Part shown: positions 1 to 64,000 of the stretch, piece by piece | How positions within the stretch are numbered: position 1 is the stretch's first letter | How the letters are laid out: every line of letters starts with the position of its first letter | From: Azolla caroliniana | Lineage: Eukaryota > Plantae > Polypodiophyta | Direction of reading: 5' to 3' | Length of the DNA stretch: 64,000 bases | Assembly (NCBI GenBank): GCA_043228905.1 | Contig: JBHGNT010000123.1 | Location: 9,731-73,730 of the forward strand | The notes under the pieces: generated by a model | The model's database searches: none | Seen by the model: the letters and a program-made list of their open reading frames with translations, nothing else | What the model was told of the DNA's origin: nothing | Position numbers and translations under genes: made by a program

Positions 1-670
1 GTTCAGTTTTGGTTCGGGTCGAAATCTTTGCCTTGAAACTGAACTGAACTGAACCGAACCATTTATATAAAACAAAAACCAAACCAAATTGCTTATGAAC
101 TCTCCAGCCATTTAAACCAAACCATTTAAGAAAATGTAAACCAAACCATATAAACTAAAACCGTTTCGGGAAAAGTTAAAACCAAACCGAACCGTTTAAT
201 AAAAAATTTAAACCTAAATATTTAAGTCAAACTCATTAAAAAACTAAATAAACTGAGTACATTAATTAAATAAGCATTTAAGTTAGATGAATTAAATCAA
301 CAAAAAAACATTAATTAAACCATTAAATTAAATAAACGTTTAAGTTAAATTAATTAAATCATTAAAAAAACATCAATTAAACCATTAAATTAAATAAACA
401 TTTAAGTTAAATTATTAAAATAAATAAAAAACATTAATTTAACCATTAAATTGATAAACCATTAAGGGAGAAAAAAAGTTACTCAAAAACCAAAAAACCT
501 TTAAACAAAACCACTTAAACCGATAAACCTTATATTTAGAACTAAACCGATCTAAAACCAACCGTTTATTAATAATCTAAACCAAACCAAACCATTTAAT
601 TATTTTGGACCGATAAACTGTCAAACCATGGCTAACGGTTCAGTTCGGTTTGATCCAAAATTGGGCCCAT
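1..670. repeat. AT-rich array of AAACC(G/A)AACC-type motifs, probably the body of a non-autonomous DNA transposon (MITE-like)
   Basis: Many aaccgaacc/aaccaaacc/aaaccatt units, with inverted ggttcag/ggttcgg clusters at both ends. No TSD visible because the left end is at the window edge. Confidence 0.45.
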
Positions 671-1089
671 AGCTAGCTATAACGGATAGCTCAATTCCAA
701 CATTGCGAGTTTTTAATCATTTTGTATTATTTGACCAGAGAGAAACAAATAGAGGAAATAAATTTTTATTGTTTTAAGGAAGCAAAGCAGTAGAGGAAAA
801 GAGAAAGTAAGTCAAACATAATAAAAATAAAAAATGTATTGAAGACGAAGAAATAGTAGAAGATGATGAAGAATGCCAACACACATGCCTTTCAATACAC
901 CAAAGGGCTTATTAATGCACAAGAAAATAATGCTCAGTAAGAATTAATAAAGAGACATTTTTCAAGCATACCCACTTTCTTTTACACCTCTTAGATACTT
1001 CCACATACACCCAAAAAGAGAAAGAAAGAAACAAAGATGTTGTATAAGGATCCACATGATGCTTTCATGGCTTCAAAAGGACATTCTTG

Positions 1090-2330
1090 TTGAGATAACA
1101 AGGTCCAATCACTCACCTTATGTGAGAACACACTCCTTAGTGCATCAGTGTGTGGAAGTCCACCATTGGCTTAATGAATGGGAGATGACTTGGCATTGAA
1201 TGAAGTTAATGCTTCTGCTTGGTGCCAGTCCTAAGGACATGTGTTGAAGTCTACCATTGTCTTAATAAAAGGGAGATGCCTATCATTGAATGAAGTTGAT
1301 GCCTTTGCTTGATCAACACCATAAATTTGTCATGTGGTCCACTCACCCCCCCTTGACCATGCAAAGGGAAGGTGAAGATGCATGAGCTTGATGAAGATGG
1401 TCATAGCTATAAAGAGGGCATGGTAGGCCACTCCAACTCCGCAAGCTCCAATCTGTCTCAAGTTAGAAAGTTTGGTGTGCTAATTATGTGGACACTAGGT
1501 GTGAAGAAAGCCTCACCAATGGCTTATAAGAAAAGTAATAACTCAAAACCATAGTACATAATTTACTCGAATGTATTGGCAAACATTCTTTTTCATACAA
1601 ATGCGTATTTTATTAAAACATTCTTATGGTTTTTTTTTACACTTTTCACCTTAACTTTCTTACATTAAAAGAAAATTTACCTTATAATAAATAATGAATA
1701 CAAAAGTATGGTATTTCCATACTTCGAGGGTGTTTACCATACTCGAATGATTGAAACATTCTTAAATGCGAATGCACGTGTGGTACATAGGGTTCATACT
1801 ATGCTCAAAACTATGAGAAGATTCTAGCGACTCAGTTTTGCTATAACGATTACATGATTCAACACTATGCCTTCATGGTGAAAGTAGCAGCCATCCCTGA
1901 GCTAGAAATAGTAGAAGTGGCTCATGACCCTCAATGAGTGGAGGTCATGCAAGAATCTTACAACGATGGAACATAGAACCTTGTCCCGACTCTACCATAT
2001 CCTTGTCATCAGATGCAGGATAGTAACCGAATGCTGGCACTCGGCATGGACAAGATTAGATACTTCTCTACGGAATGTAGGGTATGTCCACTTCATCTAT
2101 CGAGCTTGATGGCGAGTGCACGAGCGCAATGAGCACAAGGGGAAATTTCGGATCATTAGGTAAATGATCATATGGCAGAATTGAGAGTGAAGGGGGTGTG
2201 TTTTGAGATAACAAGTTCAACCACACCTTATGTGTGAACACACACTTCTTGGGGCACTTGTGTTTTAAAGTCCATCGTTTGTCTTAATGGATGAGAGATG
2301 CCTTTGCATTGAATTAAGTCGATACCTTAG
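1090..2330 (+). mobile_element. Degenerate LTR-element remnant
   Basis: Direct repeat ttgagataacaag...caccttatgtg.gaacacac at ~1090 and ~2203. The second copy is preceded by a PPT-like gagagtgaagggggtg. Confidence 0.35.
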
Positions 2331-2489
2331 ATATCCCACTCTATCCCTTCAAGGACAACCAACACTTTAAACAAAGTCCCCTCTCTTGTATTAAATGTTG
2401 CTTATCCTGGATTTATGGTTGACTCATGGTTGGTATCATTTGTATTTTCATTGTAAAAAATATCCCCCATTTTGCTAAATTTATTTCAA

Positions 2490-2719
2490 CCCTCAGCATT
2501 TTCTGCAATGTTTGCCTAATCTTTGCATTTCTACCCTCTGCAATACATTGTTCACTTATGCTGAATACATTGTTTTGGTGAATCTTGTGTTCCCTCTCTA
2601 TCTCTGTCTATGTCCGTTCTTGTCCTCTGCATTTCCTGCAATGTTTGCCTAATCTTTGCATTTCTACCCTCTTTTATACATTGTTCACATATGCTGAATA
2701 CATTGTTTTGGGTGAAGTG

Positions 2720-2754
<35 letters not shown>

Positions 2755-2830
2755 TGTGTGTGTGTTCTAGTCCTCTGCATTTTCTGCAATGCTCGCCTAA
2801 TCTTTGCATTTCTACCCTCTGTATTTTCTT
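2490..2830. repeat. Three ~130-150 bp tandem repeats with a (CT)n tract
   Basis: Unit core gcattt(t/c)ctgcaatg...gcctaatctttgcatttctaccctct at ~2497, ~2628 and ~2777. Confidence 0.85.
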
Positions 2831-2924
2831 CAATGATTGCTTAGCATTCCTTCTGCTCTCTATGCTTTTTCAACCTATTCCTTGTATCTGCTTTCCTAGC
2901 TACAGAACACTGTGGATTCTGAAT

Positions 2925-3880
2925 GGATAGTGGATGAAGATATAGATTTGAACACCCATGAAGATGGTCCAGATCAATGGAAGACCCCAAGAAGATATTG
3001 TAGAAGAAAAGGACGGGATAGGAATACCACAGGTAGTGCACAAAAGGTGCAGAAGGCACCCAAATTGCAGGTTCAAATAGATGTTGAAGAAGGGAAAGGT
3101 GACCTTTTACTTCATTTGATTACGTAAGAGATCAATCATATGAGAGATAGCATAGAAAGAGCCTTAAAAAACAAAATCTAGAAGATAGAGAAACAAAAAA
3201 TAGAATTGCATGCCTCTCAAAAGATGGAATTAGTAGAAGCCATAGAAATGGACATCATAAGTTTTGCAAAGAAATCAAACTTAGAGACAATACCTAAAGG
3301 ATGAAAATGTCCTCAAATAGGCTTGAACTAGTAGCTATTAAAGTTGATTTATGAAAAGGAAATACAGACATGGGAAGAGATAACCAAAGATGCCAAAGCT
3401 CAAGATGAGCATGCTCAAAAAGAAATCAAAGCTAACGTTGCTTGGATAGAGGTAGTGGAAAAACAAAAAGGAACAATATTGAAAATGATAGAGATAACGA
3501 AGGCTACATTAGAAGAAGAAACCAAAAGGAAAGCTCGTGCATACATGTAGGACTAGTTAGAGAAGAAACCAAAATGAAGCCAACAACAAAATGCCAAGAA
3601 TCTCGGAACAAAAGTGGGGGCATAAGATATTCCATTTGCTTTAGTGTGAAGGGTGGGAAGAGATGAGTCTGGAGCTAAAGTCTTGATCATCCAATTCAAG
3701 GATATGGAAAAGAGAAAAGCTTTTTTCTATCCATGAGAAGGGCACTCAAGGGTAACCAATTATATTCAGATGATAATCTGACTTTAGCTCAAGTAGCACA
3801 TGGCAAAGAAAACATAGCAGGAGTTCTCAATGCAAGAAATGAAGGAAAATAGCTGTAAATAGAGATGGTAATTTACAGAG
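2925..3880 (+). pseudogene. Decayed LINE ORF1-like remnant
   Basis: Coiled-coil K/E-rich fragments, then LKGNQLYSDDNLTLAQVAH...VLNARNEGK, which resembles the C-terminal part of plant LINE ORF1. Many stops and frameshifts. Confidence 0.5.
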
Positions 3881-4015
3881 GAGAGCCGCATGACATGCGA
3901 TACACTTTTGATGGATTATATAGAATTGCAACGGTTCTCTAAAGAGATGTTAATATATCTTTCTTTCTTTCTCATCATTGACTAAGATATTGTAGCTGTA
4001 TTTGTGAATATTATG

Positions 4016-4063
<48 letters not shown>

Positions 4064-4518
4064 ACACATACATACACATAAAACGTACACATCAGTGCAT
4101 AGAGTTATATTCTCGCGCTCTCACAATTCTTCCCTCTTCCTCAATACATCCTATAGAGAAGTTTGGCCACCAGTTCTTACATGGGCTTACTTGTTATGCG
4201 TGCCTTCTCTCATTGTTAACTGGGTTATTGTTGCTGTATTACAATGATTGTAAAACTATCAGAATGGAGAAGATCTTGTAAATTAGAACACTTTCTCTTT
4301 ACGAACTAGGAGTTTCGAGCTCAAGGATGCAATGACATTCATAAAGTGCTAATAGCTGCCCCGGCATTCTTATAGCTGCTTTTGTACTGTTGTTTCTCCT
4401 CACACAAAATTTAATTGGAAGATCACATTGAAATTGGCTCATTTGTTTAAGTATCCTATGTTTTCTTTGCATATTTGTTTATGCCGACTCTTTGACAATT
4501 GTTGCTTATTCAATCCAG

Positions 4519-5729
4519 GTGCCATGTTGCATGTCAAGAATATGCTATTGCATTAAAGGCTCTTAATGGCTATCTGAGCTCAGGGCGGCCTGCACGAACT
4601 GAATTATTTGTGGTATGCATCCTCTTCTCAAGACTTATGTGAATTTATATTTATTTTTCTTAATTAGTTGTTTTTATTCTTATAATTTTTTAAATAATGG
4701 AATCACAGGCAAGATATCCAACTCTATTGTGGATGGATATTCAGCTAACTCTTGGTTCTGTTTTGGAAAGGTATTCATTTTAGAAGCTGTAAGGGGATTT
4801 ACAAGAGAAGGAATGGAGACAGCTAAGAAGGTGTTGGTAAGTGATTGATTCTATTTTGGTGCTGTTGGTCCAAAGGCACTCAAAGCATATATACATAATA
4901 TTTATATATGCATAATACATATCATTCAAACACATCTATGCAATTATAGAATGTGACCTGGCTGGAGGCATTGGTCTGTTATGTGGCATAGAATATGCAT
5001 ATTTTTTCTATTATTGAATGTGTTTCTGGTTCATTCTCATAGCTTTAGTTGCAATTTTGATTTGTGCTTTTTGACTACGAGTACCAAAGTGTTTCTTTAA
5101 CATTTAAGATGTAATCTCTTATTCGGTCTTATAGGCCATTTTGGCCTCTTAAAAGACGTTAATATATCTTTCTTTCTTTCTTTCTTTCTCCATTTTTTAG
5201 CAAGACATGCTGAACAGAGGCTTGCCGATAACTAATAAGATGCATAGCGATCTTCTGGAATTGGCATCTCAGGAGCCAGTACGATTCTCTCTCTTCTCTC
5301 GTTTATGTGCTACTTAAAAAGAGAGTACAAAATTTATTTATTTTCAGTAAATGAAAGTATTTTGTGTTTTGAATGCCATATAGACACACTTGTTAAAAAG
5401 CTATCAAATCCTTGTTGGGCACAGGGAGGAGATTTCTCTATGGCCAACCTGTTATTTGATCTCATGCAGAAGCGTAAAGTGAATTTACCCAGAAGGGTTA
5501 TTGATATGTACTTCAGAGGCTTGAAGGTAAGAAGAAAACCAGACAATACAAAAACTTCTGTTAACCAAGTTATATCAATGTGTTTTCTTATATATATTTT
5601 GTTTTATTTTTGTTGTAGCGGCGTCAAATTCCAGAAGGTGATCCCCGGCTCAAGCTAGTAACGGATATTATGAATAGAAGGCTTCCACTTAGAGTGGGAG
5701 CAGCACAACAGATGCAACTGGCTGCATAG
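4519..5729 (+). CDS. 3' exons of a mitochondrial P-type PPR protein (At4g35850-like); exons ~4519-4612, 4771-4836, 5201-5278, 5425-5526, 5619-5729; 5' part lies upstream of the window
   Basis: GT-AG exons splice to CHVACQEYAIALKALNGYLSSGRPARTELFV / VFILEAVRGFTREGMETAKKVL / QDMLNRGL..LLELASQEP / GGDFSMANLLFDLMQKR..YFRGLK / RRQIPEGDPRLKLV..*. This is collinear with the C-terminus of At4g35850 as I recall it (..YYKGLKEREIPEDDPRL..). Confidence 0.85.
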
Positions 5730-7804
5730 TGTGATAAGATAGACGAATAAATCAACAGATATTTGTGTTTGAACAATTCAAATAGTTTTTGGTTTTCAAC
5801 TTTGTGCCAAATATCTGGTATTGTCCTGAATGGACCATTTCTAGACTTAATGGTTTCTATATGAATCTTCTTAATGGCTTTCACACAGGTAAGGCCAGCT
5901 TTTTTAGTGTATTTCCTAGATTGTATAGAAATACTGTTTGAGTTGCAATGACACAGTGGGATTGTTATATACAAATAACCTGCCATTCAGTAACTATGCA
6001 CAAGCTAAATGTGAGGTGCAAGTAGATCATGTAATTTCTTTTTTCATATGATACTGAGAAGCACCTTATGGGGTGGTTGAAGGCATATGTTAATCATGAT
6101 TCCTTATGTTCCATGATTCAATTTAGTTTCTCAAAACAATATTATCGAGCTATATACCATTTATTGTGAGATATTAAATAATCTTTGGGCACCTGGAACA
6201 TGTGTCTGGCGTAAATGCAAAGCCAGTTTTGAGTACACCAATTGCAATTGAGACGTTGAAACACGTTTGCCAACAAGCAGTGGTGGGGTATATATGTATG
6301 TGTATGCTCGTATGCTTTATCTTTGTGTGCATATGGTTGAACTTTTGTGTCTAACTCTAAACCTATATATAGGTCATGGTTATCGTGATTGGGAATAGGA
6401 TCATGTGAAGAATGTGCACTTGGTTCTGTCAACAGTGGGGTTCCCCCTTTTCTTATATATTTTTTAAAAGAAAAAATTTAGCACATCGTTTAGTGGCATT
6501 GTTGTGTAAATTCACACATAGTTGTGAAAGTCATGGGGGATCGTGGGGTACCTGAGTTAAGGTAGATGGCTATGTCAACAAAGGGTTGCATACAATGGTT
6601 GTTTTGGTGGTCCCTGCATTGGTCTTCTTCAAGTTGTAGCGTGGTTTCATTGTACAACTAGAATGTGTAAGTGTATTTATAAATAAGTGTGAAATTTTGT
6701 GTCCAATAAATGGTTGTGTAGTTGTGTTATATGGAGTTTTGCATTTGGGCTTGTATGTGTATTTGTATGGAGTAGAGAATTCCTTCTCGACATTTTGATA
6801 TAGCTCTTTCAACATTGAAGGTATTGGGGACTAGCAAAATCAGAGTATGCAAATTGTTTTGTTCTTTTATCTCAATCTAGGGCTTAAAGACATTCTCTGA
6901 TTAATGCATATTGATATCCAAGTTCTCCTTGTTGGTGACTTCACGGAAGTTTGATACGAAGGAATTAGGGATTTATAGGTTGGCAAGGCATCATGCAATA
7001 ATTGGCATTGGCCTTTATCACATTGGGATTATATAGGACCATGAGGAAGTACTTAGAGATGAGGGATGTCAAGAGAATCCAACGCTCGAGAGTACCCCAA
7101 GTATGGGCCTTACCATTATTGTTACTACTTAGAAAGAGAGAGAGAGAGAGAAAGAGATACCATACTACAATTACACCTCATGTACATTAGCTAGACGGAA
7201 ATTTGATTGCACAGTTCTGGTACATGTATGATCACCTTGTTGTCGAAGGAGTCTTACAACACCCTAGAGGGAAGACACTAGTTTTCAGGGAAGAGCTACT
7301 CCCATGTTTTGTTGGTAACGAGAACAAAGATTTCCTTATATTCCCATGTTCTCTTAGTAAACACAATAAAATACATTTATGGAGAGAAGGAGAGCACTTT
7401 ATTTAAAATCCTGTTAGTAAATTACAAGCTGGTAAGCCTATGTCAAACTCAGTTGTCATTGACCAATCCTCCATGAGGGGGCTTCCTTCTTGTTCATAGA
7501 CATTTTGAATCCCATCAACAACCAACTAACCCTCCATGAGGGAGATTCCTTCTTCGTTACTAAGTCTTACAATACCCTAGAGGCGAAAACAAAGATTTCT
7601 TTCTACTCCCATGTTCTCTTAGTATACACAATAAAATACAATTATGGAGAGAAGGAGAGCACTTTATTTAAAATCCTTGCAACATTAAGAAAATGCTTCG
7701 GAGTAGACAAAATACACGAAAGTTTTCGAAACCCTCCAACATTAGGTAACACACAAGGTTCGAGGATGTAAGGCAATGCCTAGTAACATTATACGTCGTT
7801 ACCA

Positions 7805-9466
7805 CTACTTGTTGTAGTAGTGGAAGGGGTTAGACACGGGTTTGGCCAAGAAAGTGGGGTCATTGAGGAGCCTTTCCATGACATGAGATGGAAGGGCTAC
7901 ACATATCTCTATATCCCCAACACCTGGGCCCGAGGAGCCTTCGCGGTCCCCAAAAAGAACCATCTCTCCATTGCCCGGGACTTTGGCCGATCGGACGGCC
8001 GCAGGACGGCCCCACCCGAACTCGACTTGGTACACAGGGAACCTCGGGGAGCTCGTGGCGCCCGCCATCTGGAACTCGGCCCAGTCCTTGTAAGCGTCCG
8101 CGGAGCTGTTCCCGTGGAGTTCGAGCCAATGAATGTGGGCCACGAGGGAGTTGGGTGTACACATGAGGACAGCCTCGTGGATCCGTCGGGCCGTGTGGCC
8201 GAGGCCCTCGGCCAGGACATCAGCCGCACGCGCATCGGATGAGGTGTTATCCAGGACATTACCGAAGTAGGAAGGGGGCAGTGGCGGCTCCATCTTGGCC
8301 CTAAGGTTGGCCATCACCATGAACCTTACCTTGGTGTCTGGAGGAGATAGCCTAGCCTGGGTCAATTGTCGCCAGAAGTGGGCACACAAGACCTCGTAGG
8401 TAGTGTAGCTCCCTCCTGCCTCTGCTTTCAGCTTCTTGATCGATGATGCGGGCAGAACAAACACACATTGCATTAGCCCCGTCTCCATTGGTGGCGGCTT
8501 CGGAAGCTTTACATGATCACTGCCACCATTCTCCATGAATCGATCGCGATCCCTCTGCAGCTTTGCCGTGTATCGCTTCGCTACATCTTCGGACGGAGGC
8601 CCATTGAGTGCTAGCCTCTCTCTCTCGTGAATCGGGGGCGTCGTCACGCCGACATTGCCCCTTGCACACTCCCCCCATGCCACCATGAAATCCCACAACG
8701 ACTTCCCGTCCGCCACAACGTGGCTCTGCGATAGTCCTAATGATATCCCCCCATCCGAAAACCGGGTCACCTGCTTAATCTCACATTCAATCATGTCAAA
8801 TCCAATTGGTTTATGAGATCCAAAATTCACATTCAATCATGTCAATCAAATACATTTGGTTTATGCTACGGAAATTTCACATTCAATCATGTCAAATACA
8901 TTTGGTTTATGAGGTCTAGAATTCACATTCAATCATGTCAATCAAATACATTTGGTTTATGAGATCTCATGATGCTATAAATAATGTGGACATTATTAGA
9001 TGTCATTTCACGTGTGTACCTGGATAGAGAGTAGAGGGCTCGTGTAGAGGCGATCCCCAGTGTGATCCACTGGTCGGCAAAGGCTCTCGTAGAGGGGCAT
9101 CATCGGGAAGCCTTCTCGGCTAATCTCGCTCATTTGAAAGTCAAGCGAGGCCTCCACGAATTCGACACCCACATCATTGCAATCGATGATGAGACGGCCT
9201 TGGGGATCTAGGGCTAAACGTCCCGCCCATGGGTAGTAGTGGACGAGCACGGCCGAGAGGCTCGTCTTCAATGTCTCGGTGGCATCGTGGCAACCGGTGG
9301 TGGTGATAATGTTGGGGTAGAAGAGGATTCTCTTGTTGTAGTGGACCTCTCGCCAATGTATGTCAAGTGACGAAAGGAATAGGTGGCGTTTTGTGGAAGG
9401 TGAGGCCGGGATGATTGTTGTGGACTTTTCGATCACAATAGGAGGAGGAGGAGGACAAGAACTCAT
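7805..9466 (-). CDS. BAHD acyltransferase, ~470 aa, exons 9466-9020 and 8770-7805
   Basis: LKTSLSAVLVHYYPWAGRL, CNDVGVEFVEA, HXXXD (SHVVADG), YFGN and VEFGWG (DFGWG variant). Single phase-0 intron after SPLLSIQ, the conserved BAHD Q-intron position. Confidence 0.95.
8778..8965. repeat. Tandem ~45-50 bp repeats filling the BAHD intron
   Basis: Four units of tcacattcaatcatgtcaa...ttggtttatg. Confidence 0.85.
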
Positions 9467-10198
9467 GTTGGGCTCAAGGTGCCATGGAACATTACATTAG
9501 GGAATTAAACATGAGGTTATGATCACATTGTCTCATGTTGCTAACCCTTTTTAGATTCTCAAAGCATGGACTGATTTGTACTAGGAGGTGTATAGATAAC
9601 TTAAATTCCCCCATGGGAAGGCCGCATGCTACACGTGGTCCACACTTCAATTTCCATGCCTCCAATCTTTTCATCTAAATATCGAAGGGAACTAATGTCT
9701 CATCTAAAAAGGTAGAGATTCCAAGCTCTAAAACTCTTGAGGTTGACAATTTAAAGCTATCATTTTGGAGTGTTGTCGTGATGTGGCATGCCGAGCATGA
9801 GAAACACCGGTGAACGAGGTAGAGACTCAAATCTCTAAAGCTCTTGGTGTGAAGGTGTGGGAGAAAAAGTGAGACAGAGAATATGTGACATGTGAGAAAA
9901 AGGGCAAAGGAGAAAGAGAGAGAGTTAAGATATTATTTATACATATGAAAATATAAAAATATTCTTAGAGTCATTAAATTGTTGTAAGAGAGGTGCAAAG
10001 TTCGATTCTAGAATAGTTGCATTCGATGATATTCTTTTCGCACTTTAAATATTGAGAAAGGGATGTTTGTAATTCAATGCAAATAAGGCGCCCTTCCCCT
10101 TGATTTTCGTATAAAAGGAGGAAGGGCTCATTTTTGGAGTTTTTTTTTTCCCATAAAAACATCTTCCATTGGTATTAAAATTAAAGTGGTTAGAGTCA

Positions 10199-10310
10199 CT
10201 ATACAAAATAGTCCAATATCACAATGAATATTGCATATCCCTCTATTTACAAGCTATACAAAATAGTCCACTATCACAATGAATATTGCATATCCCTCTA
10301 TTTACAAGCT
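10199..10310. repeat. ~55-bp tandem duplication
   Basis: ctatacaaaatagtcca.tatcacaatgaatattgcatatccctctatttacaagct present twice. Confidence 0.9.
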
Positions 10311-10332
10311 GAGTACGGAATGCTTGGCCTTT

Positions 10333-10815
10333 TCAATGCCTTCTACGCCATTGCAAATGTTGAAATCCCAAAATAATAAAAATTGTTATTGCATTCGGAG
10401 ACACTCCTTGAAGCTTCAGTTTTTGATGCAGTTTGCTAGCTTCATATGGCATTCCATATCTCACATAACCCATACTAAGGGCATTGGATGACTGCTCATT
10501 TTGCTTAGACAACTTCTCCAAAGCAGGCCTCAACCGATACAACCACTTCCGCATAGACAATCAGGAGGAAAGGAGCTGGTGTTATTCTCTCTCAAAGAGA
10601 ATTCCATTGTATTCATGGAAGCTTTGACGGCCTTCAATGTAAAACCTTCATCAACAAGGTCTTGGAGTTTTGAAATAATTAAATCTTCTCTCTTTGCAAT
10701 ATCCTCTACGACAACAATTTTAAGGCCCACATTGAATTGGAGTTGAAGAAGATAATGATCAATACCACCATCCACAAGAGCTTCACCAAGGACGCTCTCT
10801 AGCAATGCTTTACGT
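10333..10815 (-). pseudogene. Chimeric gene fragment: presequence protease (PreP, M16 peptidase) piece joined to a PLS-class PPR motif
   Basis: LESVLGEALVDGGI..QFNVGLK..EGFTLKAVKASMNTMEFSLRENNTSSFP..SMRKWLY matches PreP. It is followed directly by LEKLSKQNEQSSNALSMGYVRYG..KLQGVSPNAITI, a PPR motif. Confidence 0.8.
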
Positions 10816-10829
10816 AAATCTACATTAGG

Positions 10830-11480
10830 TGTTGGCTCTTCCCTCCTATTCCTTCATCCATCCTCTCCTCATGTGTTCATGTGCTCGTGCTTGTGGGCTC
10901 ATATGCTTGTGGCTCGGTGTGCGGAGCTTGTGTTCAGTGTTGGTGTGTTCATGTTCGCATGCTCGTGTTTTGTTGCTAGTGGTGTTCGTGTTTGTTGTTC
11001 TGGTTTGTTGTTCGCTCGTGGTGCTCGTGTGTGTGTGGGGTTGTGTGTTCAAGTTTGTGCGTGTGGCTCGGTGATCGTGTGCTTGTGCGCTTGTGGGTTC
11101 GTGGTTCGATGTGCTTCGAGCTCGTGGGTTCATTCGTTGTTGCTCATTGCATGCATGGTGTGCTCATTTGATCGTAGTTGGTGTGTTCATGTGCTCGTTG
11201 TTCGTGGTTCGTGTGGTGCTATTGCAAGTTTGTGTGCTCGTGTGCTTGTTGGTGGTGTGTACATGTGCCCATGCGCCCAAGTGCAACATGAACTATGTAT
11301 CGAGTTCGTTTGAAATCTCAACTTTTCAACATGAACTCGATACAATGTATCAAGTTTGTGGTAAAACGTTTTCAACACGAACTCAATATAATGTATAGAA
11401 TTGATGTAAAAAATTGAGTTTTCAACATGAACTCGATACATTGTATCAAATTGTACTGCAAAGTCTCTATTTTACTATTG
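10830..11480. repeat. GT-rich low-complexity tract followed by catgaactcgatac-type repeats (possible DNA-transposon subterminal region)
   Basis: gtgctc/gtgtt-rich tract, then (catg/cacg)aactc(g/a)ata units at ~11330, 11376 and 11426, with inverted versions. Confidence 0.5.
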
Positions 11481-11926
11481 AAATTATCGAGTTGCTGAAT
11501 AAATTGTATATTTTCACAAATAATCTCTATTTTTGTAATGAATTTCTATTTTTTTCCAAGATTTTCCATTAGACAAATTATTTGATTGGAGTGTTTTTAC
11601 TGCACTATTTAGTGGTTGTTTCGCATATTATTTAACAAAAATTCATTAATTTTTGCGATATTTCACAGATATCTATCTTTTTTTGGCATTTAGAGCCCTT
11701 TTCTAGAGTTAATCTGTCTTTAAACATATACGTTGTTAGAAATTACTTATTGGTTCATATAATTGAGTTTCTCTATATTTTTTGATATTGTGCCTACAAG
11801 GACAACTGAAAATTAGGATGAACGTATGGTCAAGATTTATTTTTTGAATAATCGAGGCTCGCCTTTAAAATCTATCAATGTGAGGAAGCCATGTATAGTT
11901 AGAGAGCAAAGAAATATTGTTTAACA

Positions 11927-12342
11927 ATGATATACCAAGATAATGATAGTAAGAAACTGAAAGAAGTTAAAGATATTCTTGATTTTCCTACATCATTTCT
12001 TGCACATCTTGAAAGAGGGTGGAAAGAAAAGGACTACCGTTTAGTGTATGCATATGGTGTGAACGATGGTGGCACTTTTAAGAAATTTGGCCATAAAAAG
12101 GATATCACCTGAGATTTATACTATAATGTCTATTGTGGTGATGTGGCTAAGATGATACACATATTGCCAACAAAAAAATACATATTATTGATTGTTGATA
12201 TACCATACAGATTTTGTATGGTTGGATCAACATATGATGATGACCCATTTATGTTCAAACAACTTGAGAAGATGGTAAAAGATTTCGCACAGACAATATG
12301 CTTATGGAGAATTGTCGTATTCCATAGCATGGACCAACTTAG
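11927..12342 (+). pseudogene. 5' part of a decayed beta-class N4C/N6A DNA methyltransferase-like gene (motif IV side), split by the copia insertion
   Basis: ORFs 11927-12112 and 12143-12364 are in one frame with one stop between them. They read YNVYCGDVAKMIHILPTKKYILLIVDIPY, matching the I..GD...LP....DLI.TDPPY pattern. Confidence 0.7.
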
Positions 12343-13054
12343 TGACAGGAATTACATGCTCTGATGAACAATGCTCGGCCTCAACTGAGTTTAGAATCAT
12401 AAAACACAGAAAAACGGGGAATGAATGCACGACATAGTGAAGAGAAGAGTACATAGGATGTTAACGTGGAAAACCCAAACTAGGGAAAAACCACGACAAC
12501 CCACAGACTGCAAACTATCACTATGTAACAATATACAATAGATGAACACAGAGGCAACGACCTCTTGTTCACTGTCTTCGCCACAAGCGGCGGTTACAAT
12601 AGAGATACGAACTCTTCGTCTCTCTCTCTCTCTCTCTCTCTCTCTGTACACTGTTGCGCTCTAATCTTGCGCCAACAAGAATGACAACTACTACATACTA
12701 AGTTTGCCCTAAGTCATATTTATACTAATATGACTTTTCGACTATTTACAATTATAGCCCCGATGGCCTCTCAGGAAACATATTTATGAATATGTCCCTT
12801 CATCCGGTGAGCACTTCTCACCGGGCCTTCACCATCCGGCTCTTGACGGGTACTCCTCATCCGGTTCTCACCGGGTCTTCCGTAGCTGGGTACTCATCCG
12901 GTTCTCATCGGGTCTTTCGTAGCCGGGTACTCCTCATCCGGTTATCACCGGGTCTTCCGTGGCCGGGTACTCCTCATCCGGATTCGGCCTCGACCGAGTT
13001 TCTCATCAGCATTGCTCTTCTCACTTCCCATCAGGAGGGACCTATTTCCTAACA
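12343..13054 (-). repeat. Copia 3' LTR with ~38-bp internal tandem repeats
   Basis: Direct repeat of 44449-45195. Copy number of the ccgggtactcctcatccggttctcaccgggtctt unit differs between the two LTRs. Confidence 0.95.
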
Positions 13055-13140
13055 CTTAGAATACTCTATAGGATAGGCCTTGAGATCTCTATAGGATACT
13101 CTATAGGATAGGATACTCTATAGGATACTCTATAGGATAC

Positions 13141-13783
13141 CTACGCTGGATGTGCTTCGTCTAGGAATGGTAGGCCGCATTCTTAGCAAGGTGGATGGCA
13201 CTTTGACTGTCGCAATAGAGTCGGTATTCATCTTGCCGGAAACCGAGCTCTCCGATGAAGTCCTTCATCCATAATATTTCCTTGCCGGCTTCCACAGCCG
13301 CCATGTACTCCGCTTTTGTGGTTGCCAACGCAACCGTCTTCTGCAGCCTCGACTGCCACGAAACAACTCCCCCTGCATATGTCATTATGTACCCGGATGT
13401 AGACCGGCTGGTATCGACATCAGTCGACATGTCCGAATCGGTAAAACCGTCAATTTGAGGTTTTCCGGAGCCGAATCAGAGACACATATTTGAAGTGCCC
13501 TTCAAGTACCGGAGTATCCATTTGACCGCGTTCCAGTCCTCCTTGCCGGGATTGCTCATAAACCGGCTCATCACTCCGACTGCGTATCCTATATCCGGTC
13601 GGGTACACACCATTGCGTACATTAAGCTCCCGACGACAGAGGCATATGGAACCTTCATCATATCAGCCTTCTCTGCTTTCGTCTTCGGGCTTTGCTTACT
13701 GGATAATCTGTAGTTTGCCGGGAGTGTCGATCCGACCGGTTTCGCTTCTAACATGTTGAAACGTTGAAGCACCTTTGTCACGT
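13141..13783 (-). pseudogene. Copia RT end and RNase H, truncated at the C-terminus
   Basis: PYASVVGSLMYAMVCTRPDI, STSGY, AEYMA and CDSQSAIHLAKN. The sequence stops before the RNase H end and the PPT. Confidence 0.92.
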
Positions 13784-14843
13784 TGTTGCGTTGTTACGCG
13801 CATGCGTGGAGAACAAGGCGGGACCACCGAGGTCTTGGACCGAGGAATAGGTGAGAGAAGGGAGAGAGAGAGAGAGACACGCTCACACACGTATAGACAA
13901 AGAAGCGCACGGGAACGCGGTCCAACGACACAAGAGACACGAGTTGAACGGGGAATAGAGTATAAGAACACCAATGTATGTATATAAAATAAGTATGCAG
14001 ACGATGCGAACGGTTACAACCGATCAGGCCGGCTAGATGGATACCGACGCCTGACCACCCACGCGCGCAGGGGTGCGAGATGGAGACTCTGCTGGAAGTA
14101 CACGGGTGTTCCACGGAGCAGAATCAGCCTCTCGAGAACCTACGCACAAGAAAGCTACGGAGAATGACAGAGAAGTGCTCGGTCCCAGTCCGACAGCACT
14201 TCGTCCCCTCTCGCGCGCGATACCTCTCTCTCCCCCGTCTCCCTCTCTTTTATAGCTCAAGGAGGGAGACCGTTTTCACCCGTATACATCACATTAATTC
14301 TTTGTCCTTTCGAACAGAGACACTCCTCGATTCTCCCTATGGAATATTGCTACCTAGGGTTTGACTTTGTGCCCACCTATCTACTATACAACAGGGGCGT
14401 GCCCACGTGCAAGGCCAGTTCACACACACTTTGCGCCTGGGGACGGTTTTCCTCACGACATCCGCCCCCACCTAACCGCGCATCCACCGGTATGCGCCAA
14501 AATTGGGTTCCTACTGGAGAAAACCGGTCCTGGCTTTTATTCCTCGTTTACCGGTTCGTCCTCCGCCTCGGGCTGCTCGTCGTTGCTGTCCATGCCCCCT
14601 AGCTCCGACTCCCCGTCGTGTCGTTTCTTGAACGCTTTGATCCTCTTCCCCGCTACCGGTATCGCCATTCTCGTACCGTCGAGCTCCGCGAGATGGTACG
14701 TCCCATTATCGTTGGCGACTGTTACTACGTAAGGCCCGAACCACCTCCTCGCAAACTTCCGCGTGGCCCTATGCTGATTGTCGAGGCTGTTGTCGTAGAC
14801 TAGCACCCAGTCGCCTTCCTCGATCTTCCTTGGTCGGAGCCGG

Positions 14844-17800
14844 TGTCGTGAAGATTTTCGTCCATAGGTGGAAACCGGGGTGGGAAGGGCAAGTCGGTGG
14901 TGTGCTACATGTGCACATGTAAACTAGGATATGGTGTATAGAAAGAGAGGGGAAATTTTATCCCACATTGTAAGGTCCCTCCCTCCTTGGGCTATAAAAG
15001 GAAGGGAGGGGTCACTTATGAGGGGTTTGCCTAATTTTGAGTGTGAGTGAGGTATACCACTTAGTCTAGGGTCCTCCTTCTTCCCATTTCGTTTTAGGGT
15101 TAGGGTTCGCTTAGGGTTTTCTTCTTGGGTTTCCCTTTAGGGTTTTTGATATAGTCGTTTGGTGCGGCCATGGCGGCCACCATTGTTGTAATCATTCACT
15201 TGTTTTTAATATAGCTTGTTGTGGATCTTGCTTCCATCTATTTCGGTCTATGCTTATGTGCTACTCTTCATCTTCTCATCCGGTGTTAAGCTACCACTTC
15301 TCATATCTTATTCCTTCTCCTCTACTCCCTAGTCCAAGACCCCCGTGGTCCCGCCCCTTCTACACGCACGCGCGTAACAACGCGACATCTTTGGTGAACC
15401 CGACGTGAAGGGCGGCAAGGGAGCATGGAGATGGAAGAAGACTTCGACTTCGAGGAGATGATGGCAAAGATCGTGATGGAAGTTGGACGGAAGATGGCGA
15501 AGCGAGATGCGGCTCAACAAGCCGTTGAAAGGGTGGTCGATCGAGTCGACCGGTTTGATGGGAATGAGGTCCTAAAAATTTTGGGAGCCTACAAGGCCGA
15601 GATGGCGAAAGGGGGTGTAGACGAGGCGATGCGACTAGAGTATTTTCCCCGAGTGGCGGCCGTATCGATGCACAAGGAGGTCAAGGAGCTACGAGAAGCT
15701 CACGAGTCGTGGGTGTCCTTTGAGGGAGCCCTATTGGAGGCGTACGGGTACACAGAACTGGAAGGAAGAGGTCAACATGAGTTCGATCGGTGGGCGTGCA
15801 TACAATGCGATGAGAGGCGATCGGCCACAACGCGGCCCGCGAGCGGCGGAGAAGAGAGAGCGGCGACCGACTACGCACTATCGCCGGAAGAGAGCTCAAC
15901 GCAAATCGGTTCGGAGGAGCTCGACCTAGAGGTGCTAATACGGGAGGCATGCGAACTTGTGAAGGCGAAAATCGGAGCCGAAGAAGGGCTTGTTATGGAG
16001 TTGGGCCGGAGGCGATCGGAGGATGCGGACGAAGAAGCCTCCCTAGACGTAGAAGACGGGGCCTATACGGAGGCCGAAAGAGCGTACGACGGCAACATGG
16101 GAGAGGGTGCGGAGCAAGCGACCCTCTTGCCTTGCGATGAAGGGACGGCCATGGAGGCCGGTAACTATGGATTCGGGACATGGCGGCCCAAAACATCAAG
16201 CAGGAAGGCGAGTGGCCGAAACGACGACGAAGGGGAGGCGGCAAGCATGATTGAAGCTTGCATAATCGGAGGCAGGTTAGCCACGGACAACGACGTCCGA
16301 ACGGAGGCGGCTACGGACACAACGAGCGGCGGTGCCGTGACCTTACACACACCGACCCTAGAGGTTCCGGCGGTCGGCCCGAGTGCCGGCATGAGACCTA
16401 GAGCGATGGACAGTGGTGGTGGCAAGGCGGGTTACCACGACGACGAAGAGAACGAGGAAGAGATAGCCATGGACCACGGCGTCCGAACGAAGGTGGCTAC
16501 GAACATGGCATCGGCGAATAACGGTACCGGGACTTTTCCCACACCTATTCTAGAGACTTCGGCGGTCGGCCCCGAGAGCCCACGTGAGACCGGAGAGACG
16601 GAAGGTGGCGGCGGCAAAGCGGACGATCGAAACGACGACGAGGAAGGTCATAGCAGACGGAGGCAAGACGTCTCGACACCAAGACTGGAGACTACAGCGG
16701 TTGTGCTCGAATGCCAACATAAGACCAGAGAGAAGGGCGGTGGCCGTGAGGAGGCGTGGCCCGGAGTGAAAACGTACGAAGATGAGGATGCGAGGCCCGG
16801 AACGGGCATATACGAGAGGACCGATGGAGAGGTCGGGAACGGCAACGAGGAGAGAGTCGAGAACCGACCCGACCGGAAGATGAACCGGTTGATAATCCGA
16901 CACGACTGGAAGACGACGTGGAAGAAGATTGGAGCGGGGTCCGGTCAACCGGGCCCGAACTGAAGAAGAGCCGGCAAGGCCGGATTTGTTCGGACAAACA
17001 TGTACCGGCCGGTTACGATCACGGAAGGGAGCCGACCAAACCGGAACTCGATCGGCCGAGACCGATCCGGGCGAAGGCTAAGTCGGCATGATTGGAGGTT
17101 GAGGCGATCGGGCCACAACACTCGGTGGGAGCCGGTGAGCACGAGAAAGAGGCCAAGCATGCACAACGAGTACGGATCGGTGAGAGGCCGAGAGCAAGAG
17201 GGACCCTCCCCGCCTATTCTAGAGACTTCGGCGGTTGCGGATCAACATAAGACTGAAGAGACGACGGGTGGCGGCGAGGAGTTGGAGACTGGAATGGACG
17301 AGGCTACCAGAACGGGTACCCGGTGCGTGAAGACGTATGAGCACGGCCAAGATGGCAAGCCGGAGTCGGAAGGGGCTACGGCAAAGAAGGACGAAGAGAC
17401 CGACGTGGAGGTCGGGTTTACGACGAGTGAGGCGCGTAATACGAAGTACGCACTACGGCGTAAAACGGAGCATGCACTACGGCCGACGAAGGGCCAAGAA
17501 GCAAGCATGCACCCGGAAGAGCGGCAACGAGTGACCGGCAACGGCGGACCGGTCGAGCCTTTGAGAGGCAAGCATGCGGCGAGAGACGAAGCCGTAAGGT
17601 GCCGAGATCGGCGGATGGGTGACGAGAGCGAAGGATGATGCGCGGAGAACAATGGGGTACACACTGGGAAGAGAAAATGTGGCGGCTTCCCGGAGGGCAT
17701 ACAAGGCCAAGCGGGCCAAGAGGGCGTAAGTCGAGGCGAGGCGGTAACGGGAGTCGCGAAGGACACTGACATGGTGGTCGGGATGACGGTACGCTCTACG

Positions 17801-18954
17801 GCGAGAGAGCACGGTGAGCAAAGGAGAAACGAGGAGCGCGTAATGAGGTCGCCGAGGGACCAAAGAACGAGTGCATGTTCGGGAGACTACAAGGGCACAC
17901 GGAAAGAGCCTACGGAAGGTGAAAACGGAACGGAGGGAATCGGCACGAGGTGTTCGAGACGAAGAGAGGATCGAGCCGGAGATAGAACACAAGCGGTACG
18001 CAAGGGGCGGAATCCGGCGAGCAAACGGGGTGACCGAGGGCCTAATCGGAGGACCTACGTGGCGGACAAAGAAAGAGTGACCGGATCGGCAATGGCGTTC
18101 GGGAGAACCGACCGGGGAGGAAGGCGAACGCGGTGGATATGGCAGTTCGGATGGAATCGATGTTTCGGGGACACACGGTGGACGTGGTGGATCGGTTGGA
18201 GCCGTCGGCTCGAGGACGTGCGACAGATACGGTGGAACGGGGTGCTACGATGGTTCGTGTGGAAGGGATGGGCGTGCTCGAAATGGAAAACGAAGCCGAG
18301 CAAGGCCAACGAGGACACGACGGACCTCGGTTTTATCACCATGGCCGAAAAATCTCATCTCTTCTCCTTTCTTGGCACATACCAGTGGATGTGCGGTTTG
18401 GTGGGGGCGGATATCGTGAAGATTTTCATCCATAGGCGGAAACCGGGGTGGGAAGGGCAAGTCGGTGGTGTGCTACATGTGCACATGTAAACTAGGATAT
18501 GGTGTATAGAAAGAGAGGGGAAATTTTATCCCACATTGTAAGGTCCCTCCCTCCTTGGGCTATAAAAGGAAGGGAGGGGTCACTTATGAGGGGTTGCCTA
18601 ATTTTGAGTGTGAGTGAGGTATACCACTTAGTCTAGGGTCCTCCTTCTTCCCATTTCGTTTTAGGGTTAGGGTTCGCTTAGGGTTTTCTTCTTGGGTTTC
18701 CCTTTAGGGTTTTTGATATAGTCGTTTGGTGCGGCCATGGCGGCCACCATTGTTGTAATCATTCACTTGTTTTTAATATAGCTTGTTGTGGATCTTGCTT
18801 CCATCTATTTCGGTCTATGCTTATGTGCTACTCTTCATCTTCTCATCCGGTGTTAAGCTACCACTTCTCATATCTTATTCCTTCTCCTCTACTCCCTAGT
18901 CCAAGATCCCCGTGGTCCCGCCCCTTCTACATGCACGCGCGTAACAACGCGACA
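14844..18954 (+). mobile_element. Element B: non-autonomous Gag-only LTR element
   Basis: LTRs 14844-15387 and 18412-18954, TSD CCGG, tRNA-Trp PBS 15392-15409, same PPT as A. No PR, RT or IN. Confidence 0.96.
15425..18490 (+). pseudogene. Element B ORF: Gag N-terminus + repeat tail + W/R-rich end, with in-frame stops
   Basis: ORFs starting 15425, 17000 and 17771 share one frame. The N-terminus RFDGNEV..Y..EM..RLEYFPRVA aligns with Gag of A and C. Confidence 0.85.
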
Positions 18955-21900
18955 CCGGTGTGTTCGGTCGAACCAGGCTTTGTTCCTTATCCTCGCTACC
19001 CGAAGTGTCTCCGCGGCTCGCTCTACATCCTCTGGCCTCCGCTCGAGCTGTTGAATTCGTGCCGCCAACAGTTCCTCCCGGCTCATCTCATCCCTCCAGT
19101 CCACCGTGGCCCACGAGGAGATCGTTCGCTCTGTTGGCATGATCAACTTCTGTCCGAACATAAGCTCTGCCGGCATGAACCCGGTTACCGAACTGTGCGT
19201 AGTCCGGTCCGCCCACAAGGCATAAGGTAGTAGCCGTGGCCAATTCTCGACTTGGCCTCCGCATGCCCGTACTAGCGCTTTGACAATCGGCCCGTGTTCG
19301 CGCTCTACCTTCCTGTTCGCCTCCGGATTGTACGCTGTGGTGAGCGAAAGTTTGACTCCTAACCGGTCGAACAGCTCTTCGGCCTCTTCTGCATCCAACT
19401 CACCATGGTCAGCCACGACCTTCCCTATGCACCTGTATCAACATATCACGTCCTCAAATAAAAAACCGGCACACTGCCGCCGTCGTCTTGTTCTGCAGGG
19501 CTCGGCCTTCAACCTGGTTCGTTAGATCTTCCTGAGCCAGCACCAGATACCGCATCTGTCCTACCCCCATTGGCATCGTCACCAAATCCACCATCCACTT
19601 GAAGTGGATGGTTAGAGGGTAGGTCGGGTGAAGCTCGTCCCGATATTGGATCATGGAGTGCACCTGACAGCTTTCGCAAGTCGTCACGAACCGATGCACG
19701 TCCCGGTATAGTCCCGACCACCAGTACTTCCCCTTTAGCTTTTCGAACGTGGCCCATGTTCCACGGTGTCCAGCCCACGGGCTATCGTGGTACGCCGCCA
19801 ACAACTCCTCCTGTTCCTCCTTCTTCGCCACCACTCGGAGCGGGATGCCGTTCCTCTTCTTCGGGTGCTTCCATATGTACCCGTCCCGGAAGAAGAATCG
19901 GTATGCTTTCTTCCGAATCCGGTTGGCCTCATCCCTTGTCCATGCTGCGTCCAATGTCATTGTTTTCAGGAACCCGCCGATCTGCAGCCACTCCCCGTTG
20001 TACTTGCTCTTGTCGAAATCGTTAAGCATTGGAGAGCATTCCCTACCGGTTGTTACGTAAGCCGCCTCAAAGAAGTCCACGCCGACTTCCTCGTCCTCCG
20101 AAACCATGCTGCCATCGTTTTCGAACCTCGCCCTTGAAAGCATGTCGGCCATGGCGTTGTCTTTCCCGGAAATGTGTCGTTTTTCCGGATTCAGGGACTT
20201 GATGTACGCTATCCACTTGAGCATTGCCATGTCCGGCGTCGCGCATCCGGAAACCATGCCAAGAATCGGCAGGCAGTCCGTCTCGATAATTACCTCTGTC
20301 CCGATCAGGTAGTCTTTATCGGCCTTTACCGCCGAAACGATACCCCAGAGCTCGCGTTTAACCTGGGCGTATCTTCGTTGTTGCTCACTGAGGACCTTCG
20401 CGCCGAATCGGATCAGGAAACGCATGCCGTCCTCGTCCTCTTGGTTGACAACCCATCCGATCCCGGTTGGACTCGTGTCTACCGTTACGTAAATTGGAGT
20501 GCTCTTTCCGTAGACAGCCTTTCAGAGCGCCGGAGCCGCGGCAAGTGCTTCCTTCATCTTCCGGACATACTCCGTATGCTCGTCTCTCCACTCGAATTAT
20601 CACCCCTTTTTCAGCAACCCGTATAACGGTTCCGCGACGTGGGCGTAATGCGGGATCCATATGTGGTAGAACGCGCATGCTTCCAAGAACCTCCGAACCT
20701 CCGTGATCGAGCTACAATCGTGCTTCATCGCGGAGATGGCTTCTACCTTAGCCGGAGACGGTTTCCGGCCGTACGACCTGCATAGGTGTCCGACGACCAT
20801 GATCTCTGATTGCCCGAAGGCCGATTTTCCCCCGAAGAAGGTGAGCCTCGCGCCCTCTAACCTCTGTAGCACCTTTTCGCAGTCATCGATGTGCGTCGCC
20901 ACGAATTTCCGGCACCCGTCCGGTCTGATCGTCTCGTCCTTTTCCTCCACTGGGCATCCCATGATCGGGATGTCGTCCAAAAACGGCATGGTGATGTCCG
21001 GGATACAATCCCTTAGTACCTTGTTCATTGCGTTCACCATGTGAGCCACCGAGTTCGTCCCTCCTTGCGGTAGGGTACACATCCGTACTAGGCCGAGAGG
21101 AGTTCGCATTGTCGTGATGTCCCTGCTCTCTATGGCTAGCTGGAACTACCCTAAGTATAGATCACCGACCGAGTAAATCGACCTTCCGGCGAAGGCCTCC
21201 GCGAACTCGTCTATCGTCGGTCCGATTCCTGCGTTTCGAATGGTCACCTTGTTGACCGGCTGCAGGTCTTGAATAAAGCGCAACGTGCTGTCCTTCTTCG
21301 GCACGGTAAACCACCGATTCGAGTATGGGGCACTCGACGGTTCGAGGATGCCCATTTTGACCTTCTGCTTTAACAACTCCATCAGCTTCGGGATGTGAGC
21401 TCTGGGTACCGGAATCGGTCTGAGACTCCACGGCACATGGGGTATCGTGAATATCACCATCGGTTCCACGACTGTCGGGTCTACGCACCCGATCTCCTCT
21501 GGTGAGAATGTGAAAGCCTTCCCGTGGCTTCCGAGCATTCCCCGAAACCGGTCCTCTTCCGCTAGCAGTAGGAAGCCGCCCCCACCGATTTTGAGCTCAC
21601 GTAGCGTTATGTCGGTGAATGTGTGTCCTATGCGGGCCGGATTTCATAAACTCGGGTCCGACGCAACCCCTTTCATTTGCAACTCGCTGCCCTCCGGCAA
21701 GGGAGCCGCGACTGGCTTCACCTTCCGGTCCATAGTCTTGTACCTCGTCTCCACTCGGGCCGTCCGATCTGACTCGAGCCCCGTTCTGAAGTCCACGATG
21801 ACTTCGTACATCCTTTCCGAACATACCGGAATCGTCCGGTCCTCTTTAAGGACCCCTCTGACTACCTTCCGCAGCTCCCCCAAGGTATCATCGAAAGAGA

Positions 21901-24900
21901 CCGCCTCCACGGCTCCGTTGATTTCCTCTCCAGGGCCGAGGATACCACATGCCCGAAGTCGCTCCTCCGCCCTTCTCTTCTTCCGGCCAACGACGTCGAC
22001 TACCGTACACCCTCCGTTGTCGGAGAAGCAAAATTTCCTACCTATAGTACAAGTCTTCTTCGCTATCGTACACTTGTGGGGTTTTCCCGGAGTGTCCGGA
22101 CTATCGCGGCCCCACGCCTTGATAACCCTCTCTAACTCTCGGCTTTCGCCCCCGAGGGTCTCGCGGTTCCGCTCATGGTTCGGTCTCACCGTCAGGAACT
22201 GGACCAAGTGGCGCCCATCCTGGCCCTTGACCCTTGCATAGGCCGAGCCGTTGTCCAACACCTTGGTCTCCATCCATGCTGCCGTGATGTACGGTTCTCC
22301 TAGTATAACCGGATGTGAGGACGTCTCCTGCACGAAGAAGTGCTGGTCAATCTTGACATCGCCGATCTTTACTCGTACATTCGGGCAAGCTCCATGCAGT
22401 TCTTCAGTGGCACGTGTCGCTGCCCGTATTTTCCACCCGTGCTTGGTGTTGATCGGCCATTTCCCCTTCTTGTAGAAGTCCATGGACATCAAATTGATTT
22501 CAGAACCGTGGTCCACCAACGCCACCACCAGTTCATGAACATCCCCGATCTTCACGGGGGTCTCCATGGTCGCTCTGGCCCAGTGCGGCCTCGAATAGTG
22601 GCTCTCCGCCAACTCGTCTTCTAGCGCCATGTCCTTTATGTGCGTCGTCCGCACCTCCACCGACTTCTCCGGTTCCGTCTCCGTCGACAGCCTCTTCCTC
22701 TTCACCAAGTCTACGATGGAGTCGTGGAACTCCTTCTTGGCGATCCCGAGCACTTCCCTCAGCGACAGTTCCACCTTGCTGTCGAGGACTCGCTCTTCCA
22801 GGACCTTTCGTAGGTCCGTGGATCTTTCGATTTCTGTGCCCAGCCAGTACCCGCTCTTCTTGGGATTATCCTGGGCGCCGGTTACGCCGGCCTCATTCCG
22901 CCTTTGCCCGAATCGGGTTTCATATCATTGCGAGGGCCCGGCCCCTTCGGTTTTCCCTACCCGCTTGTCCTCCACCAGAGCCTCGTAGTTTTGACAAGCG
23001 GCTTCGACGAAGCCTGTCTTTTCTTCCACCGGGTCACTCCACCCGGTTACCTCCCGGACCCGTTTTTCTGCGCGGTCTGCCTCTTCTTTCCTTAGTCGTG
23101 CGCCGGCGAGGCCTTCTAGCATCGTTGGCCAGAACCCGGCTTTGTTCGTCTTCGGGGCCTCGCCACCTCCGACCCGAATACCAGCCGACACCGAATAGTG
23201 GACGGTCTCCACGTGACGAGCCGCCGCCTCCTCCATCAGCCTTTTCATACCTCCTCGTCCGACGTTCAGGTCCAGGGGCCTTTGGGTCTCGCTGGCGTGC
23301 ACCCGACCGTTCCATAGGTACACCACTTTGCTTCTCATCGCCTCGGAGAAGTCCCCGCAGTCCTTCCGGATGTGGCCAACCGCGTCACACCACATGCACC
23401 TGTTTCCAGCCAGGGGTCGTCGGTCATGGGCCTGTTCGCCATCGTCCCTCCGTGCCTGGGCGATCTGGAGATCTTTTACCATCCGCGTCAGTTCCTCCAG
23501 AGCTGCTCCCCCGGGCGAGCCCTTGACCATGCAGGTCGAAGCCGATCCGGTCTCGAGCCAATCTCGGGTCTCTTCCCTTCGCGTTGGTGGTGTTGGCTCG
23601 AGCTTCCTTGCTGCGACAGAGCCCGCCCCTATCGATCCTTTGTCAACCCATTCCCGCCGTTTGTCTAAACGGCCACAGACCCTCTTCACCACGGCCTAGT
23701 CGGCCGTCAGCCTGACATCAGTCTCCAATAGGAGGCCTACTTGCTCCCGATCCCGCTCATCAACTGACTTAACAAACAATAGGACACGACTTGTGTCCAG
23801 AATGGTCCGGTCAAGCACCGAGAGGCGCGCGAAGCTTTCCTCAAACTCCCGGAGGAGCACCGACACGTTCCTTCCTTTGTCGGGGGTCTCCACCCACTCC
23901 ATGAAGTCCCGCTTCGAAAGTCGAAGCGCATCTTCAAGCCCGTATTTTTCAAGGAGCCGACCTTCGAACTCCTCCCAGGTCCGGCTCTCGGCCCGTACCT
24001 CGAGCACCTCCGTATGGATGCCTGGCATCGCCACTCGAGGGAATCCGGCTAGACGCCTCTCTTCTGGAATGTCCCTCATTACCATCTCAGCCCGGTAGGA
24101 CGCCAAGTAGCTCGTGGCATCCTTCCCACTAAACCGGCCAATCGTACCGACAACCGCCTCGATAGCCCTATCAAGGGCGCCGGTGCCTTCGCGCGCGCTC
24201 ACTATACGGTCCACAGCCGAAGCCATGGCATCTGCAAGGTCCGACCCCCTCATCTTCTACTCTACCCCCAGTTCACGTCGGGTTCACCAAATAGATGTCG
24301 TGTTGTTACGCGCGTTGTCGTGAAGAAAACCGTCCATAGGCGGAATCGGCGCACCAAGGCGTGGGAACCGGTTCTTCACGCGCGCACGCTCCAAGTTGTA
24401 CATAGAAGCGAATTGGGAGGATAATCGGCAGGAACGGGCCCTAACTCAAGTGGAGACAAAGACCGCGCGAACAGTCTTTTCGGTCGCGCGCGCGAACTGT
24501 ACGAGTCGGCGGCGTAACTACGCGGATGCGTGAAAAACGGAGCGGATCCCTGTCCAAAAGGGACAGGGAATAAAGCTGACACGACGGCCTGCTCGTCGGC
24601 CTATATAAGGAGCGGGAAAGAGCTGTTGCAGGGATCTCGCGGGGAGAGGACGAAGTGCTGTCGGACCGTTTCTGGACGCTTCTCTCTCTCTGTTTCCTTC
24701 CTTCCTGAGCTCCATAGCTTTTCTGTGCAGGGTTCCGAGGAGGCTCGCGCTGTTTCGAGGAACGCCCGAGTGCTTCCGGCAGCCCCTTTGAGCGTCGAAG
24801 TGAACAGGCGTCGGCATCTGTTCGCCGGCCTGTTCGGTTGTAACCAACCTGTGCCCCATCGAGGGTTGTAGTAGTGTTAGCCATTTTCTTAATATACATA

Positions 24901-25131
24901 TTAAGTCATTCGCATCTGTCTGTGTCAGTGTCTGTTCGCGTTCTCTGTGCTGAAGGGCCGTGTCCCTGTGTATCCCCGGTCCTCCGTAGCCGGTTCTCTC
25001 TCTCTTTCTCCTCCCTCGCTTGCTCTTTGGTTCGAGACCCCCGCGGTCCCGCCTCGATTCCACACGCACTTGCGTAATATCTCGACATATTTGGTGAACC
25101 CGACGTGAAAGAGGCGGCAGAAGAGCAGAAG

Positions 25132-27258
25132 ATGAGGGGGTCGGATCTCGCAGAGGCCATGGCTTCGGCCGTGGATCGGATTGTAAACGCGCGCGAGAGC
25201 ACCGGTGCCCTCGACAGAGCTATTGAGGCGGTCGTCGGCACGATCGGCCGGTTCGATGGGAAGGATGCCACGAAGTATTTGGCGTCCTACGGTGCAGAGA
25301 TGCTGATGCGGGACATTCCGGAAGAAAGGCGTCTTGCCGGATTTCCCCGAGTGGCGATGCCGAGCATCCATGCGGAGGTGCTCGAGGTGCGGACGGAGAG
25401 CCGTACCTGGGAGGAGTTCGAAGGTCGGCTCCTAGAGAAATACGGGCTGGACGACGCGCTCCGGCTTTCGAAGCGAAGGTTCATGGAATGGGTGGAGTCC
25501 CCGGGGAAGGGAAGAAACGCGTCGGCGCTCCTCCGGGAGTTCGAGGAAAACTTTGCGCGCCTTTCGGCGCTCGACCGAACCATCCTGGACACGAGCCGGG
25601 TCTTGCTGTTTGTCAAGTCGGTCGACGAGCGGGATCGGGAGCAAGTGGGCCTCTTGCTGGAAACCGAAGACGGGCTCACTACCGACTGGGCGGCTGTCAG
25701 GAAGGTCTGTGGCCGTTTCGACAAACGGCGAGAATGGGCGGATAACGGGGCGACCGGGTCGGGCTCGGTCGCAGCAAGGAAGCTCGAACCAGCGCCACAG
25801 GTGCGCAAGGAAGAGACCCGGGAGTGGTTGGAAACCGGTTCGGCTTCGACCGGCGTAGTCAGAGGCTCATCCGGAGGAGCGGCGCTGGAGGAATTGACGA
25901 AGGCGATAAAGGACCTCCAAATCGCGCAGGCCCGAAGGGAAGGGGGCGAACCGGCTCGTGACCGACGGCCGGCGGCAGGAAACAGGTGCATGTGGTGCGA
26001 TGAAGTCGGCCACATTCGGAAGGACTGCGGCGACTTCGCGGAGGCGCTGAGGGACAGGGTGGTGTACCTGTGGGAAGGACGGGTGCATGCCAGCGACACC
26101 CGAAGGGCCCTGAGCCGAAACGACGGAAAAGGTGGTATGAAAAGGTTGATGGAAGAGGCGGCGGCCCGACACGCGGAAACCGTCCACTACTCGGCGTCGG
26201 CCGGCATTCGAGTCGGGGGCGGCGAGGCCCGAAGGGAAAGCAAAGCCGGATTCTGGCCGACGATGCTGGAAGGCCTTGCCGGTGCAAGGCTTAAAGGGGA
26301 GGAATCGGACCGTGCGGAGAAACGGGTACGGGAGATGACCGGGTGGAGCGACCCGGTCGAGGAACGGACGGGCTTCGTGGAAGCTGCTTGCCAGAACTAC
26401 GAGGCTCTGGTAGAAGAGAAGCGGGTGGGGAAACCCGGGACGACCGGGCCCTCCCAACGATACGAGACCCGGTCCGGGCCACGACGGGACGAAGCCGGCG
26501 GGGCCGGCACGCAAGATAAACCCCAGAAGGGCGGGTACCGTCTGGGGACGGAGATAGAAAGGACCACGGACTTACGAAAGGTCCTGGAGGAACGGATCCT
26601 CGACAGCAAGGTGGAGCTGTCGTTACGAGAGGTGCTGGGAATCGCCAAGAAGGAGTTCCACGACTCCATCGTGGACTTGGTGAAACGGAAGAGGCTGTCG
26701 ACGGAGACAGAACCGGAAAGACCGGTGGAAGTGCGGACGACGCACCTAGACGACATGGCGCTGGGAGACGAGTGGGCGGAAAGCCACTATTCGAGACCAC
26801 ACTGGGCCCGAGCGACCACGGAAACCCCGGTGAAGATCGGCGATGTCCAGGAACCGGTGATAGCTTTGGTGGACCACGGATCGGAGATCAATTTGATGTC
26901 CATGGACTTCTATAAGAAGGGCAAATGGCCGATCAACACCAAGCACGGGTGGAAAATAAGGGCAGCAACGCGCGCCACCGAGGAACTGCACGGGGCCTGT
27001 CCGAATGTGCGAGTCAAGATTGGCGACGTCGAGATTGACCAGCACTTCTTCGTGCAGGAGACGTCTTCGCACCCGGTCATTCTGGGAGAGCCGTACATCA
27101 CGACGGCGCGAATGGAGACCAAAGTGCTGGACAATGGTTCGGCCTACGCGAGGGTCAAAAGCCAAGACGGGCGCCATTCGGTCCAGTTTCTGACGGTACG
27201 GCCGAACCACGAACGTAACCGCGATTCCCTCGGTTCCGAAAACCGAGAGGATTTTTAG
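25132..27258 (+). CDS. gag: Element C Gag-protease
   Basis: Open frame with CCHC knuckle CMWCDEVGHIRKDC and aspartic protease LVDHGSEINL. Ends at GGATTTT TAG. Confidence 0.92.
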   Translation: MRGSDLAEAMASAVDRIVNARESTGALDRAIEAVVGTIGRFDGKDATKYLASYGAEMLMRDIPEERRLAGFPRVAMPSIHAEVLEVRTESRTWEEFEGRLLEKYGLDDALRLSKRRFMEWVESPGKGRNASALLREFEENFARLSALDRTILDTSRVLLFVKSVDERDREQVGLLLETEDGLTTDWAAVRKVCGRFDKRREWADNGATGSGSVAARKLEPAPQVRKEETREWLETGSASTGVVRGSSGGAALEELTKAIKDLQIAQARREGGEPARDRRPAAGNRCMWCDEVGHIRKDCGDFAEALRDRVVYLWEGRVHASDTRRALSRNDGKGGMKRLMEEAAARHAETVHYSASAGIRVGGGEARRESKAGFWPTMLEGLAGARLKGEESDRAEKRVREMTGWSDPVEERTGFVEAACQNYEALVEEKRVGKPGTTGPSQRYETRSGPRRDEAGGAGTQDKPQKGGYRLGTEIERTTDLRKVLEERILDSKVELSLREVLGIAKKEFHDSIVDLVKRKRLSTETEPERPVEVRTTHLDDMALGDEWAESHYSRPHWARATTETPVKIGDVQEPVIALVDHGSEINLMSMDFYKKGKWPINTKHGWKIRAATRATEELHGACPNVRVKIGDVEIDQHFFVQETSSHPVILGEPYITTARMETKVLDNGSAYARVKSQDGRHSVQFLTVRPNHERNRDSLGSENREDF

Positions 27259-27315
27259 AGAGGACTGCCAAGGCGTGGGGCCGCGACAGTCCGGATGCTC
27301 CGGAAAAACCCCACA
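27249..27315 (+). promoter_or_regulatory. -1 ribosomal frameshift signal (G_GAU_UUU + 6-nt spacer + H-type pseudoknot)
   Basis: Stem 1 GGACTG/CAGTCC; loop GTGGGG can pair with downstream CCCCAC. The same architecture with covariation is present in F and A. Confidence 0.85.
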
Positions 27316-30300
27316 TCTGTACGATAAAACCGTGTACAATAGGTAGGAAATTTTGCTTCTCCGACAGCGGAGCATGTACGATGGTCGGCATCACCGGCCG
27401 AGAGAAAACAAAGACGGAGGGGAGACTTCGGGCGTGCGGAGTTCTCGGCCCTGACGAAGGAATCAACGGAGCCGTGGAGGCAGTCTCCTTCGACGACACC
27501 TTGGGAATGCTGGGGAAGGTAGTCGAAGAAGACCTTAACGAAGACCGGACGATACCGGTATGTTCCGATGAAATGTACGAAGTCATCGCGGACTTCGGTC
27601 GAGGGCTCGAATCGGAACGGACGGCCCGAGTGAGCACCAAGTACAAGACTGTGGACCGGAAGGTGAGGCCAGTTGCGGCGCCCTTACCAGAGGGCAGCGA
27701 ATCCCGGATTAAAGGGGGTGCATCGGACCCCAGCTTACGAGATCGGGCCTGCATAGGACACACCTTCACCAACGAGACGCTCCGCGAGCTGAAGATCGGT
27801 GGGGGCGGGTTCCTACTGCCGGCGGAGGAAGACCGGTTTCGGAGAATGCTCGGAAGGCACGGGAAAGTCTTCGCATTCTCGCCGGAGGAAATCGGGTGCG
27901 TGGACCCGACGATCGTAGAGCCGATGGTGATATTCACGGTACCGCATGTACCGTGGAATCTCAAGCCAATTTCGGTTCCGAGAGCTCACATCCCGAAGTT
28001 GATGGAGCTGTTGAAGCAGAAAGTTGATATGGGCATTCTCGAGCCGTCGAGCGCCCCGTATTCAAACCGCTGGTTTACCGTACCAAAGAAAAACGGATCG
28101 TTGCGCTTCATTCAGGACCTGCAGCCGGTCAATAGAGTGACCATTCGGAACGCGGGGATCGGACCGACCATAGACGAGTTCGCGGAGGCCTTCGCCGGAA
28201 GGTCGATTTACTCGGTCGGTGATCTATACTCAGGGTACGACCAGTTCCAGCTAGCCGTGGAGAGTAGAGACATTACGACGATGCGAACTCCCCTCGGCCT
28301 AGTGCGGATGTGTACGCTGCCGCAAGGAGGGACCAACTCGGTGGCCCACATGGTGAATGCGATGAACAAGGTGCTGAGGGACTGCATCCCGAACATCACC
28401 ATGCCGTTTCTAGACGACATCCCGATCAAGGGATGCCCGGTAGAAGAGAAGGACGAGACGATCGGGCCGGACGGATGCCGGCGATTCGTGACGGCGCACA
28501 TCGACGACTGCGAGAAGGTGCTGCAAAGGCTAGAGGATGCGAGGCTCACCTTCTCGGGGGAGAAATCAGCCTTCGGTGCGTCGGAAATCATGGTGGTCGG
28601 ACACTTATGTGGGCCATATGGCCGGAAACCGTCTCCGGCAAAGGTAGAAGCCATCTCCGCGATGAAGCCCGACTGCAGCTCGGTCACGGAAGTACGAAGA
28701 TTCCTGGGGGCATGCGCATTCTACCACATATGGATCCCGCATTACGCCCATGTTGCGGAGCCGCTATACGAATTATTGAGGAAAGGGCAAAGATTCGAAT
28801 GGCTAGACCAGCACACGGAGTCGGTCCGGAAGCTGAAGGAGGCTCTTTCGGCGGCACCGGCGCTCCGAAAGGCCGTCTACAGGAAGGGCACCCCAGTGTA
28901 CATAACGGTTGACACGAGTCCGACCGGAATCGGGTGGGTCGTCAACCAAGAAGACGAGGACGGTAATCGGTTTCCGATCTGATTCGGCGCGAAGGTCCTC
29001 AGCGAACGGCAGCGAGGATACGCCCAGGTTAAACGCGAACTCTGGGGTATCGTTTCGGCGGTGAAGGCCGACAAGGACTATCTGATCGGGACAGAGGTAA
29101 TCATAGAGACGGATTGCATGCCGATTCTCGGCATGATTTCCGGATGCGCGACGCCGGACCTGGCAATGCTCAGGTGGATAGCGTACATCAAGTCCCTGGA
29201 CCCGGAAATACGACACATTTCCGGGAAAGACAACGCCATGGCCGACATGCTTTCAAGGGCGAGATTCGATGACGAGGGCGGCATGGTTTCGGAGGACGAA
29301 GACGTCGGCGTGGACTTCTTCGAGACTGCGTATGTAACAACCGACGGAACAAGCACTCCGGCGCTTAACGACTTCGACGCGAGCAAGTACGACGGGGAGT
29401 GGCTGCAGATCGGTGGGTTTTTGAAGACAATGACGCCCGATGCGTCATGGACGAAGGACGAGGCCAACCGGATCCGGAAGAAAGCGTACCGGTTCTTTCT
29501 CCGGGATGGCTATCTATGGAAGCACCCGAAGAAGAAGGACGGCGCTCCGCTCCGGGTGGTGGCGATGAAGGAAGAACAGGAGGAGCTGCTGACGGCCTAC
29601 CACGACAGCCCTTGGGCTGGACACCGTGGAACATGGGCTACGTTTGAGAAACTGAAGGGGAAGTATTGGTGGCCGGGGCAGTACCGGGACGTGCATCGGT
29701 TCGTGACAACTTGCGAGAGCTGTCAGATGCACTCCATAGTCCGACACCGGGACGAGCTTCACCCCACGTACCCTCCGACCATCCACTTCAAATGGATGGT
29801 AGATCTGGTGACGATGCCAATGGGGGTAGGACAGATGCGGTACCTGGTCCTAGCGCGGGAGGATCTGACGAACCAGGTGGAAGGCCGGGCCCTTCCGAAC
29901 AAAACGACCGCGGCCGTATGCCGGTTCCTAATCGAGGACGTGATATGCCGGTACGGGTGCGTCGGGAAGATCGTGGCTGACCGAGGGGAGTTGGACGCCG
30001 AAGAAGCCGCGGAGCTGTTCGACCGGCTGGGAGTCAAGCTCTCGCTCACCACTGCGTACAATCCGGAGGCGAATGGAAAGGTGGAGCGCGGACATGGACC
30101 GATCGTCAAGGCGTTGGTTCGGGCATGCGGAGGCCGAGTCGGTGACTGGCCGCGGCTGCTACCTTATGCTTTGTGGGCAGACCGGACCACGCACAGTTCG
30201 GTAACCGGGTACATGCCGACGGAGCTCATGTTCGGCGAGAAGCCGATCATGCCGATAGAACGGGCTATCTCCTCGTGGGCAACGGTCGACTGGAGGGACG

Positions 30301-30737
30301 AGATGAGCCGGGAGGAGTTGTTGGCCGCGCGCATACGACAGCTCGAGCGGAGACCGGAGGACGTGGAACTGGCTGCGGAGAAGCTCCGGGTGGCGAGGAT
30401 AAAGAACAAAGCCAGGTTCGGCCGAACGCACCGGCTCCGACCGAAGAAAATCGAAGAAGGTGACTGGGTGCTCGTCTACGACAGCAGCCTCGACAACCAG
30501 CACCGAGCTACACGGAAGTTCGCACGAAGGTGGTTCGGGCCTTACGTGGTACGGAGCGCCAATGACAACGGGACATATCACCTGGCGGAACTCGACGGCA
30601 CGAGAATGGCGATACCGGTTGCAGGGAAGCGGATCAAAGCGTTCAAGAAGCGACACGACGACGAGCCAGACCCGGCTCTCCTGGTCAGCAGTGACGAACG
30701 ATCCGACAACGAGGAAGAACCGACGGGCGAGGAATGA
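27255..30737 (+). pseudogene. pol: Element C Pol (RT-RNase H-integrase) in the -1 frame, one premature stop at 28980-28982
   Basis: RT motifs DLYSGYDQF, LPQG, FLDD; RNase H VDTSP; IN H-H-C-C, DDE and GPY. No chromodomain. The single TGA corresponds to an Arg codon in A. Confidence 0.93.
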
Positions 30738-31129
30738 AGACGGGCCGGTTTTCTCCGTCCCAACTCTCTTGGCGCATACCGGAGGATGCGCGGTTAGGTG
30801 GGGGCGGATGTCGTGAAGAAAACCGTCCATAGGCGGAATCGGCGCACCAAGGCGTGGGAACCGGTTCTTCACGCGCACACGCTCCAAGTTGTACATAGAA
30901 GCGAATTGGGAGGATAATCGGCAGGAACGGGCCCTAACTCAAGTGGAGACAAAGACCGCGCGAACAGTCTTTTCGGTCGCGCGCGCGAACTGTACGAGTC
31001 GGCGGCGTTGTCGTGACGATTTTCGGCTACGGTGTGAAACCGAGTGAGATGAATAAACCAAGGATGTGCAACATTGCACATGCACTTAGCAAATAAACCT
31101 AGCCTAGTGGCACTTGAGTTCATACAGAG

Positions 31130-31200
31130 GGGTGCAAGCAAGGATTGAACCTTGCACCTCTAACATACAAGATAATTGCCTTACCACTAGGACAACTATC
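31130..31200 (-). other. tRNA-like A-box/B-box cassette in the D LTR (also ~33768-33838)
   Basis: Minus strand reads gtcctagtggtaaggc...gaggtgcaaggttcaatccttgc. Confidence 0.7.
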
Positions 31201-31696
31201 ATATAGTGTAGATTATATGTATTTCCTTTTCATATACAAATTATAGACGAAACAACCATAGAAAACCATGTGCACAAAACCATGGTTTTAAACCCATGGT
31301 TTGTGCATGACATAAGCAAAACCGTGTGCACAAAACCATGGTTTTAGCCCATGGTTTTGTGCATGTCACGAGCATGGAAAGACCTATAAAAGCCTCTAGT
31401 TGGGCTTGTGTAAGGGGGGCTCAATATGTGATATCACCAACACCACTATCATCAATATAATTATATTTGTCTTTATCTTCTTCATGTTTTTCTACTTCTC
31501 AAGTGTACAATTTTTCTCCTTCTCAAGTAAACCAATTTCATCTAATCTTACATTGATCGTCATCTAGCATCGATAATTCTGCGAACGTCCTCCCCAGTCC
31601 AAGACCCCGGTGGTCGCTCGAGTAGCACACGCACGCGCGAATCTTCGCGACATCATTTGGTGAACCCGACGTGAAGAGCAGCAGGGGAGGACGAAG

Positions 31697-33685
31697 ATGG
31701 ATGGCGAATATCTCATGGAGGCAATGGCAAGAAGGATGATGGAGTTTCTGAGAGAAGAGAAAAGAAGAAATGAAGCCCAACAAGCCGTCGACAAAGTAGT
31801 CGAACGAATGAGCTATTTCAACGGTGCCGAAGTCCAAAGTTTCCTAAAAGTCTACAATGCGGAGATGGATTCAAGAGGTGTGGACAAAGCTATGAGGCTA
31901 GAGTACTTTTGTCGGGTGGTGTCTCAACCGATCTTCAAAGATGTAGAAGAGCTTCTAGAAGCTCATGATTCGTGGGCGACTTTCGAGAAGGCTCTATTGG
32001 AGGAATATGACTATGAGAGACTAAAGGGACAAGATCGACGCAACTTCGACCAATGGGTGACATCAGCGAAGACCCACGAAGGTGCGACACAAGCATTCGT
32101 AGACTTCGAGCATCATTTTTCTCAATTGTCGGAGCGGGAACAAAGATTGGTGGGGGTCGATAAGGTCCTTATGTTCGTGAAGTCAATCGATCGAATGGAA
32201 AGAATGGCGATCGGCCTCAAACTCGAAGAAGATGATGGTGCAAATGGCCTCATCGAGGACTGGAGCAAAGTGGAAAGTGTATGCCGACTACACGATAAGG
32301 GGCAAGCGAGAATATCGACGACAACAAGACGGCCCATGAGGGACGATCGAAGAGGGACGAGATGCAACAACGCACCACCAACAAAAGAAATGAAGCCACC
32401 AACGAAAGAAATGAAGCTTAGAAGGGAGACAAAACCGAGGCGAATGGTGATCGAGGGAGATAAAGTGTTTGAGTCTGAAGAGATTGAGGAGGTAGCCACG
32501 ACAAACGACATCGAGTCGGAGGTGGCTATGGATGAGTCGACGACGGATAGCCATGTCGACACTTTCTTCACGCTTGTTCCAGAGACTTCGGCGGTTGCGC
32601 CCATGTGCCAACGTGAGACCGGAGAGACGGAAGGTGGTGACGGGAAGACGAAGGCCCAACACAAGGAGGAAGAAGATCGAGGAAGAAAGGATATCCCCAC
32701 ACCTATTCTAGAGACTTCGGCGGTTGTGCACGTGCACCAACGTGAGACCGGAGAGACAGAATGTGTGGACAAAAAAGAGGACGACCGGAAGGGCGATGAA
32801 GAAGACAAGGTAAATGTAAATGAACGAAGGGATTCCTTCACACTGGTTCCGGAGACTTCGGCAGTCGAGACCGTGTGTCGACATAAGACCGAAGATAAAG
32901 GAGGTGGCGAAGAGGAGACAATATGGCCCGAGGCGAACATACACGGAGGGAAGGATATGGCCGACGTGGAGGCCAAGGATGAAGCTGCGGTTGAGTTCGA
33001 TGGAGAGGTTGCATGCGGGAAGGAAGGAAGAGTCGAGAACCGGTTGAACCGGAAGACGATCCGGCCGGGATTCCGACCCGAACGAAGGAAGATCCACATG
33101 GGAGCCGATCGACCGGGGCCGACCCGGCCGAAACCTGATTCGGCGAAAATCGATCGGACGATTCCGATCCAAAAGGGTGCCGACCCAGCCAGAATCAATC
33201 GGTCGAGCCCGACTCGGGGAAATGTGAATGCAGACGAAGGCCAACCAAGCCAAGAAGCGATCGGTGGAGACCGATCCGGACAAGGGCAAACCCGGCCTAA
33301 TCGGAGATCGACACGAACGATCTACAATACCCAGTTGAAGACGGTGAGCGTGAGGAGTGGCCAGGAGTCCAATCGAAGGACACGCGCGGTGGACGAAGGA
33401 AGAGTGGTCGTATCGACGACATCGTTCGGTAGATCTACTACAACCGATCGGGGAAGAAGGTGTGAGCGCCGGATATGGTGGATCGGGTGGCTACGGTGGT
33501 TCGGTTGGAAAGATTGCGCATACTCGAAGTGGAAGACGAGGACGACGAGCGTGCAGAGGAACTCGGTTGATCGCCGTTGCCAAAGATCTTACCTCTTCAC
33601 CTTTCTCGGCACATACCGGAGGATGTGCGGGTTTGGTGGGGGTGGATGTCGTGACGATTTTCGGCTACGGTGTGAAACCGAGTGA
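31697..33685 (+). CDS. Element D intact 662-aa ORF: Gag N-terminal domain + acidic repeat tail + W/R-rich end
   Basis: Uninterrupted ORF directly after the PBS. The first ~200 aa align to Gag of C (FNGAEV, KVLMFVKSID, DWSKVESVC). No knuckle or protease. Confidence 0.88.
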   Translation: MDGEYLMEAMARRMMEFLREEKRRNEAQQAVDKVVERMSYFNGAEVQSFLKVYNAEMDSRGVDKAMRLEYFCRVVSQPIFKDVEELLEAHDSWATFEKALLEEYDYERLKGQDRRNFDQWVTSAKTHEGATQAFVDFEHHFSQLSEREQRLVGVDKVLMFVKSIDRMERMAIGLKLEEDDGANGLIEDWSKVESVCRLHDKGQARISTTTRRPMRDDRRGTRCNNAPPTKEMKPPTKEMKLRRETKPRRMVIEGDKVFESEEIEEVATTNDIESEVAMDESTTDSHVDTFFTLVPETSAVAPMCQRETGETEGGDGKTKAQHKEEEDRGRKDIPTPILETSAVVHVHQRETGETECVDKKEDDRKGDEEDKVNVNERRDSFTLVPETSAVETVCRHKTEDKGGGEEETIWPEANIHGGKDMADVEAKDEAAVEFDGEVACGKEGRVENRLNRKTIRPGFRPERRKIHMGADRPGPTRPKPDSAKIDRTIPIQKGADPARINRSSPTRGNVNADEGQPSQEAIGGDRSGQGQTRPNRRSTRTIYNTQLKTVSVRSGQESNRRTRAVDEGRVVVSTTSFGRSTTTDRGRRCERRIWWIGWLRWFGWKDCAYSKWKTRTTSVQRNSVDRRCQRSYLFTFLGTYRRMCGFGGGGCRDDFRLRCETE

Positions 33686-35529
33686 GATGAATAAACCAAG
33701 GATGTGCAACATTGCACATGCACTTAGCAAATAAACCTAGCCTAGTGGCACTTGAGTTCATACAGAGGGGTGCAAGCAAGGATTGAACCTTGCACCTCTA
33801 ACATACAAGATAATTGCCTTACCACTAGGACAACTATCATATAGTGTAGATTATATGTATTTCCTTTTCATATACAAATTATAGACGAAACAACCATAGA
33901 AAACCATGTGCACAAAACCATGGTTTTAAACCCATGGTTTGTGCATGACATAAGCAAAACCGTGTGCACAAAACCATGGTTTTAGCCCATGGTTTTGTGC
34001 ATGTCACGAGCATGGAAAGACCTATAAAAGCCTCTAGTTGGGCTTGTGTAAGGGGGGCTCAATATGTGATATCACCAACACCACTATCATCAATATAATT
34101 ATATTTGTCTTTATCTTCTTCATGTTTTTCTACTTCTCAAGTGTACAATTTTTCTCCTTCTCAAGTAAACCAATTTCATCTAATCTTACATTGATCGTCA
34201 TCTAGCATCGATAATTCTGCGAACGTCCTCCCCAGTCCAAGACCCCGGTGGTCGCTCGAGTAGCACACGCACGCGCGAATCTTCGCGATAGCGTAACTAC
34301 GCGGATGCGTGAAAAACGGAGCGGATCCCTGTCCAAAAGGGACAGGGAATAAAGCTGACACGACGGCCTGCTCGTCGGCCTATATAAGGAGCGGGAAAGA
34401 GCTGTTGCAGGGATCTCGCGGGGAGAGGACGAAGTGCTGTCGGACCGTTTCTGGACGCTTCTCTCTCTCTGTTTCCTTCCTTCCTGAGCTCCATAGCTTT
34501 TCTGTGCAGGGTTCCGAGGAGGCTCGCGCTGTTTCGAGGAACGCCCGAGTGCTTCCGGCAGCCCCTTTGAGCGTCGAAGTGAACAGGCGTCGGCATCTGT
34601 TCGCCGGCCTGTTCGGTTGTAACCAACCTGTGCCCCATCGAGGGTTGTAGTAGTGTTAGCCATTTTCTTAATATACATATTAAGTCATTCGCATCTGTCT
34701 GTGTCGGTGTCTGTTCGCGTTCTCCGTGCTGAAGGGCCGTGTCCCTGTGTATCCCCGGTCCTCCGTAGCCGGTTCTCTCTCTCTTTCTCCTCCCTCGCTT
34801 GCTCTTTGGTTCGAGACCCCCGCGGTCCCGCCTCGATTCCACACGCACTTGCGTAATATCTCGACAGCGTGCGTGGAGAACAAGGCGGGACCACTGAGGT
34901 CTTGGACCGAGGAATAGGTGAGAGAAGGGACAGAGAGAGAGACACGCTCACACACGTATAGACAAAGAAGCGCACGGGAACGCGGTCCAATGACACAAGA
35001 GACACGAGTTGAACGGGGAATAGAGTATAAGAACACCAGTGTATGTATATAAAATAAGTATGCAGACGACGCGAACGGTTACAACCGATCAGGCCTGCTA
35101 GATGGATATCGACGCCTGACCACCCACGCGCGCAGGGGTGCGAGATGAAGACTTTGCCGGAAGCACACGGGCGTTCCACGGAGCAGAATCAACCTCTCAA
35201 GAACCTGCGCACAAGAAAGCTACGGAGAATGACAGAGAAGTGCTCGGTCCCAGTCCGACAGCACTTCGTCCCCTCTCGCGCGCGATACCTCTCTCTCCCC
35301 CGTCTCCCTCTCTTTTATAGCTCAAGGAGGGAGACCGTTTTCACCCGTATACATCACATTAATTCTCTGTCCTTTCGGACAGAGACACTCCTCGATTCTC
35401 CCTATGGAATATTGCTACCTAGGGTTTGACTTTGTGCCCACCTATCTACTATACAACAGGGGCGTGCCCACGTGCAAGGCCGGTTCACACACACTTTGCG
35501 CACGGGGACGGTTTTCCTCACGACAACGT

Positions 35530-37670
35530 ACTTCTCTTGTGACAACCACAATTGCTTCGTTGGCCGGTTTCGGATGATATGCATCCCCAACATCTGTCTT
35601 GCTGGGCCCAAGTCTTTCATTGCGAAAGTTCGGTTGAGAGCCTTCTTCAGCATCTGTATTCTGACTTGGTCCCGTCTGACAATCAACATGTCATCCACGT
35701 ACAGAAGGAGTATCAAGAAGTCGCCTCCTTTGAACTTCTTCACAAACACGCAGTGATCGGCTTGCGTCTTGTGGTACCCTTGATCGGTCATGAAGGAGTC
35801 GAACTTCCGATACCATTGTCGGGGAGCTTGCTTCAGTCCGTACAGACTCTTCTTCAACCGGCATACCAGGTGCTCCTTCCCTTTCTCCACGAATCCTTCC
35901 GGTTGCTGCATGTAGATCTCCTCTTCGAGGTCACTGTGAAGGAATGCCGTCTTGATGTCCAACTGCTCTACCTCGAGGTCCATGCTTGCCGCAATACTCA
36001 GCACCGTCTGGATGGAGGTCATCTTTACTTCTGGGGCAAATATCTCGTCGAAGTCCACGCCCTTCTTCTGCTGGAACCCCTTCACCACGATCCTGGCTTT
36101 GTATCTCGGGGGTTTGCCAGCATCTCCCGGTTTCAACTTGTACACCCACTTGTTTCGGAGTGCCCGCTTTCCTTTCGGCAACTCCACCAATTCGTACGTA
36201 TGGTTCTCATGCAGGGAATCCATCTCATCCTGCATGGAACTTAACCATTTGCGGCTATGGGTGTCATCCTTCGCTTCTTCGAACCTCTCTGGCTCCCCCT
36301 CATCGGTTAGCAGCACATGCTCTGCATCCGGAAATCTCTGGGGGGCCCTTCTCTCTCTGAGAGGATATCTCCGTCTTTGGGCTTCGGTAACCGGCTCCTC
36401 CATTTTCTCTTCATCCGAATCCGATTAAGGGTCTTGGCCGGTTCCGGTTTCAGCTTCCTCTACTTCTTCTTCTGCCAGTTCGGTATCCTCACCGTAACCG
36501 GCTAGTTCCTCGAGTGCTAACCGGTCTCTTGCCGGTTGGGTCTGCTCATCGTAGAATCGATCCTTACCGGTCGAGTCGGAGTTCATTATCTTCTTCTCCG
36601 ACTCCCAGTCGGCGAGTGTCTTGTCCTCCATGAGGATAATATCTTGACTCCGGAATACCTTCTTGTCGACCAAGTCCCACACTCGGTAGCCGAACTCATC
36701 GTCGCCGTAACCGAGGAATATGCATGGCCGGGTCTTTGGATCCAACTTTCCTCTCTGGTCCTTAGCAACATGCACGTACGCGAGACACCCGAACACCTTC
36801 AGATGCCGGTAGAAAACTTCCTTACCGGTCCACACCTTCTGCGGTGTCTCTCCATCCAAGGGCACTGAGGGTGATCTGTTTATCACATATGTCGCCGTCG
36901 ACAGTGCCTCGGCCCAAAACTTCTTGGGTAGTTTTGCACGCGCTAGCATACTCCAGACCCTCTCCATTATGGTCCGGTTCATCCTCTCGGCCAACCCGTT
37001 TAGTTCCGGCGTCTTCGGCATGGTAAATTCGAGCCGGATTCCTTTTGAGCGACAATACTCCTCGAACTGCCCTTGGTATTCACCTCCGTTATCTACTCGA
37101 ACCGCCTTCAGCTTCCGGTTAGGTTCTCTTTCCACTCTCGCGTGGAGCTCTTTGAAGACAGATAACACCTGATCCTTCGTCTTCAACGGTGTGGCCCACA
37201 GCTTTTGGTTGTGGTCATCTATGAACATCACGAAGTACTACGATCCGGCATGTGACTTCGTGTCCACTTGACATACATCAGTATGCACCAACTCCAGTGG
37301 TGCATTACGTCTCATCGGTGGCCTCGATCGGAAGGAGGTCCGGTTTTGTTTACCGGCCAGACAATCAGTGCACTTCTCCAAGTGCACGTTCTTCACTGGA
37401 ATGAGGTTGTCGTCTGCAAGCCTCTTCATCCCCTTCTCGCTCATGTGACACAGCCTCTTGTGCCACAACTCACCGGCAATGTCGGATGCCACGTTCACTT
37501 CTTCCGGGCATAACTGGGCATTCATCAGGTACAATGTGTTTACCTTCCGGGCCCGAGCCACAATCAGGCTCCCTTTGCTGAACTTCATAACATTGTTCCG
37601 GATGCTATCCTGTAGCCTTCATCATCTAGCCGATCGGTTGATATCAGGTTCAGACGAACCTCCGGAACGT
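35530..37670 (-). pseudogene. Copia integrase-RT segment
   Basis: LWHKRLCHM, LELVHTDVC, DNGGEY, NGLAERMNRT, YKARIVVKGF, LYGLKQAPRQW and YVDDML, with in-frame stops. Confidence 0.93.
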
Positions 37671-40600
37671 TGTCGTGAAGATTTTCGTCCATAGGCGGAA
37701 AACCGAGCGAAGCAAGCAAACCCGCGATGTGCAACGTTGCACATCACCATGTTGTATTTCTATTTATCGATAGTGATAAGTATGGTGCTAGAAATGCACC
37801 TTAGGATTTGTAAAGTGTAGAGGTGATGTGCTTTTGCGCGCACATCCACGTGAGAGAGAGAGATAGGTACATAGTAGTTCGTGTAGAGGTGGGAGTTAAG
37901 ACCCATCCTTCCCACCTCCCCTAAAATCAAGGGAAATATCCCCATTGATTGAAAGGGGATATTTTGTAGCACCTTTATGTAACGGTCTTCCCTCCTTGTG
38001 CTATAAAGGGAGAGGAAGAGCACCATTGTGGGGGTTGCCTTATTTTGGAGTGTGAGTGAGGTATACCATTTCGTTTAGGGTTCCTTAGTTAGGGTTTCTT
38101 TTCTTCTTCGTCGGATTAGGGTTTCGGGTTTATCATAGCCGTTTGGTGCGGCCTACGCGGCCGCCATTTTGTAATCGGTGTTCGGTTCTAATATATCTTG
38201 TTGAGCATTTGGCCTCCATCTTCCTCTTGTTCGTTCTTTCTCTTCTTGTGCTAAGCTCCATTCCGAAGTCCTATTCCTTCTCCCCTTCTCCTTAGTCCAA
38301 GACCCCCGTGGTTCCGCCCTTCTCCACGCACGCGCGTAACAACGCGACATCTTTGGTGAACCCGACGTGAAGGGCGGCAAGGGAGAAAGAGATGGAAGAA
38401 GGCTTCGACTTCGAGGAGATGATGACAAAGATCGTGATGGACGCCGGACGGAAGAGGGCGAGGCGAGAGGCGGCTCAACAAGCGGTCGAAAGGGTGGTCC
38501 GTCTAGTCGGCCGGTTCGATGGGAAGGAGGTCCCAAAATTTTTGAGAGCCTACGATGCGGAAATGACGGGGATGGGCGTGGACGAAGCGACGAGGCTAGA
38601 GTTCTTTCGTCGAGCGGCGGCCGCATCAAAGTACGAGGAGGTCAAGGAGCTCCAAGAAGCTCACGAATCGTGGGAGTCCTTTGAAGGGGCTCTAATGGAG
38701 GCATACGGGTGCGCGGAATCGGAGGTAAGAGGTCGGCGAGAGTTCGATCGGTGGATGGCGTCGGCGAGGCGCCATCGGAGCGCAATAGAGGCATTCCGAG
38801 AGTTCGAGCGTCGTTTCTCTCAACTCTCGGAGTGGGAACGAAGAACGGTGGGGGCGGACAAAGTCCTCCTATTTTTGGAGACGGTCCATCATGAGGAGAG
38901 GATGGACATCATGTTCGAGCTTCAAGACGATTATGGGGCGCATGGTCTCACCGAGGAGTGGCCCGAAGTGGAATGGGTGTGTCGGCAACATGAGGCGAGG
39001 CGGTCGGCCACAACACGGCCCGCGAGCGGGGGAGAAGAGAGAGCGACGACCGACTACGCCATGCCGCCGGACGAGAGCTCATCGTGAACCGGTTTGGAGG
39101 GGCTCGACCTACAAGCGCTAATACGGGAGGCGTGCGGGCTCGTAATGGCGAAAATCGAAGCCGAAGAATGGCTTATTGCGGGGTCGGGCCCGAGCGGATC
39201 GGAGGACGCGGAGGAAGGAGCTTCCTCACACATGGAGGACGGGGCCCATGCGGAGGCCGAAAGAGAATGGTACATCGGTACCACGGGAGAGGGTGCGGAG
39301 CGAGCCGCCCTCTCGACATGGGGGGAAAGAACGACCGAGGACGAGGTCGGGGACGGTGAGGCGGCAATCGCCGATTCGAGCGGACATGGCGGATTCGGGA
39401 CATGGTGGCCCGAATCATCGAGTACGGAGGAGACAAGCGGCGGTACCGCAACCTTCCACGCGCCGGTTCAAGAGACCCCGGCGGCCGGCCCGAGCGCCCG
39501 CGTGAGACCGAGGGAAAAGAACGGTGGCGGCGGCAAGGTGGGCAACCGAGACAACGGTAAGAAGACCGCGGAAGAGGCGGCGGCAAGCATAACCGATGCT
39601 TGCATATACGGAGGCGGGGTAGCCACGGACAACGACGTCCGAGCGGAGGTGGCCACGGACTATACATCGACGAGCGGCGGTCCCGCGACCTTACACGCGT
39701 CATTCCTAGAGATCACGGCGGCCGGCCCGAGTGCCCGCGTAAGACCTATGGTGAAAGGCGGTGGCGGTGGCAAGGCGGGCGACCACGGCGTCGACACGAG
39801 AGAAGGTGCGGAGCAAGCGACCGTCTCATCTCGGGGAAAAAGAACGGCCATGGACGAGGCCGATATCTACGGAGCGATGGACGCCACTTCGAGAGTGGGC
39901 GGAAGTTTCGGGACGCGGTTGCCCGAAACGTTCTACGAGGATTTCGCGAGCATACTCGAGGCTTGCGAAATGGAGGAGGAAGACGAAACGAGCGATGGTG
40001 TCGCGACCTTCCACACACCGGCCCTAGAGGCTTCGGCGGTCGGCCCGAGTGCCGGCACGAGACCTAGAGCTACGGACGGTGGCGGCGGCAAGGCGGACAA
40101 CCGAGATGAGGACGAGACCGGCGAAGAAGAGGCGGCGGCAAGCATACTCGATGCTTGCGAAACCGAAGACGGGGTAGCCACGGACGACGATGTCCGAATG
40201 GAGGTGGCTACGGACGAGAGGAGTGGTGGTGTCGCGACCTTCCACACACCGGTCCTAGAGACTCCGGCACCCGGCCCGAGAGCCGGCGAGAGGCCTAGAG
40301 TGACGGACGGTGGCGGCGGCAAGGCGGGCAACCGAAACGACGACGACATGGGAGAGGGTGCGGAGCGAGCGACCCTCTCGTCTTGCGGCGAATGGACGGC
40401 CAAGGATGAGGCCGGTGACTACAAAGCGGAGAGCGCCACTTCGAAAGTGGGCGGAAGATTCGGGGCACGGCGGCCCAAAACATCGAGCGGAGAGGAGGCG
40501 AGCGGTGGTGCCGCGACCTTCCACACACCGGCCCTAGAGGCTTCGGCGGTCGGCCCGAGTGCCGGCACGAGACCTAGAACGACGGGCGGTGGTGGCGGCA

Positions 40601-43344
40601 AGGCGGGCAAACAAAATGACGCGGAGAACGGCGAAGAAGAGGTGGTGGCAAGCATACTAGAGGCTTACGGAATCGGAGATGGGGGAGCCGCGGACGACGT
40701 CCGAACGAAAGCGGCTACGGAGACAACAAGCGGCGGTGCCGGGTCCTTACCCACACCAATCCTAGAGGCTCCAATGGCCGGCCCGAGGGCCGGCATGAGG
40801 CTTAGTGCGACGGGAGGTGACGGCGGCAAGGCGTGCAATGGAAACGAGAAGGAAGATTGGAGCGGACGGAGGCAAGACCCCTTGACACCGGGGCCGGAGA
40901 CTTCGGCGGTTGTGCTCGAATGCCAACGTGAGACCGGAGAGATGGGCGGTGACCGTGAGGAGGTGAGGCCCGGAGAGAGCGCATACGAAGACGAGTATGC
41001 GGGGCCCGGAATGGGCGTATACGGTGGGTCCGACGGAGAGGACCGGAGCGGAAACGAGGAGAGAGTCGGGAACCGACCCTACCGGAATACGGCACGGAAG
41101 AAGAAGAGAGTAAGGGCCGGCGAACCGGGCCCAAACCGAAGGAAGCCGGCAAGACCGATTGGCCGGTTACGGTTACGGTTACGGTTACGTTTACGATGGG
41201 AGCCGGTAAGCGCGAGATGGAGGCTAACCGGGCACGACGACCATGGTTCGGGGGAAAAACGGAAACAAACGAGGCCCTCCATACCCACTCTAGAGACTAC
41301 GGCGGTTGCGGATCAACATAAGACCGGAGAGACGGCGGGTGGCGGCGAGGAGTCGGAGGCCGGAGCGTACGAGGTTACCGGAACGGATATCCGGTACGAG
41401 ATGGTGGACGGGTGGGTCCAAGACGGCGAGCCCGTGTCGGAACGGGCTACGGCGACAAAGGAGGAGAAGACCGACACGGAGGTCGGGTCTACGGCGGAAG
41501 AGCGAGACGAGATGCATGCAATACGGCCGATGGAGGGCCAAGACACAAGCATGCCTACGAAGGAGCCACATCGAGCGACCGAAGATGACGGTCGGATCAC
41601 GCCTTCGAGAGGCGAATACGAGGAGGAAGGCGGCGACGACGAGACCCGGCACGATGCTAGGGAAGATTGGTGGGAAGAGGTGGCCTACGGAGAGGCTAAG
41701 ACCGGCGGCCACGAAGATAAGACCCGAGAGGGATCCTCCACACCGGCTATAGAGACTCCGGCGATCGGCGCGAGTGCCGACGTGAGACCAAGAGTGGCGG
41801 ACGGTGGCGGCGAGGGGACGAAGGCCACAACGGATGAAGGCACCGAGAGAGGCATACGGGAGGTCGCGGTGAACGAAGATGTATGCGCCCAAAGGAACGA
41901 ACACGACATCACGAAGGATGTGTGCGGTCGAGCAGGCCAAGAGGGCCAAGAGGGTGTTCCTCCGAGCGAAACGGAGATCGGGGAAGAAAGGTACCTTTCC
42001 GAAAGGGTACGCGAAGAGGAGCGGAATGCGAAACGTGCAATGCGGCCGCATGAGGGCCAAGCAACGAGCGCGGGAACGATGGTATGCTCTACGGCGAGAG
42101 AGCACGGCAAGCAAAGGGAAGGCGAAAAATGCGTGATGGGGTCATCGAAGGACCGAAGCACGAGCACGCATTCGGAGGACGACACCGACGTACGGGGAAA
42201 GCCTACGGAAGGCAAGCGCGGAGCGAGAAGAGTCGGCACGACGTGGTGCGCGGCGCGAAAAAGGCGGATCCGGAGGATATGCGAGGCGGACAAAGGGTCG
42301 GCAACGGCGTTCGGGAGGACCGATCGGGGAAGAAAGCGCGGGCATCGGAAACGGCGGTCCGGATGTAGACGGTGGTTCGAGGAAACACGGTGGACGTGGC
42401 GGATCGGGTGGAGGCCACGACTCGGCGAACGTCGTCAAGTGTGGCGGATCGGATGGAGCCAACGGTTCGAGACCATTCGGCGGAGATGGTGGGCCGGAAG
42501 GCGACGGTGGTTCGTGTGGACGGGGTGGACTTGCTCGAAGTGGAAGACTAAGCCGGGCAAGCCCACGAGGTTGTCAAGGGCTCGGTTGGCCGCCTTGGCC
42601 GAAAATCTCGCGTTTTGTTCCCCTTTTGGCACATACCGGTGGATGTGCGGTTAGGTGGGGGCGGATGTCGTGAAGATTTTCGTCCATAGGCGGAAAACCG
42701 AGCGAAGCAAGCAAACCCGCGATGTGCAACGTTGCACATCACCATGTTGTATTTCTATTTATCGATAGTGATAAGTATGGTGCTAGAAATGCACCTTAGG
42801 ATTTGTAAAGTGTAGAGGTGATGTGCTTTTGCGCGCACATCCACGTGAGAGAGAGAGATAGGTACATAGTAGTTCGTGTAGAGGTGGGAGTTAAGACCCA
42901 TCCTTCCCACCTCCCCTAAAATCAAGGGAAATATCCCCATTGATTGAAAGGGGATATTTTGTAGCACCTTTATGTAACGGTCTTCCCTCCTTGTGCTATA
43001 AAGGGAGAGGAAGAGCACCATTGTGGGGGTTGCCTTATTTTGGAGTGTGAGTGAGGTATACCATTTCGTTTAGGGTTCCTTAGTTAGGGTTTCTTTTCTT
43101 CTTCGTCGGATTAGGGTTTCGGGTTTATCATAGCCGTTTGGTGCGGCCTACGCGGCCGCCATTTTGTAATCGGTGTTCGGTTCTAATATATCTTGTTGAG
43201 CATTTGGCCTCCATCTTCCTCTTGTTCGTTCTTTCTCTTCTTGTGCTAAGCTCCATTCCGAAGTCCTATTCCTTCTCCCCTTCTCCTTAGTCCAAGACCC
43301 CCGTGGTTCCGCCCTTCTCCACGCACGCGCGTAACAACGCGACA
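37671..43344 (+). mobile_element. Element E: non-autonomous Gag-only LTR element inserted in the copia pol
   Basis: 679-bp LTRs 37671-38349 and 42666-43344, TSD ACGT, PBS 38354-38371. Removing E restores the copia reading KDVRHVPEVRLNLI. Confidence 0.97.
38392..42654 (+). CDS. Element E ~1420-codon frame with a single stop (39085-39087): Gag N-terminus + expanded repeat tail + W/R-rich end
   Basis: ORFs 38392-39087 and 39094-42654 are in the same frame. Confidence 0.82.
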
Positions 43345-43348
43345 ACGT

Positions 43349-44418
43349 GTCGGACATCCTTCAGCAGCAGCTTGCATCCGGTTGGTGTTGTCAACCACAC
43401 GTCTCCTATGCCGACAATTCGGCATGTACCTTCATTCCCCATCTGGACACAGCCGTGATCACCGACTGAGTAGGATGAGAAGCATTTCTGGTCCGGGGTG
43501 AGGTGGAACGACGCTCCGGAGTCGACCACCCAGGTCATCTCGTCACAGGCAAGGTTTAGCTCACTCTCCTCGGTGATGAGCATCAACTCTTCTTCACTTG
43601 CCGCGATTGCTGTCGTTCCCTTCCGGTCCGGCCCCCTCCGGTCTTTACCATTCCGGTCCGGTGTCCGCGTCGAATCGGTACTGTCGGTTTCCTTGTCTTT
43701 TCAGAAGTGCCGACAGTTCTTCTGGAAGTGTCCCGGCTTGCTGCAATAGAAGCAAGTAGGCCTCCCCCTTGATTTTGACCGTGTCCCCGACTTTTCCCGG
43801 TTCTGGGGACTACGATTCCTTTGTCTTCCGCATTCCGATTCGGTAAGAAGCGCTTTGGAGTCGGAGCTCGTATCCTTATCTTTCCGACGCGCCTCCTCAT
43901 CTAGCAAGCTTGACTTCACTCTTGCTAGGGATAACCGTTTCCCTTCCGGCCCGGCGTTGCCCAAGGTGACAATCAACGTCTCCCAGCTATCTGAGAGGGA
44001 ACCGAGCAGGAGTAGTGCTAGTACCTCATCGGCAAGAGGTACTTCCAATGATGTTGCTTGGTGGATCAGCCCCTGGAAGGCATTCATGTGCTCCGCCATG
44101 CTGGAGCCATCTTGGTACCGGAGGCTTACTAGCTTCCGAAATACCAAAACCTGATTAACAACATTTTTGTTTTGAAACATAATGTCGATCTTCTCCCAGA
44201 GCTCATGAGCCTTGCTCTCTTCATTGAAGTTGTTGTATAGACTCATGTCGATGAAGCACCGTATGTACGCCGTTGTCTTCATGTGCGGAGTCGATTTTGT
44301 CCGGCCTCTTGTCCCCGAACTGAACCGGCAACCAAAGATCTTTAACCACGAGCATGTCCCTCATCTTCGACTTCCACACCGAATAGTTGGAGCCGGTGAG
44401 CTTGAACATGCCTCCCAT
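43349..44418 (-). pseudogene. Copia gag-protease segment (frameshifted)
   Basis: KLTGSNYSVWK, LLLLGSLSDSWET, zinc knuckle and WVVDSGASFH in successive frames. Confidence 0.9.
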
Positions 44419-44448
44419 TTTCTGTGTCGTTTCACTCTGATACCACTT

Positions 44449-45195
44449 TGACAAGAACTACACGCTCTGATGAACAACGCTTGGCCTCAACCGAGCTTAG
44501 AATCATAAAACACAGAAAAATGGGGAATGAATGCACGACACAGTGAAGAGAAGAGTACACAGGATGTTAACGTGGAAAACCCAAACTAGGGAAAAACCAC
44601 GACAGCCCACAGACTACAAACTATCACTATGTAACAATATACAATAGATGAACACAGAGGCAACGACCTCTTGTTCACTGTCTTCGCCACAAGCGGCGGT
44701 TACAATAGAGATACGAAATCTTCGTCTCTCTCTCTCTCTCTCTGTACACTGTTGCGCTCTAATCTTGCGCCAACAAGAATGACAACTACTACACATTAAG
44801 TTTGCCCTAAGTCATATTTATACTAATATGACTTTTCGGCTATTTACAATTATAGCCCCGATGGCCTCTCAGGAAACATATTTACGAATATGTCCCTTCA
44901 TCCGGTGAGCACTTCTCACCGGGCCTTCACCATCCGGCTCTTGCCGGGTACTCCTCATCCGGTTCTCACCAGGTCTTCCGTAGCCGGGTGCTCCTCATCC
45001 GGTTCTCACCGGGTCTTTCGTAGCCGGGTACTCCTCATCCGGTTCTCACTGGGTCTTCCGTAGTCAGGTACTCCTCATCCGGTTCTCACCGGGTCTTTCG
45101 TAGCCGGGTACTCCTCATCCGGATTTGGCCTCGGCCGAGTTTCTCATCAACACTGCTCTTCTCACTTCTCATCCGGAGGGACCTGTTTCCTAACA
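44449..45195 (-). repeat. Copia 5' LTR
   Basis: Adjacent to the PBS, TG...CA ends, followed by TSD CTTAG. Confidence 0.95.
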
Positions 45196-45758
45196 CTTAG
45201 GATACTCTATAGGATAGGCCTTGAGATCTCATTGCCATGGGATAGAAAACCTTGCTTATTAAGGAATTTTTATCTTACATTGAGAATTTTGATTTTGTCA
45301 TCAATACATTCTACTTAATATTGATATTTGTCATTTGAAATGTTCTCCAATGAAGGAGATTGGATACTAGATTTGTTCTCCGACTCATGTAAATTAATAT
45401 AACTTTGTTTGCTATGCCTTTAGAAATCAATATAGTTTATGTTTAGCTAAAACAATCTTCATTTTAAATTGTTAATGTGTACTGCATCTGCATCTGCATT
45501 GAAGCTATTCAGAAATACTGTTGCACTTAAAAAAGATGATCAACAAGTGAGATTTATTAACATGAGGATTAAAGCCTTAACATTTTCAATCTGCATCCCA
45601 TGAACTTATTTCTCCATTAGGTGGTGAACCTAGGGAGCTTATTGATCATTTTGTCGACGAGCTATTTGAGGACCCTATCATTGCTAGCCTATGTGGAGTA
45701 GATACTACACAAATTTTGAGGGGAGTTCTTGAAAGGAAGAAGAGGAGAGCATTCTGGA
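45196..45758 (+). pseudogene. 3' part of the methyltransferase-like gene (motif I side plus a further exon)
   Basis: 45340-45387 reads MFSNEGDWILDLFSDS, matching the S..GD.VLDPF.GSG SAM-binding motif. A further AG-preceded exon at ~45621 reads GEPRELIDHFVDELFEDP. Confidence 0.7.
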
Positions 45759-46268
45759 TGTCATGGACCTGACAATAGTCATGTCAAGATTCGAACTCAT
45801 CACCTCTTGTATATAGTCAAGTGTTATGTTCTAACCAACACATCCAAATACATAGTCATATTTATCTTAGTATATTATTACTATCTATTTCAAGTTGTAG
45901 GAGTTTTTAAAAAGTTCTAGAACTAGAAGGTTCTAGAGAGTTCTAGAATATTCTACCAAATATTCTCAAGAATATTCTAACACATATACTTCAACTCGCA
46001 CTATAAATACTTGTAACCTCCTTAGTCCCTTTCAAGGAATTCAAGGCCAGTCATTGACACATCAATCTAAGCCCCATCTTCTCTCCTTGATTTATATCTT
46101 TGTCTTTATGCTCTTGTATTGTTCATAGCGTCTTAAGTTCCTCATCTCATCGCTCCCAACTTCCAGAGTTTCTAGCCTCATCACGTTTAGTTCCATGTTC
46201 GTAACCTTATCAATCATAGCCTCGTCATCTGTGCTTTGTCGTAGTCTAGGGTTGGTGTGTCCGTGACA
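45759..46268. mobile_element. Solo LTR
   Basis: TGTCATGGAC...GTCCGTGACA termini, 5-bp TSD CTGGA, internal TATAAATA. Confidence 0.92.
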
Positions 46269-46812
46269 CTGGATACCCTAATAACTAATATGTGATATGT
46301 TCAAATTGATATATTAATGTTCACGTCAAAGTTTAACAGTTTATCAATATCGTCTACATTTTAGGAGTTGTGGATTTATCAAAACTATTTATTAATATTG
46401 TCTACATTTCTTGAGTTGTGAATATAAGGATGTTAATGAGCATTAAATTCATAGATGATGGCACTAAGGATTACAATGTTACCTCTTATACTTAAAACAT
46501 TTTCAATTTTAATCTGCATAAATCTACAACACAACTCATGGGTTGTCTAACATCCATGTTCATATACAGTACTATGTATGGTTGTTTGAACAACCATATT
46601 TATATCATTATCAGAGCTCCTTGATATAGAATTAGTGTAAGATGGGTTGTCAAATGAATTAAAGAATTCTCCTACTTATTAAGAGGCATGCTATGCTGGT
46701 TTATGCTGTTTTGCAACATGTTTGAAGTGGTGAAATCTGATACTTATATCATATTAATTGCTCATTTTGGAATTCCAAATGGTAGATGCTTATACTTGTG
46801 AATGTTTAGTAG

Positions 46813-49078
46813 GTGGTACGAATCTATATCAGTGTACTGGAAGCGTAGGAAGAGTGCAATTTTATTCGTCTGTAGTTTTAGCTGATTATGAAAGAAGAAA
46901 TTATGCAAGAGATGTAAATCAATATGTCGATGTTTTGTACAATCTAAATAATTTCAACAGGTATTTCTGACCGTTGATTCTTCTTCATGGCTTTTGTGAT
47001 AGCAGTGATCCATCAAATGTATCTGTCTCACATGATACATAATCACATGCTTTTGTAGGCCATTTTTGTTGCGTGATGTTTATGACAACATGATCCTTGA
47101 TGGCATTCAACCAATTTCAGATACATTTGCACCACTCTTTGTTGGATGTATGAAAGGTGGCCGTCTACAGGACGCCTTTTACTTTTACAATGAGATGAAA
47201 TGCATGGGCTATATCCCTGATGTAAGTTTATGGATTCATAATGGTTTTAATGGGCATTTGGTAATAGACGAGATTTTATGGAGTTGGTTTCAGAATCAAA
47301 CTTTTATAAAATTTTAGACGTAGTAGAATAATTGAGGATGAGGTTTGTACAATGAATATAAAATGTAAATGTTTTTTTAGGATTTGACATTCAATTGCTT
47401 GATTGCAACATGTGGTAGATGCTGCCAACAACGCCGTGCTTTTTAGGTTCATCCTTTACATGGTGTAGCTGTTCATTGCCATTACGCTGTAAACTTAATT
47501 TTATTGAGTCTTTTCATTCCCAGATACTGACATCTCATTTGGAATTTCATTTTGCATCTGGCAGAACGAAAGAGAGTTATGTCCAGGAAACTTATACGAA
47601 TGCATCCAATGTAATGAGAAATAAATCATTCCAGATATATCGGGTCATTAAAGTCCAATTCCCAAGGAAATTTGCTAGTACATATCTGAGTAGTGGGTCA
47701 TTAATTTGGCCAAGATGTGAGTCTTTACATCTATGATAGATCCAGGAAATTCTTGTTAAGCATTTTCCATTTTTGAATAGTATTTAAAGCTTAACATGGA
47801 AGGTAAGTTGATTGACTTAAATATTCTACATCAATGGGAATGTTTTGACCAAGATGTTTACTCCATCTATGATAGATCCTGGATGTTCTCGTTAAATATT
47901 TTGCAATAATGTACGATTTTTGCTCAAATTGCGAGAAGAGTTGAGTTTCATGGCTTTATTTGTAGAGTGTGTGTATGTGGCATGGGCTCACCTCAACCTT
48001 TTATTTATTCAGAATAAAAAGCAACTTTATTATCTTTGTCTGCTAAGGTTGTAGAGGAGATGTTGCATTTTGGCTTGCGTCCAAAATTGAAAACATTAAC
48101 AACACTTCTAGGAGCATGTAGGGCAGTATGTTTGCCAAAAGAAGTGTGAGTATATAGAAGTTTGTTCAGGAATAACTACCATTACATATGCATAAAGAAC
48201 AATTGTTCCTAAGTTTTCAGGGCAAGAGTTGTGCAAAGGATTATAGAATTTGGACTTGCGCTAAACAAGTATTGCTATGCTGCACTCATAGCAACAGAGA
48301 AAAATCAACAAGTGAAGAAAAAAGACACATTTGATAAGGTTAGATACTAAGCGTGTTGAGTTGCTGTTCCTATTGATGAGGCTCACTGTATCTGACTTCT
48401 CACATAGTTTTTATCCTTCAAAGATCCTTGATATACTAAGGCAGGCAAGAAGCTGGTCTGGTCTAGACATGTTTGGAGGTGGACGAGATGGAGGGGATAT
48501 AATTGATGAGACTGACGAGTATATTTATGGTTTGCCCAACATTGATTTTGTACCCAGCCGTGCAAATATTGTTGATCGGCGCTTGACGGTATATCATGCA
48601 TGTGCAGACCTCAAAAATACTTCTGTAAGTGTATGTTGATATCTATTGTGACTTTTAATCATCGTCCACCATGGTTTGGAATCATTGAAATTGACAAAAT
48701 CGAGTTAATGGATCAAGACAATTTTCATAAAAAATGCAATCATGTAGTACCTCCATTTGGATGAACGCATATATCTTTTGTTTTGTTCTGAAAGAGATTA
48801 ATGACATCATAGATCAAGATATGGCCCATGGGGAGCCTAGCTTGTCAACTTTGTGCGCATAATCAAAAATGGTATTTTTGCACATATTGATATTTAATAT
48901 AAAATTTTCCATCACAGTTTAGAAATTTGTGTAGATGCATATGGAAATGGATGATAGTTCTGTACTAGATACTTGATGATATGTTGACTGTTTGTATGCA
49001 GGCCCTGAGGAGTGTTGTACAAATGCTGAAAGAAGATAGCTTTCAGCCAGATCTTTTTTGTGTTGCTCAAATCCTAAG
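46813..49078 (+). pseudogene. Second copy of the At4g35850-like PPR gene, 5' exons only (~46813-46960, 47059-47221, 47381-47446, 48048-48145, 48221-48338, 48424-48623, 49002-49078)
   Basis: RRNYARDVNQY, LLRDVYDNMILDG, KGGRLQDAF, FNCLIATCG, LNKYCYAALI and LTVYHA. In-frame TAG at the end of the 47381 exon. No 3' exons follow. Confidence 0.85.
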
Positions 49079-49460
49079 GTATGGAATACATCATATACAT
49101 TTATTATTTCTTATAGTTTTTTAAAACTATGTAAGTGCAATTTCTTCTGGTTACATAGGTATTGGTTGTGGAATCTAAGTTGAACCTAGAAATGTATCCT
49201 AGAAAAGGCACTCCCAAGATTGTTAACTTGCTACATCACTTCTAGGCTCTTTGTTTTTGACATGTATCTACACCCTCCACAACTTTACCTTTCAGATTAA
49301 TATGCCATATCTCAATTGGTCCTGCCAAACATATAATTGCCTAGGTTTGAATTATCTACATATTTCCATAAGTTCACCTTTTGGATGTAATATGTATATG
49401 TTGAGTGGTTCTTTTACACATGAAATTGCTTGAAGGATAATTATAATCACTATAAAACCT

Positions 49461-52400
49461 TGTAATGCTATACCTTGGATGTGTATCTACTAAAACTTCT
49501 ATACAACGATGACAGTAGTAAATGTAGGAATACCTAGAGATTTCTTGCAAAAGCTTTGGTGGAGAAATAGCTTAAGTCTCCTTAAAGTTCTTCATGATGA
49601 AATTGCATTTGTGTGGATAAAGTTCAACTATTTCTTCTCCTTAAATTTTGTTCACCATCTTGTGTTGATATTAACAAATTTATAACATTGTGATTACTTG
49701 GAATTTACTTAGTGGGATTGCCATAACGCTTACCTCTCCAAAAGGGGCCTTTCTTTCTAATGTGTATGAACATTAGTGAGGATCTTTGTGTTGGCCTTTA
49801 TGTCTTTTACTTCCTAAAGTCCTATAGTGTCATAATATCTTAATCATGAAAATGTTAAGAAAACGTTTAATTGCACTCTTGCAATGGGAAGTTAAGAAAA
49901 TGTTTGCGTAATGTCTCTTCAGTTTCCCATGTGTTGTCTTCTTCCAATCTATCCTTCCACTTAACGTTATAGCGATGAACAACTTTTGACCTTAGGTTTC
50001 TAGACCTATGGTCGAGGATTTTCTCAGGTTCATGTGGAGCAAAGTGATCATCCTCTAATGTTGATAAATTAGACGGTGTTAAAAAATTATCATCATAACC
50101 AATCGCCTCCTTTAATCGACTCATGTGGAATATGGGATGAACCATCAGATTGGAAGGCAAATCCAAACGATAAGCATTGGGATCTATACGTTTTAAAACT
50201 TTATATGGTCCACAATACCTTGGAGCTAATTTTGCACACGGTCATGTTCTCAATGTTGTTGAGTCCTTAGGAACCCATAGAAAAACTTGTTGTCCTACGT
50301 GAAATTCCCTCGGTTTTCTTTCATGATTCGCAGAAAAGACATTTTTGTCCTGTGCCATCTTAAGGCTTTCTTCTACCAATTTACGTGCTTCAAGCATATC
50401 AGACAGAAAATACTTTGTACTATCCAAAGTATGCGAATCAAACGAAACATCAATAGGAGGACGTGGCGTATAACCATACATCAACATGAACGGACTGTAT
50501 TTTGTTGATATGCTTAGTGCTGTTGTAGGCAAATTCCACCATAGGAAGGTAAGTCTCACATAATGAGGGTTTTTGCGCTACATATGCTCTCAACATATCC
50601 TCTAATATCTGATTCACTCTCTCAGTCTGCCCATCTAACTAAGGATGATCAAAAGAACTGCGACTCAAGGTTGTTTGTAGTTTCTTCATAACTTCTGACC
50701 AAAATGTACTTGTAAACTTGGAGTCTCGATCACTTACAATCTCCATCGGTAGATCATATAAGCTATAAAGATGTTTAATAAACTTAATAGCCAATTGCTT
50801 TGCGGTAATTGTGGATTTTGTTGGAATGAATCTTGCCATTTTGGTAAGACGATCAACAATCACCCAAATGGCATTATTTCCCTCAACGGAACGAGGTAAT
50901 CCAACTATGAAATCCATGGATATACTTTGCCAGTTTTCAGCTAGAATATCGAGAGGTTGCAATAAGCCAGTTTTTTTCTGTCGCTCAGCCTTAATGACCT
51001 GACATTGTGGACAACGAATGACATAGGACTCTACCTCAGGTTTCATTTTTGGCCAGAAAAACCTAGCTTTAATCAAAGCTAATGTTCATTGCACACCTAG
51101 ATGTCCATCAGAAGGGGCATCATGACACTCATACAAAATTTTATTCTTGATGTCCTTACTATTGCGGTACAATAACCCATTTGCAACATAGTAAAGGTTC
51201 TTCGAGGTAGAAGTGGTTCCATGATCGACGTCAATACCTGTTTAAGCTCTCTTCCAGAACTTCGAAAATGTTCTGTCATCAAGGTATTTTTGTTTACCCC
51301 GGATCAAATCATATAAGTCGTCATTAAATTCCACGAAACTTAGGGCATTAATTTCTGGAATACGACTCAGGGCATCGACAACGGAATTCAAATCCCCTTT
51401 TCCATATCTAATTTCGAAATCAAAGTCTTGCATCAACTCTGTCCATCTTGCCTTTTGACCCTCAAAATTCTTTTGAGAGAGGAAGTATTGCAAGGATTTG
51501 TGATCTGTTAAAACAGTAAATTTACTACCATATAAATAATGTCGCCATTTCTTTAAGGCGTAAATAATAGCAAATAATTCTTTTTCTTGAACCGAGTAAT
51601 TTCTTTGGGCCGAATCCAATTTTTTGCTTTCAAAAGCAATCGGTCCCCCAATTTGAAATAATGCAGCCCCAATAGCATAATCACTTGCATCCGTCTCAAC
51701 TTCGAATGTTTGATTTGGATCAGATATAGGTAAAGTAGGTGCATTCACAATTAATGACTTCAATTTATTGAAGGTTTCTTCAAGAGAGACATTCCACTCA
51801 ATAGGTTTAGTGGACTTTCTTGTAATACCCTTCAATAGGTCCGTAGGTGTAGCGTAGGATGAATAGTTTTGAAGAGATATTCTTAGGAATCCAACAAATC
51901 CTAAGAAAGATCGTAGCTCCTTAACATTTGAAGGCTGTGACCAATTTAATACTGCTTCCATCTTAGATTTATCAAAAGACACACCCGACCTAGATATGTG
52001 GTGTCCAAGATACGTAATCTCCTTTTGAAAGAAATCACAGTTAGCTAGTTTGGGAAATAGCTTGTATTCATGAAGATTGTCCAAAACTATTCAGACATGA
52101 CGCATATGATCCTCAAATGTATTACTATATACCATGATATCACCAAGTTGATCTCTGAATATATCATTCATCAATTGCTAGAATGTGGCTGGAGCATCGG
52201 TTAACCCAAATGGTAGAACCCGAAACTCATAATGACCATAACGAGTTCAGAAAGTTGTTTTGGAAACATCTTCTTCCGAAACCCTGATCTGATGATAGCC
52301 AGTGCACAAGTCTATCTTAGTAAAATATCTTGCACTTTGGAGTCTATCTATCAAGTCATCATAACGAGGCAAAGGGTAGGAATTGCGAATGGTGAGTTTA

Positions 52401-55394
52401 TTCAAACTTTTGTAATTCACATGCATTCGCCATGTTCCATCCTTCTTCTTGGCTAAGATGACAGGAGCTCCCCATGGCGATTTACTGTACCGGATGTGTC
52501 CCATCCTCAAGTATTCCTTGATTTGTCGGGCAATTTCATCCTCTTCGGTTCAACTCAACCGATATGGGGTTATGCTCACAGGTTTAGCGCATGGAACCAA
52601 GTTTATCTTATGATCTATAGGCCGAGAAGGAGGTAGTCCTTGAGGTAACTTATCCGGGAATATCTCCTTAAAATTCAACAAGATGTCACGTAGAGCATCT
52701 TTCTCAAAATTGTCCAATGAACTCTTATCTACAAATTGATACGGAGGATCATTGGGCTCTAATATACATGCATAAAATTGTGCATCGACGTTTTGATCAT
52801 AAGCATAAAGATGATTAACAGACATTAAATTGTTTATCACAATCCCATGAATAAAAACTTGTTGGTTGTTATTTCCTTCAAAAGAAATAGTATGATTTGG
52901 CAAATCGATATAAAGACTATGTCTATTATAAAACCATATGTAACGAAGAACTACATCTACCGTTCGTAAATGCATTACATGAAAAGTCAACTTTTCAATG
53001 TAGTTATTTATTATTAGGGGTACACCATGTGCAATTAATGAATGCCTTTGGACATGGCCTCCCGCAATAAGGACTTTGTAGTCGGGGTCACTTTTGGTTG
53101 TTTTTATTCGTAATATCTGAACCATATTAGAGTCAAGAAAATTATGAGTGCTACCATAGTCAAATAGTATAGTTACACTTTGATTGTGGATAGTCCCATA
53201 AGTTTTAAGTAAATCGTGTGGTCCGAGAATATTTTTTTGTAATGCAATAGAACTAACGGAATTCAAATAATTCAAGAACATACTTGGATTATTGGAAGTT
53301 GATGGCTTTCTTTGCAGATTGTTGGAGTTACCACTCTTCTTTCTCCACCTACACTCGTTGGCTTTATGCCCAAGCTTCTTACAAAAGTTGCAGATTATTA
53401 CCCGTCTTTTCGCATTGTCGCCTTGACCTATCAGAGAAGGTTGGTATCTACGTTTGTCGCTTTCTCCTTCTGACTCTTTTAGTTGGTAACGAGGTTTTGT
53501 GTCAAACAGAATGCGGGCACGTTCCATCGCTTCTCCCAAGGTCTTGGGTTGATGAGTATGGATCTTATAATGAAAATCTTTATTATGAAAACTATTAATA
53601 TATAATCCTATCTATATTTCCTCATTAGATGCCGACAAAAGTCCATGCTTTGTTATTAACTTGAGGAAATACTGATTGAATTGGTCAATAGTCCTGCCCT
53701 TATCTGACAAGTGACACATATCTTGTATCACTTAAGAAGTTGTCTTGGAACGGACAAATTCCATCCTGAGAGTCTTTTCAAATGCCTCCCACGTTCCTGG
53801 TTTTCTATCCAACCGCTCCCACCATGAGTTTGCAGCACCGATCATCTCATGAACCGCCATATCGATCTTTATAGAGACATTCTCAATATTCTCGAGGCGA
53901 AAGTGAGCATTCCATCGGTTTATCCAACTGCTCACAAACTCGTGGTTGCATTGCTTATCCCTTCCTGAGAACTATTGAGGAGTAAATGAAGCTTTCTTCG
54001 TATTGCTTGATGTGGAAGCATGTGCCTTTAACTCCAAAATTTGTTGTTGAAGGTTTTCATTTCAAATTGATGCCTATTGGCATCAAGAAGCCCTTCAAGT
54101 TTGGAGGAAAACGCAGTTGTGACCATTGTCATTGACTTGACAATATCATCTTGCATTTTGCGGAAATCATCCCTCGTGACAAATTTGATATCATCGTTAA
54201 TATCCTTGTCACGAACCGGAGATATTGGTCGGTTGTCCTCATCTCGTATAGGAGAAATTGGATGACCTTGACGGGTGGGAGATGTGGGATGTGTCGAAAA
54301 ACTATGATGATTGGGAGATGTGTGATGTGCGGAATTACGAGAGGAGGAAAGAAATAAGGAGAATTGAGAGAGGAAAGAAATAAGTATACTAAAGTCTAAA
54401 GTACTAAAGTGTATTATAAAAGACTTTAGGATTTAGATGAGTAACTGAAGAGTGATAGATAATGAGAGAGTGGGAATACTTATATACCCAATTTTCTTAA
54501 GTCGGCGAGTAAAAAACATTCCCCCTAGATATATCCAATTTAGGCATTTATCCCTTTTTTATCTATAGGAATTTAAAAAACATTCCCCCTAGATATGTCC
54601 AATTTAGGCATTTATCCCTTTTTTATCTATAGGAATTTCTAAATTAGACATTAGGAGCAATACCTTCCCTTTTAAGAAGTCGGTGAGTACTAGTCGGTGA
54701 CCAACTCTCTAAGGTTACTTTCTTGAATGCTTCCAAACTAGGAAATTCTCCTTTTTTAGTTATGAAAATTTTCTAGTTTAGATTTTAGAGATAAACATCC
54801 CCTTTTTGGAAGTCAGTGGGGATAGTAGGCAACTTCCTTGAGAATCACTATAGTCTGTACTAACCAAAAGATGATGATGATCATCCAAATAATGATGATC
54901 TCTTCACTCATCATCCCAATATTCCTCTTGAGAATCATTGTACTAACAAAATAGTGATGATGGTCATCCCAATAATGATGATCTATTCACTCATCATAGC
55001 CTTATTCCTCCCATCCATCTCATACTCATGATCCCTCTCAACATTGATTTCTTCTCTTATCTCTCTCCTTCGTATCGATTGATAAATGATGATGATCTTA
55101 TCCATATAATTATATTATCATCCTTTTAATCAACTGTATAATCATCCCTATAATCCACCCATTAACGTTAATGATCTATGGAGAGCTTCGTCTGAACCAC
55201 TCATGGGGTCCCCCTTAACCAAGGAGAGTCTCCCCAATTTATAGGACCTAGGCCATGTAATGACATCTACCTGACCAATCATGTGCGGGGTACCCTATGA
55301 CACACATTAGGTCAGTCCAATAAAGTCGACGACTTAGATATTACAGTATGATAGCCCCCTAATAAGCACGTCTAAACCAATTCAGAACATTACA
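49461..55394 (-). mobile_element. Old chromovirus-type Ty3/gypsy element (gag, PR, RT, RH, IN, chromodomain), decayed; boundaries approximate
   Basis: CNFCKKLGHKANEC, SPWGAPVIL, VETDASDYAIG, SISMDFIVGLP, IVSDRD, HPIFHMS and chromodomain PEKILDHR..YNVKWK..NTWE. TGTAATG/CATTACA ends, but no matching TSD or clear LTR pair. Confidence 0.88.
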
Positions 55395-56042
55395 AGGTAG
55401 ATGGCTATGTTAACAAAGGGTCGCATACAATGGTTGTTTGGTGGTCCCTGCATTGGTCTTCTTCAAGTTGTAGCGTGGTTTGATTGTACAACTAGAATGT
55501 GTAAGTGTATTTACAAATAAGTGTGTGAAATTTTATGTCCAATAAATGGTTGTGTAGTTGTAACACGTTCGCGTTCAGAAGTGGAAGGATCGCGCAAAAA
55601 TGGAACGATAAGGAATATTCCTTCTAATTTTGGGGTTTAGGTACTCTATTCACAAAACATAATGATACCAGTATCACATGTTCTCAAAATACCATTGGAA
55701 AACCTCAAAAATTCATCATTTCGTAAACTTGAAAAAACGCTAAAATTATGCTATAATCGAAATGGTACAATGTTCACTATCACTAAGAAGTCAAGAAGTA
55801 ATGTATTTTATAACAAACAATGTTTGTACAAAGCAATAATATTTCTAAACATAACTTTTACATCTTTCAAGTATTACAAACGACACTCTATTACAATAGA
55901 TACCAAAATTACATTGACGAGTGCAACATTTACAAAAATCACTTGTATCATGATCCAGAGTTGCGACTATAACTAATATACAATGCGGATTGTTCCTCGT
56001 CATCTAAGGATGTACCTATTAAGGCATTGTCTTCATCTAAAA

Positions 56043-56592
56043 CTAGATGTTGACATTCCATGTTATGGACGATCTTATTTGCCTTCGACTTGAGACCCCT
56101 TGTAGAATAGGTAATTTCTCCTTGATGATATCTATTGTAGACTTCCTGAGATGTCCAAGTTTTGTTAGTGTGAAGTCGTAAACAATAATATCTACGTCAC
56201 CAATGTCTAGGCATGAACTGCTACGAATATTTCTTTTCCTCTTTCTATTCCCCCTTGACCGTGGACATTCCATCATCTCTAATGCATACTTGCCAGTAAA
56301 GGCATTTTTGCTTCTAGTGTTGTACCAATGCATCTTTATAGATTGGATTTGGCTTTGGTTCTCATGCATCACCACATCTAAAACCTTACCAATCCCTAAT
56401 TGAGGTCCCAACTCATTATCATCACTAGGTGTAGCAATTAATATACCCACCTTCAATTCTTGCAAGTTTCCTTGCCACCTCGTTTCCGTTATTTTCGTCA
56501 GCTTGGGTCCAGCATATATGTCCCTTTGTGGTGGATGGAACAAGCTATCATTAATCGCATTAGGTGCAAGAGGAGAAGTCTGAGAATTACGA
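56043..56592 (-). pseudogene. C-terminal fragment of a probable transposon-associated ORF, truncated by element F
   Basis: Globular-looking frame (LQELKVGILIA..IGKVLDV..MHWY..YDFTLTKLGHLRKST) cut exactly at the F LTR. Family not determined. Confidence 0.45.
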
Positions 56593-57130
56593 TGTCGTGA
56601 AGATTTTCGGCAATAGTGTGAAAATCCCATAAAACGTACAAAATCGAGTATGAATCACATAATACAATAATTGTGAAGATAACATTTTAAATAAATTTAA
56701 TATCTAAGTACAAAATGATGGAGGTTTCGAATGCACTTTATTACACGAGAAACAGACAACTAAATGCCAAGATATGAGGGTATAAAGTTTGTGAAAGGAA
56801 AAGAGAAAATTGTGAGATATCCCACATAGGCACGACAAATACGGCTCTCATCATATATAAGGTAGAGCAAAAGATATTATCTTTGTGTTTATGTGTGGAG
56901 CATAGAGAGTTCAAGGTAACTTGAACTAAGAGTGGAGGTGGGCTAGCTACTCGTAAAGGGTTTTGGCCAACCAAAACCGGACCGACGATGGAGCCGGTGA
57001 TCCGGCGACGGCGAGGCACCAGTAACCGACGACATCTGGCGGCAACCGGCGACGGCATCCGACGAACCGGCGTCCGGTGACTAGATAAATAAATATATAA
57101 ATATATATACATATATACATATACAAGGAG

Positions 57131-57200
57131 GGCAAGTAAAGATTCAAACCTTGCACCTCCAAGTTAAGAGTCAATTGGCTTACCATTAAGCCATGCCATT
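57131..57200 (-). other. tRNA-like A-box/B-box cassette in the F LTR
   Basis: Minus strand reads tggcttaatggtaagcc...gaggtgcaaggtttgaatcttt. Confidence 0.65.
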
Positions 57201-60200
57201 TAGTTGAATTTATATTTCTATCATTGTACTTTTATGTGTAAATTCTCATACATGAGAGCTAAAATGAGTGACATGGTTATCATGCACCACATGTAATACA
57301 TAAGCGCCAAATGGCAAGCATGCATTTTATGCATGTCTTGTACCCTTACATGCATCATATGCATGAGAGCATCTATAAAAGAAGGGGGAGGAAAAAAAAC
57401 GCGTTTTTTTTTGTTATGAAATTAAGAGGAAGAAATTCGTTATCAAATTGATCGTGTAACTTGTTTCTTAAATCCAAAGATAAAAGTTCAATCAATCTCT
57501 CTCAATCGTTTAATCTCAAATTGTCTCTTTCCCAATCTATCCTAAGTACTTTCTCGCCAAAGCTTGCGCCAAAGCTTGTACCGACTTTGAATCCTTCCGG
57601 TTCAGAACCCCGGCGGTTCTGCCTCACGATCCGCGCGTAGTGACGGATCTTCATGACATAATTAAGTGGTGAACCCGACGTGAAAGAGGCGGTAGGAAGG
57701 ATCAAGTCAAGATTAATACTTGGAGATGGCGTCCTCAAGCAACCAAGCGGGAGAGCTCGAAAGGATGATGTTAATCGTCGAGCAAATGATGAGATCTCGG
57801 GACAACGACGCGAGCGTGGAGAAGGCTGTCGATCGTGTCGTAGAGCTCGAGGGCCAATTCGATGGAAGGAATGTTACGAAGTTCCTTGATGCATATAGAA
57901 GGGAGATGAATCAGAGGGACGTGTCCGAGGCACGTCAAATCGTAAGCTTCAAGAGAGTTGTCGCCAACAACATCCAAATACGCGTCATCGAGCTTCAAGA
58001 AGGTAAGACAACATGGTTCGAGTTCGAGAAAACGATACTAGCGGAGTTTGTGACTGAAGACTCAACGAGGATGACTCGACATGCCCTGATGAAGTGGATA
58101 GAGAAGAAGAATAAGAAGATGAGCATCTCGAGGGTGTACGACGAATTTGACCAGATGTTTAGTCGTCTCCCCAATACGGACCAAGTGTTGCTTGAAGAGG
58201 ATAAGACTTTGTACTTCTTGAAGGCCGTGGACACAAAGGATAGACGGGAGTTGGGGACTCTTCTCGAAGATGATACCCAAGCAAATGGGCTCGTAGCGGA
58301 CTGGATCGCGGTGAAGTGGGCATGCAATAGGCTCGACAAGCGTCGCCAATGGGTTGATGACATCGACTTGACGGGATCGACTACCACGGAGAAAGCAAGA
58401 CCGCCGAAAGTAGCTGAGCCGCCAAGTCAAAGTAACATGGAAGAAAAGAAGATTGATGACGACATCATTGAAGAGCTAGCGAAGAAGTTCGAGAAGGTCA
58501 CGCTAGCCAACATGAATCGTTGGGGCCCTAAAGGAAAAGAACCCTTTAGATGCGTGTGGTGCGATAGCATGGACCACATGAGAAGGGATTGTGCGAGCCT
58601 TCGAGAGGCGATTCGACAAAATATCGTATACATAGAGGACAACATGATCTGCTCAAGCGAGACTAGAAGACCCCTACGGGTGAATTTCGGAAGAGGAGGA
58701 ATGAAGAAATCTATGGAGGATGCCGATGCGACTCATGTGGATGCGATGCACTATGCTGCGTCGGCCGGAATAAGAGTCGGGAAAGACAAGACAGAAGCTG
58801 CTAGAGCGGGAGCAAAGTTTTGGACTTCCGTTCTCGAATATGAGAAGAAGGGAAAAGTCACATCGAACGAGGTAGAGCTTGCGGACCGAAGCGTGCAAAG
58901 CATAACCGGGTGGTCGGATCCGGTGGATGACAACACCATACTCGCAGAGGTGATGTGCGACAACCACGAGGTGTTCGTCGAAGAAAAGAGAAAGAGAATA
59001 GAAGAGCAAGGCCCATAAAAAAGATATGAAACAAGGAACGCGAAAAAGAAGGACGATGCGGAGACGAGTCGACCTTTACAAACGGAGGAACGAGAATCAA
59101 GCCGAAAAGGGGAGCCGAGCATACGAGTTGAAGAAACGGTTCGGCCCGTGAAGGTTGGTGTCGAAGACCCCGCTTGGAGGACAAGGACTATACCTACCTA
59201 TAAGCTAAGGTCGGACATAGAGCAGATGACGGACCTAAAGAAGATTCTCGAAGAACGAGTTCTTGATAGCCACGTAACTTTGTCCTTGAGGGAATTGCTT
59301 GGCATTACGAAGAAGGAGTTCCATGACACGATTGTGGACCTTGTAAAGAGAAAGAGACAACAATCGGATGAGGAAGAAGAGAAGCAGCAAAAAGAAAAAA
59401 CGAATGCCATAACGATGGCAAGAGACGAAGTCGATGAAGATATGGTGGACATCCACTATACTCGACCTCATTGGGCACGAGCGACAACGGAGACGCCGGT
59501 GAAGATCGGGGAGAAGAAAGAGACCGTGGTAGCCTTGATCGACCACGGCTCGGAGATCAACCTCATGTCAACCAACTTCTACAAAAAAGGAAGATGGCCA
59601 ATCAATACAAACCACGGATGGAATATTCGCGCGGCAACAAAGTCTACGGAGGACTTGTACGGAGCTTGTCCCAATATCAAAGTCACAATCGGGGATGTGG
59701 AGATGGATCAACACTTCTTCGTACAAGAATCGACGTTGCATCCTGTCATCCTAGGGCAACCTTATATCACATCATCTCGGATGGAGACCAAAGTGTTCGA
59801 TAATGGATCAGCCTTCACACGAATAAAGAGTCTTGACAACCAAAGATTGGTCCAATTCCTAACGGTGCGAGCCAATCATGAAAGGAATCGAGATAGTCTC
59901 GGAGGTGAATCCTTGGATTTTTAGAGCGGACTATTGAAGCATGGGGTACAAATAGTCTGAGCAATCACAAGACCCCACAAGAAAGAAGAGTGTGTGGATT
60001 GCGAGGAGAAGCAACATGTGTCACACCTAGTGGCGCATGTAAACTAGTACTACCCGACAAGAAGCACAAGCACCGGATACAAGAATTCGAGAAGATGCTG
60101 AAAGAAGAAAACATAATAGAAGAAGGAGAGTTCGTGACTCATATTATGGAAGAAACCTCATTTAACGACACCATCGGTGAAATCGAGGACGTCGTGGACT

Positions 60201-61644
60201 TGAGCTATCTTCACAACCAATGCGTGATTTCGGTTAACTCCGTCAACATGTACGCTATCATCGATGAATACCGTCGTGGCATCTCGATGAAGGAAGCTGA
60301 CATCAACATGAAATATAAAACGGTGGATAAGAAGATCAAGCCAGTTGCGGTTCCGCTACCAGAAGATAGCTGGCAAAAGATGAAGGAAGTCGCTAACGAT
60401 CCAAGCTTAAGAGATCCGAAGAAGATAGACATGTCTTCACCAAAGAGACGAAGGGGAAGCTACGAGTTGGAAAGGAGGATTTCCTTCTCCCTGAAGAGGA
60501 GCGAATGTTTCGTGATATGCTTGAGAGACATGGGAAGGCTTTCGCATTCTTCCCATGAGAAATCGGATGCACCGACCCAAAGGTTATAGAGCCGATGGTG
60601 ATCTTCACGGTGCCTCATGTGCCTTGGAATTTGAAACCGATATCGGTTCCGAGAGCACACCTTCCGAAGTTGATCGAGCTCTTAAAGGAGAAGGTGAGTA
60701 TCGGAATTCTAGAACCGTCGAATGCTCCTTATTCCAATAGGTGGTTCATGGTGCAGAAGAAGAATGGATCATTGCAATTCATCCAAGATCTTCAACCCGT
60801 CAACAAGGTGACAATTCGAAATGCCGGAATCGGTCCGAGCATGGACGAATTTGCCGAAGCGTTTGCGGTACTCCGGATATGACCAATTCCAATTGGCGAT
60901 CGACAGTCGGGACATTACAACCATGAGGACTCCGATCGAACTTGTGCGGATGTGTACCTTACCCCAAGGCGCAACGAACTCGGTGGCTCATATGGTGAAT
61001 GCCATGAATAAAGTCTTGAAGGATTGCATCCCAGACATCACGATGCCATTCTTGGATGATATTCCGATAAAAGGATGTTCGGATGAGGAGAAAGATGAAT
61101 CAAAAGATAAGGAAGGTTGTAGAAAGTTCGTTGCGGATCATATGAAAGATTGCGAGAAGGTGCTTCAAAGGCTCGAAGATGCGAATTTGACATTTTCGGG
61201 AGAAAAATCCGCATTCGGGCAACCGGAGATCTTGGTGGTAGGTCACTTGTGTGGAGCATACGGCCGGAATCCCTCGCCATCCAAAGTGAATGCAATCCAA
61301 GACATGAAAGAAGAATGCGAAAACCAAACGGAGGTTCGAAGGTTCCTTGGAGCGTGCGTGTTTTATCATATATGGATTCCTCACTACGCTCATGTCGCCG
61401 AACCGTTATATGGACTACTAAAGAAAAGAATGAAGTTCGAATGGCGAGATGAGCACACAAATGCGATGCGAAGATTAAAGAAACTGCTTCTTGAAGCTCC
61501 GGCAGTAAGTAAGGCCAACTATACCAAAGGGAAACCAATTTACGTTGTCGTAGTGTATTTTGTACACTACGTGAAAAACGTATATAGTATTAGATTCAAT
61601 AAAAAATGAAGAAATAGAAGAAAATAGCAAAATAAATGGAACAT

Positions 61645-61712
61645 GCATAGGGCAAGATTCGAACCTTGCACCTCCTTGTTAATAATGTAATGTCTTACCA
61701 TTACACTAGCAT
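61645..61712 (-). other. tRNA-like A-box/B-box cassette in the G LTR
   Basis: Minus strand reads tagtgtaatggtaagac...gaggtgcaaggttcgaatcttgc. Confidence 0.7.
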
Positions 61713-62339
61713 TTCATTAGTGTTAAAGCATAGATGTCCCACATAGAAAGGTAAATTCACGCTAGGATAAACATTAGAAAAACGCATAACAAAAGAAAAA
61801 GCTACACATACACATCTAGCGTACATGATAAAAAACGCACAAGTTAGAAAAAAGCATGATCACTTTAGATAAAGCATATAGTCTATCTATAGGAAAAGCA
61901 TGGGGTCTATAGTTAGAGAAAAAGCATGGATTACTAAGACTTACTCATCACTACATAAGGATGGGGAGCACAATGTAATAGTGTGTGAAATATTTGGAAA
62001 TTGGATATATTTCCGAAAACACCAACCGATTAATATAATCGTGGGATTCACGAAAATAATATAATCTATACTTGTGGGATTCACAAGTTTCTTATATCTT
62101 TCTTTCAATCTAAATAAATATTCTTATCTAAATATTGATTAATCGAATACAATACACTCGTGGGATTCACGAGATTTCTATCTCTCTTTCTAATAATCTA
62201 TTCATTACTAGCCTCATCTCATATTCTTCTTTCTCCTAGTCCAAAACCTCGGCGGTTCCCACCCGACTCACGCAAACGATCCGGAGCCGAAAGGCACGAC
62301 ACAGTTGGTGAACCCGACGTGAAGGCGGGTGGCAAGGAG

Positions 62340-64000
62340 ATGGAGAATCAACAAGAGGCAATGAGCAAAACGATGATGATGATGTTCGAGCGGATGCTAC
62401 AAGAACAACGAGTGATGTCGGAGATCACGGGGGCAGTAAAGCGGCTCGTACAACGAAACGGACAATTCAACGGAAACGATGTGTCACGCTATCTACGTGA
62501 CTACAAGGCGGAGATGATACGATGTGGGATACCGGAAGGATTGCAAGTGACATCCTTCAATCGGGTGGCCACGGATGAGCTACAAGAGAGAATCCACAAG
62601 ATACGGCAACAAAACTCGACATGGGGGTCATTCGAAGAAGCTTTACGAGAGGCATATGATTACAAGAGATCAAAGGGACAAGATCGGCGAAAATTCGACG
62701 AATGGGTGGCATCGGAGAAGACCCACCGAAGTGCAACACAAGCATTCCTAGAGTTCGAGCATCGTCTTGCTCAACTCTCGGAGCGGGAACAACGATTGGT
62801 GGGGGAGGATAAAGTCCTAATGTTCGTAAAATCGATCGATCGAAAAGAAAGGATGGACATCGGGATCGAACTCGAAGACGATGACGGTACGAATGGTCTT
62901 ACCGAAAATTGGGCCGAAGTCCAAAGGGTATGCCGGAGACATGATGAGAGGAAGATGAGAATCTTGTCAACGACATGGCCGATGAAGGATGGTCGATTGA
63001 AGACAAACGATGGAGCCGATATGAAGGCCGAAATACAACATGATGGTGCGACGGAAGAGGGTGTAAAACAAGCTACCCTCTTGTCTTGCGAAAGAACAAC
63101 GATGAAGGATAAGGCCGATAACCCAAGTGTAGAAGAAGATTTCAGAATACAAGTGTCCGAAACATTGGGTGAAAAAGGGGTAAGCATAATTGATGCAGTG
63201 AAAGAGAGCAAGGAGGACTTGATTAAGGAGGTAGCCACAAAAGACGAAATCGAATCGGAGGTGGCTATGGACGAATCAATGGCGGATTGCCATATCGAGA
63301 CTTCCCCACCACTGATTCCAGAGACTCCGGCGGTTGCGATCGAAAGGCAACGTGAGACCGAAGAGACGGAAGGTGGCGGAGAGAAAACGAATGTCGAAGC
63401 CGACGAATACGATGAAGAGATAGCCGAGAAGAATGCTAAGGGTGAAACTACGAAAGAAGGTAATACCGAGGATTCATGCCAACAATATCTAGAGACTTCG
63501 GCGGTTGTGTCCGAGAACCAACGTGAGACCGGAGAGACGGGAGATGGCGGCGAGGAAGGTAAAGTCGGAAGTCAGTTCGGATGGAAAATGATCCATCCGA
63601 AATTCCAATCTAAAAGAAAGTGCGACAATGCGGAGGTCGGGTCTACGACGGGAGAAGCGCGTAATACAGAGCACGCTCTACGGCGAATAAAGAAACACGT
63701 GTTATGGCAAATAAAGAAGCACGCGCTACGGCGAGAAAAGAAGCATGCATTACAACCACACGAGGACCGAACAACGAGCACATATCGGAGGACCTACGTG
63801 GCGAACAACGGAAAGAAGTGCCGAAAGTCGAACCGGACAAGGCAGGTGAAAACGAAGAAAAGAAAGCAAATCCGAACGAAAAGAAAAGAAAAGAAACCGA
63901 CCCGAAAGAGCACTGAATCGGTAAAAACCGATCAACCGAGTCCGGATCGACCGAATACAAATCGGAAAGGAAGCCGAACTAAACGAAAGACGATCCAACG
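62340..64000 (+). CDS. Element G ORF (Gag N-terminus + repeat tail), apparently open to the window end
   Basis: ATG at 62340, then FNGNDVSRYLRDYKAEM, EDKVLMFVKSID and ETPAV/ETSAV repeats. I translated both ends in the same frame; its absence from the ORF track fits there being no stop inside the window. Confidence 0.8.
   Translation, partial: MENQQEAMSKTMMMMFERMLQEQRVMSEITGAVKRLVQRNGQFNGNDVSRYLRDYKAEMIRCGIPEGLQVTSFNRVATDELQERIHKIRQQNSTWGSFEEALREAYDYKRSKGQDRRKFDEWVASEKTHRSATQAFLEFEHRLAQLSEREQRLVGEDKVLMFVKSIDRKERMDIGIELEDDDGTNGLTENWAEVQRVCRRHDERKMRILSTTWPMKDGRLKTNDGADMKAEIQHDGATEEGVKQATLLSCERTTMKDKADNPSVEEDFRIQVSETLGEKGVSIIDAVKESKEDLIKEVATKDEIESEVAMDESMADCHIETSPPLIPETPAVAIERQRETEETEGGGEKTNVEADEYDEEIAEKNAKGETTKEGNTEDSCQQYLETSAVVSENQRETGETGDGGEEGKVGSQFGWKMIHPKFQSKRKCDNAEVGSTTGEARNTEHALRRIKKHVLWQIKKHALRREKKHALQPHEDRTTSTYRRTYVANNGKKCRKSNRTRQVKTKKRKQIRTKRKEKKPTRKSTESVKTDQPSPDRPNTNRKGSRTKRKTIQ

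Follow-up and report, generated by a model that had tools for sequence, protein, structure and literature searches.

How non-autonomous LTR retrotransposons enter helper particles, and why TR-GAG elements retain a gag ORF, are open questions, and helper specificity is called poorly understood in the accessible text of PMC8704663. The window, a stretch of 64,000 nucleotides of Azolla caroliniana DNA, touches on both. Its non-autonomous elements carry an arrayed stem-loop motif, raising the question of what the motif does for them. The elements and their ORFs are:

14844 to 18954, forward strand: non-autonomous element B; LTRs 14844-15387 and 18412-18954 (538/543 identical), PBS 15392, TSD CCGG
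15398 to 18490, forward strand: ORF of B, two in-frame stops (three with the terminal stop)
31009 to 34290, forward strand: non-autonomous element D; LTRs 642/642 identical, PBS 31658, TSD GCGT
31664 to 33685, forward strand: ORF of D, 673 codons without a stop; capsid-like domain, then a low-complexity acidic linker containing the motifs, then a Trp-rich tail
37671 to 43344, forward strand: non-autonomous element E; LTRs 679/679 identical, PBS 38354, TSD ACGT
38371 to 42654, forward strand: ORF of E, one in-frame stop
61546 to 64000, forward strand: non-autonomous element G, inserted in F and extending beyond the window; PBS 62306; from about 62301 on, the ORF stays open as far as the window end
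13784 to 35525, reverse strand: autonomous-type element A, split by B and C; motif absent
24316 to 34866, forward strand: autonomous-type element C; zinc-knuckle gag, PR, RT, RH and IN, TSD GCGT, with D lying inside its 3′ LTR; motif absent
57667 to 61545, forward strand: autonomous-type element F, covering its PBS up to the site in pol at which G starts; motif absent

Two LTRs, PBS, PPT and TSD are complete in B, D and E; G leaves the window. B lies in the integrase of A, D in the 3′ LTR of C, and the identical LTRs of D and E indicate recent movement. Each of the four elements has one ORF, which encodes a Gag domain, and shows no Pfam pol domains, the organization that, together with LTRs, PBS, PPT and TSD, defines TR-GAG. 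The likeness extends to recent mobility and modular reshuffling between families, as described in the available portions of PMC8704663 and PMC13570524. Those portions describe no motif of this kind for TR-GAG, however, and gag here is capsid-only, without a zinc knuckle, and is followed by an acidic linker of 400-1200 aa, a Trp-rich tail and the arrayed RNA motif. Stops in the ORF frame number zero in eight of ten elements (one in E; three in B, including the terminal stop) versus 13-33 expected, and for each element 0 of 300 shuffles reached the observed openness. Several tails carry stops, and the elements are mosaics of segments exchanged between them.

A and C are compact, with the order RT-RH-IN and no chromodomain match; named RT relatives are from Riccia, Adiantum, Calypogeia and Olpidium. 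By the TSDs and the domain order of A and C, B, D, E and G appear to be Phygy-like Ty3/gypsy elements. The accessible sections of PMC6317226 present Phygy as a non-chromovirus Ty3/gypsy clade and call it specific to Physcomitrella; shared features are 4-bp NCGN TSDs (CCGG, GCGT, GCGT and ACGT in B, C, D and E), short elements, an interior filled by a polyprotein and the lack of a chromodomain match.

The motif occurs on the sense strand only, always within the long gag-derived ORF:

16358 to 17258, forward strand: array of four copies in B, cores 16358-16403, 16550-16595, 16685-16730 and 17219-17258
32579 to 32894, forward strand: array of three copies in D, cores 32579-32624, 32708-32753 and 32849-32894
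39469 to 41794, forward strand: array of nine copies in E, starting at 39469, 39706, 40024, 40255, 40534, 40762, 40894, 41290 and 41749
63318 to 63534, forward strand: array of two copies in G, cores 63318-63363 and 63489-63534

All 18 copies listed in the first-pass annotation are present, and every start it gave is exact to the base. Its consensus describes them poorly, matching exactly in just three of 18, and the enclosing ACCTTCC...GGAAGGT that it reported as frequent is found as an exact pair in none and with at most one mismatch per side in three. Elements carry one to nine copies, all within the long ORF that runs from capsid through acidic linker to Trp-rich tail, and 0.9-3.4 kb downstream of the PBS, that is, not in the leader. 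Long segments are common to B and E; the copies are paralogues and therefore do not represent 18 independent events.

A covariance model built from the 18 copies recovers exactly those in the window, all on the forward strand, at 78-104 bits, scores expected by construction because the model was trained on them; the next-best match has 14.6 bits. In independent DNA, 65 matches reach at least 44.8 bits among 67 rows, at 27 of 27 loci that had been picked beforehand by the motif pattern. A metagenome scan yielded 63 further full copies, and the distinct total is 72, with 54 from outside the window. The related loci all come from a single set of assemblies and may represent one host lineage. Viral contigs searched gave no motif match and no RT relative. 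An Rfam search, advised at first pass, found no family match: none of the Rfam 15 covariance models reached its gathering score in the window, or E ≤10 across 39000-42700 in element E. Nor is the motif listed in the literature surveyed, which lay mostly outside subscription journals and did not extend to the PMC6317226 supplements on Phygy.

The motif is thus an uncatalogued sequence, and it is predicted to form a bulged RNA hairpin. The predicted fold has two helices, P2 (6 bp) and P3 (4 bp), around a nearly invariant unpaired AGA (A in 72, G in 72 and A in 70 of 72 copies). The proposal that the hairpin covaries holds for this inner two-helix part, which passes tree-aware tests, so that its covariation is not lost once phylogeny is counted; the outer helix is not significant on the tree. 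When about 3,300 column pairs are ranked, first comes a pair predicted within P2, with states C-G 43, G-C 15 and A-U 1 of 72, for which two tree nulls give E values of 0.03 and 0.0; a pair predicted within P3 comes second. Under home-made nulls, with a tree drawn from the same 84 columns, core double changes number 6 versus 0.88 expected (p 0.001, 72 copies) and 3 versus 0.49 in the 54 non-window copies (p 0.012). Tested pair by pair, just one pair is significant, resting on about two branches, and single changes that retain pairing show no excess (0.45 versus a null of 0.41, p 0.2).

Pairing was also assessed by other routes. When 63 copies are aligned with MAFFT, 91.5% of cells are paired, a level reached by 0 of 500 shuffles, and slid controls give at most 53%. 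A separate protein search supplied 113 motif peptides, in which the P2 swap is read as Trp with Gln or Pro in 31 cases and as Ser, Pro, Thr or Ala with a G-starting codon in 54, and crossed combinations never occur. G-U cells exceed A-C cells in both the core (48 versus 27) and the outer helix (137 versus 11), which points to the sense strand. Folding energies are ordinary (most z from -2 to +2), and the probability of the P2 closing pair exceeds 0.5 in only 4 of 18 copies in a 180-nt context.

The suggestion that constraint acts at the nucleotide level was borne out by low synonymous divergence in the core and by copies in other frames. Across 52 copies, pS is 0.11 and 0.22 in the two core halves versus 0.46 in the loop and 0.47-0.63 in the flanks, and pN/pS is 1.6 in the 3′ core and 0.53 in the 5′ core. 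Four-fold sites are almost fixed (ACC 52/52, ACT 47/52), and Ser/Trp and Gly/Glu/Gln exchange freely within the motif peptide. Two signs noted at first pass apply to one half only. Third positions vary less than first positions in the 3′ half (0.95 versus 0.90) but not in the 5′ half (0.87 versus 0.95); similarly, the 3′ half shifts between two frames (8 versus 10 copies), but the 5′ half keeps one frame in 18/18 window copies. Across 64 copies, the 5′ half is in one frame in 60, and four are read wholly in another.

Selection on a repeated peptide, LETSAV...RETGET, would agree with the common frame of those 60 copies and with the pN/pS of the 5′ core. It is nevertheless extremely unlikely, given the nearly fixed four-fold sites, the freely swapping residues, the 3′ core ratio and the copies in other frames; moreover, copies share a frame because they were duplicated within an ORF required to stay open. 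The conserved entity is not the TPxLETSAV peptide: judged from divergence, constraint is on the nucleotides. Alternatively, the motif may have no function of its own, with tandem duplication and exchange between elements homogenizing the segment and hairpin-templated copying errors mimicking covariation. The copies are indeed paralogues in recombining elements, independent compensations are few and predicted folding is weak. However, divergence of the motif's internal loop is like that of the flanks, and that of the two core halves is not, a contrast that, on these sequence comparisons, largely refutes this very improbable reading; wobbles and unpaired purines are also kept, and uncompensated P2 intermediates are absent in 85 of 85 classifiable motif peptides.

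The distribution of the motif is the next line of evidence. As claimed, none is present in A, C or F, where covariance-model scores are at most 11 bits, and none was found in the autonomous part of L019. The motif is thus not equally common in autonomous copies across those examined, which comprise only two complete and two partial ones. With a relaxed structural descriptor, a copia element gave one match and A, C, F and the autonomous part of L019 gave none; the descriptor's sensitivity is limited, as it recovers only 10 of the 18 true copies. The motif peptide is present in 0 of 120 RT relatives, which says little because these proteins are without gag. The idea of an undescribed RNA element therefore stands in being nucleotide-level, sense-strand, structured, without an Rfam match and limited to the non-autonomous elements examined. 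It does not stand as a simple multimer of the helper's own signal, since A and C are without the motif.

The best reading, with a probability of roughly 0.45, is that the motif is a multimerized or multivalent protein-binding tag for capture of the RNA into helper particles. The hairpin would form in vivo, and a protein would bind its purine-rich bulges, either the zinc-knuckle nucleocapsid of the helper or the element's own Trp/Arg tail in place of its lost nucleocapsid. The parasite capsid domain would co-assemble with helper Gag, and parasite genomic RNA would enter particles built with the helper's enzymes. The available part of PMC8096270 describes purine loops as Gag-binding packaging sites in MMTV, and the motif resembles the MMTV purine loop with DIS: it too is a stem-loop on the sense strand whose purines are looped, and it faintly suggests a palindrome. 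Unlike retroviral packaging signals, it is multi-copy, deep in an ORF and absent from the autonomous genomes examined; a psi signal would be carried by the autonomous genome near its 5′ leader, and no copy of the motif lies in A, C, F or the L019 autonomous part. A possible pairing between the invariant loops and leader RNA, whether the helper's or the element's own, was considered and rejected: A, C, F, B and D did not consistently offer a complementary word. A likeness of the 3′ half to a PBS was also rejected, as its purines vary between G and A. A search for tRNA genes found none.

The hint of a palindrome raises the possibility of a dimerization or template-switching site, in which the self-complementary segment 5′ of P2 would pair two RNAs for co-packaging and mosaic exchange. 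A perfect 6-nt palindrome, mostly UCUAGA or UCCGGA, is present in 44 of 72 copies, self-dimer energy is -6.3 versus -5.3 for column shuffles (0/300), and the elements are mosaics. However, a tree null gives 5-7/200 in three overlapping windows of 38, which is not significant once corrected, the palindrome is missing in 28 of 72 copies, CpG decay could yield the same states and the invariant AGA is left unexplained, making this function improbable.

The structural evidence for a packaging tag would serve equally for a hairpin that binds a host factor to promote nuclear export, stability or translation of unspliced parasite RNA, the ORF staying open mainly to avoid nonsense-mediated decay. The ORF reaches almost to the 3′ LTR, and dN/dS in the linker (0.22-0.83) indicates little amino-acid constraint. 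This is the second most probable reading, though somewhat unlikely: autonomous RNAs also need export and stability yet are without the motif, selection at the protein level on the capsid and Trp tail is unexplained by decay avoidance alone and plants are not known to have NXF1. As outlined in the accessible text of PMC4330393, the MPMV constitutive transport element (CTE) has a helix between two similar purine-rich, AGA-containing loops, and the purine-rich ...AGA before both P2 strands is loosely reminiscent of this two-fold arrangement. However, the motif is much smaller, arrayed and in a plant, and the CTE's two-fold internal loops with AAGACA are not found in the 72 copies, just one of which has the loop word.

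Covarying stems about nearly invariant unpaired purines could also belong to a new small self-cleaving ribozyme, and ribozymes of 31-35 nt with simple internal loops are known from the available text of PMC11620745. This is very unlikely, because a genomic RNA efficiently cleaved at as many as nine internal sites on the sense strand would fall into pieces, and D and E moved recently intact. The Rfam results also count against it, as do the core words of the hammerhead, hairpin and twister, none of which occurs in more than 3 of the 72 copies, whichever strand is read. The accessible parts of PMC6765202 place retroelement ribozymes at ends or in LTRs. Retrozymes (PMC6765202, PMC4918200) likewise are parasites of the Ty3/gypsy type in plants, are non-autonomous and have a structured RNA and TSDs of 4 bp, but they have a hammerhead in each LTR and a non-coding interior; here the motif is internal and coding, no hammerhead is matched and the elements, of 3.3-5.7 kb, have a long selected ORF. 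Kink-turn, SECIS and box C/D geometries did not fit, with SECIS-like words in 7 of 72 copies.

A packaging tag would need a protein partner, and the ORF offers a candidate. The capsid-like domain of D (about 31697-32326) is two-lobed, with Z 11.0 to dArc1 by structure comparison (single lobes Z 8.3 and 7.8, rmsd 2.3-3.0). A Foldseek search with it gave no match at E ≤0.001, and an Atlas protein search gave only weak gag-like matches under recognition level. The D ORF has no zinc knuckle, protease, RT or integrase, and none of 149 motif-bearing proteins has a zinc knuckle or RT-like motif. Capsid dN/dS is 0.08-0.50 in 14 pairs, indicating purifying selection, and the tail is also constrained:

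33467 to 33530, forward strand: Trp/Arg-rich tail segment of the D ORF, under protein-level constraint

Similar tails lie at about 18140-18290 in B and 42380-42540 in E. Of 24 homologues found with the D protein, 23 have the motif peptide and the other is cut at the motif. The hairpin-plus-tail cassette is found behind several gag 5′ ends, drawn from two deep clades, and the capsid region of motif-bearing L015 is 91% identical to autonomous F. By these comparisons, the motif is part of a translated capsid-linker-Trp-tail cassette, overlooked in the first-pass annotation, that has moved between gag families. In one subfamily (L022, L027) the capsid N-lobe is lost and the C-lobe kept, recalling the capsid-derived Ty1 restriction factor p22, a truncated Gag able to interact with full Gag according to the available text of PMC4599808; here, by contrast, the truncated Gag is encoded by a separate amplifying element.

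A more elaborate and rather unlikely version makes the whole a portable hijacking cassette, a surrogate Gag (capsid, long acidic tether and Trp/Arg RNA-binding tip) with a private array of RNA tags. The parasite capsid would enter helper particles, bringing in tagged RNA only, and recombination would join the cassette to the LTR and capsid of any helper family active at the time; a retrotransposon parasite would then have evolved an orthogonal packaging pair. Because this RNA element is small, mutable and specific to the parasite, has compensatory variants in nature and comes with a candidate cognate peptide, it opens the question to direct testing. If tail and tag do pair, this would be a new mode of genomic RNA selection; if not, the motif would still be an uncatalogued structured RNA family of seed-free plant retrotransposons.

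Sequencing runs, all of them contigs, provide side observations. In X1 and X3, summed depth is highest at the motif; this depth is not a copy number. Low-depth contigs of X2 cover D, including the motif, but also non-genic DNA, and so are no sign of transcription per se. X2 is spliced across a host-gene intron. The neighbouring host gene has its best named matches in ferns, at 43-46%.

The arrayed stem-loop is a real motif and apparently an uncatalogued RNA one. All 18 positions listed in the first-pass annotation are confirmed in the window; a covariance model scores these training copies at 78-104 bits and the next-best window match at 14.6 bits, with no further copies found in its scan of the window. 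The exact ACCTTCC/GGAAGGT pair said often to enclose them accompanies none of the 18. Rfam gave no match, and no published description was found in the open literature searched. A pattern scan of metagenome contigs yielded 27 loci, all from a single assembly set, with 65 strong covariance-model matches in 67 rows. Exclusion of two weak rows and of two matches truncated at contig ends left 81 copies, 72 of them distinct. A profile search over 1.84 billion proteins returned 235 relatives.

In the predicted fold, a purine-rich YRGAGA precedes helix P2 (CUUCGG with CCGGAG), and an internal loop, CR opposite RURAGA, separates P2 from helix P3 (GUUG with CAAC), which is capped by a variable loop. 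R30 and U52 are able to pair in 96% of copies; this pairing would leave AGA, near-invariant at its three positions (A 72/72, G 72/72, A 70/72), as a three-base bulge.

Several lines of evidence support the core helices. When 63 of the 72 copies were aligned with MAFFT (the nine others had indels or short flanks), pairing was 91.5%, a level reached by 0/500 shuffles, and slid controls gave 26-53%. Under a tree null, double changes number 6 over the ten core pairs, where 0.88 would be expected (p 0.001), and pairing stands at 92%, compared with 86% (p 0.003); the 54 non-window copies show 3 double changes against 0.49 (p 0.012). Single changes in core pairs show no excess of kept pairing (p 0.2), and the outer helix of the first-pass annotation is not significant on the tree-aware test. 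When about 3,300 column pairs were tested under two home-made tree nulls, only the top-ranked, a P2 pair occurring as C-G, G-C and A-U, was significant (E 0.03 and 0.0); the second, in P3, was not (E 0.7-2.0). The G-C form is missing from the window copies and so confirms the P2 pair out of sample, albeit on about two branches. Of 113 distinct motif peptides from the protein search, 85 allow the P2 swap to be classified and none of these crosses it; a C-A mismatch is implied in 12 others, and the remaining 16 are ambiguous. A G-U excess in the sequences points to structure on the sense strand. Against structure count the mostly unremarkable folding z-scores and a P2 closing pair that dominates in only 4 of 18 sequence contexts, so that the modeled fold probably needs protein or non-canonical contacts. 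It is very unlikely that the motif is a product of neutral duplication.

Constraint falls on nucleotides. Across 52 standard copies, the two core halves have pS values of 0.22 and 0.11, the intervening loop 0.46 and the flanks 0.47 and 0.63, with a pN/pS of 1.6 in the 3' core. Of 64 copies in 23 elements whose reading frame was mapped, 52 follow the usual frame, eight have the 3' half alone shifted, and four, from two related elements, lie wholly in another frame. By these sequence measures the motif peptide is a by-product, and selection on the peptide itself is scarcely credible.

The ORF of the non-autonomous elements (B, D, E and G in the window) is under selection in its own right. A retroelement capsid with two lobes is predicted for its first 210 residues (pLDDT 86.5; Z 11.0 to dArc1), and the ORF has no zinc knuckle. 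With ORF ends defined by stops, eight of ten elements are free of stops past codon 230, where 13-33 would be expected; E has one, and B has two plus the terminal stop. All eight retrieved elements whose contig includes the gag start as well as the tail, four of them near-identical, keep a single frame from one to the other; the ORFs of loci L026 and L020 stop short. Transition bias uncorrected, dN/dS is 0.08-0.50 in the capsid against 0.22-0.83 in the rest, the low capsid values being partly inherited from autonomous ancestors. A subfamily (loci L022 and L027; proteins P0011, P0015, P0018, P0021 and P0023) has lost the capsid N-lobe and retains C-lobe, motif array and tail, reminiscent of capsid-derived restriction factors.

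The ORF ends in a Trp/Arg-rich tail, located as follows.

33467-33530, window: tail
about 18140-18290, window: tail
about 42380-42540, window: tail
L019:877, metagenome locus: tail
L022:1931, metagenome locus: tail
L027:250-277, metagenome locus: tail

It is constrained at the protein level, with synonymous sites free to vary and a pN/pS of 0.35 (12 sequences, several with stops). It is tandemly repeated in B and E, a second Trp-rich version lacks GW words, and tblastn found no match in the autonomous-type elements A, C or F. Candidate roles for the tail are those of RNA-binding tip, membrane anchor and Argonaute hook.

In a 13-row capsid tree, one deep clade consists purely of motif-bearers, namely four loci together with D, E and G. 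Within the other clade, motif-bearing L008, L013 and L015 cluster with autonomous F (100/99). The simplest reading of these sequences is that the cassette of hairpin array and tail moved onto an F-type 5' end, the direction being putative. The motif accompanies 23 of 24 D-protein homologues. Non-autonomous elements stand in tandem with each other at L016:155-5560, with another element at L015:3458, and immediately 5' of an autonomous gag-pol at L019:1-2400.

The non-autonomous elements share all TR-GAG features examined, as given in PMC8704663 and PMC13570524; the carriers are a new variant within a known type of element, and any function of the motif is putative. On the features examined, the motif does not belong with retrozymes, classical psi, known ribozyme classes or the CTE (PMC4330393). 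In twister-sister-like lantern ribozymes, loops of 5 and 6 nt cleave at CA (PMC11620745); the internal loop of the motif is unlike these, and a ribozyme is a highly improbable reading.

Lacking nucleocapsid, protease, RT and integrase, a non-autonomous element must use a helper particle; D and E would have entered one recently, since their LTRs are identical. The motif is a hairpin of the sense strand whose looped purines are invariant, occurs in up to nine copies and was seen in non-autonomous elements only; this fits a multivalent protein-binding tag, and MMTV Gag binds looped purines (PMC8096270). We tentatively propose, at a probability of roughly 45%, that the motif is such a tag, by which parasite RNA carrying several copies would be taken up into helper particles. 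Because the helpers lack the motif, the tag would have one of two partners: helper nucleocapsid, to which it would offer a new site of high affinity, or the tail encoded by the same element. Recognition by host factors, as an export, stability or translation element, is rather unlikely; a dimerisation site is more doubtful still; 44 of 72 copies carry a palindrome, with a signal that is not significant once corrected.

The window is plant DNA with nested LTR retrotransposons. A copia element (nest at 12343-45230) has A and E inserted in it; B and C lie in A, the 3' LTR of C contains D, and G lies in F, which is truncated within pol. A, on the minus strand, and C have the Ty3/gypsy gene order (gag, PR, RT, RH, IN), and neither gave a chromodomain match. 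One PBS word, which we take to be of tRNA-Trp type, is common to all seven elements A-G. NCGN target duplications, the hallmark of the Phygy clade (PMC6317226), flank B, C, D and E, and NCGN sites are used by those Phygy-type insertions that were checked. The Phygy placement comes from target duplication and domain order, two of the three features of that clade. Named RT relatives come from liverworts, one fern and one fungal record. Two neighbors lie outside this group.

7805-9496, minus strand: BAHD acyltransferase gene of two exons; its intron, at about 8770-9018, is spliced in sequencing run X2
49867-53611, minus strand: further, unrelated Ty3/gypsy element with RVP_2 protease and RT/RH, without the motif

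The best named matches of the BAHD gene, beside the nest, are ferns (43-46%), which makes a seed-free plant the probable host. C is inserted at the LTR-PBS junction of A and has a single in-frame stop at 28980-28982 between its RT and RH-IN ORFs. The copia LTRs contain 40-bp tandem repeats (12816-13021 and 44914-45162) whose copy number differs between them. The D LTR contains a strong inverted repeat (31262-31358 and 33900-33996; folding z -4.0 and -6.7), partly common to loci L005, L007, L011, L014 and L016.
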